From contig JAOACU010000001.1 in assembly GCA_026417715.1 (NCBI GenBank), positions 1 to 34,372 of the forward strand: DNA of 34,372 bases, in the 5' to 3' direction. Numbering within the stretch: position 1 is the first letter of the stretch; each line of letters opens with the position of its first letter. The DNA is from Anaerolineae bacterium. Its GTDB lineage: Bacteria; Chloroflexota; Anaerolineae; UBA4142. Positions 1 through 34,372 of the stretch are shown one piece after another. The notes below the pieces were generated by a model, which was given only the letters and a program-made list of their open reading frames with translations, was not told where the DNA came from and did no database searches. The position numbers and the translations under genes were made by a program.

Positions 1-10
1 GTCCGATGGT

Positions 11-1666
11 TTATTTCCGTTCCAAGATGCGCACATCCTTGTAGTACACAAACCCTAGGATACGACCGCGCACCCAACCATCTACATACGGACGTACAAG
101 TTCGCGCCCACCGTAGTAGTAGATGGGAATCACCGGCATCTCTTCGGCGAGGATGGCTTCGGCTTGTTCGTACATTTCTTTGCGTTTCTTGGCATCGGGT
201 TCGCCGCGCGCCGCTCGCACGATCTTGTCGTACTCGTCATGTTTCCATTTCACGTTGAAATAGTCTTGCGCGGAATCCCACAGGATGTTGTACCAGTTGT
301 TGGGATCCTCATAGTCCGAGAGCCAGCCGCCGCGATAGATGTCGTAATCGGCTTCGGTGCGCCACTTGAGAAAGACCGCCCATTCCATATTCTCTAGTTT
401 GACATTGATTCCCAACGTCTCTTTCCAAGTGGCTTGCAAGTACTCGGCGATGATTTTGTGCGTCGCGGCTGTATTGTAGGTGTAAACGATCTCACGCATT
501 CCCTTGCCATCGGGGAAACCTGCCTCTGCCAAGAGTTTCTTTGCCAGCGCTACATCTACTTTGCCATACTTGCTCAGTTCGGGTTTGTGTCCATCAATAC
601 CGGGAGGTGTAATGATGGGAGCAGGTTTACCAACGACCCTTGCCAAGTCAATCACCTTTTGGCGATCAATCACCAGTGAGAGGGCTTGTCGGACGCGCTT
701 GTCGTTGAACGGCGGCTTTTTGTTGTTGATGGAGAGGAAGTAGGTTCCAGAAGAATCGTAAACGTAAACTTCTTTGCTCAAGACAGGATCTTTGAGGATG
801 CGATCCGTATCCGCAGGAGGCAGTGCCACACCGGCATCCAACTCCTTATTCTCGTATGCCGCCAGTTGTTGCGCTTCGGTGCCACCCGGATAGATTGGGC
901 GGATCACTTTGGTCAGCGTGGGTTTCTTACCCCAATAATCGGGGTTAGGCACTAGCACCAACTCTTTGTCGTGCTCCCATTTTTCCAGTTTGAATGGACC
1001 GCTGGTGACGATATTGGCGGCTTCGGTCCATTTCTTGTCGTGCTTTTCGATGGCTTGGCGTGGCACTGGCATCAATGTCCACGTGCTCGCCAGACGCAAA
1101 AAGTAGCCGGCGGGCTCTTCTAGTGTTACAACCAGGGTGTAATCGTCAACTGCTTTTACTCCCATCGCATCAAGGTCTTTGATTTCGCCCTTGTTGATTT
1201 TCATCCCGTTCTTGATCGGATAGACGGCTTTGGCATACGGCGAGGCGGTCGCGGGATTAGCAACGCGCTTCCAGGCATACTCGAAATCTTTCGCGGTGAT
1301 GGGGGTGCCATCGGTCCACTTGGGTCCCTTGCGGATGTTGAAGGTGTAGGTCAAGCCGTCCGGGGAAACGCTCCACTTTTCAGCCAGCATTGGGACGAGG
1401 TTACCTTTCATGTCCACATCAAGCAGAGCGTCGAAGAGTTGTACGACCACGCCCAACGAGTTTGTGTCTTGCGCTAAACCGGGATCCAGACTTGCTGGTT
1501 CGGTCATTGGCACACGCAGAACTTGTTCCTTCGCCAGCACGGGACCTGGGGGTGCTGCAGGGGGCTTGGTCGGTTCAGGGGTTGGCGCCGCGCACGCGGC
1601 AATGAACGCCAAGGCGACGATCAGCACGAGGACGCCGATGAATGGTTTCTTCCAAACGATGCTCAT
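11..1666 (-). CDS. ABC transporter substrate-binding lipoprotein, peptide/nickel family 5 (OppA/DppA-like)
   Basis: 551-aa ORF. N-terminal signal peptide with a lipobox-like FIAAC and a Pro-rich linker, then family-5 SBP-like sequence over the full length. ATG at 1664-1666 is preceded by GGAGG (complement of about 1674-1678). Confidence 0.88.
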   Translation of the reverse strand: MSIVWKKPFIGVLVLIVALAFIAACAAPTPEPTKPPAAPPGPVLAKEQVLRVPMTEPASLDPGLAQDTNSLGVVVQLFDALLDVDMKGNLVPMLAEKWSVSPDGLTYTFNIRKGPKWTDGTPITAKDFEYAWKRVANPATASPYAKAVYPIKNGMKINKGEIKDLDAMGVKAVDDYTLVVTLEEPAGYFLRLASTWTLMPVPRQAIEKHDKKWTEAANIVTSGPFKLEKWEHDKELVLVPNPDYWGKKPTLTKVIRPIYPGGTEAQQLAAYENKELDAGVALPPADTDRILKDPVLSKEVYVYDSSGTYFLSINNKKPPFNDKRVRQALSLVIDRQKVIDLARVVGKPAPIITPPGIDGHKPELSKYGKVDVALAKKLLAEAGFPDGKGMREIVYTYNTAATHKIIAEYLQATWKETLGINVKLENMEWAVFLKWRTEADYDIYRGGWLSDYEDPNNWYNILWDSAQDYFNVKWKHDEYDKIVRAARGEPDAKKRKEMYEQAEAILAEEMPVIPIYYYGGRELVRPYVDGWVRGRILGFVYYKDVRILERK

Positions 1667-1895
1667 TCTTTCTCCTCCCTTAAGAATTAGACCCGATGCG
1701 CATTTTCATCGAGTCGTTTTTTCTCCACTCGGCAATGAGTAGAGTCGAGCAAACGTTCAGTTTGTACGATTACGTGATATGCGCGATAACATCACCTCCT
1801 TTTTTCCGAATGTCGCGATGTGGGTGAAGATGTGCTAGTAGCCCCGATTATAATCAGCGAGTGCAAAATGTCAAAATCGCTCCACACCGATGAGG

Positions 1896-2222
1896 CTAAC
1901 GTTGGCGTGCCCACGCCTGAATCTGTTTCACCAACGAAGCGAGGATTGTCACAAGTTGAACCAACTCGCGCACCGAGAGATCGAAACGCGGTTTTTCTTT
2001 TGTCGTTGGGGATGATTCGCGCGACGCGTCTGCCTCGCGCGTGGTATCGCGTCTTGCGATGCGCCCCGCAATCAAAACCGCCATCAACGCGCCAGCGATT
2101 CCTCCAGCCACTCCTCCCAGAATCGCAGGATACGCTTCACTTTGGCGCAAGGTGCGCGTGACTAGTTGGACACGCGTGACGATTGTTTGCACATCCAGTT
2201 GCTTTTGCATTACCCACCTCAT
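1896..2222 (-). CDS. small hypothetical membrane protein with a glycine-zipper transmembrane helix
   Basis: 108-aa ORF. Central helix AYPAILGGVAGGIAGALMAVLIAG with GxxxG spacing. Its ATG overlaps the stop of the upstream ORF as ATGA (2219-2222), which suggests translational coupling. I recognise no family. Confidence 0.5.
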   Translation of the reverse strand: MRWVMQKQLDVQTIVTRVQLVTRTLRQSEAYPAILGGVAGGIAGALMAVLIAGRIARRDTTREADASRESSPTTKEKPRFDLSVRELVQLVTILASLVKQIQAWARQR

Positions 2223-2557
2223 TCACCCAAGACGAAGCGCCAGACACGGCGCGCCGTGATGTGGAGACGTGTGCCTAGCGCGTACAACGTAATCGGCACA
2301 TTGGCAACGCGCGCGGATGTGCGTTGCGTACCTTGTTCGATCCGACGCGCCCAGAGTTGAGCATTCAACAACGGCGCGCGCAACCATCGCCGGAAACGAC
2401 GTAGGTACAATTGCGCGAAATACAAGACGATACCCGGTATCGCAACAAAAAGTATCGTCCAAAAAATTAGCCAAACGAGAGCCAGATCACGCCAAGGAGC
2501 GAAAGGATTTTCCATTTTCGATTGCCAATTGCCGATTTTCGATTGGTTCGCGCACAA
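2219..2557 (-). CDS. small hypothetical membrane protein
   Basis: 112-aa ORF with the hydrophobic segment LALVWLIFWTILFVAIPGIVLYFAQLY followed by an Arg-rich tail. The start is uncertain: the internal ATG at 2515 (MENPFAPW) is equally plausible, because the first 14 codons lie in a tandem-repeat array. The gene lies 23 nt downstream of the NACHT gene stop on the same strand. Confidence 0.5.
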   Translation of the reverse strand: MCANQSKIGNWQSKMENPFAPWRDLALVWLIFWTILFVAIPGIVLYFAQLYLRRFRRWLRAPLLNAQLWARRIEQGTQRTSARVANVPITLYALGTRLHITARRVWRFVLGE

Positions 2558-2580
2558 ATCGCAAATCGAAAATCGAAAAT
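2513..2580. repeat. degenerate 7-mer tandem array in inverted arrangement (TTTCGAT... / ...AAATCG)
   Basis: ttttcgattgccaattgccgattttcgattgg, then a spacer, then caaatcgcaaatcgaaaatcgaaaat. The two halves are approximate reverse complements. Confidence 0.75.
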
Positions 2581-4289
2581 TATCTATCTCCGTTCATTGT
2601 TGCCAAAATGTCCTGCGCGTATTGCCGCAATTCATCATCAGGAAACTGGAGCAAACTTTGCAGCGATTCGATCATCAACGGGCTGTGAATTCGCTTGAGC
2701 GCGTTGGCAGCAGCCGCGCGCATCTCCGCTGTGCCTTGTTGCAGAGCCACCACCAGTGCAGGCACGGCTTTGACAGTGCCGATTTCACCCAACGCCCTTG
2801 CCGCCGCGCAACGCATTCGCGCATCGGCTTGGAAGGTATGGCTATCGCCGCGCAAGGCGACCAACAAGGGTTCGATTACCCGATCCGTGTAGGCGCGTCC
2901 CAGGGCTTGGACAACCGTCTCGCGCACCATTGCATCTGCATCGCGCAAGCGCGGGAGCAAGTAATCCACTGCACGGTCCATTTGCAATTGCCCCAAGACC
3001 TCGGCGGCGCGTTGACGCGTGCGCGCGTCAGGTGATTGTAACTCGCGCGCACACTCTTCAACCACGCGCTCATCGTGCATTTCGCGCAGTACGTTGATGG
3101 CTTGGGCATCGCCTTCACACGCGCGTTTCAGCCACGTTTGTCGAATCGTCTCGCGCAAATCCGCGCGGAGTGTGAATGCGTGTGCCGCCGCGCGCGCGGC
3201 GAGCCACTCTTCACCTTGCGATTGCAGATTGAGCACCAAGTCGGTGGCATCGCCCAAGCCAGCGTAGAACAGAATCACTTCGCGCCACGCGGGGTCGTTC
3301 AAGTGCGGACGCAAAGATGCTAAACCACTCGCTTGAAGTGCGCGGGCGGCAAAGTACGCTTGCCATAAGGGATGAGCAAACTCGACTGCGCGTTGTTTGA
3401 CGGCGCGTAAGAATCCGCGCGACTTGGCAAGTGCACCGTTTGACACAGGACGCCCATACTGCAAGTCGAGCGCGATGTTTCCCAGCATTTTGAGCGTATC
3501 GGCTTCGGAGAGAGTCGCTTGCACGTAGGCATCGAACAAATCGGTGCGGCGCGTGGGCAATGCCAACTCGCGTTGCCATAGATACGCTAACAAACGCAAG
3601 GTCAATGGGTTGGAGGTGAGTACACGCGGCACATTGTTCGTCTTGAGCGATGCGACAAACGTCGCCGCATTCGTCACACCCAGTTTATTGGCAAATGCTT
3701 CGATCTCGCTGTCGCGAAAGCCGGGCAAACGATATTCGACAAAGTCCGCTAGGGGTTTTTCGGCGCTGGCAATGATGGTCGCGTTCTGATATTCTTTGAG
3801 TGCGATGCGCAAGGTCTCGGTATCGAGTGTGTCGGCATCGTCAATCAATACCAAGGCGCGACCCTCAGCGAATACACGCGGGAAGAAGAGGCGTGGAGTA
3901 CGCGCGACGAGTGTATCACTCAACGTTAGACCGCGTGGCACGTCGTAGATGTACGGTAAGGACACATCGGGACGCGCAGAAAAAAAGAGGGGAACGGGAG
4001 CGCGGGGGTTTTTGAGCAGGCGGCGCGCCGCTGTGACGGCTAGATAGACCAGCGTGGTGGTTTTGCCAGTACCAGGCGCACCTGTGATGACTAGGCGCGG
4101 TGTCTGTGACAGGGTTGCCATCAAACCGCGTGGTTCAATCCACTCGGTTTCAAGGACGACACGTGCGCCGGGGAAAGGTAGGTAGCGAAAGCGCGCACAG
4201 AGGTACTCGGCATACGCGCGCTGAAAGCGCAAGGTTGGATCGAAAAGAGCAACAAGTGAATTCATCGCCGATAATTTTAACACTGGCAC
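2580..4289 (-). CDS. NACHT-family STAND P-loop NTPase with C-terminal HEAT (PBS-lyase type) repeats
   Basis: 569-aa ORF. Walker A is ITGAPGTGKTT and Walker B-like is LVLIDDAD. An NPLTLRLLA motif typical of NACHT is present. The C-terminal ~170 aa carry repeated units (AAEVLGQL..AVDYLLPRLRD.D..VR, ARALGEIG..KAVPALV.AL). The short N-terminal region of about 65 aa has no recognisable effector domain. The start is GTG 4289 or ATG 4265. Confidence 0.85.
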   Translation of the reverse strand: MPVLKLSAMNSLVALFDPTLRFQRAYAEYLCARFRYLPFPGARVVLETEWIEPRGLMATLSQTPRLVITGAPGTGKTTTLVYLAVTAARRLLKNPRAPVPLFFSARPDVSLPYIYDVPRGLTLSDTLVARTPRLFFPRVFAEGRALVLIDDADTLDTETLRIALKEYQNATIIASAEKPLADFVEYRLPGFRDSEIEAFANKLGVTNAATFVASLKTNNVPRVLTSNPLTLRLLAYLWQRELALPTRRTDLFDAYVQATLSEADTLKMLGNIALDLQYGRPVSNGALAKSRGFLRAVKQRAVEFAHPLWQAYFAARALQASGLASLRPHLNDPAWREVILFYAGLGDATDLVLNLQSQGEEWLAARAAAHAFTLRADLRETIRQTWLKRACEGDAQAINVLREMHDERVVEECARELQSPDARTRQRAAEVLGQLQMDRAVDYLLPRLRDADAMVRETVVQALGRAYTDRVIEPLLVALRGDSHTFQADARMRCAAARALGEIGTVKAVPALVVALQQGTAEMRAAAANALKRIHSPLMIESLQSLLQFPDDELRQYAQDILATMNGDR

Positions 4290-4303
4290 GCCGTTGTGTC
4301 AAT

Positions 4304-4396
4304 CACTCTTGGAGAGAAAGAGGTTTCTAGACCTCACAGGTCTCGGAGACCTGTGAGGTCTGAACAAGCCCATTTACCGTTTTCTACCCATGAGTG
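4304..4396 (+). repeat. MITE/REP-like element, family 1 copy A (imperfect terminal inverted repeats plus a central 16-bp-arm palindrome)
   Basis: The core tttctagacctcacaggtctcggagacctgtgaggtctgaacaagcc(c)atttaccgttttctaccca is almost identical, bar a single 1-nt indel, to 32327-32394. The ends cactcttggagagaaa and tttctacccatgagtg are imperfect inverted repeats. Confidence 0.7.
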
Positions 4397-4400
4397 GTCG

Positions 4401-5486
4401 TTAAATTTTCACAATCGGTTCTTTACTCGCCTGACTCAACACTTCAACACCGTTATCGCGAATCACCACCAAGTCTTCGATGCGTACACCACCCCAGCCC
4501 GGAATGTAAATGCCCGGCTCGATGGTCAACGTCATTCCGTCGCGATACACATCCTTGCTCAACTTGCTAGCGCGCGGACCTTCGTGCACAGCAAGACCAA
4601 CGCCGTGCCCCAAGCCGTGTCCAAACGGCTCGAACTCGCTCTTGGCGATGACGTTACGCGCGAACGCATCGGCACGCTTGCCTTTGACGCCGGCGCGAAT
4701 TTTCTTTTCGGCGTGTTCCTGCGCTTTGAGCACCGTGTTGTACACTTTCAAAAACTGATGATCGGCGGGTTCGCCCAAACAAATCGTACGGGTCAAATCG
4801 GAGTGATAACGCTGGATGCGGCAGCCGATGTCCACGACAATGGGTTCACCGCGCTGAATCACGCGATCACCGGGAATTGCATGCGGTAGCGCGCCGTTGG
4901 GTCCCGATGCAACGATGAGATCGAAGGCGACTTTGTCTGCGCCGTTCTCGCGCATAAATTTTTCGATGATCCACGCGGCTTGTTTTTCAGTCATTCCGGG
5001 TCTGACCGTAGCGCAAAAATGTGCAAATGCGCGATCGGTCAATTCGACCGCGCGCTTGATCAGTTCGAGTTCGCCGGGTTCTTTGACGATGCGCAACTCT
5101 TCGACCAAGCCCTTGGTGGGTACGAGTTTGAACCCTACTTTGCGCGCGACTTTACTCCACTCTTTGAGCGTGGCGACTGTCAGATGCGTCGCTTCAAAAC
5201 CCATCGTCTTGGGTTTGACTTCAGCGGCAAAATCGGCGAGCGGTTTGTTGCGATCGTACCCCGACTCGAGCAACTTGAATTCAGGCGCGCGTAGTTTCAC
5301 ATCTTCATAGTATCGCGAATCGGTAGCGATCCATGCTTGCTCTGCGGAAAGTAACAGTGTGGCGTCCAGATACTCGCCGCCTGAAAATCCAGAGAGATAG
5401 TATTGATTTTCGGGACGAGTGATAAGTAAGGCGTCAAGTCCTTGTGCAGACATTTTGGCGCGTAAGGCGTTGACGCGTTGGTTCAT
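4401..5486 (-). CDS. Xaa-Pro aminopeptidase/dipeptidase, M24B family
   Basis: Creatinase-like N-domain plus M24 pita-bread domain, with metal ligands in context (DIGC..YHSDLTRT, HGLGHGVGL..HE, IEPG, RIED). I chose the start ATG 5484-5486 (MNQRVNALR) with GGAG 5 nt upstream. The upstream 62 codons of the tracked ORF are only a translation of a heptamer array. Confidence 0.9.
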   Translation of the reverse strand: MNQRVNALRAKMSAQGLDALLITRPENQYYLSGFSGGEYLDATLLLSAEQAWIATDSRYYEDVKLRAPEFKLLESGYDRNKPLADFAAEVKPKTMGFEATHLTVATLKEWSKVARKVGFKLVPTKGLVEELRIVKEPGELELIKRAVELTDRAFAHFCATVRPGMTEKQAAWIIEKFMRENGADKVAFDLIVASGPNGALPHAIPGDRVIQRGEPIVVDIGCRIQRYHSDLTRTICLGEPADHQFLKVYNTVLKAQEHAEKKIRAGVKGKRADAFARNVIAKSEFEPFGHGLGHGVGLAVHEGPRASKLSKDVYRDGMTLTIEPGIYIPGWGGVRIEDLVVIRDNGVEVLSQASKEPIVKI

Positions 5487-5498
5487 AGTGCTCCTTTC

Positions 5499-5569
5499 GT
5501 ATTGCGTAATGCGTATTGCGTAATGCGTATTGCGTAATGCGTATTGCGTGGTGCGTATTGCGTAGTTGC
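5499..5569. repeat. tandem heptamer array GTAWTGC, about 10 units
   Basis: gtattgc gtaatgc gtattgc gtaatgc gtattgc gtaatgc gtattgc gtggtgc gtattgc gtagttgc. It lies in the divergent intergenic region between the peptidase and the TPR gene. Confidence 0.9.
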
Positions 5570-5683
5570 ATTGTAGCACAAGTTGGGACGGCGCGCTAGT
5601 TGGGGTTCGGGTGTGCCGGTGGTGTGAGTTGACAGCAAATAGATTCGATGCGAGAATGAAATTGCAAGACAAAAGGAGTGGAT

Positions 5684-6412
5684 ATGTCGTTCAGAATTCT
5701 TGGTGCTATCGTTTTGTTTCTCGCCATCGGCACAGTCGGTTGTGAAACCGCAACGACGGCGCCACCCTATCCTGCGCCGCCTAGTCTGCCGTCTTCACAA
5801 GCGTATCCTGCCCCACAGATGCCATCCGCCGCGTTGCCTACTCCGTCCCCGATTATGGATTTGTTTCAACGCGCCGAAATCGCATACCACAACGGCAACC
5901 TCGATGCGGCATTCGCCTACTACACTCAAATCATTGAACTTGACCCCAAGAACACCGATGCGTATTACAACCGCGCCATCATTTACGAAGATCAAGGCAA
6001 TCTTGATCAAGCGATTGCCGAGTACACACACATCTTGACGCTCGATCCCAAGTATGTCCGCGCCGTATACAATCGTGGCTTGCTCTACCACAAGCAAGGC
6101 AAACTCGAACAAGCGATTGAAGATTACAGTCGAGCGATGGAACTCGATCCAAAATCACCGCGCCCGTACAACAATCGCGGACTGGTGTACGAAGATTTGG
6201 GCGATCCAACACGCGCGCTTGCCGATTATTCCAAAGCCATCGAACTTAATCCGAATTTTGCACTTGCCTACCTCAATCGCGGTTTGCTCCACCGCGCGCA
6301 AGGACGCAAAGCACAAGCCATCGCCGATTTGGAAAAGTATCTGGAATTGGCACCGCACGCGGCAGACCGCGCACAAGTGGAAGAATGGATCCGTGAATTG
6401 AAAGGAAGGTAA
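5684..6412 (+). CDS. TPR-repeat lipoprotein
   Basis: Signal peptide with lipobox (LAIGTVGC) and a Pro-rich linker, then about five TPR units (A..Y...I.L.P....AYYNRG..Y). ATG 5684 follows AAGGAG at 5673-5678. The ORF track begins 6 nt earlier at a GTG. Confidence 0.85.
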   Translation: MSFRILGAIVLFLAIGTVGCETATTAPPYPAPPSLPSSQAYPAPQMPSAALPTPSPIMDLFQRAEIAYHNGNLDAAFAYYTQIIELDPKNTDAYYNRAIIYEDQGNLDQAIAEYTHILTLDPKYVRAVYNRGLLYHKQGKLEQAIEDYSRAMELDPKSPRPYNNRGLVYEDLGDPTRALADYSKAIELNPNFALAYLNRGLLHRAQGRKAQAIADLEKYLELAPHAADRAQVEEWIRELKGR

Positions 6413-6424
6413 GTTTCAAAAAAG

Positions 6425-7030
6425 ATGCGCGTAATTTCAGGTGTTGCCAAAGGACACCCACTCAAAGCCGCAGGGGCAGCCACGCGACCGATTACCGATC
6501 GCGTCAAAGAAAACCTGTTCAACATTTTAGGTGCGCGGATTGTGGACGCGCGCGTGCTCGATTTGTTCGCGGGCGCCGGCAGTGTTGGCATCGAAGCGTT
6601 GTCGCGCGGCGCGCGCGCGGCAACCTTCGTCGAGGTGGATCGCACTGCGCTGAATGCCATTCGCGCGAATCTGGAGGCAACGCGCCTTGCTGACCGCGCG
6701 CACATCGTACGTCGCGATGTGTTCAAGTTCTTGCGCGACACACCGGAGCCGTACGACCTGATTTACGTTGCGCCGCCGCAATATCAGGGTTTGTGGATGG
6801 GAACGCTGGCATTGCTCGATCAAGGCGCGTGGTTATCCGAATGTGGAGTCGTGGTGGTGCAGATTCACCCGAAGGAGTACAAAGAACTTGCGCTGACGAA
6901 CTTGGTGTTGTTCGATCAGCGCAAGTATGGAAGCACAATGTTGTGTTTCTATCGGCGTGCGTCGGAACGCAAAGCCGATGGCACTCCGAGTTCACCCAGT
7001 AGTTCTATCACCTCGGCATCGCTGGTTTGA
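6425..7030 (+). CDS. rsmD: 16S rRNA (guanine966-N2)-methyltransferase
   Basis: MRVISG..KG..L......TRPT.DRVKE.LFNIL, the SAM motif LDLFAGAGSVGIEALSRGA, and the catalytic-region motif VAPPQY. The last ~27 codons are non-conserved and overlap the convergent gene. Confidence 0.85.
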   Translation: MRVISGVAKGHPLKAAGAATRPITDRVKENLFNILGARIVDARVLDLFAGAGSVGIEALSRGARAATFVEVDRTALNAIRANLEATRLADRAHIVRRDVFKFLRDTPEPYDLIYVAPPQYQGLWMGTLALLDQGAWLSECGVVVVQIHPKEYKELALTNLVLFDQRKYGSTMLCFYRRASERKADGTPSSPSSSITSASLV

Positions 7031-7617
7031 CCAAAGTGCGTGTAGAATCGTCCGACCGCCCAAAACGGTTCGGGCGTAGCCAACACAACCACTTGATCGC
7101 ACTCTTGTCCCAAGCGTTGAATCGTCTCTGGAGGTCCGACGGGAATCGCCAAAATCACGCGCGCGGGTTGAGATTGGCGTAGCGCGCGCAACGCGGCAAG
7201 CATCGTCGAACCAGTTGCCACACCGTCGTCGGTAATGACGACGGTTTTGTTTTGCACATCGAGTGGCGGACGATTCTTGCGGTACACTTCGAGTCGGCGC
7301 GCGATCTCTTGACGTTGATACTCGATTTCGCGTTCGATCTCTTTCTGCGATAACCGCAACTCGATGATGAGTGTTTCGTCGAGCAACACTTCGCCCGTGC
7401 TTGTGATCGCGCCGATAGCAAGTTCGGGGTTGAACGGCGCGCCGAGTTTGTGCGCGATGAACACATCGAGCGGCGCGTGGAGCGCGCGCGCGATTTCTGC
7501 CGCGACGACGACACCACCGCGCGGAATGCCGAGCACGATGACGTTTGGCTGTCCCTGCAAAAAGTGCAAACGTGCGGCAAGTTGCTTGCCCGCGTCTGTG
7601 CGATCTTTGAACAACAT
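6949..7617 (-). CDS. phosphoribosyltransferase-family protein (COG1926-like, function unknown)
   Basis: The N-terminus MLFKDRTDAGKQLA is characteristic of this family. The PRPP-binding loop is VVITDDGVATGSTM. I prefer ATG at 7615-7617 over the TTG at 7632, which lies in the repeat array. Confidence 0.8.
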   Translation of the reverse strand: MLFKDRTDAGKQLAARLHFLQGQPNVIVLGIPRGGVVVAAEIARALHAPLDVFIAHKLGAPFNPELAIGAITSTGEVLLDETLIIELRLSQKEIEREIEYQRQEIARRLEVYRKNRPPLDVQNKTVVITDDGVATGSTMLAALRALRQSQPARVILAIPVGPPETIQRLGQECDQVVVLATPEPFWAVGRFYTHFGQTSDAEVIELLGELGVPSALRSDARR

Positions 7618-7627
7618 CGTCCCCTTA

Positions 7628-7713
7628 CCCAATCATCTAATCACCCAATCACCCAATTACCCAATCATCTAATCACCCAATCACCCAATTACCCAATCAC
7701 CTAATCACCCAAT
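7628..7713. repeat. tandem octamer array AATCACCC, about 11 units, with a 32-bp super-period
   Basis: aatcatct aatcaccc aatcaccc aattaccc, repeated about 2.5 times. It is the reverse complement of the GATTGGGT/GATTRGW arrays at 8158-8227 and 30394-30460. Confidence 0.9.
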
Positions 7714-8238
7714 TTTTCCCAACGCCAACTCAACCGCGTGTTGCGCATCGCGCGCTACCACGATACGCGCGCGCGTGTTCCCGCGCGTCAGTTGCCATGT
7801 GTGCAAGCCGATGACTGGAATCCCGAACTTGAGCGCGAACGCAATTTCGCTCAACGTGCCATACTCACCACCGACGGCGATCACCGCGCGCGCGGTGCGC
7901 ACGACGATACTGTTGCGCGCTTCACCCAAGCCGGTGACAATCGGAATGTCCACGTACGGATTTGCCTCGCGCGGTGTTTTGCCGGGCAGAATGCCAATCG
8001 TCAAACCCCCCGCGCGTTTCGCACCTTTGCACGCGGCTTCCATCACACCACCCAAACCGCCGCATACCACAATCGCGCCGCGTCGCGCCAGTTCGTAACC
8101 CACTTGTTCCGCCAGCGCGTAGGTTTCCGCATCGCAGCGTCGCGCGCCGATGACGGAGATTAGAGATTGGAGATTAGTGATTGGTGATTGGAGATTAGTG
8201 ATTAGAGATTGGTGATTGGAGTTAGAGCGCTTGGACAT
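7705..8238 (-). CDS. TIGR00725-family protein (LOG/SLOG-like Rossmann fold)
   Basis: VVCGGLGGVMEAA.KGA...GG..IGILPG and AVGGEYGTLSEIAFALK are typical of TIGR00725/LOG-like proteins. ATG 8236-8238 has GGAGG upstream. This start avoids overlap with thpR but makes the first ~27 codons a translated heptamer array. Confidence 0.78.
   Translation of the reverse strand: MSKRSNSNHQSLITNLQSPITNLQSLISVIGARRCDAETYALAEQVGYELARRGAIVVCGGLGGVMEAACKGAKRAGGLTIGILPGKTPREANPYVDIPIVTGLGEARNSIVVRTARAVIAVGGEYGTLSEIAFALKFGIPVIGLHTWQLTRGNTRARIVVARDAQHAVELALGKIG
8158..8227. repeat. tandem heptamer array GATTRGW, about 10 units
   Basis: gattaga gattgga gattagt gattggt gattgga gattagt gattaga gattggt gattgga gttagag. 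It is followed at 8240-8272 by a second array, cgtcctc cgtcatc cgtcttc cgtcctc cgtc. Confidence 0.9.
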
Positions 8239-8248
8239 TCGTCCTCCG

Positions 8249-8848
8249 TCATCCGTCTTCCGTCCTCCGTCGCAAAACACATTCCGCCAACCGCGTATAC
8301 ACACTTCCCTCTGGCGTCAAATCACTCTTCATCACCGCGACGCGTTCGACGCGCAATTCACCCACATCGCCGATACGCGCTGCTTCGATGAGCGCGCCGA
8401 TGCGTTGGCGTTCGCTGGGCGAGGCGTCGCGTTTGACACGTCCGAGTGTGAGATGCGGTGTGAACGCGCGTTCTTCGCGCGCAAAGCCGAACGTAGCACA
8501 CGCCGCGTCAATGTGTTCGGCAAGACGCGCGGCAACGTCCACTTGTCCGCGCGCGCCAACCCAGATGACGTTGGGTTTGCGCATGTTCGGAAACGCGCCT
8601 GCGCCACCAATTGTCAAGGTGAATGGCGCAAAATCATTGCAGACTTGCGCGATAGCGCGTTCAAGCGCAGGAATGCGCGCGGCGTCCACATCGCCCAAGA
8701 ATTTGAGTGTGATGTGAATGTTTTCTGGAGCCACCCAGCGAATCGCGCGCGCGACTGTGTCGCGTTTGAGCCGCGCTTGGACATCGGCAAGCGCGCGATG
8801 CAACGCGTCGTTCAACTCGATGGCAATAAAAGTGCGGATGGGTTGCAT
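8249..8848 (-). CDS. thpR: RNA 2',3'-cyclic phosphodiesterase (2H phosphoesterase, LigT/ThpR family)
   Basis: Two H-x-T/S-x motifs sit in the expected context (HITLKFLG and HLTLGR), with a typical length of 199 aa. Confidence 0.85.
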   Translation of the reverse strand: MQPIRTFIAIELNDALHRALADVQARLKRDTVARAIRWVAPENIHITLKFLGDVDAARIPALERAIAQVCNDFAPFTLTIGGAGAFPNMRKPNVIWVGARGQVDVAARLAEHIDAACATFGFAREERAFTPHLTLGRVKRDASPSERQRIGALIEAARIGDVGELRVERVAVMKSDLTPEGSVYTRLAECVLRRRTEDG

Positions 8849-8922
8849 AAACCCATTTTACTCCAGATGGGAATGCGCCGCAAATGTAACATCAGAGCGC
8901 GTCGCCGACTCTAGATTCGCAT

Positions 8923-8951
8923 TTGAAAAAAATGCGCACGAGTGTTACAAT
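8923..8951 (+). promoter_or_regulatory. candidate sigma-70-type promoter for the speE-like/metH operon
   Basis: TTGAAA (8923-8928), a 17-nt spacer, then TGt-TACAAT (-10 at 8946-8951, extended TG at 8943-8944). It lies about 40 nt upstream of the GTG start at 8989. Confidence 0.45.
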
Positions 8952-8988
8952 CGGACACAATAAATTTCTAGCCACAAGGAGTTGACCC

Positions 8989-10512
8989 GTGACCTCACAA
9001 CGTAATTGGCTATGGCAACCGAATCTCATCGTTTTTATTTCGAGCGCGTGCATTATGATTTTGGAACTGGTAGCGGGGCGAATGATTGCACCCCACGTCG
9101 GCTCGTCGTTGTACACGTGGACGAGTGTGATTGGTGTAGTACTCGCTGGTATCTCACTAGGCAATTATCTGGGCGGACGCTTGGCAGATCGCTGGGCATC
9201 GTTACGATTCTTGGGCGCAGTGTATCTGCTTGCCGCCATCACCTCATTCTTCATCCTGTGGGTGGATCGCATCGGACGTGTCACGCCGAATGACTGGCCC
9301 ATCGTCGCCGAAATTCTGGTGCTTACAACAGCGATGTTTTTTGTGCCCTGCACGATTCTGGGAATGATTTCGCCAATCGTCGCGAAACTCGCGGTGAGCG
9401 ATTTGGCAACGACGGGAAGCACCGTCGGGAAAATTTACGCCGCCGGCGCGCTGGGCAGTATTGTCGGTACGTTCGCGACTGGCTTTGTATTGATTTCGTG
9501 GTTCGGCACGTACACGATTGTTATCGGCGTCGCGCTCTTGCTTGGCGCGCTCGGCATCGTGTTCCTCTTGGGTGCGCGTTGGCAAGCGGCAGCACTCGCG
9601 CTGCTCGTCATCATTGGTGGCGCGACACTCGCGATCAATCAAGGTTGGAACAAAGGTCCGTGTGCACGTGAGACGAATTACTATTGCATCAAGGTTTACA
9701 ATGACAACGTGGGTGGCGAACCGATTCGATTGCTAGTGCTCGATCACCTTGTCCACAGTTACGTGTCGCTGACCGATCCGACCACGCTCATCTATGGTTA
9801 CGAAAAAATTTACGCCGAGATGGCGCAGTATCGCGCGCGCACCAAGTCGCCGCCCGATGTGTTGATGATTGGCGGCGGTGGCTATACGTTCGCGCGCTAT
9901 ATGAAAGCCGTTTATCCCGAAACGGCAATGCACGTCATCGAGATTGATCCTGGCGTCACCGAATTCGCGTACGCGGAACTTGCACTCAAACCCGAATGGA
10001 ACATTCTCACGTGGAACGAAGACGCGCGCACCTTTTTCGCGCGTCCTCCTTCGCGCAAATACGATTTGATTTTGGGCGATGCGTTCAATCACTATTCCGT
10101 GCCCTATCACCTCACGACCAAAGAATTCAACGAACGCGTGCGCGAGTGGTTGACGGACGATGGCTTGTACGTCGTCAACATCATTGACGGACCATACGGC
10201 GAATTTGTGCGCGCGTACTTTCACACGCTCCGTCAAACGTTCAAGCACGTGTATCTCGTGGTGGGCAATTACGCATGGCGCGAAGTCTCACGCAGTTTCT
10301 TTGTTTTGATTAGCACGGACAAGCCGATGGATTTAGCAACGCTGGCAAGTTGCGATGCGGGTGATGGCGACACGCTCACGATGCGTTTGCTGGCTGGCGA
10401 TGGCGAAATCAATCGCTTGTTGACCGAAGCACCGCTCATCACCTTGACGGATCAGTACGCGCCGGTGGATCAAATGCTGGCGTCAGTGTTCCAAGAGACC
10501 AAACCCAAGTGA
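8989..10512 (+). CDS. membrane-fused spermidine synthase-like (polyamine aminopropyltransferase family) protein
   Basis: The N-terminal ~210 aa form multiple hydrophobic helices. The C-terminal half has class-I methyltransferase/spermidine-synthase-like motifs (VLMIGGGGYTFARY, EIDPGV, ILGDAFN). GTG start, with AAGGAG 7 nt upstream. Confidence 0.78.
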   Translation: MTSQRNWLWQPNLIVFISSACIMILELVAGRMIAPHVGSSLYTWTSVIGVVLAGISLGNYLGGRLADRWASLRFLGAVYLLAAITSFFILWVDRIGRVTPNDWPIVAEILVLTTAMFFVPCTILGMISPIVAKLAVSDLATTGSTVGKIYAAGALGSIVGTFATGFVLISWFGTYTIVIGVALLLGALGIVFLLGARWQAAALALLVIIGGATLAINQGWNKGPCARETNYYCIKVYNDNVGGEPIRLLVLDHLVHSYVSLTDPTTLIYGYEKIYAEMAQYRARTKSPPDVLMIGGGGYTFARYMKAVYPETAMHVIEIDPGVTEFAYAELALKPEWNILTWNEDARTFFARPPSRKYDLILGDAFNHYSVPYHLTTKEFNERVREWLTDDGLYVVNIIDGPYGEFVRAYFHTLRQTFKHVYLVVGNYAWREVSRSFFVLISTDKPMDLATLASCDAGDGDTLTMRLLAGDGEINRLLTEAPLITLTDQYAPVDQMLASVFQETKPK

Positions 10513-10556
10513 TACGCAATACGTGATACGTGATAAGTGATACGTGATATGTGATG
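10509..10556. repeat. tandem heptamer array GTGATAC, about 7 units, filling the whole intergenic gap
   Basis: gtgatac gcaatac gtgatac gtgataa gtgatac gtgatat gtgatga. It contains the TGA stop of the upstream gene and the GTG/ATG start of metH. Confidence 0.9.
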
Positions 10557-13500
10557 AAACGTAAATACACCAATCGTCGCTATTTGGAAGCGTTGCAAGA
10601 ACGCGTGCTCATCTTCGATGGTGCGATGGGCACCAACCTGCAAAAAATGAATTTGACCGCCGAACATTTTGGCGGCGCGCAGTATGTCGGTTGCAACGAT
10701 TATCTGGTCATCACCTATCCCCAAGCCGTCGAGACGGTGCATCGTTCGTTTCTCGATGTGGGCGTGGATGTCATCGAGACGAACACGTTCCGCACAAATC
10801 GAATCACGATGCGCGAGTACGGCTTGCAGGAGCGTGTCGTCGAAATCAATCTGACGGCGGCACAACTCGCGCGTCGTTTGGCGGACGAATACACCACGAA
10901 AACACATCAACCGCGCTTTGTCGCTGGCGCCATCGGACCATCGGGTAAATTGCCTTCGGCGAACGAACCCGATCTTTCGGACATTACGTTCGACGAGTTG
11001 GTGGATGTGTTTCGTGAGCAAGCCGTCGGATTGATTCGCGGTGGGGTGGATGTCGTACTCATCGAAACGGCACAGGATATTCTCGAAGTGCGCGCGGCGA
11101 TTGCGGGGATTCATCAGGCGTTTGAAGAGACGGGAATCTTTTTGCCGATTCAAGCCCAAGTCACGCTCGATACCACAGGTCGGATGTTGCTGGGCACGGA
11201 CATTGAAGCCGCCTTGACGATTCTGGAGGGCTTGGACATTGATGTCATCGGCATCAATTGCTCCACAGGTCCCGAGCATATGCGCGAGCCGATTCGCCTC
11301 TTGGGCGAACAATCGCGCCTGCCGGTGTCGTGCATTCCGAACGCGGGTTTGCCCCTCAACGTGGATGGGCAAGCCGTGTATCCACTCGAACCCGAACCAT
11401 TCGCGAACGATTTGTACGAGTTCGTTGTCAAGCACAAGATTTCGGTGGTGGGAGGATGTTGTGGCACCACACCCGCGCATCTGCAACGCTTGATCGAGAA
11501 ACTCAGAGGTCATCCGCACCCCCCGCGTCCCACCGCTTGGCAACCCAAACTCGCCTCGGCGATGACCGCGCGCGCGATGCGTCAGGACCCGCCACCCACA
11601 CTGATTGGCGAACGTTGCAATGCACAAGGTTCGCGCAAATTCAAACAGTTACTCCTCAAAGAAGATTACGATGCGATTTTAGAGATGGCGCGCGAACAAG
11701 TCGCGAATGGCGCGCACGCGCTCGACGTTTCGACTGCGGTGACAGAACGCCCTGACGAAGCCGAACTGATGCGGCGGGTCGTCAAAAAACTAGCCACCAG
11801 CGTAGACGTGCCGTTGGTGATTGACACCACAGAACCCGACGTGCTCGAGATCGCACTCAAGACGGCGCCGGGACGTTGTCTCATCAATTCGACGCATCTG
11901 GAAGGCGGTCGCGCCAAAGCCGACAAGGTCTTTGCGCTCGCCAAGCAACACAATGCCGCTGTCATCTGCCTCACGATTGACGAACAAGGAATGGCAAAGA
12001 CGCGCGAACGCAAATTGCAAATTGCCGAGCGTTTGCACACCATCGCGGTACACGAGCACGGTTTGCGTCCCTCCGATCTCGTTTTCGACACGTTGACTTT
12101 TACGCTCGCCACAGGCGATCCCGAGTTTGTCAACTCAGCCATCGAAACGCTCGAAGGGATTCGTTTGATCAAGCAACATTTGCCCGGCGTGTTGACCTCG
12201 TTGGGAGTGAGCAATCTGTCGTTTGGTTTGGCGCCGCACGCGCGTCCTGTGCTCAACTCGGTGATGCTTTACCACGCCGTCCAAGCCGGGTTGGATATGG
12301 CGATTGTCAATCCGGCGCATGTGACGCCGTATGCCGATATTCCACCTCACGAACGCGAACTTGCCGAAGACCTGATTTTCAATCGGCGCGCTGACGCGCT
12401 GCAACGTTACATCGAGTACTTTGAAAAAGTGACGCCACAAAGCGTCGAAACGCACGTTGACCCCACCGCGCACCTTTCACCCCAAGAACGTTTGCATTGG
12501 AAAATCGTTCATCGTCACAAAGACGGTGTGGAAGCAGACATTGATGCGGCAATCGCGCAAACCATTCTCACTCAGCCGATTTCCAAACATCAAGCCGCCG
12601 TTCATCTCCTCAACACGGTTCTCCTGCCCGCGATGAAAGAAGTGGGTGACAAATTCGGTGCGGGTGAATTGATTCTGCCGTTTGTTTTGCAATCGGCAGA
12701 GGTGATGAAAAAAGCAGTGGCGCACCTTGAAACGTATCTGGAAAAGCAACAAGGTGTGAGCAAGGGCACGATTGTGTTGGCAACGGTGTACGGCGATGTG
12801 CACGACATTGGCAAAAATCTGGTCAAGACGATTCTGGTCAACAACGGCTACACCGTCATTGATTTGGGCAAGCAAGTGCCCGCCGAAACGATCATCCGTC
12901 AAGCGGTGGAAGCAAACGCTACGGCGATTGGTCTTTCGGCATTGCTGGTTTCCACTTCCAAGCAAATGCCGTTGATTGTGAACGAATTGCATCGTCGTCG
13001 TTTGCATTTTCCGGTGTTGATTGGGGGCGCCGCTATCAATCGTCGTTTTGGTCTGCGCATTTTGCGAACGGATACCAACGAGTACTATGCCCCAGGCGTG
13101 TTCTACTGCAAAGACGCGTTTGAGGGATTGGCAACGCTCGACCGTTTGCTCGATCCGCAACAACGCGAAGAACTACTCGACCATCTCTGGCGCGATGCCG
13201 ATGCCGAATTGAATCGCGCGCGTATCGAGACGCGGCGTGCAAGTACAGTGGCGCGCTCCGATGTTGTCCCTATGCCGTTTTCTCCACCGACACGTTGGGG
13301 TGTGCGCGTGGTGCGCGAAATGCCCCTCGAAATCGTCTTTCAGTATCTTTCGATCAAAGAACTGTATCGCCTGTCGTGGGGCGCGAAAAACGCGCACGGC
13401 GAAGAATGGGAAAAACTCCAACGCGCCTTCGACGAACGTTTGGAGCGAATGAAGCGCGAAGCCCTGCGCGAAGGATGGCTCAAGCCACAAGGAGTGTATG

Positions 13501-14072
13501 GCATTTTCCCGTGTCAGTCTGAGGGTGATGAATTGATTATTTACGATCCTGCTACCATCAACACGGCATCACCCGAAGAACTCACGCGCTTTTCTTTCCC
13601 GCGTCAGCCCGATTGGGAACGTCTGTGTCTTGCCGATTACTTTGCTTCCGTAGATTCGGGCAAGTTCGATGTGGTGGCGTTGCAAGTGGTGACGGTCGGA
13701 CATCAAGCCACCGAACGTTTTGATCGTTTGCAACTGGCAGGCGATTACACCGAAGCATACTTTACGCACGGCTTGGCGGTGCAAACCGCCGAAGCCACCG
13801 CCGAGTATTTGCATCGGCATATTCGTCGTGAACTTGGCATTCCTGAACAGCGAGGTAAACGATACTCGTGGGGCTATCCCGCCATTCCCGATTTAGCGGA
13901 TCATCGCAAGGTGTTTGATCTACTTCCTGCTGAACGCGAACTGGGAATGTCGCTCAGTCCCGCTTTTCAATTGATTCCCGAACAATCCACTGCCGCGATT
14001 ATCGTGCATCATCCCGACGCCAAGTACTACAGTGTAGGTAAATCGCGCGTGGAACAGTTGACCGAAGAGTGA
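10551..14072 (+). CDS. metH: cobalamin-dependent methionine synthase
   Basis: 1173 aa with all four modules: the Hcy-binding domain (GGCCGTTP), the pterin-binding domain, the B12-binding domain with the DxHxxG motif (GDVHDIGKN), and the C-terminal AdoMet activation domain. Confidence 0.95.
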   Translation: MMKRKYTNRRYLEALQERVLIFDGAMGTNLQKMNLTAEHFGGAQYVGCNDYLVITYPQAVETVHRSFLDVGVDVIETNTFRTNRITMREYGLQERVVEINLTAAQLARRLADEYTTKTHQPRFVAGAIGPSGKLPSANEPDLSDITFDELVDVFREQAVGLIRGGVDVVLIETAQDILEVRAAIAGIHQAFEETGIFLPIQAQVTLDTTGRMLLGTDIEAALTILEGLDIDVIGINCSTGPEHMREPIRLLGEQSRLPVSCIPNAGLPLNVDGQAVYPLEPEPFANDLYEFVVKHKISVVGGCCGTTPAHLQRLIEKLRGHPHPPRPTAWQPKLASAMTARAMRQDPPPTLIGERCNAQGSRKFKQLLLKEDYDAILEMAREQVANGAHALDVSTAVTERPDEAELMRRVVKKLATSVDVPLVIDTTEPDVLEIALKTAPGRCLINSTHLEGGRAKADKVFALAKQHNAAVICLTIDEQGMAKTRERKLQIAERLHTIAVHEHGLRPSDLVFDTLTFTLATGDPEFVNSAIETLEGIRLIKQHLPGVLTSLGVSNLSFGLAPHARPVLNSVMLYHAVQAGLDMAIVNPAHVTPYADIPPHERELAEDLIFNRRADALQRYIEYFEKVTPQSVETHVDPTAHLSPQERLHWKIVHRHKDGVEADIDAAIAQTILTQPISKHQAAVHLLNTVLLPAMKEVGDKFGAGELILPFVLQSAEVMKKAVAHLETYLEKQQGVSKGTIVLATVYGDVHDIGKNLVKTILVNNGYTVIDLGKQVPAETIIRQAVEANATAIGLSALLVSTSKQMPLIVNELHRRRLHFPVLIGGAAINRRFGLRILRTDTNEYYAPGVFYCKDAFEGLATLDRLLDPQQREELLDHLWRDADAELNRARIETRRASTVARSDVVPMPFSPPTRWGVRVVREMPLEIVFQYLSIKELYRLSWGAKNAHGEEWEKLQRAFDERLERMKREALREGWLKPQGVYGIFPCQSEGDELIIYDPATINTASPEELTRFSFPRQPDWERLCLADYFASVDSGKFDVVALQVVTVGHQATERFDRLQLAGDYTEAYFTHGLAVQTAEATAEYLHRHIRRELGIPEQRGKRYSWGYPAIPDLADHRKVFDLLPAERELGMSLSPAFQLIPEQSTAAIIVHHPDAKYYSVGKSRVEQLTEE

Positions 14073-15940
14073 TAGATATGACTAACGAATTTCTCACCCA
14101 ACTTGCTTCAACGCCCTTGCTTGCCGATGGAGCAATGGGCACAATGCTACACAGTCGCGGCATCGGTTTCGATGAATGCTTTGACGCGCTCAATCTCACC
14201 AATCCTGTATTGGTGGCAGATATTCATCGTGAGTATATTCACGCTGGAGCACAAATCATTCTCACCAACACGTTTGGTGCGAATCGGTACAAACTTGCCA
14301 AGCATGGTTTGGCGGATCGCGTTGCCGAGATAAATCGCGCGGGCGTAGAACTGGCGCGGCGCGTGGTCGCGGCTTCCTTTCGTCACGTGTGGATCGCGGG
14401 TGATGTGGGACCGCTGGGAATTCGCCTTGCGCCGTTTGGACGCGTTCAGCCCGAAGAAGCGCGACAAGCGTTTCGCGAACAAATCCAAGCCCTCGTCCAC
14501 GCCGGCGCCGACCTGATTGTGATTGAGACGATGACCGATCGCAACGAAGTGGTCGAAGCGATTCGCGTGGCGCGCGAAATCACAACCCTGCCGATTGTCG
14601 CGACGATGACGTTTACGCGCGATGACCGCACCTTGTTCGGCGACGATCCTGCAACAGTGGCGCGCGCGATGCACCAAGCGGGGGCAGATGTGATTGGAGC
14701 GAATTGTTCCGGTGGTCCATCGCAACTATTGCGCATCTTGCGTCAAATGCGCCAAGCCGTGCCCGACGCGCGCTTTTGGATCAAGCCGAACGCCGGCTGG
14801 CCCGAGCAAGTGGGCGACCGTGTGATGTACGCCGCCACGCCCGAATATTTTCGCGACTTTGTGAGTGAATTTCGTCGCGCCGGCGCCAACGTGATGGGTG
14901 GGTGTTGTGGCACAACGCCAGCGCACATCGCGGCGATGCACCAAGCCCTTCAACAAACTTTGCACATCACAGTTGAATCTGTCGAGTCTGCGCCGACGAC
15001 ACCGACCATCGAAACGGGCGCTGAGGCGGCACATCCTTCGCATCTGGCGCGTACACTCGCCGCCAAGAAATTTGCCATCGCGGTCGAACTCGATCCGCCG
15101 CGCAGTCCGGCAACTCAATCGCTGATTGCCGCCGCCGCGTTGCTCCAAGACGCGGGAGCCGATGTGATTGACGTTGCCGATACGCCGATGGCGCGAATGC
15201 GAATGTCGGCGTGGGCAGTCTGCGAAGTGATTCAACGCCAAGTCGGAATTGAAACCACGTTGCATTTTCCCACGCGTGGGCGTAACTTGTTGCGCGTGCA
15301 AGGTGATTTGCTTGCCGCACACGCCGTCGGCATTCGCAACGTGTTCGTGGTGATGGGCGATCCCACCTCCATCGGCGATTATCCCGAAGCCACCGATAAC
15401 TATGACCTTGTGCCTTCGGGCTTGATCAAACTGATCAAACAAGGTTTCAATGTGGGTGTAGATCACGCTGGCATCTCGATTGGACAACCGACGGCGTTCT
15501 TTGTCGGCGCGGCACTCAATCCCTGTTCACCCGAACCGGAAAACGAAATCAAGAACCTGATCCGCAAGTTGAACGCGGGTGCCGATTTCTTTTTGACCCA
15601 ACCAATTTTCGATCCGCAGGCATTGCGCGAATTTTTCGAGCGCTTTGCCGATAAAACCGGGCGTCCCTTGGACCGACCTGTGCTCGTGGGCATCCTACCA
15701 CTGGTCAGCATCAAACACGCCAACTTTTTGCACAACGAAGTGCCGGGGATTGTCATTCCCGAAGCGATACGTCAACGGATGGAACGCGCGGGGGAACAAG
15801 GTGTGCGCGAAGGTGTGCGCATCGCGCTCGAACTCGTCGAACAAATCAAACCTTGGGCAGCGGGGATTTACCTGATGCCCCAATTCAATCGTTACGACCT
15901 CGTGGCGGAAATCATCGAAGCCACGCGTCGGAGAGTGTGA
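14069..15940 (+). CDS. bifunctional homocysteine S-methyltransferase / 5,10-methylenetetrahydrofolate reductase (YitJ-like fusion)
   Basis: The N-terminal Hcy-binding domain has LADGAMGT, NTFGAN and GGCCGTTPAHI. The C-terminal MetF/MTHFR domain has the tail FFLTQPIFD and an NFLHNEVPGI-like region. GTG 14069 overlaps the metH stop. ATG 14078 is an alternative start. Confidence 0.88.
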   Translation: MIDMTNEFLTQLASTPLLADGAMGTMLHSRGIGFDECFDALNLTNPVLVADIHREYIHAGAQIILTNTFGANRYKLAKHGLADRVAEINRAGVELARRVVAASFRHVWIAGDVGPLGIRLAPFGRVQPEEARQAFREQIQALVHAGADLIVIETMTDRNEVVEAIRVAREITTLPIVATMTFTRDDRTLFGDDPATVARAMHQAGADVIGANCSGGPSQLLRILRQMRQAVPDARFWIKPNAGWPEQVGDRVMYAATPEYFRDFVSEFRRAGANVMGGCCGTTPAHIAAMHQALQQTLHITVESVESAPTTPTIETGAEAAHPSHLARTLAAKKFAIAVELDPPRSPATQSLIAAAALLQDAGADVIDVADTPMARMRMSAWAVCEVIQRQVGIETTLHFPTRGRNLLRVQGDLLAAHAVGIRNVFVVMGDPTSIGDYPEATDNYDLVPSGLIKLIKQGFNVGVDHAGISIGQPTAFFVGAALNPCSPEPENEIKNLIRKLNAGADFFLTQPIFDPQALREFFERFADKTGRPLDRPVLVGILPLVSIKHANFLHNEVPGIVIPEAIRQRMERAGEQGVREGVRIALELVEQIKPWAAGIYLMPQFNRYDLVAEIIEATRRRV

Positions 15941-16004
15941 AATCGTACATCAATCTTTTGCATCGTCCTGGTTGGATCACAGGACTGGTGCAAAGCAAAC
16001 AATC

Positions 16005-16027
16005 GCCCCCGAATGCGATTCGGGGGC
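16005..16027 (+). terminator. perfect 10-bp GC-rich hairpin downstream of the met operon (no clear U-tract)
   Basis: gcccccgaat-gcg-attcgggggc. Confidence 0.4.
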
Positions 16028-16140
16028 TAGCGCAGGTGAGAAACCCGATACAATCGGCAGCACCCTTGCTTTGCCCCAGCCGTGAGTTGGATCACCTCTG
16101 CCTTTAGGATTTTGTCAAAGTCACCTCCGTGATTCGATTT

Positions 16141-16244
16141 GTCACGCTGAGCGCAGCGAAGCGTCTCGCAAAGTCCTTTGAGAGATTCTTGCTTCGGCTT
16201 CGCTCAGCACCGCGAAAAACGCGCCTCAGAATGACACCGTCGGC
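16141..16244 (-). repeat. MITE-like repeat, family 2 (GTCATTCTGAGG...GCTGAGCGAAGC type), long copy
   Basis: The reverse complement gccgacGgtgtcattctgaggcgc...gcggtgctgagcgaagcCgaag... matches 32465-32533. There is an internal inverted repeat, gctgagcgcagcgaagc / gcttcggcttcgctcagc. The tracked 67-aa ORF here (..VTLSAAKRL..) is a translation of the repeat. Confidence 0.65.
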
Positions 16245-16328
16245 ATTACTTTTTGATCACCACCCATCACGAATCTGCCACGCGACGGTCAGCGCTCCTT
16301 CGTCGTCCGTCGTTGATTCGGAGGCAAA

Positions 16329-17015
16329 ATGATTGGCGCATTCTTTGACGTGGATGGAACGCTATACACCGCGAATATGTCGCGCGGCTTGGCGCAGTAC
16401 GTTGCCGAGCACGGTGGCAAGTGGCGCGTGCGTTGGTATTGGGTGCGCAACTTGCCCTACTATTACCTGCGCCAACTCGGTTTGATGAGCGAAGAAGATT
16501 TTCGCAAACCCTGGGTGCAGTCGCTGGGATCGCTCATTCGAGGTTGGAGTGTCGAGCAAGGTGACCTCGCGTTTCGATGGATCGCTGAACAGTACATCCA
16601 ACCGACGGCGCAACCCGACGTGATTGCGCGTTTGCGTGAGCACATCGCGCAAGGACATCTCACCTTGCTCGTTTCGGCGATGCTCACACCCACGCTGAAA
16701 ATTCTGGGCGACGCGCTGGGCGTGACCGATGTGATTGGTACGAATGTCGAAGTGATGGATGGACGTTTCACTGGGCGCGTGCTTCCACCGATTTGCACCG
16801 GGTCTGCCAAAGAACGTCTAGTGCGCGAGTGGGTTCACGCGCGCGGCATCGCCCTCGATTGGCACGCGAGTTACGCCTACGCCGATTCGATCAGCGACGT
16901 GAAATTGTTGGAAATGGTCGGACATCCCGTTGCCGTGAATCCTGATTCGATGCTCGCGACACACGCGCGCAACAAGAATTGGGAGATTCTCACGACCACA
17001 CGCGAGGTGCGCTAA
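16329..17015 (+). CDS. HAD-IB family hydrolase (SerB-like phosphatase superfamily)
   Basis: Motif I is FFDVDGTL and a later motif is YADSISDVKLL, with a cap-domain insertion typical of the HAD-IB subfamily. The stop overlaps the ubiX start (TAATG). Confidence 0.82.
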   Translation: MIGAFFDVDGTLYTANMSRGLAQYVAEHGGKWRVRWYWVRNLPYYYLRQLGLMSEEDFRKPWVQSLGSLIRGWSVEQGDLAFRWIAEQYIQPTAQPDVIARLREHIAQGHLTLLVSAMLTPTLKILGDALGVTDVIGTNVEVMDGRFTGRVLPPICTGSAKERLVREWVHARGIALDWHASYAYADSISDVKLLEMVGHPVAVNPDSMLATHARNKNWEILTTTREVR

Positions 17016-17584
17016 TGCCCGATCGAATCGTCGTTGCGATTTCCGGCGCCAGCGGTGTGATTTACGGCATCCGCGCCTTGCAAGTTCTACGCGCGATGCC
17101 GAACATCGAAACGCATCTCATCTTGAGCGCGGCGGCACGTCAAACGATCGTCGCGGAGACCGCGTGGACAGTGAAAGATGTGGAAGCGCTCGCCAACGTG
17201 GTGTACGATGCGCGCAACATCGGCGCGGCAATTGCGAGTGGAAGTTTTGCGACGCGCGCGATGCTGGTGATTCCGTGTAGCATCAAAAGTCTTTCGGCGA
17301 TTGCCAATTCGTATGCGGCAGATTTGATCGCGCGCGCGGCAGATGTGACCCTCAAGGAAGGTCGCCCGCTGGTGCTGGTCGTGCGCGAGACACCGTTGCA
17401 CATCGGACATTTGCGGTTGATGACGCGCGCGGCAGAGATCGGCGCGATCATTTTTCCGCCGGTGCCGGCGTTCTATCGTCGTCCCCACACGTTGGACGAA
17501 ATCATTGACGACACGGTCGGGCGCGTGCTTGCGCGCATCGGCTTGGACAATGATTTGTACGCGCGCTGGAAAGAATCTACGTGA
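17015..17584 (+). CDS. ubiX: flavin prenyltransferase UbiX
   Basis: MPDRIVVAISGASG..YG.R, IPCS.K.L..IA.....LI.RAADV.LKE.R.LVL..RETP are full-length UbiX/Pad1 signatures. The start is the internal ATG at 17015, not the tracked 16979. Confidence 0.9.
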   Translation: MPDRIVVAISGASGVIYGIRALQVLRAMPNIETHLILSAAARQTIVAETAWTVKDVEALANVVYDARNIGAAIASGSFATRAMLVIPCSIKSLSAIANSYAADLIARAADVTLKEGRPLVLVVRETPLHIGHLRLMTRAAEIGAIIFPPVPAFYRRPHTLDEIIDDTVGRVLARIGLDNDLYARWKEST

Positions 17585-18048
17585 AACTACCTGACGATGT
17601 GCGCGCGTTTCTCGCCGCGCACAATACGCTGACCCTCGCCACCGTGAACGATGATGGCACACCGCACGCGTGCGATTTGTTCTACGCGCAAGTGGGCACT
17701 ACCTTCTACTTTCTCTCCGATCCACAAACGCGCCACGTTCACAATTTGACGCGCGAGCCGCGAGTCGCTGTGACGATTCACGGCGACGCGCGCGGTTGGC
17801 AAGAGATTCGCGGTGTGCAGATAATCGGCATTGCCGCGCGCGTGACTCGTCGCACAGAACGCGCGCGCGCGTTCGCGGCATACATACGCAAGTACGCCTT
17901 TGTGCGCGCAATGTTACCGCGTGTCGAGATGTTAGGTCGCGCGCATCCGACGTTCGGTGTGGTTGAGTTGTACAAAATCGTACCGCGCTGGGTGCGCTGG
18001 ATTGACAACACGCGTAGATTCGGATATAAGTATGTTATCCAAGCGTGA
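17581..18048 (+). CDS. pyridoxamine 5'-phosphate oxidase-family (FMN-binding split barrel) protein
   Basis: 155 aa. The [19 protein letters not shown] pattern and overall size fit the PNPOx-like family. Its GTG start overlaps the ubiX stop (GTGA). Confidence 0.75.
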
Positions 18049-18233
18049 CTCTATCCAAGTTTGAATCGTGGATGAGGTGGCGCGTTCGCGCGGCATCCCG
18101 ATTCGGTTGCCCAAAGGAGGTGTGTATGGCAGAAGCCAAAGATGGTTGTGTCAAACCTGCACGCGGGATCATTGCTCCCGCAATTCAAACAACGACTCCT
18201 GCGGGAGTCACAACAACTCAGGAGGTGAAAACG

Positions 18234-18824
18234 ATGCTCGCACGTGTTGGCAAACCCGCGCCCGATTTTGAAGCGAACGCGTTCATCGGCGAAGGGTTCA
18301 AACCCATCAAACTCTCGGATTACAAAGGCAAGTGGGTCGTCCTGTGCTTTTATCCCGGCGACTTTACCTTCGTCTGACCGACCGAACTCGCGGCGGTCGC
18401 CGCGCGATACGATGAATTCAAAGCGCTGGGTGTCGAAATTCTCGCGATGAGCACGGATAGTCGCTTTGTGCACAAGATTTGGCAAGAGCAAGAATTGTCC
18501 AAGATGGTGCAAGGCGGCGTGCCTTTCCCGATGTTGACCGATGCCGGCGGTAAGATTGGCACTGCGTACGGCGTGTACGATGAAGACGCAGGCGTGGACA
18601 TTCGCGGACGATTTATCATTGATCCCGATGGCGTCATTATGGCGATGGAAGTGCTCACGCCCGAAGTCGGTCGCAATCCCGATGAGTTGATTCGCCAAAT
18701 CAAAGCGTATCAACACGTCAAAAAGACGGGCGAAGTCACACCTTCTGGTTGGCAACCCGGTCAACCGACGTTGAAGCCAGGTCCCGCACTCGTGGGCAAA
18801 GTGTGGGAGGTTTGGAAGCCGTAG
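18234..18824 (+). CDS. peroxiredoxin (AhpC/Prx1 type) with an in-frame UGA at the peroxidatic position, a probable selenocysteine peroxiredoxin
   Basis: Two tracked ORFs (18045..18377 and 18447..18824) share one frame and are separated only by TGA 18375-18377, with no other stop between them. The joined protein reads ..[14 protein letters not shown][TGA]PTELAA.., STDS.F.H..W, RG.FIIDP.G, GRN.DE..R. ATG 18234 follows GGAGGTG at 18221-18227. Confidence 0.85.
18389..18404 (+). promoter_or_regulatory. candidate bacterial SECIS stem-loop
   Basis: CGCGGC-GGTC-GCCGCG is a perfect 6-bp stem that starts exactly 11 nt after the UGA. Its GGUC apical loop resembles the E. coli fdhF minimal SECIS as I recall it. 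Confidence 0.6.
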
Positions 18825-18825
18825 T

Positions 18826-18870
18826 TGGAGATTGGAGAATAGAGGTTAGAGAATAGAGATTGGAGATTGA
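18826..18870. repeat. tandem heptamer array GATTGGA/GAATAGA, about 6 units
   Basis: gattgga gaataga ggttaga gaataga gattgga gattgaa, immediately after the prx stop. Confidence 0.85.
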
Positions 18871-18906
18871 AGACCTGAAGGGTTTTGAATCCTTCGGGTC
18901 TTTTTG
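18871..18906 (+). terminator. rho-independent terminator of the peroxiredoxin gene
   Basis: agacctgaagg-gttttgaat-ccttcgggtct is an 11-bp stem with one G:U pair, followed by tttttgcatttt. Confidence 0.7.
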
Positions 18907-18956
18907 CATTTTCGCGCTAACGCGTGTAAATTTGATGACGAAAGGATGCAAGTGCA

Positions 18957-19712
18957 GTGAATCTTTTCGATGCGTTGCTTGCCGCGCTGCCCGATGGAAA
19001 AATTCGCGAGGTGCGCGTGGGTGCGTTTTGGACGGCGGTTGTGGCTGAAGTGAATGGCGCGATGCGCTGTGGTCTCGCGGCAACGTTTTTCAACACTGCC
19101 GATCAGTACCCTGCCGATCAACCCGATGTGCGCGACGCAGGCAACTTGCTTGCGCGCGATGCACGCGCGCTCGCTGAACTCGCGCGCGCGTCGAGTCGGT
19201 TGGAAGCATCCATCGGTGTCGCAACGATCAACGCACTGTTGCCACCACCGCGCGAACTGTGCGCGAACATCAATGCAGAAGAGATAATCGCGCGCGAAGG
19301 CGCGGGCAAACGCGTTGCGCTCGTCGGTCATTTTCCATTTGTGTCGCGTCTGCGCGAGCGCGTGGGGACGTTGTGGGTGTTGGAAGAGCAACCGCGCGGC
19401 GATGATTTACCCGCGAACGCCGCGACCGAAATCATCCCACAAGCCGATGTGCTCGCGCTTACCGGCACAACAATCATCAACCACACGTTCGAGGCGTTGA
19501 TGGCATTGCGACGCGCGGACGCGCGCGTGCTCGTGTTGGGTCCCAGCACACCGCTCTCGCCGATTCTGTTCGAGTACGGCGTGGACATTCTTTCGGGTGC
19601 AATCGTCGAGAATGTGGATGCGGTGTTGCGTGGCGTGAGCGAAGGCGCAACCTTTCGCCAACTGCATCGTTTGGGCGTACGGTTAGTAACGCTGGCGCGC
19701 GACCACACGTAA
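18957..19712 (+). CDS. DUF364/DUF4213-family protein (Rossmann-like, putative metal-chelation family)
   Basis: 251 aa. The RVALVGHFPFV....VLE.....GD.P......ILPQADV.A.TG.T.INHT pattern is typical of DUF364. GTG start. Confidence 0.7.
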   Translation: MNLFDALLAALPDGKIREVRVGAFWTAVVAEVNGAMRCGLAATFFNTADQYPADQPDVRDAGNLLARDARALAELARASSRLEASIGVATINALLPPPRELCANINAEEIIAREGAGKRVALVGHFPFVSRLRERVGTLWVLEEQPRGDDLPANAATEIIPQADVLALTGTTIINHTFEALMALRRADARVLVLGPSTPLSPILFEYGVDILSGAIVENVDAVLRGVSEGATFRQLHRLGVRLVTLARDHT

Positions 19713-19720
19713 GGGCATCC

Positions 19721-19815
19721 CCAGAAATCGCCTCAACGAATGGCAACGAATAAACGAATGAGCACCGCGCAGATTCGTTGATTCGTTCAGGATTCATTGA
19801 GGCGGATTTCCAGAA
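19721..19815. repeat. long imperfect palindrome built from AACGAAT / ATTCGTT units
   Basis: Left arm: ccagaaatcgcctcaacgaatggcaacgaataaacgaatg. Right arm: cagattcgttgattcgttcaggattcattgaggcggatttccagaa. The arms are approximate reverse complements. Confidence 0.6.
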
Positions 19816-19892
19816 TCAAACTTGAATATCTTATAGAACCTCTTTTTCCCAAAAGAGCGATGCCCAATTAAGGCGACTCAGGGCCGTCCCTA

Positions 19893-19992
19893 CCTTTCGC
19901 GCCCTTTCGCGCCCTTTCGCGTCCTTTCGCGTCCTTTCGCGCCCTTTCGCGTCCTTTCGCGTCCTTTCGTACTCTTTCGCGTTTCTTTCGCG
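19893..19992. repeat. 10-bp tandem repeat CCTTTCGCGY, 10 units (7 near-perfect, 3 degenerate)
   Basis: Direct reading gives cctttcgcgc x2, ..gcgt x2, ..gcgc, ..gcgt x2, then degenerate units. Partial inverted copies cgcgaaa / cgaaacgcgaaat follow at 19999-20027. Confidence 0.92.
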
Positions 19993-20044
19993 TCTGCCGC
20001 GCGAAAATCGTGACCGAAACGCGAAATTTCCAAAAGGCAAACGA

Positions 20045-20737
20045 ATGATGGATTGGATTCTCTTCGTGTCGCGCTGGTTCGGCTCCGCCGTGTGCCATCA
20101 ATTTCACGATCACTCGTACCAGATTGCGGGTGTGCCGTTGCCGTTGTGCGCGCGTTGTACGGGAATGTATCTGGGTGCGCTGCTCACGTTGATTTTTCAC
20201 GCGTGGCGGCATCCGCGCGCCAGCGGCGCGCCGCGCGCGTGGGTGTTGTTCGCACTGGTGCTGTTTTTCTTTGCGTGGGCAGGTGACGGCGCCAACTCGT
20301 TCGCCGCGACGTTGGCGCGCCTGCCACATCTCTACCCACCACAAAATATTCTGCGCCTCGTCACGGGAACGCTGATGGGCATTACCATCGGCAGTTTGGT
20401 GTTCATCATTTTCAACGCGATGCTGTGGCGCGCGCCGAATCCCGCTTCGATTTTCGCAACGCGTCGCGAATTCTTCGCGCTCGTCGCGTTGGGCGCGCTC
20501 CTCGTGCTGATCGTTCAGGGCGAGTTCGATCTGTTGTTGTATCCACTCAATCTCGCAAGTCTCGTTGCGATTCTCGCGTTGCACACGATCTTGGTGACGG
20601 CGTTCCTCGCGAATCTGACGCGCCCGGCGTCGAATTGGCGACAGGCATTGCCGCTCTTTGCGCTCAGCGCGTTGATCGCGCTGGCGTATCTTTCAGCGAT
20701 TGCATTTTTGCGCGCGTGGTTGTTGCCGGGGTTGTGA
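20045..20737 (+). CDS. DUF2085-family integral membrane protein
   Basis: The N-terminal CHQ....S......PLCARCTG.YLG signature is followed by several hydrophobic helices. Confidence 0.72.
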   Translation: MMDWILFVSRWFGSAVCHQFHDHSYQIAGVPLPLCARCTGMYLGALLTLIFHAWRHPRASGAPRAWVLFALVLFFFAWAGDGANSFAATLARLPHLYPPQNILRLVTGTLMGITIGSLVFIIFNAMLWRAPNPASIFATRREFFALVALGALLVLIVQGEFDLLLYPLNLASLVAILALHTILVTAFLANLTRPASNWRQALPLFALSALIALAYLSAIAFLRAWLLPGL

Positions 20738-20741
20738 ATCA

Positions 20742-20772
20742 GACCTCACAGGTCCCAAAGACCTGTGAGGTC
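20742..20772 (+). terminator. 13-bp perfect hairpin (solo copy of the family-1 palindrome core) after the DUF2085 gene
   Basis: gacctcacaggtc-ccaaa-gacctgtgaggtc. These are the same arms as the centre of the elements at 4304-4396 and 32309-32398. There is no U-tract. Confidence 0.55.
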
Positions 20773-20822
20773 AACTAGAGAGCTCCATCGTCCGCGCGCG
20801 CGGACGGTGTGTGGAGTTGCCA

Positions 20823-22541
20823 ATGCGTCGTTTTTTTACCCCTCCTGTCATTCCGCGACCTGCTTTCCAAGTCGGCGATGCGCTGATTCTTTTCGGCGTG
20901 ATCGTCGTGCTGTACGTTGGCGTACGGCTGGCATTTGCTGCACCCGCTGTTGTGCGCGGTCCTGAGATTGATCTCGCGCCGACAAGTTTGCCGTGGTACG
21001 CCGCGCTTTCCGTCGGACGTATGTTTGCCGCGTATCTGCTTTCGATGACGTTCACCCTCATCGTTGGCTATGCCGCCGCGCGGCATCGTACTGCCGAGAT
21101 GATCATCTTGCCGATTCTCGATGTTTTGCAATCAGTGCCGATTCTCTCGTTTCTCCCCGTCGTTGTGTTGAGTCTCACCGCGATCTTGCCCGAAGATTTT
21201 GCGGTTGAACTGGGTTCGATCGTTTTGATTTTTACGAGTCAAGCGTGGAATCTCACGTTCAGTTTCTATCAATCGCTCAAGACTGTGCCAAGCGATTTGC
21301 GCGAGGCGGCGCAGATTTTTCGGTTGAACGCGTGGTTGCGCTTTCGCACGCTGGAACTTCCGTTTGCTGGCATTCCGTTGCTCTGGAACAGTATGATGAG
21401 TTGGGCAGGCGGTTGGTTCTTTCTGATGGCGGCGGAAATTTTTACCGTCGGCGAACGCGACTTTCGATTGGCGGGCTTGGGCGCGTACTTGCAAACTGCC
21501 GCGCACGCGGGCGATGTCACTGCAATCGTGTGGGGACTCGCCGCGCTCGTCGCGGTGATTGTGTTGCTCGATCAACTCGTTTGGCGACCGTTGCTCGCGT
21601 GGGCAGACAAATTCAAACTCGAAATGGTCGAAGCGGACGAGCCACCCGAATCGTGGGCGTACGATGTGTGGCAACGTTCGCGCTTGGGACGCGCCTTTTA
21701 CGCGCGCGTGCGGCGTCCATTTCTCGAATGGCTGGATGCGCGCGCCTCGAATCTACTAGCAACGGTGCGCGTCCGTGAGAATCGCGTATCGTGGTTATCG
21801 CGTGGATTGCTCGGCATCCTCGCGCTCGTCATCATCGGCGCGTTCATCTGGGGGATGGGACAAGCGATCACACTCTTGATGCGCTTGCCGCTCGAGGCGT
21901 GGACGCAAATCGCGCTGGGTGCGCTGGCATCGTTCGTGCGCGTGGTCGTTGCACTTCTGATTGCGCTCGCGTGGACAGTGCCGCTTGGTGTGACCATCGG
22001 TTTGAATCGGCGTATCGCCGCGATTTTGCAACCGATTGTCCAAGTGGTTGCCGCGATTCCCGCCACTGCACTCTTTCCGATTGTGCTCGTCATCCTGATT
22101 CGCGCGGCGGGTGGCTTGGACATTGCCGCGATTTTGTTGATGCTGATGGGAACGCAATGGTACTTGCTCTTTAACGTCATTGCGGGCGCGGCGGCGATTC
22201 CGCAGGATTTGATTTACACAACCGAGACGCTGGGGATTCGCGGTTGGGAGAAATGGCGCACGTTGATTCTACCCGCGCTCTTTCCGTACTTGATTACAGG
22301 AATGATTACAGCGACGGGCGGTAGTTGGAACGCGACGATTGTCGCCGAGTACGTCACCTTTGGCGGACAAACCCTTCAAACGATTGGCTTGGGCGCGTTG
22401 ATTGCCGGTGCGACCGCGCAAGGCGATTACGCGCTCTTGCTCGCGGCGACTGTGACGATGATCACGATTGTAGTGGTGTTGAATCGCGCGTTCTGGCGAC
22501 GCTTGTATCGCGCGGCGGAAGAGCGGTATCGGATGGACTGA
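20823..22541 (+). CDS. ABC transporter permease with duplicated BPD-type permease domains (nitrate/sulfonate/bicarbonate-like anion family)
   Basis: About 570 aa with two internally similar multi-helix halves and EAA-like loops (LREAAQIFRL.. and TETLGIRGWEKWRTLILP). ATG 20823 has GGAG 6 nt upstream. The track starts at GTG 20811. Confidence 0.82.
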   Translation: MRRFFTPPVIPRPAFQVGDALILFGVIVVLYVGVRLAFAAPAVVRGPEIDLAPTSLPWYAALSVGRMFAAYLLSMTFTLIVGYAAARHRTAEMIILPILDVLQSVPILSFLPVVVLSLTAILPEDFAVELGSIVLIFTSQAWNLTFSFYQSLKTVPSDLREAAQIFRLNAWLRFRTLELPFAGIPLLWNSMMSWAGGWFFLMAAEIFTVGERDFRLAGLGAYLQTAAHAGDVTAIVWGLAALVAVIVLLDQLVWRPLLAWADKFKLEMVEADEPPESWAYDVWQRSRLGRAFYARVRRPFLEWLDARASNLLATVRVRENRVSWLSRGLLGILALVIIGAFIWGMGQAITLLMRLPLEAWTQIALGALASFVRVVVALLIALAWTVPLGVTIGLNRRIAAILQPIVQVVAAIPATALFPIVLVILIRAAGGLDIAAILLMLMGTQWYLLFNVIAGAAAIPQDLIYTTETLGIRGWEKWRTLILPALFPYLITGMITATGGSWNATIVAEYVTFGGQTLQTIGLGALIAGATAQGDYALLLAATVTMITIVVVLNRAFWRRLYRAAEERYRMD

Positions 22542-22553
22542 ACGGAGGCAACG

Positions 22554-23840
22554 ATGGCACAAAACGGAGTCTTGCTGGAACTGCGAGGAGTCGGAAAATT
22601 TTACGGACGTGGTGAACGACGCATTGATGCCGTAGCCAACGTGAACTTTGTGATTCGCGAGGGTGAGTTTGTTGCGCTGTTGGGTCCCTCGGGTTGTGGC
22701 AAGTCCACGCTACTACGCATCATCACTGGACTCGCGCCTGCCAGCGCGGGCGAAGTGTTGTATCGCGGCGAGCCGTTGCGCGGTGTCAATCCACACGCGA
22801 CGATTGTCTTTCAAACATTCGCGCTCTACCCTTGGCTCACGGTGCAGGCAAACGTCGAAGTCGCGTTGAAAGCGCGCGGCGTTCCACCTGACGCGCGCCG
22901 CGAACGCGCACTCAAGTTGATTGACCTCGTTGGTCTCGATGGTTTCGAGTCGGCGTATCCGCGCGAATTATCGGGTGGGATGCGGCAGAAGGTTGGGTTT
23001 GCGCGCGCGCTCGCGGTCGAACCGGAATTGTTGTGCCTCGATGAACCATTCTCCGCGCTCGATGTCTTGTCGGCAGAAGCGTTGCGCGGTGAATTGATGG
23101 AGTTGTGGACAAGTCGCGCGATGCCGACGCGCGCGATTTTGCTCGTCACGCACAACATCGAAGAAGCGGTGTTTATGGCGGATCGGATTATCGTGATGGA
23201 CAAAGACCCCGGACGCGTGATCAACGAAGTCGAAGTCACACTGCCGCATCCGCGTCATCGCAAAGATTTGCGTTTTCTTGCGATGGTGGATCGCGTCTAT
23301 GCGGCAGTCGCGGGCGAAACACCCAAAGATGTGACGATGCTGGGTGTTGCACCAGACGAAGCCGGCAAAACCGAAATGTTGCCACACGCACCAATCAATG
23401 CGATTGCCGGTTTGGTCGAGCATCTGGCAGAGGAAGGCAAGCGCGTGGATATGTATCGGGTGGGTGATGATTTGGGAATGGAACTCGACGATTTTTTGCC
23501 GACGGTGGAAGCCGCAGAACTACTGGGCTTTGTGACCGTGCAAGAAGGCGATATTACACTCACGCCGCTCGGCCAAACGTTTGCCGGCACGACAATCATC
23601 GCGCGCAAGGAAATTTTTGCGCAACGGATTCGTCATCAACCGACGATTCGTTGGATCATCGAAGAGTTGCAAGCCGCTGAGGAGCATCGCCTAGCCGAAG
23701 AATTTTTCTTGGAGACGCTGCAACGCCACTTTACACCCGACGAAGCGGAACGGCAGTTGGACATCGCGATCAATTGGGGTCGCTACGCCGAAGTGTTCGA
23801 GTTCGACGACGATCGCGACGAGTTGTATCTGCCTATCTGA
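22554..23840 (+). CDS. ABC transporter ATP-binding protein (NitT/TauT-like) with a C-terminal AAA-associated domain
   Basis: Walker A is GPSGCGKST, the signature is LSGGMRQKV, Walker B is LLCLDEPFSALD and the H-loop is VTHN. An extra ~170-aa C-terminal domain follows. GGAGG lies upstream of the ATG. Confidence 0.9.
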   Translation: MAQNGVLLELRGVGKFYGRGERRIDAVANVNFVIREGEFVALLGPSGCGKSTLLRIITGLAPASAGEVLYRGEPLRGVNPHATIVFQTFALYPWLTVQANVEVALKARGVPPDARRERALKLIDLVGLDGFESAYPRELSGGMRQKVGFARALAVEPELLCLDEPFSALDVLSAEALRGELMELWTSRAMPTRAILLVTHNIEEAVFMADRIIVMDKDPGRVINEVEVTLPHPRHRKDLRFLAMVDRVYAAVAGETPKDVTMLGVAPDEAGKTEMLPHAPINAIAGLVEHLAEEGKRVDMYRVGDDLGMELDDFLPTVEAAELLGFVTVQEGDITLTPLGQTFAGTTIIARKEIFAQRIRHQPTIRWIIEELQAAEEHRLAEEFFLETLQRHFTPDEAERQLDIAINWGRYAEVFEFDDDRDELYLPI

Positions 23841-23951
23841 GTATCACACCTCGTACGTAATTTGCTTGTGCGCGCAGGATTCGCTATAATTTTGACGAAA
23901 GACCAAAGACGAACGACGAAGGCATTCATCGTTCGTCCTAGGAGTGAAGGT

Positions 23952-26147
23952 ATGAAACGAATCGCAATCATATTGTTTGCCGTGATGCTGGGCTTGAGCA
24001 TTGGCTTGCCCGTCGCGCGGGTGGGTGCCGCCACTGCAACGCCCACGCGTGGTATCACTTGCAAAGCGTGCGATGAAGATTACGTGAAACCTGTGGTGAA
24101 CTTTTGGTTGTTCTACTCAGGTTACTGTCCCGATTCCATCAAATTGATGCGCGAAGTCTTGCCCGCAATTTTGTCCAAGTATCCGTCTGACCAAGTGACG
24201 GTGTATCGGTACGATTTGGACAAGGGACCTTCCGAGATGATGAGCGCGTTAGAGCGGTGGCATAACTTGCCCCCGGGCGGTCTGCCCGCCATTTTCATCG
24301 ATGAACACGCTCTGGTGGGACTTGAACCGATTCAGGAAAAATTGGAGAAACTGATTGATCATTACCTTGAGCGCGGCGGTGTGGCATTGCTCTACCCCAA
24401 TCGCGTTGCCACTCTCACTGCTACACCTACACCGACGCGCACGCCTACACCCGCGAAATCGCTAGCCGTCGTGCGCATCGTCTTTTTTTGGAGCCAGTAC
24501 TGCCCACATTGTCACTACGTCATCGAAAATGTTTTGCCGCCTCTTCAGAAAAAATACGGCGCGCAACTCGAAATTCTGATGTTCGAGTTGTCGCAACCTG
24601 AGAATGTGCAATTGTTCGAGAGCACGATGCACGCGCTACGCGTGCCACAGAGCGAATGGGGCGTGCCATTCATCATCGTCGGTAACCAAACGCTGGTCGG
24701 TTCAGTCGAAGTATCGCAGCGACTGCCGATACTCATCGAGCAGTATCTAGCGGTGGGTGGTGTGGGCTTGCCGCCCGTTCCCGAATTGGTCAAGCGCGTC
24801 GGCACGCCAATCCCAACTGCCACGCGCGCTGTCACGCCTACGCCTCCATCAACGCCAACGGTGCGCGTCGTCACCGAGACGCCGCGCGCGACGACACCTG
24901 TGTCCGTGATTGCCACGCCCGCGCCGACGCTCGTTGCGCGCGCGCCGAATCAGCCAATCGTGCGCGCGGTGATGTTTTGGATGCGTGGTTGTCCGCGTTG
25001 CGAAGAAATTATCGCGCGCGTCTTGCCACCGCTCCAGCAAAAGTACGGCGCGCAACTCGATGTGCAATTGATCGAAGTGGCAACGACGCAAGATGTGGAT
25101 CGGCTGTATCAGGTGGCGACGAATTTTGGCGTGCCCAAAGAGCAAACGGGTGTGCCGCTGTTGATCATCGGCACTCAAGCGTTGACCGCGCATCAGATTC
25201 CCAACGAACTGCCGCGCCTCATCGAAAAATACCTCGCGGCTGGCGGTGTGGACGCACCGAACTTGGACGCGCGCGTCAAAGAACGTCACTTGCTCGATGT
25301 GCCATTCGTTGGACAAATTGACCTTGATCAACATTCGCTTGCGTTCAGTACGCTTCTCATCGGCTTGCTGGACGGGTTCAATCCGTGTTCGCTGTGGGTG
25401 ATTTCGCTCCTGCTCGCGCTCGTCGTCAACACAGGATCGCGCGCCAAAACTCTGCTCGTCGGTTCGACGTTTCTGATTGTGGCGGCAGGTATCTACGCGG
25501 TCATCATCATCGGCTTGTTCAGCGCGTTCACGTTCATCGGCTATGCGTTGTGGATTCGCATTGCGGTCGCGCTGATTGCAGGCGCGATGGCGGCAATCAA
25601 CATCAAGGATTATTTCTGGTTCAAGCGCGGCGTGTCGCTGACGATTGCGGATGAACACAAGCCGAAGATTTATCGCGACATTCGTAGCATTCTTGCACCC
25701 GACAAGTCTGCGCTTGCGCTTGTTGGCGCGACGGGAGCGATGGCACTCGGCATCACGATTATCGAAATGCCGTGCACGGCGGGTTTGCCGATTTTGTGGA
25801 CCAAACTCATCGCGGCGAACAATGTCGGCGCGGTGATGTTCGCGTTTCTACTCGGCTTGTATCTGCTGATGTACGTCCTCGACGAGTTGTTGGTGTTCAT
25901 CTCGGCGGTCGTCACGCTACGCGCGACGCGCTTGGAAGAAAAACAAGGACGCATCTTGAAACTCATCGGTGGAATCGTGATGCTGGCGCTCGCGCTGGTG
26001 TTGCTCGTGGATCCAACGTTGATGGACAGTGTCGTCAATTCGATGATGGTGTTTGGCGTGGCATTTCTCGTTGCGCTCGCGATTTTGGTCGTGCATCGCA
26101 AAATTTTGCCACGCTGGGGAATTGTGCTTGGAACGGAGGAATTGTAA
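23952..26147 (+). CDS. secreted triple thioredoxin-fold domain protein fused to a DsbD/CcdA-like transmembrane thiol-disulfide transfer domain
   Basis: Signal peptide MKRIAIILFAVMLGLSIGLPVARVGA. Three paralogous ~100-aa units carry CPDS (degenerate), CPHC and CPRC motifs, separated by Pro/Thr linkers. The C-terminal 6-TM-like domain has LLDGFNPC and EMPCTAGLP motifs. ATG 23952 has AGGAG upstream. Confidence 0.8.
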   Translation: MKRIAIILFAVMLGLSIGLPVARVGAATATPTRGITCKACDEDYVKPVVNFWLFYSGYCPDSIKLMREVLPAILSKYPSDQVTVYRYDLDKGPSEMMSALERWHNLPPGGLPAIFIDEHALVGLEPIQEKLEKLIDHYLERGGVALLYPNRVATLTATPTPTRTPTPAKSLAVVRIVFFWSQYCPHCHYVIENVLPPLQKKYGAQLEILMFELSQPENVQLFESTMHALRVPQSEWGVPFIIVGNQTLVGSVEVSQRLPILIEQYLAVGGVGLPPVPELVKRVGTPIPTATRAVTPTPPSTPTVRVVTETPRATTPVSVIATPAPTLVARAPNQPIVRAVMFWMRGCPRCEEIIARVLPPLQQKYGAQLDVQLIEVATTQDVDRLYQVATNFGVPKEQTGVPLLIIGTQALTAHQIPNELPRLIEKYLAAGGVDAPNLDARVKERHLLDVPFVGQIDLDQHSLAFSTLLIGLLDGFNPCSLWVISLLLALVVNTGSRAKTLLVGSTFLIVAAGIYAVIIIGLFSAFTFIGYALWIRIAVALIAGAMAAINIKDYFWFKRGVSLTIADEHKPKIYRDIRSILAPDKSALALVGATGAMALGITIIEMPCTAGLPILWTKLIAANNVGAVMFAFLLGLYLLMYVLDELLVFISAVVTLRATRLEEKQGRILKLIGGIVMLALALVLLVDPTLMDSVVNSMMVFGVAFLVALAILVVHRKILPRWGIVLGTEEL

Positions 26148-26186
26148 ATTGTAGGGGCGAGTCAGCGACTCGCCCTTACAATTTTT
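26148..26186. terminator. bidirectional rho-independent terminator between convergent genes
   Basis: attgtaggggcgagtc-agc-gactcgcccttacaat is a 16-bp stem with one G:T, followed by ttttt on the + strand. Confidence 0.75.
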
Positions 26187-27270
26187 ATGATCGCACAGGG
26201 ATATTTTCGCTGGGGATGACATCGCCTTGCGCGGCGCGTGTGTTCAACACGCTGATTGCCGCCGCGACTTTTTGTGCAAGGGTCTCGAACGGCAACGCGT
26301 ACGGCGAATCGGGCGCGATGGCAGTAACCGGCTGACCATTGTCGCTGCCGGCGCGAATGGCCACGTCGAGTGGAATCGCGCCGAGAAACGGTCCGCCGAG
26401 TTCTTGCGCCAGTTGCTCCGCGCCGCCGTGCGCAAAAATTTCGGTGCGTTGCTGGCAGTGCGGGCAAATAAAGTACGACATATTTTCGACGACACCGAGC
26501 ACCGGCACATCCAAACGTCGAAACATCGTGATTCCCTTGACGACATCGGCAAGTGCGACGGGTTGCGGCGTTGCCACAACGACACCGCCGGTCAACGGTA
26601 CGGATTGCGCGAGCGAAATTTGCACATCGCCGGTGCCAGGGGGCAAGTCAATCACGAGATAGTCGAGTTCGCCCCATTCGACATCGGTGAGGAATTGGCG
26701 AATCGTGTTGTGCAACATCGGTCCGCGCCAAATCACGGCTTGATCGGGTGGCACGAGAAAGCCCATTGACATCAACTTGATGCCGTACGCCTCCAGCGGG
26801 ATGATGCGCTGACCGATGACGCGCGGTGGTTGACTGATGCCCATCATAATCGGGATGTTGGGACCATAAACATCGGCGTCCATCAAGCCGACCTGCGCGC
26901 CACTCTGTGCCAGCGCGATTGCCAGATTGACCGCGACGGTGGTTTTGCCCACGCCACCTTTGCCGCTGGCAATCGCGATCGTAGATTTGACGGGAATGTT
27001 GATTTGACTGCTGATACGCCGATCACTGGGCACGCTGGCATCGAATTTGATGTTGACGGGATTGGCACCGATGCGTTCCACCGCCGCGCGCGCTTCGGCT
27101 TCGATGCGACTACGCAAGGGGCACGCGGGCGTGGTCAACACAATCGTAAAACTGACCGCATTGTTGCAAATCTTGATGTCTTTTATCATATTCAACGAAA
27201 CCAGGTCGCGATGCAACTCTGGTTCCTGCACTTGTCGCAGAGCGTCGAGTACTTGTTGTTCGGTAAGCAT
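26185..27270 (-). CDS. Mrp/NBP35-family Fe-S cluster carrier ATPase (ApbC-like) with an N-terminal DUF59/MIP18 domain
   Basis: Deviant Walker A is ASGKGGVGKTT, followed by DLPPGTGD and the CPHCQ cluster-ligand motif. ATG 27268-27270 has GGGAGA upstream. The tracked TTG at 27282 is less likely. Confidence 0.9.
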   Translation of the reverse strand: MLTEQQVLDALRQVQEPELHRDLVSLNMIKDIKICNNAVSFTIVLTTPACPLRSRIEAEARAAVERIGANPVNIKFDASVPSDRRISSQINIPVKSTIAIASGKGGVGKTTVAVNLAIALAQSGAQVGLMDADVYGPNIPIMMGISQPPRVIGQRIIPLEAYGIKLMSMGFLVPPDQAVIWRGPMLHNTIRQFLTDVEWGELDYLVIDLPPGTGDVQISLAQSVPLTGGVVVATPQPVALADVVKGITMFRRLDVPVLGVVENMSYFICPHCQQRTEIFAHGGAEQLAQELGGPFLGAIPLDVAIRAGSDNGQPVTAIAPDSPYALPFETLAQKVAAAISVLNTRAAQGDVIPSENIPVRS

Positions 27271-27285
27271 TGTTTCTCCCAAGTG

Positions 27286-27398
27286 AATCAGTAAACCAGT
27301 AAATCAGTGAGACAGTGGGACGGTGAGACAGTGAGACAGTGCCCGACCTTACTGTCCCTCTGTTCCACTGTTCTACCGTCCAACTGTCTTACTGTTCC
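27286..27398. repeat. inverted pair of octamer arrays (GAGACAGT x~7 / ACTGTCYY x~6)
   Basis: aatcagt aaaccagt aaatcagt gagacagt gggacggt gagacagt gagacagt, then gcccgacctt, then actgtccc tctgttcc actgttct accgtcca actgtctt actgttcc. It can fold as a long imperfect hairpin. Confidence 0.88.
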
Positions 27399-27682
27399 AC
27401 CGCGCGCTCACCAATCATCCACCGCGCGTCCACGTAACGGGCATAGCCCCACGCTTGCAAATTCTTGATGGCGCGGTCAATCGCGCGCGCGTCATCGGCT
27501 TCCCAAACCTCGATGAACGCGCCTGGTGTTGACGTCAACCGATAGCCGAGTAGCGGAGTCAGATTGCAGACGCTCAACGTTCTACCCACACGTTCGATGA
27601 AACTATGTTTTTGTTCGGTGGTCAACGTTTGCCAATCGTCGGTATAGCGCCCGATGATGATGAGCGCGGTTCGCGTACGCAT
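27389..27682 (-). CDS. small hypothetical protein (about 97 aa), family not recognised
   Basis: The ORF has ATG at 27680-27682 and GGAG just upstream, and its composition is globular-looking. The tracked TTG start at 27697 lies inside the ssb terminator hairpin. Confidence 0.55.
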   Translation of the reverse strand: MRTRTALIIIGRYTDDWQTLTTEQKHSFIERVGRTLSVCNLTPLLGYRLTSTPGAFIEVWEADDARAIDRAIKNLQAWGYARYVDARWMIGERAVEQ

Positions 27683-27695
27683 TTTCTCCACTGAC

Positions 27696-27725
27696 AAAAG
27701 AGCCGCTTGGTGTCAAGCGGCTCTT
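27696..27725 (-). terminator. rho-independent terminator downstream of ssb
   Basis: aagagccgcttg-gtgt-caagcggctctt is a perfect 12-bp stem, with a T-run on the minus strand immediately after it. Confidence 0.65.
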
Positions 27726-27740
27726 GCAATAGCACCAGCG

Positions 27741-28178
27741 TTAGAACGGTACTTCGTCATTATTGCTCGTCAGTTCATCTACGTCAGGTAGAGCGGCTGA
27801 ACCGTTGGTTGTCCCAGTGCTTGCGGTGGCTTCGCGCTTGCTCTCCATAAAGCGCACGGTGTAGGCGCGCACTTCAAACGAGGCGCGCGGTTTGCCATCT
27901 CGATCCGTCCAGATGCGCGGACCACCATTTTCATCGCCAATCAAACTACCTTCCACGAGCACGCGTCGTCCTTTGGTCAAATACTGATTCGCGATCTCGG
28001 CTTGCTTGCCCCACACCGAAACACGAAACCAAACCGTTTCTTCTTTTTGTTGTCCGTCGGCTGTAGTGTAGCGACGATTCGTTGCAACAGGAAACGAAGT
28101 GACCGGTGTGCCCTGTGGTGTGTAACGCATCTCAGGGTCGCGTCCCAAGTACCCAACCAGAACAAGTCGTTGATACAT
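27741..28178 (-). CDS. ssb: single-stranded DNA-binding protein
   Basis: The OB-fold N-terminus is LVGYLGRDPEMRYTPQG..V..F.VA. A Gly/Thr-rich linker follows, and the acidic tail ends NNDEVPF. Confidence 0.92.
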   Translation of the reverse strand: MYQRLVLVGYLGRDPEMRYTPQGTPVTSFPVATNRRYTTADGQQKEETVWFRVSVWGKQAEIANQYLTKGRRVLVEGSLIGDENGGPRIWTDRDGKPRASFEVRAYTVRFMESKREATASTGTTNGSAALPDVDELTSNNDEVPF

Positions 28179-28272
28179 TTTTGTCTCCTCCTTACTAAAC
28201 CAAATACCCCAACTCGCGGTGCTTGTTCGCGATTATAGCATTCATTCGTGACATTGGCAAGCGGGGATCGCT

Positions 28273-28419
28273 CAATGAGCCAATTGCCCAATTGACCAAT
28301 GAGCCAAAAGGACGAAGAACGAAAGACGGAGGACGAAAAGATTTGGCTCATTGGCTCATTGGTTCATTGGCTCATTGACTCATTGGTTCATTGGCTCATT
28401 GATTCATTGGCTCATTGAC
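28273..28419. repeat. composite array: CAATGAGC x4, then GGACGAA x4, then GCTCATTG x~9 (outer arrays inverted)
   Basis: caatgagc caattgcc caattgac caatgagc, then aaaaggacgaagaacgaaagacggaggacgaaaag, then ggctcattg gctcattg gttcattg gctcattg actcattg gttcattg gctcattg attcattg gctcattg. Confidence 0.9.
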
Positions 28420-30393
28420 GAACTGCCGTTCGTACAACTGCCGATACAAGCCGCCCAGCGCGAGCAACTCGTCGTGCGTGCCGCGCTCGACGATGCGCCC
28501 GTCGTTCACGACGCAAATCAAATCCGCATTCCGAATCGTCGAGAGACGATGCGCGATCACGATGGCGGTGCGCCCAACGAGTAAACGCGCGAGTGCGTCT
28601 TGAATCAGTACTTCGGTCAGCGTGTCCACGCTCGCGGTCGCTTCGTCGAGAATCAGGATGCGCGGATTCGCGAGTACCGCGCGCGCGATGCAAATCAACT
28701 GTCGCTGTCCCACTGAAAGATTCACACCGCCTTCGAGGATTTCGGTGTCGTAGCCAGCGGGGAGCGCGGCGATAAAGTCGTGCGCGTTGGCAAGGCGCGC
28801 CGCGTCTTCGATTTCGCGTGGTGTAGCGTCGGGATGCCCAAAGCGAATGTTGTCAGCAATCGTTCCTGCGAACAGGAACGGTTCTTGCGGCACGATGCCC
28901 GTTTGTCGTCGCAGTGAGCGTTGTGTGACCGCGCGCACATCGTAGCCGTCAATCAACACTGCGCCCGCGCTCACATCGTACAGACGCGCGATGAGATTGG
29001 CGATGGACGTTTTGCCCGCGCCAGTGGGACCGACGAGCGCGATGGTTTGACCGGGTTCGATGACGAGATTCACGTCGCGCAAGACGTAATTTGGAGCCAC
29101 AGGGGACACAGAGGACACAGAGAATTTTTCCTCTGTGTTTTCTGTGGCAGAACGGGGATACGCGAACGACACGTCGCGCAGGACGTAATTTGAAACCACA
29201 GGGGACACAGAGGGCGCAGGAGAAATTCTTTTCTCTGTGTTCCCTGTGTCCTCTGTGGCAAACTTGCGATACGCGAACGATACATTCCGCAATTCGATGC
29301 GTCCGACGATGGGCGGCATTTCGATTGCATCGCGCGCGTCGCGCACATCGGGTTGCGTATCGAGCAATTCCAACACGCGCTCGCCGCCTGCCATCGCGGC
29401 TTGCATCGTCGTGTAAAGTTGACTCAACTCTTGAATCGGCTGAAAGAATCGCGTGACGTACGCGAGGAACGCAACGACCACCCCGAGCGTGATTTCCTCG
29501 CCAATCACTGCGAGACCACCGAACCACAAGACGATGCCCGTCGCCAGCATTCCCAAAAATTCGACCGTCGGCAAAAAGATGAACGAGAGCGTCATCGCCG
29601 CAACGTGCGCGTCACGATTCGCGCGATTCACCTCGTCGAAATGTTCTTGCGACGATTCCTCTTGCGCGAACGCTTGAATCACGCGCATCCCACTGATATT
29701 CTCGGCGAGATCGCCAACAACTGCCGCGATGCGCGCACGCGTCTCGCGAAACGCCACTTGGGCTTGACGCGCAAAGAGCCACGTGGCTAGCACCATCAAC
29801 GGTAGAACGCAAAACGTGATGAGTGCGAGGCGCGGACTCATCGAGAGCATCACCGCGACGATACCAACGAGCACGACCGCGTCACCCGCAAACGTCACCA
29901 CGCCTTGCGACAAGAGATCGTTGATGACGGAAACATCGTTGATGACGCGTGAAATCGTCACGCCGACGATGTGTGTATCGTGATAACCGAGCGGGAGGGT
30001 TTGTAGATGCCGAAACAGTTGCGCGCGCAAAGTTGCTAGAACTTGCTGACCGACCCACGCAAGGATGTATTGCAACAACGCCGTCGTTGCGTAGATCGCG
30101 AGGAAAACACCTGCGAGTGCAAGCGCAACGCGCGCGAGTCCTGCCGCATCGCCGCGCGCAATGTGCTCGTCAATCGCGACCTTGATGAGGTACGGCGCGC
30201 TGAGCGTCAACGCCGATGAAATCAGCACGAGCGCGATCGCGAGCGTCATCTTGCGCCAATGCGGACGCAAGTACGTGAGTAACCGCGCGACGATGCGCGG
30301 ATCGAACGAATGTGCTTCTTTGTGTTGTCCAAAATCTTCCAAAGCACTGCGCGGTCCCATTCCCGCGCTGGCTGCACCGATGGAGATGGTCAT
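28396..30393 (-). CDS. ABC exporter, fused permease/ATPase (MsbA/MdlB-like half transporter), carrying an in-frame repeat insertion in the NBD
   Basis: A six-helix TMD is followed by an NBD with GPTGAGKTS, LSVGQRQL and ILILDEATASVD. The insertion lies between the VSFAY (A-loop) and VLRDV segments. Confidence 0.9.
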   Translation of the reverse strand: MTISIGAASAGMGPRSALEDFGQHKEAHSFDPRIVARLLTYLRPHWRKMTLAIALVLISSALTLSAPYLIKVAIDEHIARGDAAGLARVALALAGVFLAIYATTALLQYILAWVGQQVLATLRAQLFRHLQTLPLGYHDTHIVGVTISRVINDVSVINDLLSQGVVTFAGDAVVLVGIVAVMLSMSPRLALITFCVLPLMVLATWLFARQAQVAFRETRARIAAVVGDLAENISGMRVIQAFAQEESSQEHFDEVNRANRDAHVAAMTLSFIFLPTVEFLGMLATGIVLWFGGLAVIGEEITLGVVVAFLAYVTRFFQPIQELSQLYTTMQAAMAGGERVLELLDTQPDVRDARDAIEMPPIVGRIELRNVSFAYRKFATEDTGNTEKRISPAPSVSPVVSNYVLRDVSFAYPRSATENTEEKFSVSSVSPVAPNYVLRDVNLVIEPGQTIALVGPTGAGKTSIANLIARLYDVSAGAVLIDGYDVRAVTQRSLRRQTGIVPQEPFLFAGTIADNIRFGHPDATPREIEDAARLANAHDFIAALPAGYDTEILEGGVNLSVGQRQLICIARAVLANPRILILDEATASVDTLTEVLIQDALARLLVGRTAIVIAHRLSTIRNADLICVVNDGRIVERGTHDELLALGGLYRQLYERQFVNEPMNQ
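29071..29280. repeat. tandem duplication (99 bp + 111 bp) of a palindromic CCACAG(A/G)GGACACAGAG element with flanking host codons, in frame within the ABC gene
   Basis: Both units begin cacgtcgcgcaRgacgtaattt and end ..tacgcgaacga. Each has a central inverted repeat, for example cacagaggacacagag-aatttttc-ctctgtgttttctgtgg. Both unit lengths are multiples of 3. Confidence 0.85.
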
Positions 30394-30477
30394 AGAGATT
30401 GGAGATTAGAGATTAGTGATTGGTGATTAGGTGATTGGGTGATTGGGTGATTGGGTGATTCGTCCTTCGTCTTTCCG
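30394..30477. repeat. tandem 7/8-mer array GATTRGW to GATTGGGT, followed by CGTCCTT-type units
   Basis: gattgga gattaga gattagt gattggt gattaggt gattgggt x3, then gattcgtccttcgtctttccg. It spans the gap between the two ABC exporter genes and contains the TAA stop of the upstream one. Confidence 0.9.
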
Positions 30478-32262
30478 TAATTGCTGGTGGTAAATCTCCG
30501 CGTACAACCCGGACGTGCGGAGGAGTTCGTCGTGGGTGCCGCGCGCGGCGATGCGTCCCTTTTCCAACACCAAAATCAAATCTGCCATTCGCAATGTCGC
30601 GAGTCGCTGGGCGATGACGAACGACGTACGCCCGCGCATCAATTGCTCCAGCGCGAGTTGAATCAGTCGTTCGGTTTCCGTGTCCACGCTCGATGTTGCG
30701 TCGTCGAGAATCAAAATGCGCGGGTTCTTGAGCAGGGCGCGCGCAATCGCGATGCGCTGGCGTTGTCCGCCCGACAGCGTGATGCCGCGTTCGCCGACGA
30801 GCGTGTCGTAGCCGTGCGGTGTTTGCATAATGAAATCGTGCGCTTGTGCCGCGCGCGCGGCGGCGATGATTTCGTCTTCACTCGCGTCAGGACGACCAAA
30901 GGCAATGTTCTCGCGAATCGTCGTCGCAAAGAGCATCGTCTCTTGCAAAACGATACCGATTTGATCGCGCAATGAGTTGAGTGTGACACGCCGAATGTCG
31001 TACCCGTCAATCGTGATGCGTCCCAAAGTCACGTCGTAGAAACGCGGAATCAGGTTGATGATGGTGGACTTGCCCGAGCCCGTCATTCCCAACAATGCGA
31101 CGACTTGACCGGGTTTTGCCTCGAACGTGATGTTGTCCAAAACGCGGTGGCGTCCAAAGTAGGCAAACGAGACGTTCTCGAATCGCACGTGCCCTTGAAT
31201 CGGCGGCAAGGGCATCGCGTCGGGCGCGTCGCGCACTTCGGATTCGGCGTCGAGGATTTCAAAGATGCGTGTGCCTGCTGCCGAGGCGATCGCCAGCGCA
31301 GGTACGATTTGTCCCAAGCGGCGCACGGGTTGCGCCAACTGCGCGAGGTACGTCGTGAACGACACGAGTTCGCCGAGTGTGAGTTGTTGTTGCATTACCA
31401 GCCAGCCGCCATACCAAACGATGACGACGGTGCTCAGGTTCGCGATAAAGTTGATGAGTGGTTCGTTGAGCGCTTGCACGCGCGCGGCGCGCATCGAAAG
31501 ATCGAACCAGCGCGCGTTCTCGCGTTCAAAGCGCGCGATCTCGGCATCTTCTTGCGCAAACGCTTTGACGACGCGCGCGCCACGCAAGTTTTGTTCCAGT
31601 CGCGTCGTCAGCACAGCGAGTTGTTGTTGCACGGCAAGCGACAGCGGACGCAAGTACCGCGCCATATGAAACGCGCGATGCGCAAGAAATGGTAGTGTTG
31701 CCAGCGCAAGGAGCGCAAGCGACGGATTCATCCAAACGAGCATCACCGCGCTACCGATCATCAAGACGATGCCATCGGTTAGGCGCAAGAACGCGCGTCC
31801 CGTGACGAATCGGACACGATCCACGTCTTGAATCGCGCGCGACAAGATTTGTCCTGTCTCGGTCCGATCGTGGTACGAAAAAGAAAGTGTTGCAAGTTTG
31901 TGATAAATCGCGTTCCGCAAATCGTACGCGACGTTTTGCGATGCCTGTTCCGACCAACGTCCTTCAAAGAATCGTAGGATACCTTTGAGGAGGGTGAGTC
32001 CCAAGAGCGCAAGAACCGAGGTGAGAAGTAACTGTGTGTCCTTGTCGCCGATGCCGTGATCTACAATCCAGCGGATGAATTGTGGGATGGTGAGCGCGAG
32101 CGCGTTGATGCCGACGAGCGCGAGATACGCGCCCAGGGTCATTTTCCAGTACGGGCGTAAGTAGCCCGCGCAACGCCACAGCACGCGCAGTGAGTTGGGT
32201 GTGGGAAGCGGCGCAGGCGCCGGCGTCGCGCGTGCGCGCGTCATTGGAATTGAGTTTTGCAT
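30427..32262 (-). CDS. ABC exporter, fused permease/ATPase (partner half transporter)
   Basis: A TMD is followed by an NBD with GMTGSGKST, LSGGQRQR and ILILDDATSSVD. The A-loop region VSFAYFGRHRVLDN is uninterrupted. The last ~15 codons (KDEGRITQSPNHPIT) are encoded by the repeat array. Confidence 0.9.
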   Translation of the reverse strand: MQNSIPMTRARATPAPAPLPTPNSLRVLWRCAGYLRPYWKMTLGAYLALVGINALALTIPQFIRWIVDHGIGDKDTQLLLTSVLALLGLTLLKGILRFFEGRWSEQASQNVAYDLRNAIYHKLATLSFSYHDRTETGQILSRAIQDVDRVRFVTGRAFLRLTDGIVLMIGSAVMLVWMNPSLALLALATLPFLAHRAFHMARYLRPLSLAVQQQLAVLTTRLEQNLRGARVVKAFAQEDAEIARFERENARWFDLSMRAARVQALNEPLINFIANLSTVVIVWYGGWLVMQQQLTLGELVSFTTYLAQLAQPVRRLGQIVPALAIASAAGTRIFEILDAESEVRDAPDAMPLPPIQGHVRFENVSFAYFGRHRVLDNITFEAKPGQVVALLGMTGSGKSTIINLIPRFYDVTLGRITIDGYDIRRVTLNSLRDQIGIVLQETMLFATTIRENIAFGRPDASEDEIIAAARAAQAHDFIMQTPHGYDTLVGERGITLSGGQRQRIAIARALLKNPRILILDDATSSVDTETERLIQLALEQLMRGRTSFVIAQRLATLRMADLILVLEKGRIAARGTHDELLRTSGLYAEIYHQQLRKDEGRITQSPNHPIT

Positions 32263-32308
32263 ACGCGTCTAATTTAGCACTAGACGGCAGAGGAAGCAAA
32301 TTTGATAC

Positions 32309-32398
32309 GCTCTTGGGTAGAAAGGGGTTTCTAGACCTCACAGGTCTCGGAGACCTGTGAGGTCTGAACAAGCCATTTACCGTTTTCTACCCAAGAGC
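32309..32398 (+). repeat. MITE/REP-like element, family 1 copy B, with 15-bp perfect terminal inverted repeats
   Basis: The terminal inverted repeats are gctcttgggtagaaa and tttctacccaagagc. The central palindrome is agacctcacaggtctc-g-gagacctgtgaggtct. The core matches 4322-4390. Confidence 0.78.
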
Positions 32399-32464
32399 GA
32401 TTTGATAAAAGGTCACAGCAGCAGAGTGTCACCGACTTAAATCGGGAAGCGATCAAAAATTAGT

Positions 32465-32533
32465 GCCGACAGTGTCATTCTGTTATGCGCCTTGCGCGGT
32501 GCTGAGCGAAGCGGAGGAAGGACTCGGCGTGAC
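32465..32533 (+). repeat. MITE-like repeat, family 2, short copy
   Basis: gccgacagtgtcattctg..gcgc.ttgcgcggtgctgagcgaagcggagg...cggcgtgac aligns with the reverse complement of 16141-16244. Confidence 0.6.
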
Positions 32534-32585
32534 AGACTCAAACGTGTATGACTCGACTTGACAAAGCACTAAAAATACCGAGATT

Positions 32586-32614
32586 TTGCTTCACCAGAGA
32601 TTATGTGCTATACT
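32586..32614 (+). promoter_or_regulatory. candidate sigma-70-type promoter with an extended -10
   Basis: TTGCTT (32586-32591), a 17-nt spacer, then TGc-TATACT (-10 at 32609-32614). AAGGAG and ATG 32652 lie downstream. Confidence 0.5.
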
Positions 32615-32651
32615 ATTAATGCTATAACCCCAACTTAAGGAGAACCATATT

Positions 32652-33422
32652 ATGAAGTTTGTCAAACGAGCGGGTGTTCTGTTAGTGACAACAATACTTG
32701 TCGGGATGACGATTGCTTGTAGCACTAGTACCGTACCGGCACCGACGATGATACCTACTCCTAGTGTCACCGTGCTACCGTCATCACCGGTACCTCCCGC
32801 GCCTGCCTCGGCAACACCTACACCATTGCCTACTGTACTAGCCACCGTCACACGTACAACCACAGCTTTGCCCACACTCACCCTGACACCGACTCTCGTA
32901 GATGCTAAAGTAATGGCGCTTCAGGCATTCGATAACGCGATTGCCAAACTCAAGACCTATCGTGTGGTTATTCCTCAAGAGAGCCGATATATCGCGGTGC
33001 AATTACCCGATCGGTTTCTCCAAGAAGGATTTGATTCGATTCTCAGAATCGGACCAACGATGTGGGTGGCTGGTGTTTATGACATTCGTGAGATGCCAGC
33101 GGTGGACCTACCTTTTTTCAATCATGCGAATATACACTGGTACAAAGCGCGCTTTGCTGAATCTACACAGGTTATTCTGCTTGGTCCTGGAACGGTAGAG
33201 AATGTTCCGTGTGTTGGATACTCGGCGACTTTCAATACCACTGTGATTACGCCTCCCAAAAATCCTAATGAACCCCTTCAGTCCACACAAATACAACAAA
33301 CAATCAAGATTTGGTTTGCGACTACAGACGGATTCCCTAGACGCGCCGAACTAGGACCGCCAATTTCATTGACAGTGAATTTCTACGACCTGAATCTAGA
33401 TTTCACGATTGCTCCGCCGTAA
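32652..33422 (+). CDS. hypothetical lipoprotein with a Pro/Thr-rich linker
   Basis: The signal peptide and lipobox (LVGMTIAC) are followed by a PT-rich low-complexity segment and then a ~170-aa globular region of no family I recognise. By eye the gene is more AT-rich than its neighbours. Confidence 0.72.
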   Translation: MKFVKRAGVLLVTTILVGMTIACSTSTVPAPTMIPTPSVTVLPSSPVPPAPASATPTPLPTVLATVTRTTTALPTLTLTPTLVDAKVMALQAFDNAIAKLKTYRVVIPQESRYIAVQLPDRFLQEGFDSILRIGPTMWVAGVYDIREMPAVDLPFFNHANIHWYKARFAESTQVILLGPGTVENVPCVGYSATFNTTVITPPKNPNEPLQSTQIQQTIKIWFATTDGFPRRAELGPPISLTVNFYDLNLDFTIAPP

Positions 33423-33426
33423 ACGC

Positions 33427-33455
33427 TTGACAGATTGTCTGAAACTGTATATAAT
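33427..33455 (+). promoter_or_regulatory. consensus sigma-70 promoter
   Basis: TTGACA (33427-33432), a 17-nt spacer, then TATAAT (33450-33455). Both hexamers are perfect consensus. The promoter lies about 100 nt upstream of the ATG at 33557. Confidence 0.62.
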
Positions 33456-33556
33456 ATCATCAAGTTGATGTACTGACCGTGCGGGGAATCGGCAGTCAGG
33501 AGTCAACGAGATGTTATGGCCCCAAAGAGGGCACTTACATCCAAGGAGGATGACAA

Positions 33557-34372
33557 ATGAAAAAGTTGTTGTTTGTGTTGTTCGTCGTAGCGATCACAGT
33601 GGCGGCTGTCTCGCCGGCAGCAGCGCAGGGTCCCCGCCCCGTGAATGTAGTCGCCGCCGGTACGCATGAAGATCCGTTCGGTGGTAACCCAATCATTGGT
33701 GGGGTCGGTCTGGAAGGCGTTGCGCGCTTTGCTACCCAGATCCTGCCTGGTGGCGTTCCCAGCACGCGCAGTGGTGATGGCACTGCCCCGCGCAAAGCCA
33801 TCTACATTGCCAGTGTGTGGAATCCTGCGGTTCGTGTGCGCACGGACATTGGTGAAACCCCTGGCACCGCAGTTAGCGAGAATGAAATTCCATCCTGCGC
33901 GACTGTAACCATCCCCGGTGGACAATCCCGCTGGTTCAAGATGGACACCTGGAAGACCAAGAAACTCCAGGTCTGGGTTGACGACGAACTGGATGGTGCC
34001 ACCCGCCCATCGGGCCGCGCAGTCTTTGGTGCCGCATGGAACTATATGTGGGGTAGCCAACCCGGTGATTCGTGGCAAGCCCGTGCTGCCTGGGGTGCCA
34101 ACCCACACAACGAAGCTGAGCGCCATGGGTTCTTTGGCATCATCTACACACCATTGATGATGACACCGCACACCGAGTTCGCTCCACCGAACGCCTATCT
34201 CTACACCGCGACGGCGACTGCTACGGGTGGTGTGTTCCGCATCTTCCAAGCCGGCAACCCACGCGGTTTGTCCGCCCTCACACGCGGTCCTGGCTCCTTC
34301 CACCTGATGGAGTACGTCAGTGCTCAACCTGATCACCTGCTCTGGTACGAAGGTGTTCTGGATGGTTGGGTC
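33557..34372 (+). CDS. secreted hypothetical protein, 3'-truncated by the window end
   Basis: My own translation from ATG 33557 (AAGGAGGA 6 nt upstream) gives MKKLLFVLFVVAITVAAVSPAAAQGPRP.. and stays open for 272 codons to the last base. It is absent from the ORF track because no stop is reached. The tracked 277-aa minus-strand ORF is its antisense shadow. Confidence 0.75.
   Translation, partial: MKKLLFVLFVVAITVAAVSPAAAQGPRPVNVVAAGTHEDPFGGNPIIGGVGLEGVARFATQILPGGVPSTRSGDGTAPRKAIYIASVWNPAVRVRTDIGETPGTAVSENEIPSCATVTIPGGQSRWFKMDTWKTKKLQVWVDDELDGATRPSGRAVFGAAWNYMWGSQPGDSWQARAAWGANPHNEAERHGFFGIIYTPLMMTPHTEFAPPNAYLYTATATATGGVFRIFQAGNPRGLSALTRGPGSFHLMEYVSAQPDHLLWYEGVLDGWV

Follow-up and report, generated by a model that had tools for sequence, protein, structure and literature searches.

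[quoted passage not shown] The Nostoc STRRs between the co-transcribed genes hupS and hupL are 7-bp repeats that are capable of forming hairpins and whose function is unknown (PMC2670836). Long simple sequence repeats of prokaryotes are a further group and, according to PMC4692102, the 2007 survey by Mrazek and co-workers described units of 5-11 nt with an excess of heptamers, such as GGGAATC of Xanthomonas and GGGGAYT of Nostoc, slippage being cited there as an already proposed cause of that excess. In Chloroflexus aurantiacus, a heptamer-derived satellite family, (GATAGRA)n, is scattered in the genome, and this species tops the bacterial section of a table of selected satellite-rich species (PMC6749651). 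The TAACTGA repeats of marine Beggiatoaceae are hosted by filamentous bacteria (PMC4679880).

The arrays studied here lie in a stretch of 34,372 nucleotides (the window) from an Anaerolineae genome, and the host is thus non-cyanobacterial, as the initial annotation had supposed; the best MetH relatives are without exception Anaerolineales/Chloroflexota MAGs. The GC content of 0.56 is moderate and does not justify the "high-GC" context named in that annotation. Its comparison with STRRs proved apt, since the arrays are tandem and degenerate, are built mostly of 7-bp units, occur at many loci and at gene boundaries, and include some that can form hairpins. They differ in their host (Chloroflexota, class Anaerolineae), in that 8-mers are as prominent as 7-mers and one array is made of 10-mers, and in the many families found within 34 kb. 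With the long simple sequence repeats, as presented in PMC4692102, they share an intergenic preference, variation of length and sequence at the same gaps in related species, occasional inverted pairs and polymerase slippage as a proposed origin, but those repeats are described there as one G-rich, quadruplex-prone family per genus, whereas the window holds several AT-richer families without G-runs that overlap stops and starts and also lie in frame. The C. aurantiacus family comes from the same phylum and its unit resembles GATTAGA and GAATAGA of the window in composition, but it belongs to another class; its 14.4 satellites per Mb stand against about 350 arrays per Mb in the window, by criteria that are not comparable (PMC6749651). 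The TAACTGA heptamers likewise lie a few nucleotides from starts, in gaps without a canonical SD and occasionally inside ORFs, but they consist of one unit, mostly in 2-6 copies and mostly in a single orientation relative to the gene (PMC4679880), whereas the arrays here comprise many units, reach 11 copies, occur in both orientations and often form inverted pairs. No tandem pair of the published STRR, TAACTGA, GGGAATC or GATAGRA units was present in the window at up to one mismatch. The arrays are genuine, fast-evolving, microsatellite-like 7- and 8-nt arrays of the same class as STRRs and long simple sequence repeats, and what is new is a lineage example, from Anaerolineae, of known and unexplained heptamer repeats, not a new kind of element.

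Tandem Repeats Finder (TRF) and reading of the sequence recovered all 11 arrays of the initial annotation, which had claimed at least that number, with their coordinates and units. Two more were found, one by TRF at 23894-23940 and an in-frame one at 29089-29265 inside an ABC exporter gene, recognised by translation and folding. The excess over composition was borne out, as TRF (period 6-11, at least 3.5 copies, score of at least 40) counted 12 arrays in the window versus a mean of 0.005 and a maximum of 1 in 200 dinucleotide-preserving shuffles. A lag-autocorrelation scan of the window gave eight segments at lag 7, five at lag 8 and one at lag 10, and none at lags 4-6, 9 or 11-13. In the window and a comparison set of 160 Anaerolineae loci (2.56 Mb together), periods 7 and 8 were nearly the sole ones: 41 arrays had period 7, 20 had period 8 and none had period 6, and lags 7 and 8 outweighed even the codon-favoured lags 6, 9 and 12. 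The very high density reported earlier was also observed: 0.35 arrays per kb in the window versus 0.16 for close relatives and roughly 0.02 for other Anaerolineae loci (2.5 Mb). Gene boundaries are the site of the arrays, which occupy 10 of the approximately 20 non-coding gaps that measure 30 nt or more and, by our own arithmetic, roughly a quarter of the approximately 3.1 kb of non-coding DNA. The description of the arrays as intergenic holds for these gaps only, since arrays also overlap stop and start codons, are partly translated, encode protein termini and lie in frame inside genes. Most have a GC content of 0.28-0.47 and are thus AT-richer than the genome, and with a match of 69-94% (TRF) they are degenerate. 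The features are the following.

A1, positions 2506-2580, reverse strand: inverted array pair CGATTTT/CGATTGC ... AAATCGA (TRF), filling the gap that separates the stop of a NACHT-HEAT gene (2580) from a small membrane ORF starting at ATG 2515.
A2, positions 5498-5569, reverse strand: (CGTATTG/CGTAATG) x10 with a 14-nt higher-order period (TRF); on the sense strand, the leader from a conserved -10-like sequence to the SD of an M24 peptidase gene (ATG 5486).
A3, positions 7625-7713, reverse strand: (ACCCAATC) x11, read on the sense strand as ATTGGGTG (TRF), between the stop of the SLOG gene and the SD and start of a phosphoribosyltransferase gene (ATG 7617).
A4a, positions 8156-8227, reverse strand: (GATTRGW) x10, read on the sense strand as CCAATCN, inside the SLOG reading frame.
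A4b, positions 8236-8271, reverse strand: (CMTCCGT) x5, read on the sense strand as GACGGAG/GACGAAT (TRF); the stop codon of LigT (8249), an SD-like GGAGG and the ATG of SLOG (8238) all fall within it.
A5, positions 10509-10555, forward strand: (GTGATAC) x6.7 (TRF and sequence reading), running from the upstream gene's stop (TGA 10510-10512) up to the start of MetH (ATG 10554).
A6, positions 18825-18873, forward strand: (TTGGAGA/GATTGGA) x7 (TRF), with the peroxiredoxin stop (18824) on one side and a canonical intrinsic terminator (18869-18903) on the other.
A7, positions 19721-19815, forward strand: palindromic element with AACGAAT/ATTCGTT arrays as arms, 3' of a DUF364 gene.
A8, positions 19893-20030, forward strand: (CCTTTCGCGY) x10 (TRF, period 10, 8.9 copies), then partial inverted copies GCGCGAAA...CGAAACGCGAAA, upstream of a DUF2085 gene (ATG 20045).
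Ax, positions 23894-23940, forward strand: (GACGAAM) x4 plus a short inverted arm (TRF), in the leader of a thioredoxin-like gene (ATG 23952), behind a -10-like GCTATAAT.
A9, positions 27282-27400, reverse strand: inverted pair (CAGTRAGA)n / (ACTGTCYY)n that makes up a roughly 45-bp hairpin, lying between the stop of a 97-aa ORF (27389) and the SD and start of an Mrp/ParA-type ATPase gene (ATG 27270).
A10, positions 28273-28419, reverse strand: tripartite (CAATGAGC)n - (GGACGAA)n - (TTGGCTCA)n (TRF), a long hairpin from the ABC1 stop (28396) to an SSB promoter-like site (28260-28232).
ABC1 insert, positions 29089-29265, reverse strand: two tandem hairpin copies of (ACAGRGRAM)n and its reverse complement, with 9-nt units.
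A11, positions 30393-30477, reverse strand: composite (GATTRGW)n, (GGTGATTG)n, (TTCGTCY)n (TRF), encoding the ABC2 C-terminus (stop 30427) and adjoining the ABC1 ATG (30393).

An assembly artefact, which had been considered from the outset, is unlikely because independent assemblies of related species, made from different samples, carry the same arrays at orthologous places, and because reading frames (MetH, SLOG, ABC1) remain open through the arrays where the gene requires it. The arrays do disturb assembly, since several relatives have short-read contigs that break off in an array or close to one (that of L161 starts in an array, and those of L167 and L168 end beside array sites); nevertheless, the degeneracy and higher-order structure of the arrays also speak against errors of assembly or sequencing, to which we assign hardly any probability.

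Orthologous arrays were compared on syntenic contigs of relatives (79-85% nucleotide identity) and, in agreement with the length variation looked for by the initial annotation, they differed in copy number between species, GACGRAG arrays ranging from 4 to 9 copies and CCAATCN arrays from about 4 to 10. The orthologous array of the A1 family measured 45 nt in L162, 53 nt in L165 (that of L162 plus one unit) and 64 nt in the window, and the TTTTCGATT/AATCGAAAA hairpin ahead of the small membrane ORF was found in three species. A4a had 4-6 copies in L161, L162 and L166 and was decayed in L165; A4b had 5 copies in the window and L161, 9 in L162, 4-5 in L165 and 8 in L166; and A11 had 4.1, 4.6 and 6.0 copies in L173-L176 versus about 9 in the window. 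In L173 the orthologue of Ax counted about 5 units and its inverted arm was longer, and L176 had no array. At three sites the unit itself differed between species. The M24 leader of the congeners L162 and L165 contained (TCGGCGG) x4 instead, behind the same CCCAACTTGTGsTAmAAT; the counterpart of A7 at the DUF364 3' end was (GGCGGTC) x5 in L176; and the gap before mrp, which kept the A9 family and hairpin in L173 (110 nt), held a direct GACGRAG array with SD (34 nt) in L174-L176, a hairpin of different units in L167 and no array in L168. The promoter-proximal arm of A10 was orthologous in L173, and the A10 site of L174-L176 carried TTTGGCACA 9-mers instead. A8 was not found at its position in L173 and L176, whose gene order differs, and at the A3 site nothing but an SD-bearing gap of 10-19 nt was present in four related species.

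Two arrays begin with sequence that matches a native gene end. The first unit of A3 equals the 8 nt that natively close the SLOG gene, the first two stop-codon bases among them (L165: AAAATTGGATGA), and at least A3 looks like an in-place amplification of the native gene end with its stop. In the case of A9, the upstream gene of the array-free L168 ends in ...GGCAGTGA, which with GA makes one CAGTGAGA unit. Moreover, one arm of A10 encodes the last residues of ABC1, and the arm other than the promoter-proximal one continues the native ABC1 tail GTCAAyGAGCCAATGAA. The A3, A9 and A10 matches argue for growth from native sequence. Higher-order periods were more regular than the base period (TRF match of 94% at 24 nt versus 85% at 8 nt; in A2, 94% at 14 versus 83% at 7; in A3, 98% at 32 versus 82% at 8), which indicates recent block duplications.

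The arrays are probably products of slippage or template switching at the DNA level, with some exchange between arrays, that last where constraint is weak. Replication slippage or short-range template switching would first make tandem copies of a short native stretch that borders a constrained region, typically the last 7-8 nt of a gene with its stop codon or a segment containing an SD, and blocks of 2-4 units would subsequently be duplicated. A switch to the complementary strand would yield inverted copies and, with them, hairpin-forming array pairs, and ectopic recombination or gene conversion may carry blocks between arrays sharing a core. The arrays would survive at weakly constrained sites, that is, intercistronic gaps, leaders, 3' UTRs, gene termini and protein surface loops, only frame-preserving outcomes surviving in the latter. 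Being presumably co-transcribed with neighbouring genes, single-orientation arrays would provide almost structure-free leaders or spacers, and inverted pairs long intercistronic stem-loops.

Exchange is suggested by blocks of 34-39 nt that are 92-97% identical in arrays 22 kb apart. Positions 7671-7709 of A3 and 30422-30460 of A11 match in inverted orientation at 38 of 39 positions (97% complementary), which counts for exchange between arrays. A11 combines A4-like 7-mers with A3-like 8-mers in a chimera, its 8-mer block, an inverted near-copy of A3, being specific to the window and missing from the orthologous arrays of relatives. The units were recovered as first described, but they are less locus-specific than stated there, since the same few families come back at different loci and arrays far apart have multi-unit blocks that are almost identical. 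The GATTGG family does occur four times and in both orientations, as noticed before (7625-7713, reverse; 8156-8227; 18825-18873; 30393-30460). A GGACGRA family is present at 8236, 23894, 28308 and 30461, with a weak occurrence near 16300. With 70% complementarity between A5 and A2, CGTATTG (5498) and GTGATAC/GCAATAC (10509) form one family in opposite orientation.

Near-identical blocks in distant arrays, and unit families at non-orthologous sites of different species and lineages, would also be expected of non-autonomous mobile elements (MITEs, REPs, RPEs), especially the inverted pairs, spread by an enzyme encoded elsewhere. The CCAATGAG unit family occurs at non-orthologous sites in the window, L168 and L169, a GATTGG inverted pair in L162, and CAATTAC in L005, L008 and L012. 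Between lineages, seven pairs of identical units at non-orthologous sites were counted versus 0.9 +/- 0.9 expected by composition, and 35 pairs within one mismatch versus 16 +/- 4, an excess that plain random seeding does not predict. Furthermore, the ABC1 insert is palindromic, in frame and polymorphic for presence, recalling Rickettsia palindromic elements (PMC10969869), and classical dispersed palindromic elements (D8, D9) also lie in the window. However, every hairpin has its own unit, with neither shared termini nor recognisable target-site duplications, the native first units of A3 and A9 fit in-place growth over insertion, orthologous arrays differ by whole units, and a Pfam search found no transposase-like gene in the window. 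A mobile origin is accordingly improbable.

The slippage reading also accommodates arrays inside genes, as in-frame coding arrays were found at permissive sites only (MetH variable loops and the ABC1 loop). Among 143 intact MetH genes, 18 in-frame arrays were distributed over five variable regions, of which four were hit recurrently; in five cases the length was exactly the mode of orthologues without an array, and different units were seen in species with MetH 83-91% identical. In ABC1, the insert in the nucleotide-binding domain has about 60 residues versus 5 in solved ABCB structures, and orthologues carry no copy, one copy of variable length or, in the window only, two. Borg repeats are reportedly near-perfect and longer, with units in ORFs that are multiples of three, whereas the units here have 7-8 nt and are degenerate even in ORFs, save the 9-nt ABC1 insert. 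Borgs are archaeal extrachromosomal elements, but PMC9879509 describes similarly fast-evolving tandem repeats that arise locally, both intergenic and in frame, and create peptide segments. The ABC1 and MetH loop arrays behave like the Rickettsia elements, palindromic DNA placed in frame in unrelated housekeeping genes where the fold tolerates it (PMC10969869), but the latter form families of about 150 bp with conserved sequence, whereas short tandem units varying by site and species are seen here. To judge from the title of Vioque (1997), STRRs similarly occupy a tolerated place of a functional gene, that of RNase P RNA.

Because 7-8 nt is not a multiple of three, a change of one unit in the SLOG N-terminal array would be a frameshift and, together with the copy-number variation between species, this could point to contingency loci in which unit number switches adjacent or overlapping genes on and off. 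Such phase variation, which the initial annotation had listed, is very improbable given the degeneracy of the arrays (69-94% match), the housekeeping operons involved (MetH, SSB, peptidase, transporters), the position of most arrays outside promoter spacers and coding frames, and the identical arrays found with the identical SLOG protein on contigs from three sequencing runs. In agreement with this, L152 and L155, the sole near-identical contig pair with an array (flanks 98-99% identical), showed no change in array length, indicating that the arrays are not hypermutable at that scale.

At the RNA level, the inverted array pairs (2506-2580, 19721-19815, 19893-20030, 27282-27400 and 28273-28419), about half of the arrays, are predicted to form long hairpins with fold z of -3.0 to -6.5 (A1, -24.1 kcal/mol, z = -3.0; A7, -38.3 kcal/mol, z = -5.4; A8, z = -4.5; A9, -53.8 kcal/mol, z = -6.5; A10, -56.9 kcal/mol, z = -5.6); Ax gave z = -2.5. 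Single-orientation arrays use three of the four bases and are nearly unstructured (MFE 0 to -5.6), as illustrated by A2 (-5.6, z = +0.3), A6 (-0.4, zero C in 49 nt) and A11 (-1.2). The hairpin arrays lack T-tracts and canonical terminators occur elsewhere in the window, so that termination, an mRNA 3'-end role envisaged earlier, is not supported.

Six arrays end 0-16 nt from a start codon, and at MetH and ABC1 the array occupies the place where the SD would be. A5 provides no SD site ahead of the MetH ATG, and most of 18 related MetH loci inspected have a GGAG-type SD-like motif near upstream of the aligned start; ABC1 lacks an SD site behind A11 in the window and L173-L176 alike, this SD-less array leader being kept in all five species. 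The GACGRAG arrays contain repeated GGA and GGAG motifs, and one such array supplies the SD of mrp in L174-L176. Such observations, the three-base composition of the unstructured arrays and the presence of "some array" or "some hairpin" in the same gap across species might reflect functional cis-elements in mRNA or ssDNA that are kept by selection, as protein-binding tracks (for a cold-shock protein, ribosomal protein S1 or a CsrA-like factor) or as structured or unstructured spacers for translation, coupling or stability. The cold-shock protein CspB has a binding site of seven nucleotides (PMC1904285), a similar proposal was made for the TAACTGA repeats, likewise located in place of SD sites (PMC4679880), and STRR hairpins were suggested to be transcript stabilisers or translation couplers (PMC2670836). 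We nevertheless find selected cis-elements doubtful. The GATTGG family keeps no constant orientation in the transcripts (the RNA has GAUUGG at 7625 and 18825 but CCAAUC at 8156 and 30393), which argues against an RNA-strand-specific role; arrays also lie in 3' UTRs, protein loops and gene termini; unrelated units occupy the same gap in different species; close relatives without A3, A8 or the second ABC1 insert manage with gaps of 10-19 nt; and, according to later work, ATTGG and CCAAT bind CspB only weakly.

We regard the effects on mRNA leaders and hairpins as secondary to slippage and mostly near-neutral, a few old conserved cases having possibly been co-opted. Several findings count against slippage: the GATTGG family, whose units vary by about 20%, contains no C in its 278 nt, suggesting constraint or biased variation; the old position-conserved arrays (the ABC1 leader and the hairpin before the small ORF) could be explained by function; lineages share units beyond the expectation from composition; and L152 and L155 show no length change.

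In the SLOG gene, A4a encodes the N-terminal extension MSKRSNSNHQSLITNLQSPITNLQSLIS-VIGAR..., and the search for a SLOG start found no ATG, GTG or TTG between 8238 and 8103. In the maximal ORF, the Pfam domain begins at residue 48. Among the reading frames across the array, that of SLOG alone is free of stops, and SLOG homologues of 78-91% identity have N-termini with the related (P)ISNLQSLI.

All eleven arrays reported in the initial annotation were recovered in place and with the units described there, by Tandem Repeats Finder (TRF) and by reading of the sequence. That annotation had allowed that such arrays might be no commoner than composition predicts, but when TRF hits were counted at a period of 6-11, at least 3.5 copies and a score of at least 40, the window contained 12 arrays, compared with a mean of 0.005 in 200 dinucleotide-preserving shuffles. 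A scoring-independent scan, which measured the fraction of identical bases at a given lag over 28 nt, returned eight segments at lag 7, five at lag 8 and one at lag 10 in the window, and none at lags 4-6, 9 or 11-13. Taken together, the comparison with shuffles and the lag scan indicated that the arrays are real and far beyond chance. One array in the window is built of 10-mers, beside the 7-mers and 8-mers, and the units match each other at 69-94% by TRF, that is, not near-perfectly. Higher-order periods were more regular than the base periods (94% versus 83% for 14 nt, 98% versus 82% for 32 nt and 94% versus 85% for 24 nt). Because the units are contiguous in all window arrays, with no spacers, a CRISPR-like reading was rejected.

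Such arrays were also found in 27 of 160 related Anaerolineae loci (2.5 Mb), about half of the relatives' arrays being inside long ORFs. Over the window and these loci, 41 arrays had a period of 7 and 20 a period of 8, there was none of period 6 and there were almost no others; in the 160-locus set, lags 7 and 8 outweighed even the codon-favoured lags 6, 9 and 12. The array density of the window, 0.35 per kb, is about 15 times the mean of the 160 loci, among which there are long-read assemblies. Artefact is a scarcely credible source of the arrays. Short-read contigs of relatives do start or stop at or near arrays (L161 at 1-27, L167 at its start, L168 at its end), but the ending of several such contigs at arrays indicates that the arrays disturb assembly and are not created by it. 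The practical consequence is that short-read assemblies appear to be broken by the arrays, and metagenome-assembled genomes are likely to under-represent them.

In the one-genome-per-species and metagenome collections, the best relatives of the window MetH were without exception from Anaerolineales or elsewhere in Chloroflexota, and none exceeded 77% identity (76-77% among GTDB representatives and JGI metagenome contigs). The host is therefore outside the cyanobacteria, as the initial annotation had supposed; its mention of a high-GC gene context was overstated, the window GC being 0.56. Exact look-ups of the SSB and MetH proteins of the window matched no record, and its species is missing from the GTDB representatives and the JGI metagenome contigs. 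The Pfam content of the window was as follows:

peptide-binding protein; NACHT-HEAT protein; M24 peptidase; TPR protein; RsmD-like methyltransferase
phosphoribosyltransferase; SLOG/TIGR00725 protein; LigT; MetH; MTHFR fusion
peroxiredoxin; DUF364; DUF2085; ABC transporter parts; thioredoxin-like protein; Mrp/ParA ATPase; SSB; two ABC exporters

The genes that flank the arrays are housekeeping genes by Pfam. Gene starts are our own calls, made from ORFs, Shine-Dalgarno (SD) sites, Pfam coordinates and homologues. Each of the 12 arrays is at a gene boundary, in a window of which about 9% is non-coding, and 10 of the approximately 20 gaps of at least 30 nt carry an array. The non-coding DNA comes to roughly 3.1 kb, of which arrays account, by our arithmetic, for about one quarter. 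An array usually fills the stretch between a stop codon and the SD site or start codon that follows, and several positions, including coding ones, deserve individual description:

10509-10555: bridges the upstream gene's TGA and the MetH ATG, extending right up to the start; no recognisable SD site (10513-10553)
30393-30477: codes for the last 17 residues of one ABC exporter (ABC2) and abuts the ATG of the next (ABC1); no SD site (30394-30426)
8156-8227: within the SLOG reading frame, ahead of the Pfam domain
18825-18873: between a stop codon and a canonical terminator
29089-29265: in-frame insert in the nucleotide-binding domain of ABC1, composed of two tandem hairpin copies of ACAGRGRAM units and their complement

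Of the 18 related MetH loci that were inspected, most have a motif of the GGAG type shortly before the aligned start of MetH. ABC1 has no SD site in any of five species, and its array leader is positionally conserved in all of them. As for SLOG, the sole possible start is the ATG at 8238, after GGAGG, the SLOG frame alone is stop-free across 8156-8227, and peptides of a related kind, (P)ISNLQSLI, form the N termini of homologues that are 78-91% identical. Gene callers are misled by the arrays on starts and stops, for instance at the SLOG N terminus and the ABC2 C terminus. A separate observation concerns MetH of the related loci L081, L084 and L085, upstream of which there is a structured leader, possibly a riboswitch, with a terminator-like hairpin (...GAGAGATGAGAGATG...GTCGCCTCTCA...GAGAGGCG-TTTT); nothing comparable lies upstream of MetH in the window.

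The insert at 29089-29265, overlooked in the initial annotation, occupies a position with about 60 residues in the window versus 5 in solved ABCB structures. In orthologues at 78-89% identity this loop insert is absent, single and of variable length, or double, the double form being unique to the window. In 143 intact MetH genes we counted 18 arrays, always in frame, in five variable regions (four of them recurrent). The length of 5 of the 18 is exactly modal for array-free orthologues, and in these the MetH linker has been turned periodic without net insertion. Different units occupy the same MetH site in species with 83-91% identical MetH, and identical units occur at non-orthologous sites in different lineages (7 pairs versus 0.9 +/- 0.9 expected from composition; 35 versus 16 +/- 4 at up to one mismatch). 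Inside ORFs only frame-preserving outcomes were seen, and in the single coding array that is clearly expanding the unit is 9 nt long. This in-frame occupation of ABC1 and MetH loops recalls the Rickettsia palindromic elements (PMC10969869), and the protein-loop arrays also recall the Borg tandem repeats.

RNA folding of the transcribed strand split the arrays into two classes. Single-orientation arrays are nearly unstructured, with minimum free energies of 0.0 (8156-8230), -0.4 (18822-18873), -1.2 (30390-30480) and -5.6 (5495-5572), whereas inverted array pairs, which the initial annotation did not remark on, form long hairpins with z-scores of -3.0 (2500-2585), -5.4 (19715-19818), -4.5 (19890-20040), -2.5 (23885-23950), -6.5 (27280-27402) and -5.6 (28268-28422). 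A role as mRNA 3'-end structure had been among the functions proposed initially, and the terminator scan led us to reject a role as terminators: the scan omits the inverted pairs A1, A7, A8, A9 and A10 (arrays numbered along the window), and, apart from two hits on opposite strands, the hairpin arrays carry no T-tract. The only terminator hits that touch arrays were the hairpin at 23906-23939 within the leader array of the thioredoxin-like gene (23894-23940), on the strand opposite the flanking gene, and a 13-nt stem in the array of the ABC2/ABC1 junction, on the strand opposite its genes; canonical terminators occur elsewhere in the window, e.g. at 18869-18903. Promoter function was likewise rejected, promoter-like hexamers being no commoner than in shuffles; the arrays lie downstream of -10 elements wherever these could be located. 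Rfam at gathering thresholds and tRNA scans gave no match, and known RNA families thus explain none of the arrays.

The units had been described as locus-specific, a view that has to be modified, as a small number of families recur across the window:

GATTRGN(N) family: 7625, 8156, 18825 and 30393
CGTATYR family: 5498, and inverted at 10509
GGACGRA family: 8236, 23894, 28308 and 30461, and weakly near 16300

Within 34 kb this amounts to four occurrences for GATTGG, four to five for GGACGRA and two for CGTATYR. Arrays 22 kb apart share blocks of 34-39 nt at 92-97% identity: the block at 30393-30430 matches 8156-8198, and 38 of the 39 positions of 30422-30460 agree with 7671-7709 once one of the two blocks is inverted. 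Most arrays have a higher AT content than the genome, and several are limited to three of the four bases, the GATTGG family having no C in 278 nt. As proof of selection this was rejected, and it is suggestive at best, because there are only about 8-10 independent variant types.

Recurrent families and hairpins might also reflect spread as mobile elements (palindromes of the MITE, REP or RPE type). We consider this quite unlikely, since each hairpin array has its own unit, with no conserved family sequence and no shared or defined ends, target-site duplications are not recognisable, and the first units of A3 (7625-7713) and A9 (27282-27400) coincide with native gene ends; Pfam detected neither a transposase nor a RAYT in the window. 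Distinct from the arrays, a palindrome about 90 nt long with the core AGACCTCACAGGTCTCGGAGACCTGTGAGGTCT is dispersed in the window (4306-4394, 32310-32397 and 20741-20772); it is classical REP- or MITE-like, with two copies 95% identical and one short copy. A second dispersed element, of the ...GCTGAGCGAAGCG... type, occupies two gaps without arrays (16184-16265 versus 32444-32525, inverted, 78% identity over 82 nt).

The arrays were then compared with those of closely related species, about 80-85% identical to the window in nucleotide sequence, on syntenic contigs (L161-L176) reached by SLOG, SSB and ABC1 protein searches, with a coding nucleotide identity of 79-85%. Comparison of array length, proposed for strains in the initial annotation, revealed at this species level that orthologous arrays differ in copy number. 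At the LigT/SLOG junction GACGRAG is present in 5, 5, 9, 4-5 and 8 copies (window, L161, L162, L165 and L166), CCAATCN in the SLOG N terminus in 10, 6, about 5 and about 4 copies (decayed in one species), and the composite array of the ABC2/ABC1 junction in 4.1, 4.6, 6.0 and about 9 copies; the array before a small ORF measures 45, 53 or 64 nt, one species being exactly one unit longer than another. Phase variation, in which the arrays would act as contingency repeats, is nevertheless very improbable: the 69-94% unit match and flanking genes that are housekeeping, not surface or variable, speak against the phase-variable length suggested initially, and the arrays were identical in contigs from three sequencing runs and of the same length in L152 and L155, a thin comparison.

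One and the same gap may also be occupied by different unit families in different species. The M24 leader carries (TCGGCGG) x4 in two relatives versus (CGCAATA/CGCATTA) x10 in the window, right after the same -10-like sequence, and the gap before mrp varies with the species: it may contain a hairpin of CAGTGAGA units, a direct array of GACGRAG that also provides the SD site, a hairpin made from other units, or no array at all. The 3' end of DUF364 in L176 carries (GGCGGTC) x5. Besides the ABC1 leader, a TTTTCGATT/AATCGAAAA hairpin is positionally conserved, in three species.

The origin of individual arrays was most apparent at 7625-7713, a window-specific array whose site in relatives contains just 10-19 nt and an SD site. 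It consists of about 11 copies of ATTGGGTG, an 8-mer that is the native SLOG gene end continued into its stop codon (L165, for comparison, has AAAATTGGATGA-AGGGGGAACG-ATG); behind the array, the native SD site has been retained. We read 7625-7713, from these sequence comparisons, as a putative in-place amplification of a native seed, the alternative being an array integrated at a microhomology site. More weakly, growth from a native seed may also apply to 27282-27400, whose unit CAGTGAGA matches the end of the upstream gene in the array-free L168, and to 28273-28419, one arm of which continues the native ABC1 tail. An 8-mer block within 30393-30477 has no counterpart in the relatives' orthologous arrays and, in inverted form, nearly repeats 7625-7713, which implies transfer between arrays.

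A mutational model with products tolerated by selection probably accounts for the arrays. Short native seeds would be duplicated in tandem at the DNA level in a 7-8-nt register, block duplications would come later, inverted copies would be added, arrays would exchange sequence, and purifying selection would leave the products solely where constraint is weak. A tandem copy of the last 7-8 nt of a gene, including its stop, comes at no cost, as translation still ends at the first stop, and such cost-free duplication would explain why many arrays start at stop codons.

That protein binding or a leader function is the primary reason for the existence of the arrays seems unlikely, even though the conserved ABC1 leader and TTTTCGATT/AATCGAAAA hairpin, the restriction to three bases, a sharing of units across lineages that is not random, and the lack of an SD site at MetH and ABC1 would fit it. 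The mixed orientation of families relative to transcription argues against an RNA-strand-specific function, and so does the occurrence of arrays in UTRs, protein loops and gene termini alongside the short ordinary gaps of close relatives. The idea that the GATTGG family represents the 'Y-box' (ATTGG) of cold-shock proteins was retained as a weak rival at most, because, according to later data, the affinity of CspB for ATTGG and CCAAT is low, and because GATTGG orientation is mixed. In a related species, a pair of neighbouring cold-shock-domain genes (L174 3319-3957 and L175 564-1202) is located a few kb from the array locus of ABC2/ABC1, and their products are speculative candidates for repeat binding.

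A wider version of the mutational model, which we regard as possible but doubtful, is that this Anaerolineae clade has a peculiarity of slippage or template switching in a 7-8-nt register that arrays weakly constrained DNA, some products being co-opted. A replication or repair process would continuously make direct or inverted arrays, starting at SD regions and at gene ends that include a stop codon; in essential enzymes, MetH among them, surface loops would be overwritten, sometimes with unchanged length; and co-option would yield SD-independent, structure-free leaders (ABC1 in five species, MetH here) or intercistronic hairpins.

Heptamer arrays have been known in cyanobacteria since 1990, when Mazel reportedly gave CCCCAGT, TTGGTCA and CAACAGT as the canonical short tandemly repeated repetitive (STRR) units; no tandem pair of these units was found in the window at up to one mismatch. 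The cyanobacterial STRRs are 7-bp repeats with intercistronic hairpins and of unknown function (PMC2670836), and in form and genomic behaviour the window arrays match them, which bears out the STRR-like pattern described initially. Both consist of heptanucleotide tandem arrays (the eight lag-7 segments), but the five lag-8 segments, the 10-mer array and a host that is not a heterocystous cyanobacterium, its MetH relatives being Anaerolineales/Chloroflexota, set the window apart. The arrays also resemble the (GATAGRA)n satellites of Chloroflexus aurantiacus, of the same phylum (PMC6749651), and the Beggiatoaceae TAACTGA repeats, which replace SD sites (PMC4679880); unlike the latter, which are mostly in forward orientation directly upstream of starts, each family here is of mixed orientation. 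Tandem pairs of GATAGRA, TAACTGA, GGGAATC and GGGGAYT were absent from the window at up to one mismatch. Since the published units are absent and the host differs, no sequence-defined family fits. With the long simple sequence repeats of a 2007 survey, as far as PMC4692102 cites it, the window arrays share tandem units of 5-11 nt, occurrence beyond chance, a non-coding preference and length variation between related genomes, and they belong to this descriptive class. For this kind they are unusually dense and offer an informative comparative series. As cited there, that survey noted a heptamer excess among prokaryotic long simple sequence repeats, and a link to polymerase slippage has already been proposed. 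A literature search for Anaerolineae tandem repeats found no paper on such arrays in this class.

Later reports describe heptamer repeats as over-represented in many bacteria. The locus and its relatives present side by side seed-only empty sites, short arrays, long higher-order arrays, inverted pairs and arrays turned into protein termini and loops, so that three matters become testable in one genus: an origin by growth in place from gene ends, the preference for a 7-8-nt period, and whether the leaders that lack an SD site reflect co-option. If the clade does have the peculiarity considered here, the genus would be a natural system for why bacterial tandem repeats favour heptamers and for how repeats become functional.

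Some features of the gene content were also observed. The TPR gene (5684-6412, plus strand) is missing in L162 and L165, and an ABC permease and ATPase pair (20811-23840, plus strand) in L173 and L176; amid an otherwise conserved gene order, these look like lineage-specific gains or losses. Two small membrane-protein ORFs of about 98 and 108 aa (1896-2515, minus strand; stop/start overlap ATGA), without a Pfam match, lie downstream of the NACHT-HEAT gene and are conserved in L162 and L165. At 6949-7030, the RsmD-like gene and the phosphoribosyltransferase gene, which converge, share 82 nt of 3' sequence; gene calls in the related contigs show the same overlap. Finally, the peroxiredoxin gene (18234-18824, plus strand) is neither split nor broken. 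Precisely at the position of the peroxidatic cysteine its frame contains a TGA (DFTFV*PTEL), followed about 17 nt downstream by a hairpin (GCGGC-GGUC-GCCGC) without an Rfam match, and the gene appears to encode a peroxiredoxin that contains selenocysteine and to carry a SECIS-like element of the bacterial type.

Follow-up and report, generated by a model that had tools for sequence, protein, structure and literature searches.

A very probable selenocysteine-decoded peroxiredoxin of the PrxU family, with a covarying SECIS hairpin, on a contig from an Anaerolineae bacterium

The window analysed here is a stretch of 34,372 nucleotides from the metagenome-assembled genome (MAG) of an Anaerolineae bacterium (contig JAOACU010000001.1). 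It carries prxU, a peroxiredoxin gene that appears in a list of open reading frames as two separate pieces. A previous sequence-only reading of this DNA had claimed that the two pieces share one frame and are split by TGA 18375–18377 alone, and this is what is found when the window is read: the frame that begins at ATG 18234 stays open up to the TAG stop of the gene apart from that one codon. The same reading placed the start of the gene at ATG 18234, with a ribosome-binding site of its own. Both the Shine-Dalgarno (SD) sequence and the ATG are real, and they form a conserved internal start, but the gene most likely begins further upstream. An in-frame ATG at 18126, preceded by its own AAAGGAGG, lengthens the open reading frame by 36 codons, and this extension is kept in relatives. 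Homologues of 232–240 amino acids align end to end with the long form, and of the 62 loci listed, nearly all have an AGGAGG-type SD ahead of the corresponding ATG. ATG 18126 is, from these alignments, the most likely start of prxU. Where a terminator had been proposed (18871–18906), there is indeed a terminator-like hairpin, with a slightly different stem. The features of the locus are collected in Table 1.

Table 1. Features of the prxU locus, in positions of the window
Feature	Position	Strand	Remarks
SD sequence of the long-form start, AAAGGAGG	18113..18120	+	Read from the sequence
prxU coding sequence, long form	18126..18824	+	232 codons; predicted Sec at codon 84; stop TAG 18822–18824; NF040737 match
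N-terminal arm motif	18138..18173	+	Cys8 at 18147–18149; conserved in relatives
Internal SD (AGGAGG, 18220–18225) and ATG (18234–18236)	18220..18236	+	Probable second start, short isoform
Cys74 (TGC)	18345..18347	+	10 residues before the predicted Sec; invariant in 84/84 loci; Phe in Prx2/AhpC
UGA codon 84	18375..18377	+	Predicted Sec at the peroxidatic position (PxxxTxxU); TGA in 89/89 related copies
Spacer from UGA to stem, 11 nt	18378..18388	+	Length fixed in 83/83 distinct sequences
Predicted bSECIS hairpin	18389..18404	+	5' arm 18389–18394; loop GGUC 18395–18398; 3' arm 18399–18404
Thr205 (ACA), canonical resolving-Cys position	18738..18740	+	GEVTPSGW, aligned with GEVCPAGW of Prx2
Intrinsic-terminator-like hairpin and T-rich tail	18869..18913	+	Stem 18869–18903, 16 pairs, 3-nt loop; tail TTGCATTTTC

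The family to which the product belongs is clear. With Cys substituted for U, it matched the NCBIfam equivalog NF040737 (peroxi_PrxU, 'thioredoxin-dependent peroxiredoxin') at 387.2 bits against a cutoff of 270, and the match ran over residues 6–231, N-terminal extension included, on positions 2–230 of the 233 in the model. The Cys-substituted product also matched the Pfam families AhpC-TSA (1.6e-40) and 1-cysPrx_C. Since the NF040737 score lies far above the cutoff, the gene belongs to a known family, and its recognition from the letters alone was a correct rediscovery and not a novel finding. The founding member is reportedly the Sec-containing peroxiredoxin PrxU that Söhling et al. purified in 2001 from Eubacterium (Peptoclostridium) acidaminophilum. 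The window protein shares with that enzyme, and with NF040737, the Prx1/AhpC fold and a UGA at the peroxidatic position of a PxxxTxxU motif; no essential difference was seen, and the gene is one more member of the family, from an Anaerolineae MAG. Sec-Prx (PxxxTxxU) figures among the prokaryotic selenoproteins that have been verified by experiment (PMC13188914). By 2006 it was counted among the commoner bacterial selenoprotein families, and the Chloroflexi among the phyla that use Sec (PMC1794560).

The closest solved structures are typical 2-Cys enzymes (human Prx2, E 9e-53, residues 39–219), and the AlphaFold2 model of a Cys homologue has a mean pLDDT of 88.7. The claim that the TGA falls at the position of the peroxidatic Cys in Prx1/AhpC proteins holds in the alignment to human Prx2, where the UGA codon stands opposite this residue. 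The active-site residues P77, T81 and R160 are invariant, and the motif reads P77-G-D-F-T81-F-V-U84. Fold, active-site architecture and the Pro/Thr/Arg set are thus shared with typical 2-Cys peroxiredoxins (human Prx2 and Prx4, bacterial AhpC), from which the window protein differs in several respects: the predicted Sec in place of the peroxidatic Cys, Thr (GEVTP) in place of the resolving Cys, a C-terminus that ends soon after the GEVTP motif, an additional arm at the N-terminus that carries an invariant Cys, and LCFYP where the others have LFFYP. It remains below the cutoff of the AhpC equivalog model (193 vs 272 bits). Other Prx-fold selenoproteins are thioredoxin-fold redox proteins of similar anaerobes (PMC13188914, PMC1794560). 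Among them, the Prx-like thiol:disulfide oxidoreductase (UxxC), Prx-SUH (NF045827) and the AhpD-like proteins have UxxC or CxxU rather than TxxU, with Sec at another position, and the window protein reached 21 bits against a cutoff of 298 with the Prx-SUH model.

The codon itself was followed through a DNA scan of one genome per GTDB species, from which the best 80 loci were taken; together with metagenome contigs and the window, they make up 89 copies. TGA occupies the equivalent of codon 84 in 80 of the best 80 loci from named genomes and in 89/89 copies in all. These copies span at least 10 phyla and come from Anaerolineae and other Chloroflexota, Desulfobacterota, Acidobacteriota, Actinomycetota, Planctomycetota (Planctomycetia) and Ignavibacteria, as well as from Krumholzibacteriia, Zixibacteria, Latescibacteria and Armatimonadota. 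They include a cultured isolate, Desulfothermobacter acidiphilus. After the TGA, 148–156 codons are open in each of the 89 copies. Over the 100 codons 3' of the TGA, pN/pS between the relatives and the window is 0.167, with a pS of 0.77 that reflects near-saturated synonymous change; the corresponding pN/pS of the 40 codons on the 5' side is 0.231, and the downstream block is therefore at least as constrained. This low pN/pS after the TGA means that the 3' part of prxU is translated.

These comparisons bear directly on the proposal that the gene is a pseudogene, or that the TGA is a sequencing or assembly error in a peroxiredoxin that formerly encoded Cys. Such an error would indeed show up as a lone in-frame stop in a MAG contig, and one relative, from a long-read MAG (L025), has an extra stop upstream. 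However, 89/89 independent copies, drawn from many phyla and assemblies, have TGA at this very codon. Other lesions are absent, as the sequence-only reading had also argued, and the open frame and the pN/pS of the downstream block are not those of a decaying gene. In addition, the hairpin described below co-occurs with TGA specifically and not with Cys codons. On the comparative data, error or decay is already effectively refuted and has next to no probability left.

A protein search returned many near-full-length homologues, with identities of up to 87%. Alignment to homologues had been suggested as a way to see how Cys and Sec are distributed among relatives; once run, it gave Trp ('W') at the catalytic column in 64 and Cys in 45 of the 120 protein matches listed, which is the pattern of a Sec/Cys pair. 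For several of the 'W' records, the DNA was read, and the codon was TGA. The Trp at the active site presumably stems from metagenome callers that chose a code in which UGA is Trp (code 4). It had been anticipated that standard gene callers would mishandle prxU by reporting two fragments or a pseudogene. Mishandled it is, although in a different way, with the TGA translated as Trp.

Might the UGA then simply be read as an ordinary amino acid, without any Sec machinery, either under a reassigned code (4 or 25; Trp or Gly) or through near-cognate read-through (Trp or Cys)? The Trp given by public callers in dozens of homologues, and a 34-kb contig with no Sec machinery on it, could be taken in this sense. 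On the other hand, TGA is the commonest ordinary stop on the contig, where it terminates 11 of the 23 Pfam-supported genes. It follows that the code is not reassigned and that codon 84 of prxU alone is recoded. One of these 11 genes is MetH, whose open reading frame (1173 aa) ends at a TGA and is matched by its NCBI product MCX7837842.1 (1172 aa) at 100% identity. When the window was scanned for other open reading frames split by a single TGA, the pairs obtained were just adjacent genes in the same frame or non-coding frames. An enzyme with Trp or Gly as its peroxidatic residue would be catalytically dead, which does not fit the purifying selection seen across the entire active site, and simple read-through leaves no role for a covarying hairpin at fdhF spacing. 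Decoding as an ordinary amino acid is thus very unlikely.

The remaining way to read the locus is as two separate products, an 83-residue peptide that ends at the UGA and a C-terminal fragment that starts at ATG 18447. These are exactly the two pieces in the list of open reading frames, and some truncated peptide is indeed to be expected as a by-product of competition with RF2 (PMC4513850). Nevertheless, the stretch of 23 codons from the TGA to ATG 18447 belongs to the 100-codon block, which has a mean amino acid identity of 81% to the relatives, and it supplies the remainder of helix alpha2 in the Prx fold. Neither fragment contains the full active site and neither is matched by a protein record; look-ups for exact matches to either fragment, and to full-length versions with W or X, returned no record. 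It is extremely unlikely that the locus works as two genes, and the case for a single protein decoded through the UGA is pursued below.

The second element of the earlier proposal was a hairpin: 11 nt after the TGA, a perfect GC stem with a GGTC loop was described. It is found as described (CGCGGC-GGUC-GCCGCG), with a perfect 6-bp stem, a 4-nt loop and a folding energy of -10.8 kcal/mol. The bSECIS model asks for a loop of 3–9 nt, a stem of 4–16 bp, 16–37 nt from UGA to loop and an MFE of at most -7.5 kcal/mol, together with a G in the first two loop positions and flanking N1/N2 that are able to pair (PMC13188914). The hairpin of the window passes on every count, with a loop of 4 nt (GGUC), a stem of 6 bp, 17 nt to the loop and the energy given above. 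As a single sequence, it is less striking. Taken by itself, the 16-mer has a z-score of -2.45, which weakens to between -0.7 and -0.8 with UGA and flanks added. When the UGA context alone is folded, a competing structure also results that involves UGA-proximal bases and is slightly more stable. This fold was rejected, as it needs the GGUC loop bases to be paired and would break in the 39 of 83 sequences that carry AGUU; a further objection is that the UGA-proximal bases are inside the ribosome during decoding. As the thermodynamics of the hairpin are unremarkable on the window alone, the case for a SECIS rests on comparative data.

Such data are complicated by the peptide. In the window, the hairpin encodes (L)AAVAA, and across the family L-[A/S/T]-A-V-A-x, so that the protein itself dictates several of its bases. 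Variation is largely confined to synonymous third positions, which change in concert. Among 83 distinct sequences, all have the hairpin at the same offset, with 5–6 of 6 stem pairs and a loop of the form RGUY (GGUC in 42, AGUU in 39, others in 2). The loop G-U is invariant in 83/83, and it is also fixed by the Val codon. In alignment columns, the outermost pair (18–33) is GC in 68 sequences, AU in 3, UA in 3, GU in 2 and CG in 1, and pair 21–30 is GC in 66, AU in 14 and GU in 3. Loop positions 1 and 4 (columns 24–27) are GC in 42 and AU in 39, covarying like the N1/N2 pair of the bSECIS model. Over the whole alignment, 93.6% of cells are paired vs 85.0 ± 0.7% in shuffles, and the covariation score is 0.329 vs 0.170; neither value was reached by any of 500 shuffles. 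A caveat is that the GCN-GCN-GUN-GCN-GCN codon periodicity brings pairing to 88.8% at a slide of -3, where covariation is low. A U-U mismatch takes the place of the second stem pair in 26/83 sequences, and RNAalifold alone retained the inner 3 pairs and no more.

A control was therefore sought in genes with the same peptide and a Cys codon. In one metagenome scan for TGY followed by P-T-E-L-x-A-V-A, 21 distinct Cys genes were collected. Their stems have a mean of 4.0 pairs out of 6 vs 5.56 in the TGA genes (Mann-Whitney p = 9e-9), and three purely synonymous pairs are formed in 62% of them vs 93–100% of the TGA genes (Fisher p = 1e-3 to 9e-7). Mean MFE values are -5.5 kcal/mol for Cys genes and -10.2 kcal/mol for TGA genes. 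The hairpin is thus degraded in Cys genes that share the A-V-A core, which ties the structure to the TGA and not to the peptide. Three Cys genes (L106, L107 and L112) retain a perfect hairpin, and L106 has the GEVTPSGW of the clade as well; these three are probably recent conversions from Sec to Cys. Taken together, the covariation and the TGA specificity argue that the hairpin after the UGA is a SECIS element under selection.

Its likeness to the SECIS of E. coli fdhF, in spacing and loop, had previously been stated and was confirmed on E. coli genomes. The 46-mer TGA-CACGGCCCATC-GGTTGCA-GGTC-TGCACC... was found at 100% identity within fdhF in 5,419 of 5,426 genomes. Both elements are part of the coding sequence and follow the UGA directly; in each, 11 nt separate the UGA from a short stem, which is capped by a GGUC loop with G-U in the middle. 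In fdhF, however, the upper stem contains a bulged U and a long lower stem extends back as far as the UGA, whereas the prxU element has a perfect 6-bp stem in the window, lacks the bulged U and does not conserve a lower stem. About half of the prxU family, moreover, uses AGUU rather than GGUC, and the U-U second pair noted above is a further departure from fdhF.

With the conserved TGA, purifying selection beyond it, covariation, a hairpin that agrees with the bSECIS model and membership of PrxU, the reading of the locus as a Sec-peroxiredoxin with a SECIS-like hairpin is well supported. The gene is very probably a genuine Sec-decoded PrxU, that is, a Prx1/AhpC-type peroxiredoxin with Sec at the peroxidatic position. 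By analogy with the fdhF paradigm of E. coli, a ribosome that has the UGA in its decoding site would hold the first 11 nt downstream within the mRNA channel, with the hairpin at the channel entrance. SelB-GTP-Sec-tRNASec would then bind the hairpin, outcompete RF2 and insert Sec. In E. coli, Sec insertion competes with RF2 and has an efficiency of about 30–40% (PMC4513850). From these parallels we infer that the product contains selenium and that its synthesis depends on SelB.

A Pfam scan of all large open reading frames found no selA, selB or selD on the 34-kb contig, and both Rfam at gathering thresholds and ARAGORN came back empty for the window, tRNA-Sec included. ARAGORN likewise found no tRNA-Sec in the flanks of 60 related loci (L008–L067). 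SelD, SelA and SelB signature motifs did not occur in 1.38 Mb around the related loci, although the patterns used were possibly too strict. A tRNA-Sec, of the 8/4 type, has been reported from Chloroflexi (PMC5389517). Clustering of neighbours revealed no conserved operon partner, as any one neighbour is common to at most 15 of 83 loci, and the window shares no synteny with the prxU loci closest to it. Some neighbours do recur in relatives: a Fur/PerR-like regulator directly upstream (11 loci), rubrerythrin (8) and a pyridine-nucleotide disulfide oxidoreductase (8). These fit a role in peroxide stress in an anaerobe.

As to catalysis, by analogy with the family, the selenolate of Sec84, in its PxxxTxxU pocket with the conserved Arg, would reduce H2O2 or organic hydroperoxides and become a selenenic acid, which would be resolved by a thiol and then re-reduced by a thioredoxin-type reductant. 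It had been pointed out that the window protein reads GEVTPSGW where the family has its resolving Cys, and the alignment with GEVCPAGW of Prx2 agrees. Thr occupies this position in nearly all family members, and GEVCP, the criterion of a typical 2-Cys enzyme, is absent. From this, an enzyme with a single Sec and no resolving thiol had been deduced. The deduction is right for the canonical C-terminal position, but it overlooks Cys8 and Cys74, which are the sole Cys residues of the window protein and are both conserved across the clade. Cys8 is present in 83/84 non-redundant loci. With the C-terminal resolving Cys replaced by Thr, the resolver would be the reductant itself, in a 1-Cys-type cycle, or else Cys8 or Cys74.

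Cys8 lies in the N-terminal arm, in a motif with the consensus C-V-x-P-x-x-G-P-[IL]. The N-terminus of relatives opens with M-[AP] and runs to [RK]-G-P-I, after which a variable linker of ~20 residues follows. Over the 12 codons of the motif, pN/pS is 0.33 with a pS of 0.78, and Cys8 is encoded by both TGT (49) and TGC (34); this shows that the arm is translated. In the AlphaFold2 model of the Cys homologue, residues 11–20 have a pLDDT of ~75 and form a short beta-bridge, and residues 20–34 fall below 50, as in a disordered linker. In Planctomycete Cys forms, a signal peptide precedes the same arm motif.

The internal SD stands between this arm and the Prx core. In the window, AGGAGG ends 8 nt upstream of ATG 18234. 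An exact GGAGG just 5' of the core was found in 77/84 loci vs 7% of background windows, and it is followed by an in-frame ATG (68), GTG (10) or TTG (1) at 5–11 nt, with a mode of 8 nt. The residues encoded over this SD vary (QEV, KEE, QEA, LEA, REV, VEG), and the nucleotides N-AG-GAG-G-NN are kept. That nucleotides are kept while amino acids vary points to conserved internal initiation and hence to two isoforms. ATG 18234 is accordingly best regarded as a conserved internal initiation site and, judging by this pattern, a probable second start that gives a short isoform. A more speculative proposal, which is on present evidence rather unlikely, links the two observations: of two isoforms from the two conserved starts, the long one would use its flexible Cys8 arm as the resolving thiol and form a Cys8–Sec84 selenenylsulfide, the short one would be without the arm, and the ratio of the two would tune recycling. 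In the literature consulted, to which the original PrxU paper does not belong, neither a dual start nor an N-terminal resolving arm was found described for Sec-peroxiredoxins.

For annotation, the consequence is that the apparent stop is a recoding event, and prxU should therefore be entered as one selenoprotein of 232 residues, not as a pseudogene or two fragments. The same applies more widely, as many public metagenome protein records of the PrxU family wrongly show Trp at the catalytic residue, which is an issue of annotation quality. Knowledge of Sec-peroxiredoxins goes back to 2001, and the enzymes occur widely in anaerobes; what is known of selenoproteins is left unchanged by this gene. 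Novelty, if any, lies in the dual start and the N-terminal Cys arm, which are put forward as hypotheses. Three secondary aspects may merit follow-up: the natural covariation at a minimal, fdhF-like SECIS within a fixed peptide, which makes a very clean dataset; the conserved internal start; and the invariant N-terminal Cys arm in a clade that lacks the canonical resolving Cys.

Besides the catalytic Sec84, the selenocysteine-containing peroxiredoxin PrxU encoded in the window has Cys8 and Cys74 as its sole cysteines. Cys8 lies in an N-terminal arm that precedes a disordered linker; it is found in 83 of the 84 related loci, and the arm motif shows a pN/pS of 0.33. A search of the PDB did not reveal a counterpart of this arm. 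In the Cys forms from planctomycetes, the arm motif is preceded by a signal peptide. The arm is a candidate for a resolving-thiol arm. The position of Cys74 is occupied by Phe in both human Prx2, a typical 2-Cys peroxiredoxin, and AhpC.

Sequence features of prxU and of Cys-encoding relatives (L106, L107 and L112 are DNA loci of relatives)
Feature	Location	Strand	Remark
N-terminal arm, M-[AP]-E-x-K-D-G-C-V-x-P-x-x-G-P-[IL]	window 18126-18173	+	conserved across related loci
Cys74	window 18345-18347	+	10 residues ahead of Sec; invariant, 84/84 loci
Internal Shine-Dalgarno AGGAGG with ATG 18234	window 18220-18236	+	within linker-coding part of prxU
Perfect GGCGGC-AGUU-GCCGCC hairpin	L106 3086-3123		at SECIS position; Cys (TGC) gene
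Perfect GGCGGC-AGUU-GCCGCC hairpin	L107 736-773		at SECIS position; Cys (TGC) gene
Perfect GGCGGC-AGUU-GCCGCC hairpin	L112 4410-4447		at SECIS position; Cys (TGC) gene

The internal Shine-Dalgarno element is kept as nucleotides in 77 of the 84 loci against a background of 7%, and the codon that follows it is ATG, GTG or TTG, most commonly at a spacing of 8 nt. This pattern suggests alternative initiation at 18234, which would yield a short isoform of PrxU devoid of the arm.

In the SECIS hairpin, both ends of the tetraloop (window 18395 and 18398; columns 24 and 27 of alignment A2) are synonymous third positions. These bases covary near-perfectly (G..C in 42 sequences, A..U in 39, two exceptions), in agreement with the published bSECIS pattern (PMC13188914), in which they correspond to the N1/N2 pair. 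Such pairing implies that G-U alone is truly unpaired in the loop. The three Cys-encoding loci with a perfect hairpin are probably recent Sec-to-Cys conversions that carry a fossil SECIS.

The Deltaproteobacteria MAG locus L036 holds two prxU copies, around 4905 and 10247 and thus ~5 kb apart, each with a TGA and a hairpin. In L025, from a long-read MAG, a stop around 10170-10250 interrupts the prxU frame upstream of 'MSDYKGK' and severs the N-terminal part; either a fault in the assembly or a genuine truncation may be the cause.

Recurrent neighbours of prxU in other lineages were counted in the flanks of the best named-genome loci, L008-L087 (examples: L078 9511-9969, L055 11222-11725 and L030 11636-12826). 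A Fur/PerR-family regulator lies directly upstream of prxU in 11 loci. Metallo-beta-lactamase-fold proteins (10 loci), Nitro_FeMo-Co-domain proteins (9), rubrerythrin (8) and a pyridine-nucleotide disulfide oxidoreductase (8) also recur as neighbours. None of these five types adjoins prxU in the window.

Here, the whole stretch from the prxU stop codon to the terminator is occupied by a 7-nt tandem repeat, TTGGAGA (~7 copies, 18825-18873), which can also be read as a 14-mer. A 10-nt tandem repeat, CCTTTCGCGC (~9 copies, 30-nt super-period, 19893-19994), is intergenic between a DUF364 and a DUF2085 gene. Elsewhere in the window, the region 10551-15940 encodes two proteins whose reading frames overlap by 4 nt: first a full-length MetH of 1173 aa, then a 623-aa fusion of a second homocysteine S-methyltransferase domain and MTHFR. 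Directly 3' of a gene pair for an ABC permease and an ATPase, a gene at 23862-26147 encodes a 761-aa protein, for which the sole matches are weak, thioredoxin/DsbA-like and located around residues 205-276; the gene contains no in-frame TGA.

Among the 120 protein matches listed (P0001-P0120), 64 have Trp at the catalytic residue in public metagenome gene calls (JGI, ENA, Logan), and in those loci whose DNA was inspected (L001-L007), the codon behind the Trp call is TGA. Such records would present a 'catalytically dead' Trp to database users.

Follow-up and report, generated by a model that had tools for sequence, protein, structure and literature searches.

Probable in-frame insertion and tandem duplication of a palindromic repeat beside the A-loop of an ABC exporter from Anaerolineae

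Introduction

How did two copies of a palindromic DNA repeat come to lie within the ATP-binding domain of an ABC exporter, directly beside its nucleotide pocket, and does the exporter still work? The question arises from a 34,372-nucleotide stretch of an Anaerolineae contig, analysed here as a whole and referred to as the window. One half-transporter gene of the window reads, on the minus (coding) strand, VSFAY-RKFATEDTGNTEKRISPAPSVSPVVSNY-VLRD-VSFAY-PRSATENTEEKFSVSSVSPVAPNY-VLRDVNL, and its neighbour reads VSFAYFGRHRVLDN across the equivalent segment. An initial annotation of this DNA proposed that a palindrome of the dispersed repeat type had inserted in frame and had then been tandemly duplicated, and compared the event with the palindromic elements of Rickettsia (RPEs). 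In-frame palindromic RPE insertions in functional Rickettsia genes were reportedly described by Ogata et al. in 2000 and 2002. We consider it likely that the locus records a real, tolerated, RPE-like in-frame insertion in one ancestor, followed by tandem duplication through slippage in the lineage of the contig.

Results

Host gene and its partner

The insert-bearing gene (28396..30393, minus strand) encodes an ABC exporter half-transporter of 665 residues, with ABC_membrane at residues 50-319 and ABC_tran at 438-587. Adjacent to it is the gene of a 611-residue partner half-transporter (30427..32262, minus strand), which was confirmed to read VSFAYFGRHRVLDN without an insert. Both genes carry ABC_membrane and ABC_tran, and their synteny is kept in relatives. 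The translation of the insert-bearing gene contains Walker A, Q-loop, signature, Walker B, D-loop and H-loop, with ILILDE as Walker B, AHRL as H-loop and a deviant signature, LSVGQ. The nucleotide-binding domain (NBD) of the partner is degenerate, with ILILDD as Walker B, AQRL as H-loop and the canonical signature LSGGQ.

The heterodimeric exporter TM287/288 has one degenerate ATP site, and the meaning of its Walker B and H-loop motifs has been established (PMC5216877). TM287/288, TmrAB and BmrCD are likewise encoded by two adjacent half-transporter genes and have one degenerate site (PMC5216877). The pattern that separates TM288 from TM287 (PMC5216877) recurs here: Walker B Glu and H-loop His are found in this gene, and Asp and Gln in the partner, which is why we assign the consensus-site subunit to the gene at 28396..30393. 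The best structural matches of its AlphaFold2 (AF2) model are TmrA and TM288, and its best HMMER matches among solved exporters agree, so that the gene product is predicted from its sequence to be the TM288/TmrA-like subunit of a heterodimeric type IV (ABCB-like) exporter. None of the solved relatives (TM287/288, TmrAB, BmrCD) has an insertion past the A-loop tyrosine. Compared with them, the consensus-site NBD here carries 56 additional residues, including a second A-loop motif.

Architecture of the insert

In the NBD, the insert follows the A-loop tyrosine, Y375, and precedes strand beta2. The site spans 61 residues, against five in orthologues, so the large gain that had been put at about 60 residues measures 56. 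Two diverged direct-repeat units stand in tandem, one of 111 nt (unit A) and one of 99 nt (unit B), both divisible by three, and the sequence confirms that both are in frame and free of stop codons, with the lengths first given. In codon register the feature occupies 29074-29283; the interval 29071-29280, under which it was annotated, denotes the same feature shifted by 3 nt. Unit A, first in the protein (29173..29283, minus strand), encodes V371-D407 as VSFAY RKFA TEDTGNTEKRISPAPSVSPV VSNYVLRD and includes the A-loop Tyr375 (29269-29271, minus strand). Unit B, second in the protein (29074..29172, minus strand), encodes V408-D440 as VSFAY PRSA TENTEEKFSVSSVSPV APNYVLRD and includes a redundant Tyr412 (29158-29160, minus strand).

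Each unit contains an inverted repeat, as annotated, with imperfect arms at 29196-29219/29235-29258 in unit A and at 29096-29115/29129-29148 in unit B. Hairpin A (29196..29259, no strand assigned) is built of three plus three heptamers with a 9-nt period (left CACAGAG/CACAGGG/CACAGAG, right TCCTGCG/CTCTGTG/CCCTGTG), and hairpin B (29096..29148, no strand assigned) of two plus three (left CACAGAA/CACAGAG, right CTCTGTG/CTCTGTG/CCCTGTG). Both fold stably as RNA (-38.0 kcal/mol, z -5.4, for A; -28.1 kcal/mol, z -7.4, for B), and folded jointly they reach -82.4 kcal/mol (z -9.9). The motif CCACAGRGGACACAGAG, with up to three mismatches, has six matches in the window, all of them at the insert site, where shuffles give an expectation of 0.05. 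From 29071 to 29280 the minus strand is open in each of its three frames, and no stop occurs in any of the six frames of either hairpin.

Consequences for the protein

Modelling of the NBD, suggested at the outset, predicts the insert as a disordered loop. The AF2 model has two confident strands here, at residues 366-374 and 436-445, which take up the first VSFAY and the last YVLRD; between them pLDDT falls below 50 at residues 378-433. Residues 376 and 436 are exactly where HMMER alignments to solved exporters break: the alignment to ABCB19 stops at 376, just past the tyrosine of unit A, and the second HMMER domain begins at 436, where the YVLRD of unit B would start the real beta2. According to the model, then, the first VSFAY (Y375) would be the A-loop at the end of beta1 and the last YVLRDVNL would be beta2. 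The second VSFAY would fall within a disordered loop of about 59 residues (377-435) next to the adenine pocket of the sole hydrolysis-competent ATP site. The model is biased in its choice of Y375, as the alignment puts orthologues on the first VSFAY, and a single-sequence AF2 run of the NBD was uninformative (mean pLDDT 37.5). We take the beta1-beta2 turn to be surface-exposed from the known NBD fold, and not from inspection of the model.

Against ten relatives, dN/dS is 0.04-0.12 for the gene and 0.04-0.12 for the NBD alone, and the terminal branch of the contig's gene is not lengthened in the gene tree. Because the gene is under strong purifying selection and its ATPase motifs are intact, the exporter is apparently still functional and the insert tolerated.

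The inserted peptide itself has no recognisable kin. An HMMER scan of residues 377-435 against 1.84 billion cluster representatives gave no homologue at E <= 0.001, and a 41-residue artificial consensus of the insert peptide gave 116 word candidates and no match. The peptide is therefore not a protein family, and how often in-frame copies occur is a matter that peptide searches leave unaddressed. Substitutions in the insert have no bias to third codon positions, and a compensated +1/-1 frameshift over the hairpin loop separates unit A of the window (KRISP) from its counterpart in lineage P0002 (EKNFS). We infer that the nucleotide hairpin is conserved and the peptide unconstrained, and that the insert is not a protein module.

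Alleles among orthologues

About 90 of 106 scorable orthologues (~85%), including every outgroup in the tree, have a loop of five residues at this site (RGEDY and similar). Since this is both the majority and the outgroup state, the orthologue alignment supports the reading of the long segment as an insertion, and not as an ancestral loop, as the initial annotation had it. One intact hairpin is present at the same site in four lineages (P0002, P0010, P0012 and P0013), the P0010 allele was found again in two independent JGI metagenome contigs, and three lineages (P0004, P0005 and P0011) have decayed remnants without hairpin potential (z ~0). P0010, P0012 and P0013 correspond to the metagenome-assembled genomes GCA_016865935.1, GCA_020723345.1 and GCA_040753115.1, and the habitats of P0002 and P0003 to the read sets SRR27730032 and SRR27730025.

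The hairpin may be more than a neutral passenger in these genes. Its arms are 81-94% identical between lineages, and in the eleven most diverged lineage pairs arms are 81-93% identical where four-fold sites are 57-65% identical (Fisher p 1e-5 to 2e-2), figures to be read with the inflation that hand alignment of repeated heptamers brings and with the non-independence of lineage pairs. Heptamers are exact in 19 of 32 cases and have at most one mismatch in 30 of 32, and strongly stable hairpins are predicted by RNA folding in five lineages (z -3.8 to -7.4). Changes fall at all codon positions, and the compensated frameshift alters the peptide and leaves the DNA unaltered. Recent recombination or co-transfer was considered as the cause of this conservation and rejected, the insert-adjacent flanks being no more alike than the remaining gene. 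Arm identity above that of four-fold sites and the 19 exact heptamers count against a purely neutral passenger, and it is possible, if on balance doubtful, that selection or active maintenance keeps the hairpin. The route might be a structure in the mRNA or the DNA (one that pauses translation between beta1 and beta2, or that acts as a processing or stability element), a site for a protein that binds CACAGAG nonamers, or gene conversion from other hairpin copies. However, P0004, P0005 and P0011 lost the hairpin yet kept the gene, and most orthologues never had it, from which it would appear dispensable; nor do ~115 kb of orthologous loci hold a nearby donor copy for gene conversion. Maintenance is compatible with the insertion and duplication history that we favour, and would alter only the reason why the hairpin persists.

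The distribution of alleles is patchy. The tree puts the empty alleles P0003 and P0006 within the clade of filled ones (bootstrap 99 and 89), and over flanks of +/-60 nt the filled allele of P0002 is closer to the empty allele of P0003 (92-93%) than to other filled alleles, a pattern explained neither by plain vertical inheritance nor by ordinary recombination over long tracts. The nesting of empty among filled alleles and the flanks of P0002 would fit repeated independent insertions at one codon position. Such a hot spot could have been targeted by way of a GAGGAC microhomology that links the hairpin unit to the empty site. The first E-D pair in the hairpin arm is encoded by the same gag gac as in the empty site, and the hairpin family also occurs in frame in unrelated genes elsewhere. 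We nevertheless think such recurrence unlikely. All filled alleles have the junctions ..t tct GCC / GGC tcc aaa t tac, identical outside the palindrome (tct... / ...tccaaat) in a stretch that is not in the family consensus of other genomes. Derived heptamer variants are also held in common: outer-right CCCTGTG by units A and B of the window, P0012 and P0010, and mid-left CACAGGG by unit A, P0002 and P0013. In ~150 kb from the contig's lineage there are no donor copies. The common junctions and variant heptamers argue for a single origin of the filled alleles. No direct repeat of target bases was found at the insert junctions, and the element has taken the place of the ancestral ggc gag gac or has absorbed it.

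The tandem duplication

Among the collections searched, every relative has at most one unit, and the duplication is found in this contig only. Because the host codons NYVLRD and VSFAY accompany the hairpin in the second unit, and relatives have one unit at most, the proposal that this unit arose by tandem duplication, A-loop tyrosine included, is supported at the level of sequence. A short direct repeat is present at all three boundaries. Its upstream copy (29281..29292, minus strand) reads ttgcggaatgta on the coding strand (L-R-N-V); at the duplication junction (29170..29181, minus strand) ctgcgcgacgtg (LRDV) is followed immediately by tcgttcgcgtat (SFAY); and the downstream copy (29071..29082, minus strand) reads ttgcgcgacgtg (L-R-D-V), then NLVIEPGQ and Walker A. 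In relatives the bounding copies are TTGCGCAATGTG and TTGCGCGATGTG, 11/12 identical. Outside the duplicated host bases, about 13 substitutions separate units A and B, as do a 3-nt indel in the loop and a single 9-nt unit.

The duplication rests on one assembly, from a metagenome-assembled genome, and the exact protein is one member on one contig. A look-up of the exact protein for independent evidence of the duplication returned nothing on record, no other protein among the best 120 homologues exceeds 635 residues, and a degenerate pattern of the YVLRDVSFAY junction had no match in JGI metagenomes. An assembly artefact might therefore be suspected, in which two single-hairpin strain alleles were joined into a chimera and the real gene has a single insert. 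Besides the single occurrence in the collections searched and the metagenomic source, it would fit the identity between the units, which is 75% over the insert and reaches up to 86% with hairpins of distant relatives, as expected of two strains. Several details make this explanation improbable. The junction cgcgacgtg/tcgttcgcgtat requires k-mers that are absent from any single-insert allele, and the longest exact repeat common to the two units, 18 nt, is shorter than usual assembly k-mers. Among the loci read, both units have tac gtc, found elsewhere only in P0011, and cgc gac, found elsewhere only in P0010. Only 3 of 36 duplicated host bases differ, and the frame is exactly preserved.

The reading of the long segment as a lineage-specific loop of ancestral age, or as pseudogene sequence in decay, is highly improbable and already contradicted: the beta1-beta2 loop does vary in length, with variants of 11-12 residues in several lineages (RRPSAEGGEDD, RQRSSSEGDNEY), but all outgroups and most orthologues have five residues, the segment is a strong nucleotide palindrome of the same type as repeats in unrelated phyla, and the low dN/dS and intact motifs do not suit a pseudogene.

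The hairpin in other genomes

An exact two-arm pattern matches at least 120 genomic stretches in many bacterial phyla and in archaea, which bears out the original suspicion that the palindrome is of the dispersed repeat type. Several genomes gave two or three contigs with the hairpin among the matches listed, and the carriers include the complete isolate genomes of Sorangium cellulosum So ce26 and Alcanivorax jadensis T9. Of the 123 listed copies, 81 are clearly intergenic; true in-frame copies were found elsewhere in PurL (locus L106) and in a GyrB intein (L126). The hairpin is 53-64 nt long at the ABC site, and the median of the 123 listed copies is 57 nt. Neither the rest of the 34-kb window nor ~115 kb of orthologous loci contains a further copy, and no donor was seen there.

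Rfam searches at the ABC site gave no family match, only sub-threshold matches to miRNA-like hairpins, and at gathering score 18 hairpin-bearing loci gave nothing except two unrelated Acido-Lenti-1 matches. The literature searched yielded no description of the hairpin sequence in a prokaryotic context. The CACAGAG-heptamer hairpin thus apparently represents a widespread dispersed family without a name.

Discussion

Proposed history of the locus

In the history that we favour, a hairpin repeat of about 55-65 nt would have entered the codons of the beta1-beta2 turn, directly past the A-loop tyrosine, in a single event in the ancestor of a subgroup of Anaerolineae-type exporters. The ancestral G-E-D codons would have been displaced by the element or taken up into it, with a gain of about 23-29 residues. 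The insertion may have been tolerated because its length is a multiple of three, because the nonamer array is stop-free in six frames, and because the turn is short, variable in length and taken to lie at the surface. In the contig's lineage, a block of about 100 nt between near-identical short direct repeats (TTGCGSRAYGTR, LR(N/D)V) would then have been duplicated in tandem, likely by slipped-strand mispairing or unequal exchange and probably aided by fork stalling at the hairpin. This would have copied the hairpin together with NYVLRD and VSFAY, and the copies would have diverged afterwards. The six-frame openness was also considered as a sign of design and rejected as such: 41% of random cyclic 9-mers have the same property, which is thus a precondition for tolerance and not evidence of adaptation.

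Comparison with known repeat elements

The passages on RPEs in two published accounts (PMC10969869, PMC3733652) describe palindromes of ~100-150 bp that are confined to Rickettsia, with relatives in Wolbachia, each family having a conserved peptide. Against these descriptions, the likeness lies in a palindrome that sits in frame in a functional gene, in a surface loop compatible with the fold, with the host gene under selection; the insertion here is of that fold-compatible kind, with units that are multiples of three, dN/dS of 0.04-0.12 and a predicted disordered loop between confident strands. The same descriptions set RPEs apart from a hairpin of ~55-65 nt that is made of 9-nt units and is spread over many phyla and archaea. 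At 53-64 nt the hairpin falls short of the RPE length they give, and its peptide is unconserved, tolerates a frameshift and is without homologues. The RPE parallel drawn in the initial annotation is therefore a fair comparison for the mode of insertion (in frame, tolerated, in a surface loop), and the element itself, judged by its length, peptide and distribution, is not an RPE.

REPs tagged with GTAG/CGTC are mostly intergenic stem-loops, a minority of which lie wholly inside ORFs of known proteins (Di Nocera et al. 2013, PMC3733652). Such intragenic REPs, as single units or as dimers, which are common, encode ~20-30 residues, for which a place in flexible loops or linkers has been proposed (PMC3733652). 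The hairpin here is similarly a short stem-loop, mostly intergenic and in a minority of cases within genes. It differs from REPs in lacking the tag: within 10 nt of the arms, GTAG occurs in 1 and GACG in 3 of the 123 listed copies, and neither at the ABC site. Its arms are periodic heptamer arrays and not a unique stem, and what looks like a dimer is a direct tandem duplication with host codons in it, where a REP pair would stand head to head. Neither a RAYT tyrosine-transposase family nor any other recurrent transposase-like family was found beside hairpin copies when 1638 ORFs from 120 loci were clustered, over a span of +/-4 kb that would miss a single RAYT per genome.

Bacterial MITEs (ERIC/RU, BOX, Correia/NEMIS) are small non-autonomous elements of 70-300 bp with terminal inverted repeats and target-site duplications, and can form in-frame fusions with host ORFs (PMC10969869, PMC2759123). 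The hairpin resembles them as a small repeat in frame in a host ORF. It differs from them in having no target-site duplication (the G-E-D codons are replaced), in being one hairpin of less than 70 nt over its whole extent, and in having no known parent IS.

What the locus offers

The exporter provides a natural experiment, with close relatives that have zero, one, decayed or two hairpin copies at the same codon, at a site that adjoins the adenine-stacking tyrosine of what would be the only hydrolytic ATP site of a heterodimeric ABC exporter. How long an extra loop the A-loop turn can tolerate, which of the duplicated A-loop motifs serves, and why the hairpin is conserved at the DNA level without conservation of the peptide are questions that the locus makes testable. 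In-frame entry of palindromic repeats into essential domains, which is established for Rickettsia, would extend to free-living Chloroflexi, and the same hairpin family is in frame also in Verrucomicrobia and archaea. A very widely distributed repeat family is thereby flagged for which no name, Rfam model or paper was found in the databases and literature searched.

More speculatively, the hairpins could belong to an undescribed family of periodic palindromes in bacteria and archaea, whose stop-free design lets it colonise coding regions (the ABC NBD, a PurL linker, a GyrB intein) and which is then actively maintained at the nucleotide level, without neutral decay, through selection on RNA or DNA structure, a heptamer-binding protein or self-templated repair. 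We give this broader proposal only a modest chance of being right; if it were, the ABC-exporter copies would be the first orthologous series in which the hairpin is maintained inside a gene across lineages near synonymous saturation.

Two further attributes of the hairpin were considered and rejected. Its contexts (19 convergent, 37 tandem and 10 divergent) amount to only a weak bias with respect to a terminator-like position. As to a viral origin, 11 viral contigs match a loose pattern, and the CACAGAG-type hairpin is clear in two of them, as three nested copies in L004 and a single copy in L002.

Two in-frame hairpin units in an ABC exporter gene

All 34,372 nt of the window form one complete contig in a MAG labelled 'Anaerolineae bacterium'. 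The gene at 28396..30393 (minus strand) encodes an ABC exporter half-transporter of 665 aa (ABC_membrane, residues 50-319; ABC_tran, residues 438-587), and the gene for its partner half-transporter of 611 aa lies directly upstream (30427..32262). Residues 371-443 of the 665-aa protein read VSFAY-RKFATEDTGNTEKRISPAPSVSPVVSNY-VLRD-VSFAY-PRSATENTEEKFSVSSVSPVAPNY-VLRDVNL. DNA-level repeat comparison resolves two direct-repeat units on the minus strand, unit A of 111 nt (29173-29283) and unit B of 99 nt (29074-29172; both in codon register), each containing an imperfect inverted repeat built of CACAGAG heptamers at 9-nt spacing. Across the whole window the hairpin motif has six matches, all at the exporter site, against 0.05 expected by chance, and the two hairpins fold as RNA at -38.0 and -28.1 kcal/mol (z -5.4 and -7.4 versus dinucleotide shuffles). 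Because repeat units, heptamer palindromes, motif excess and folding were all seen, the initial annotation, which described two in-frame units of 111 and 99 nt with inverted repeats and a duplicated VSFAY, was correct on every point.

A second periodic hairpin occupies the 3′ end of the same gene (28272-28418). On the coding strand it comprises about nine tandem 8-nt units (CAATGAGC), a T/C-rich loop and an inverted arm, and it encodes the final seven exporter residues, VNEPMNQ, and the TGA stop codon (28396-28398). The repeat is also found at the orthologous gene end in five fetched loci (L012, L017, L018, L019 and L141), and in L019 a repeat of this type additionally ends the upstream ABC gene.

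Insertion into an ancestral short turn

Among the top 120 homologues (67-100% identity), 106 were scorable at the insert site, and 90 of these carry a 5-residue turn (RGEDY, RGEEY, RGDER or similar). The short turn is present in every outgroup of a neighbour-joining tree of 588 ungapped columns and is therefore ancestral, which upholds the proposal that the hairpin was inserted. One intact hairpin sits at exactly the same site in four lineages (homologues P0002, P0010, P0012 and P0013), and three others (P0004, P0005 and P0011) keep remnants in the same length class that have lost the ability to fold (z ~0). The P0010 allele recurs base for base in two independent JGI metagenome contigs, so the filled state, a gene copy with the hairpin insert, is seen in more than one assembly. 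A search of 1.84 billion cluster representatives with residues 377-435 gave no match at E <= 0.001; the segment is therefore not a protein module.

Other variants of the site were also observed. Turns of 11-12 residues (RRPSAEGGEDD, RQRSSSEGDNEY and similar) occur in different parts of the tree, in P0014 (L140), P0020, P0029, P0094 and P0097, and could be traces left by older insertions, or else the product of an independent indel; the P0014 DNA (tct gca gaa ggc ggc gag gat) resembles the left junction of filled alleles joined to the ancestral GED. The P0010 allele (L016 7200-7330; L143, L144) keeps both outer arms of the hairpin, but in place of the loop it has an unrelated segment of ~33 nt (gcaagaatgtcatttcgagcggagcgagaaatc), possibly a nested insertion there.

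Beyond the palindrome itself, the junction sequence is common to all filled alleles (..t tct GCC / GGC tcc aaa t tac), and these flanks are absent from the family consensus in other genomes. Two heptamer variants, CCCTGTG at the outer-right position in both window hairpins (WIN-A and WIN-B), P0012 and P0010, and CACAGGG at the middle-left position in WIN-A, P0002 and P0013, are derived and shared among filled alleles. Together with the common junctions, they point to a single ancestral insertion at the exporter site. In the gene tree, a 99% clade of filled alleles takes in an empty group (P0003/P0006) that nests with filled P0002, and over the 60 nt on each side of the site P0002 shares 92-93% identity with empty P0003 versus 73-85% with other filled alleles. 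This patchy distribution must involve allelic replacement over very short tracts, or else gain or loss specific to the site. The ancestral gag gac (E-D of RGEDY) matches exactly the opening E-D codons of the hairpin left arm (29260-29268, compared with L014 and L016), and the P0010 allele equals an empty allele plus 9 nt (tct gcc aca) before GAGGAC and ~66 nt after it. This identity may reflect target microhomology or coincidence, and may be relevant to the patchy distribution.

Tandem duplication within the lineage

Two units are found in this contig only, the longest other protein among the top 120 homologues being at most 635 aa. The second unit repeats the host codons NYVLRD and VSFAY, and it therefore arose, as initially described, by tandem duplication that included host sequence and not by a second insertion. 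That the duplication is an assembly chimera is unlikely, given that single-unit alleles contain none of the k-mers that span the junction and exact matches between the units reach 18 nt at most. A short direct repeat is present at all three boundaries (ttgcggaatgta, ctgcgcgacgtg and ttgcgcgacgtg), and relatives carry two flanking copies, TTGCGCAATGTG and TTGCGCGATGTG, identical at 11 of 12 positions. Slippage or unequal exchange between these bounding repeats is the expected route to the tandem units, plausibly with help from the hairpin. The duplicated host bases differ at 3/36 positions, and the variants tac gtc and cgc gac, rare among relatives, are common to both units; the duplication was therefore within this lineage and not very recent. 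The hairpin parts diverged faster (a 9-nt unit, a 3-nt loop indel and ~13 substitutions), leaving the inserts 75% identical, no closer to each other than to the hairpins of distant relatives.

Conservation of DNA over peptide

Hairpin arms are 81-93% identical where four-fold degenerate sites are only 57-65% identical (Fisher p 1e-5 to 2e-2), as measured by hand alignment of repeated units over lineage pairs that are not independent. Heptamers are exact in 19/32 cases, and 30/32 have at most one mismatch. Changes in the hairpin are spread over all codon positions (D/N/S, E/G, T/P/A), and WIN-A and P0002 differ by a compensated +1/-1 frameshift that converts EKNFS to KRISP in nearly identical DNA. 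Similarity is not raised in the flanks adjacent to the insert. Either the hairpin is selected or maintained at the nucleotide level where it is kept, or the hand alignment and the non-independent pairs make the effect look too large; it is not essential, because three lineages have let it decay.

Position beside the ATP site

By sequence and by predicted fold, the window exporter best matches TmrA and TM288. It has the Walker B motif ILILDE with the catalytic Glu, the H-loop AHRL with its His and a deviant signature, LSVGQ; the partner has ILILDD, AQRL and the canonical LSGGQ. With the motifs split in this way between the two subunits, the insert lies beside the A-loop of the sole site competent for hydrolysis. 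Purifying selection on the gene is strong (dN/dS 0.04-0.12 against ten relatives, with the same result for the nucleotide-binding domain alone), and its branch is not lengthened in the gene tree.

An AlphaFold2 model built with a 73-sequence alignment places beta1 at residues 366-374 (first VSFAY) and beta2 at 436-445 (last YVLRDVNL), with residues 378-433 as a low-confidence, unstructured loop. With beta1 on the first VSFAY, the model predicts Y375 as the A-loop tyrosine, an assignment biased by the alignment; in principle, beta1 could instead be formed by a hybrid strand, YVLRDVSFAY(412). HMMER alignments to solved exporters stop at residue 376 and resume at 436, and a single-sequence AlphaFold2 control gave a mean pLDDT of 37.5, too low to inform the choice. 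To the initial annotation's question of which VSFAY serves as the A-loop, the model thus answers with the first copy, while leaning on its alignment.

A dispersed hairpin family

An exact two-arm pattern (CACAGAGGACACAGAG, 3-33 nt, CTCTGTG) matches at least 120 stretches in a collection of species-representative genomes. The suggestion that the palindrome is a dispersed element therefore stands for other genomes, and not for the window, where no copy lies elsewhere. Bacterial hosts among the matches listed include Acidobacteriota, Chloroflexota, Planctomycetota, Verrucomicrobiota, several proteobacterial classes, Desulfobacterota, Myxococcota, Bacteroidota, Firmicutes, Chlamydiae, Gemmatimonadota and Omnitrophota, and archaeal hosts include Methanosarcinales (with Ca. 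Methanoperedens), Methanobacteriota and Nanohalarchaeota. Also listed are the complete Sorangium cellulosum So ce26 chromosome, the isolate Alcanivorax jadensis T9, and 2-3 contigs each from several genomes.

The 123 copies listed share the architecture xCCACAGAG-NN-CACAGAG...loop...CTCTGTG-NN-CTCTGTGGx (median length 57 nt); the palindrome often extends into variable flanks, the first two flank pairs being complementary in 68-73% of these copies. Most are intergenic (81/123), and two are clearly in frame within real genes: one in an Opitutaceae MAG (L106, around 6873), in the FGAM synthase (PurL) linker that precedes the GATase_5 domain, the other inside the GyrB intein of the archaeon Ca. 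Methanoperedens (L126, around 2350). The nonamer array has no stop in any of the six frames, so the hairpin can sit in open reading frames; we rejected design as an explanation, since 41% of random 9-mers have the same property.

A viral contig (L004, IMGVR_UViG_3300035183_001452) carries three CACAGAG hairpins (680-820, 1710-1860 and 5230-5360), each nested in an outer palindrome of a different 9-nt unit (GACGCAAAG), and the word variants CGCAGAG, CACGGAG and CACGAAG lie beside hairpin copies in other loci. These related words suggest a superfamily of nonamer-periodic hairpins. In a betaproteobacterial MAG (L033, around 407), one arm continues as a long tandem array, (CTCTGTGAT)n, which shows 9-nt units expanding by slippage and fits the difference in unit number between hairpins A and B.

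Relation to known palindromic elements

In-frame palindromic repeats within functional genes are established for Rickettsia palindromic elements (RPEs; PMC10969869), and a minority of GTAG/CGTC repetitive extragenic palindromes (REPs) in several species are also in frame in genes (PMC3733652); such copies are thought to occupy loops or linkers (PMC10969869, PMC3733652). The exporter hairpin works alike, in frame in a functional gene, and the parallel with RPEs drawn in the initial annotation is apt for the mode of insertion, the hairpin itself lying outside that family: it is too short and lacks a conserved peptide. Membership of the tagged REPs was rejected for want of a GTAG/CGTC tag, and MITE membership because the hairpin is shorter than 70 nt and has no target-site duplication. 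The GTAG/CGTC tags, which define two REP superfamilies (PMC3733652), are not a feature of the family: of 123 copies, 1 has GTAG and 3 have GACG within 10 nt of the arms. No Rfam family matches the hairpin, no recurrent transposase-like gene was found within about 4 kb on either side of the hairpins in 120 loci, and our literature search found no prokaryotic description of its sequence. That the family is an undescribed cross-domain element, actively maintained inside genes, is a tentative reading that we consider less likely than not. The exporter case is of interest because the hairpin sits beside a catalytic motif at the active ATP site, because that motif was later duplicated, and because relatives show a graded allele series.

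The window also contains a nested palindromic element of ~88 nt, absent from all related loci fetched, in two copies ~95% identical (4308-4396 and 32309-32399), the latter ~50 nt upstream of the ABC operon start (32262). Its core is a perfect 16+1+16 palindrome (AGACCTCACAGGTCTC g GAGACCTGTGAGGTCT), and the two copies show that at least one further dispersed repeat of palindromic type is present in the genome.
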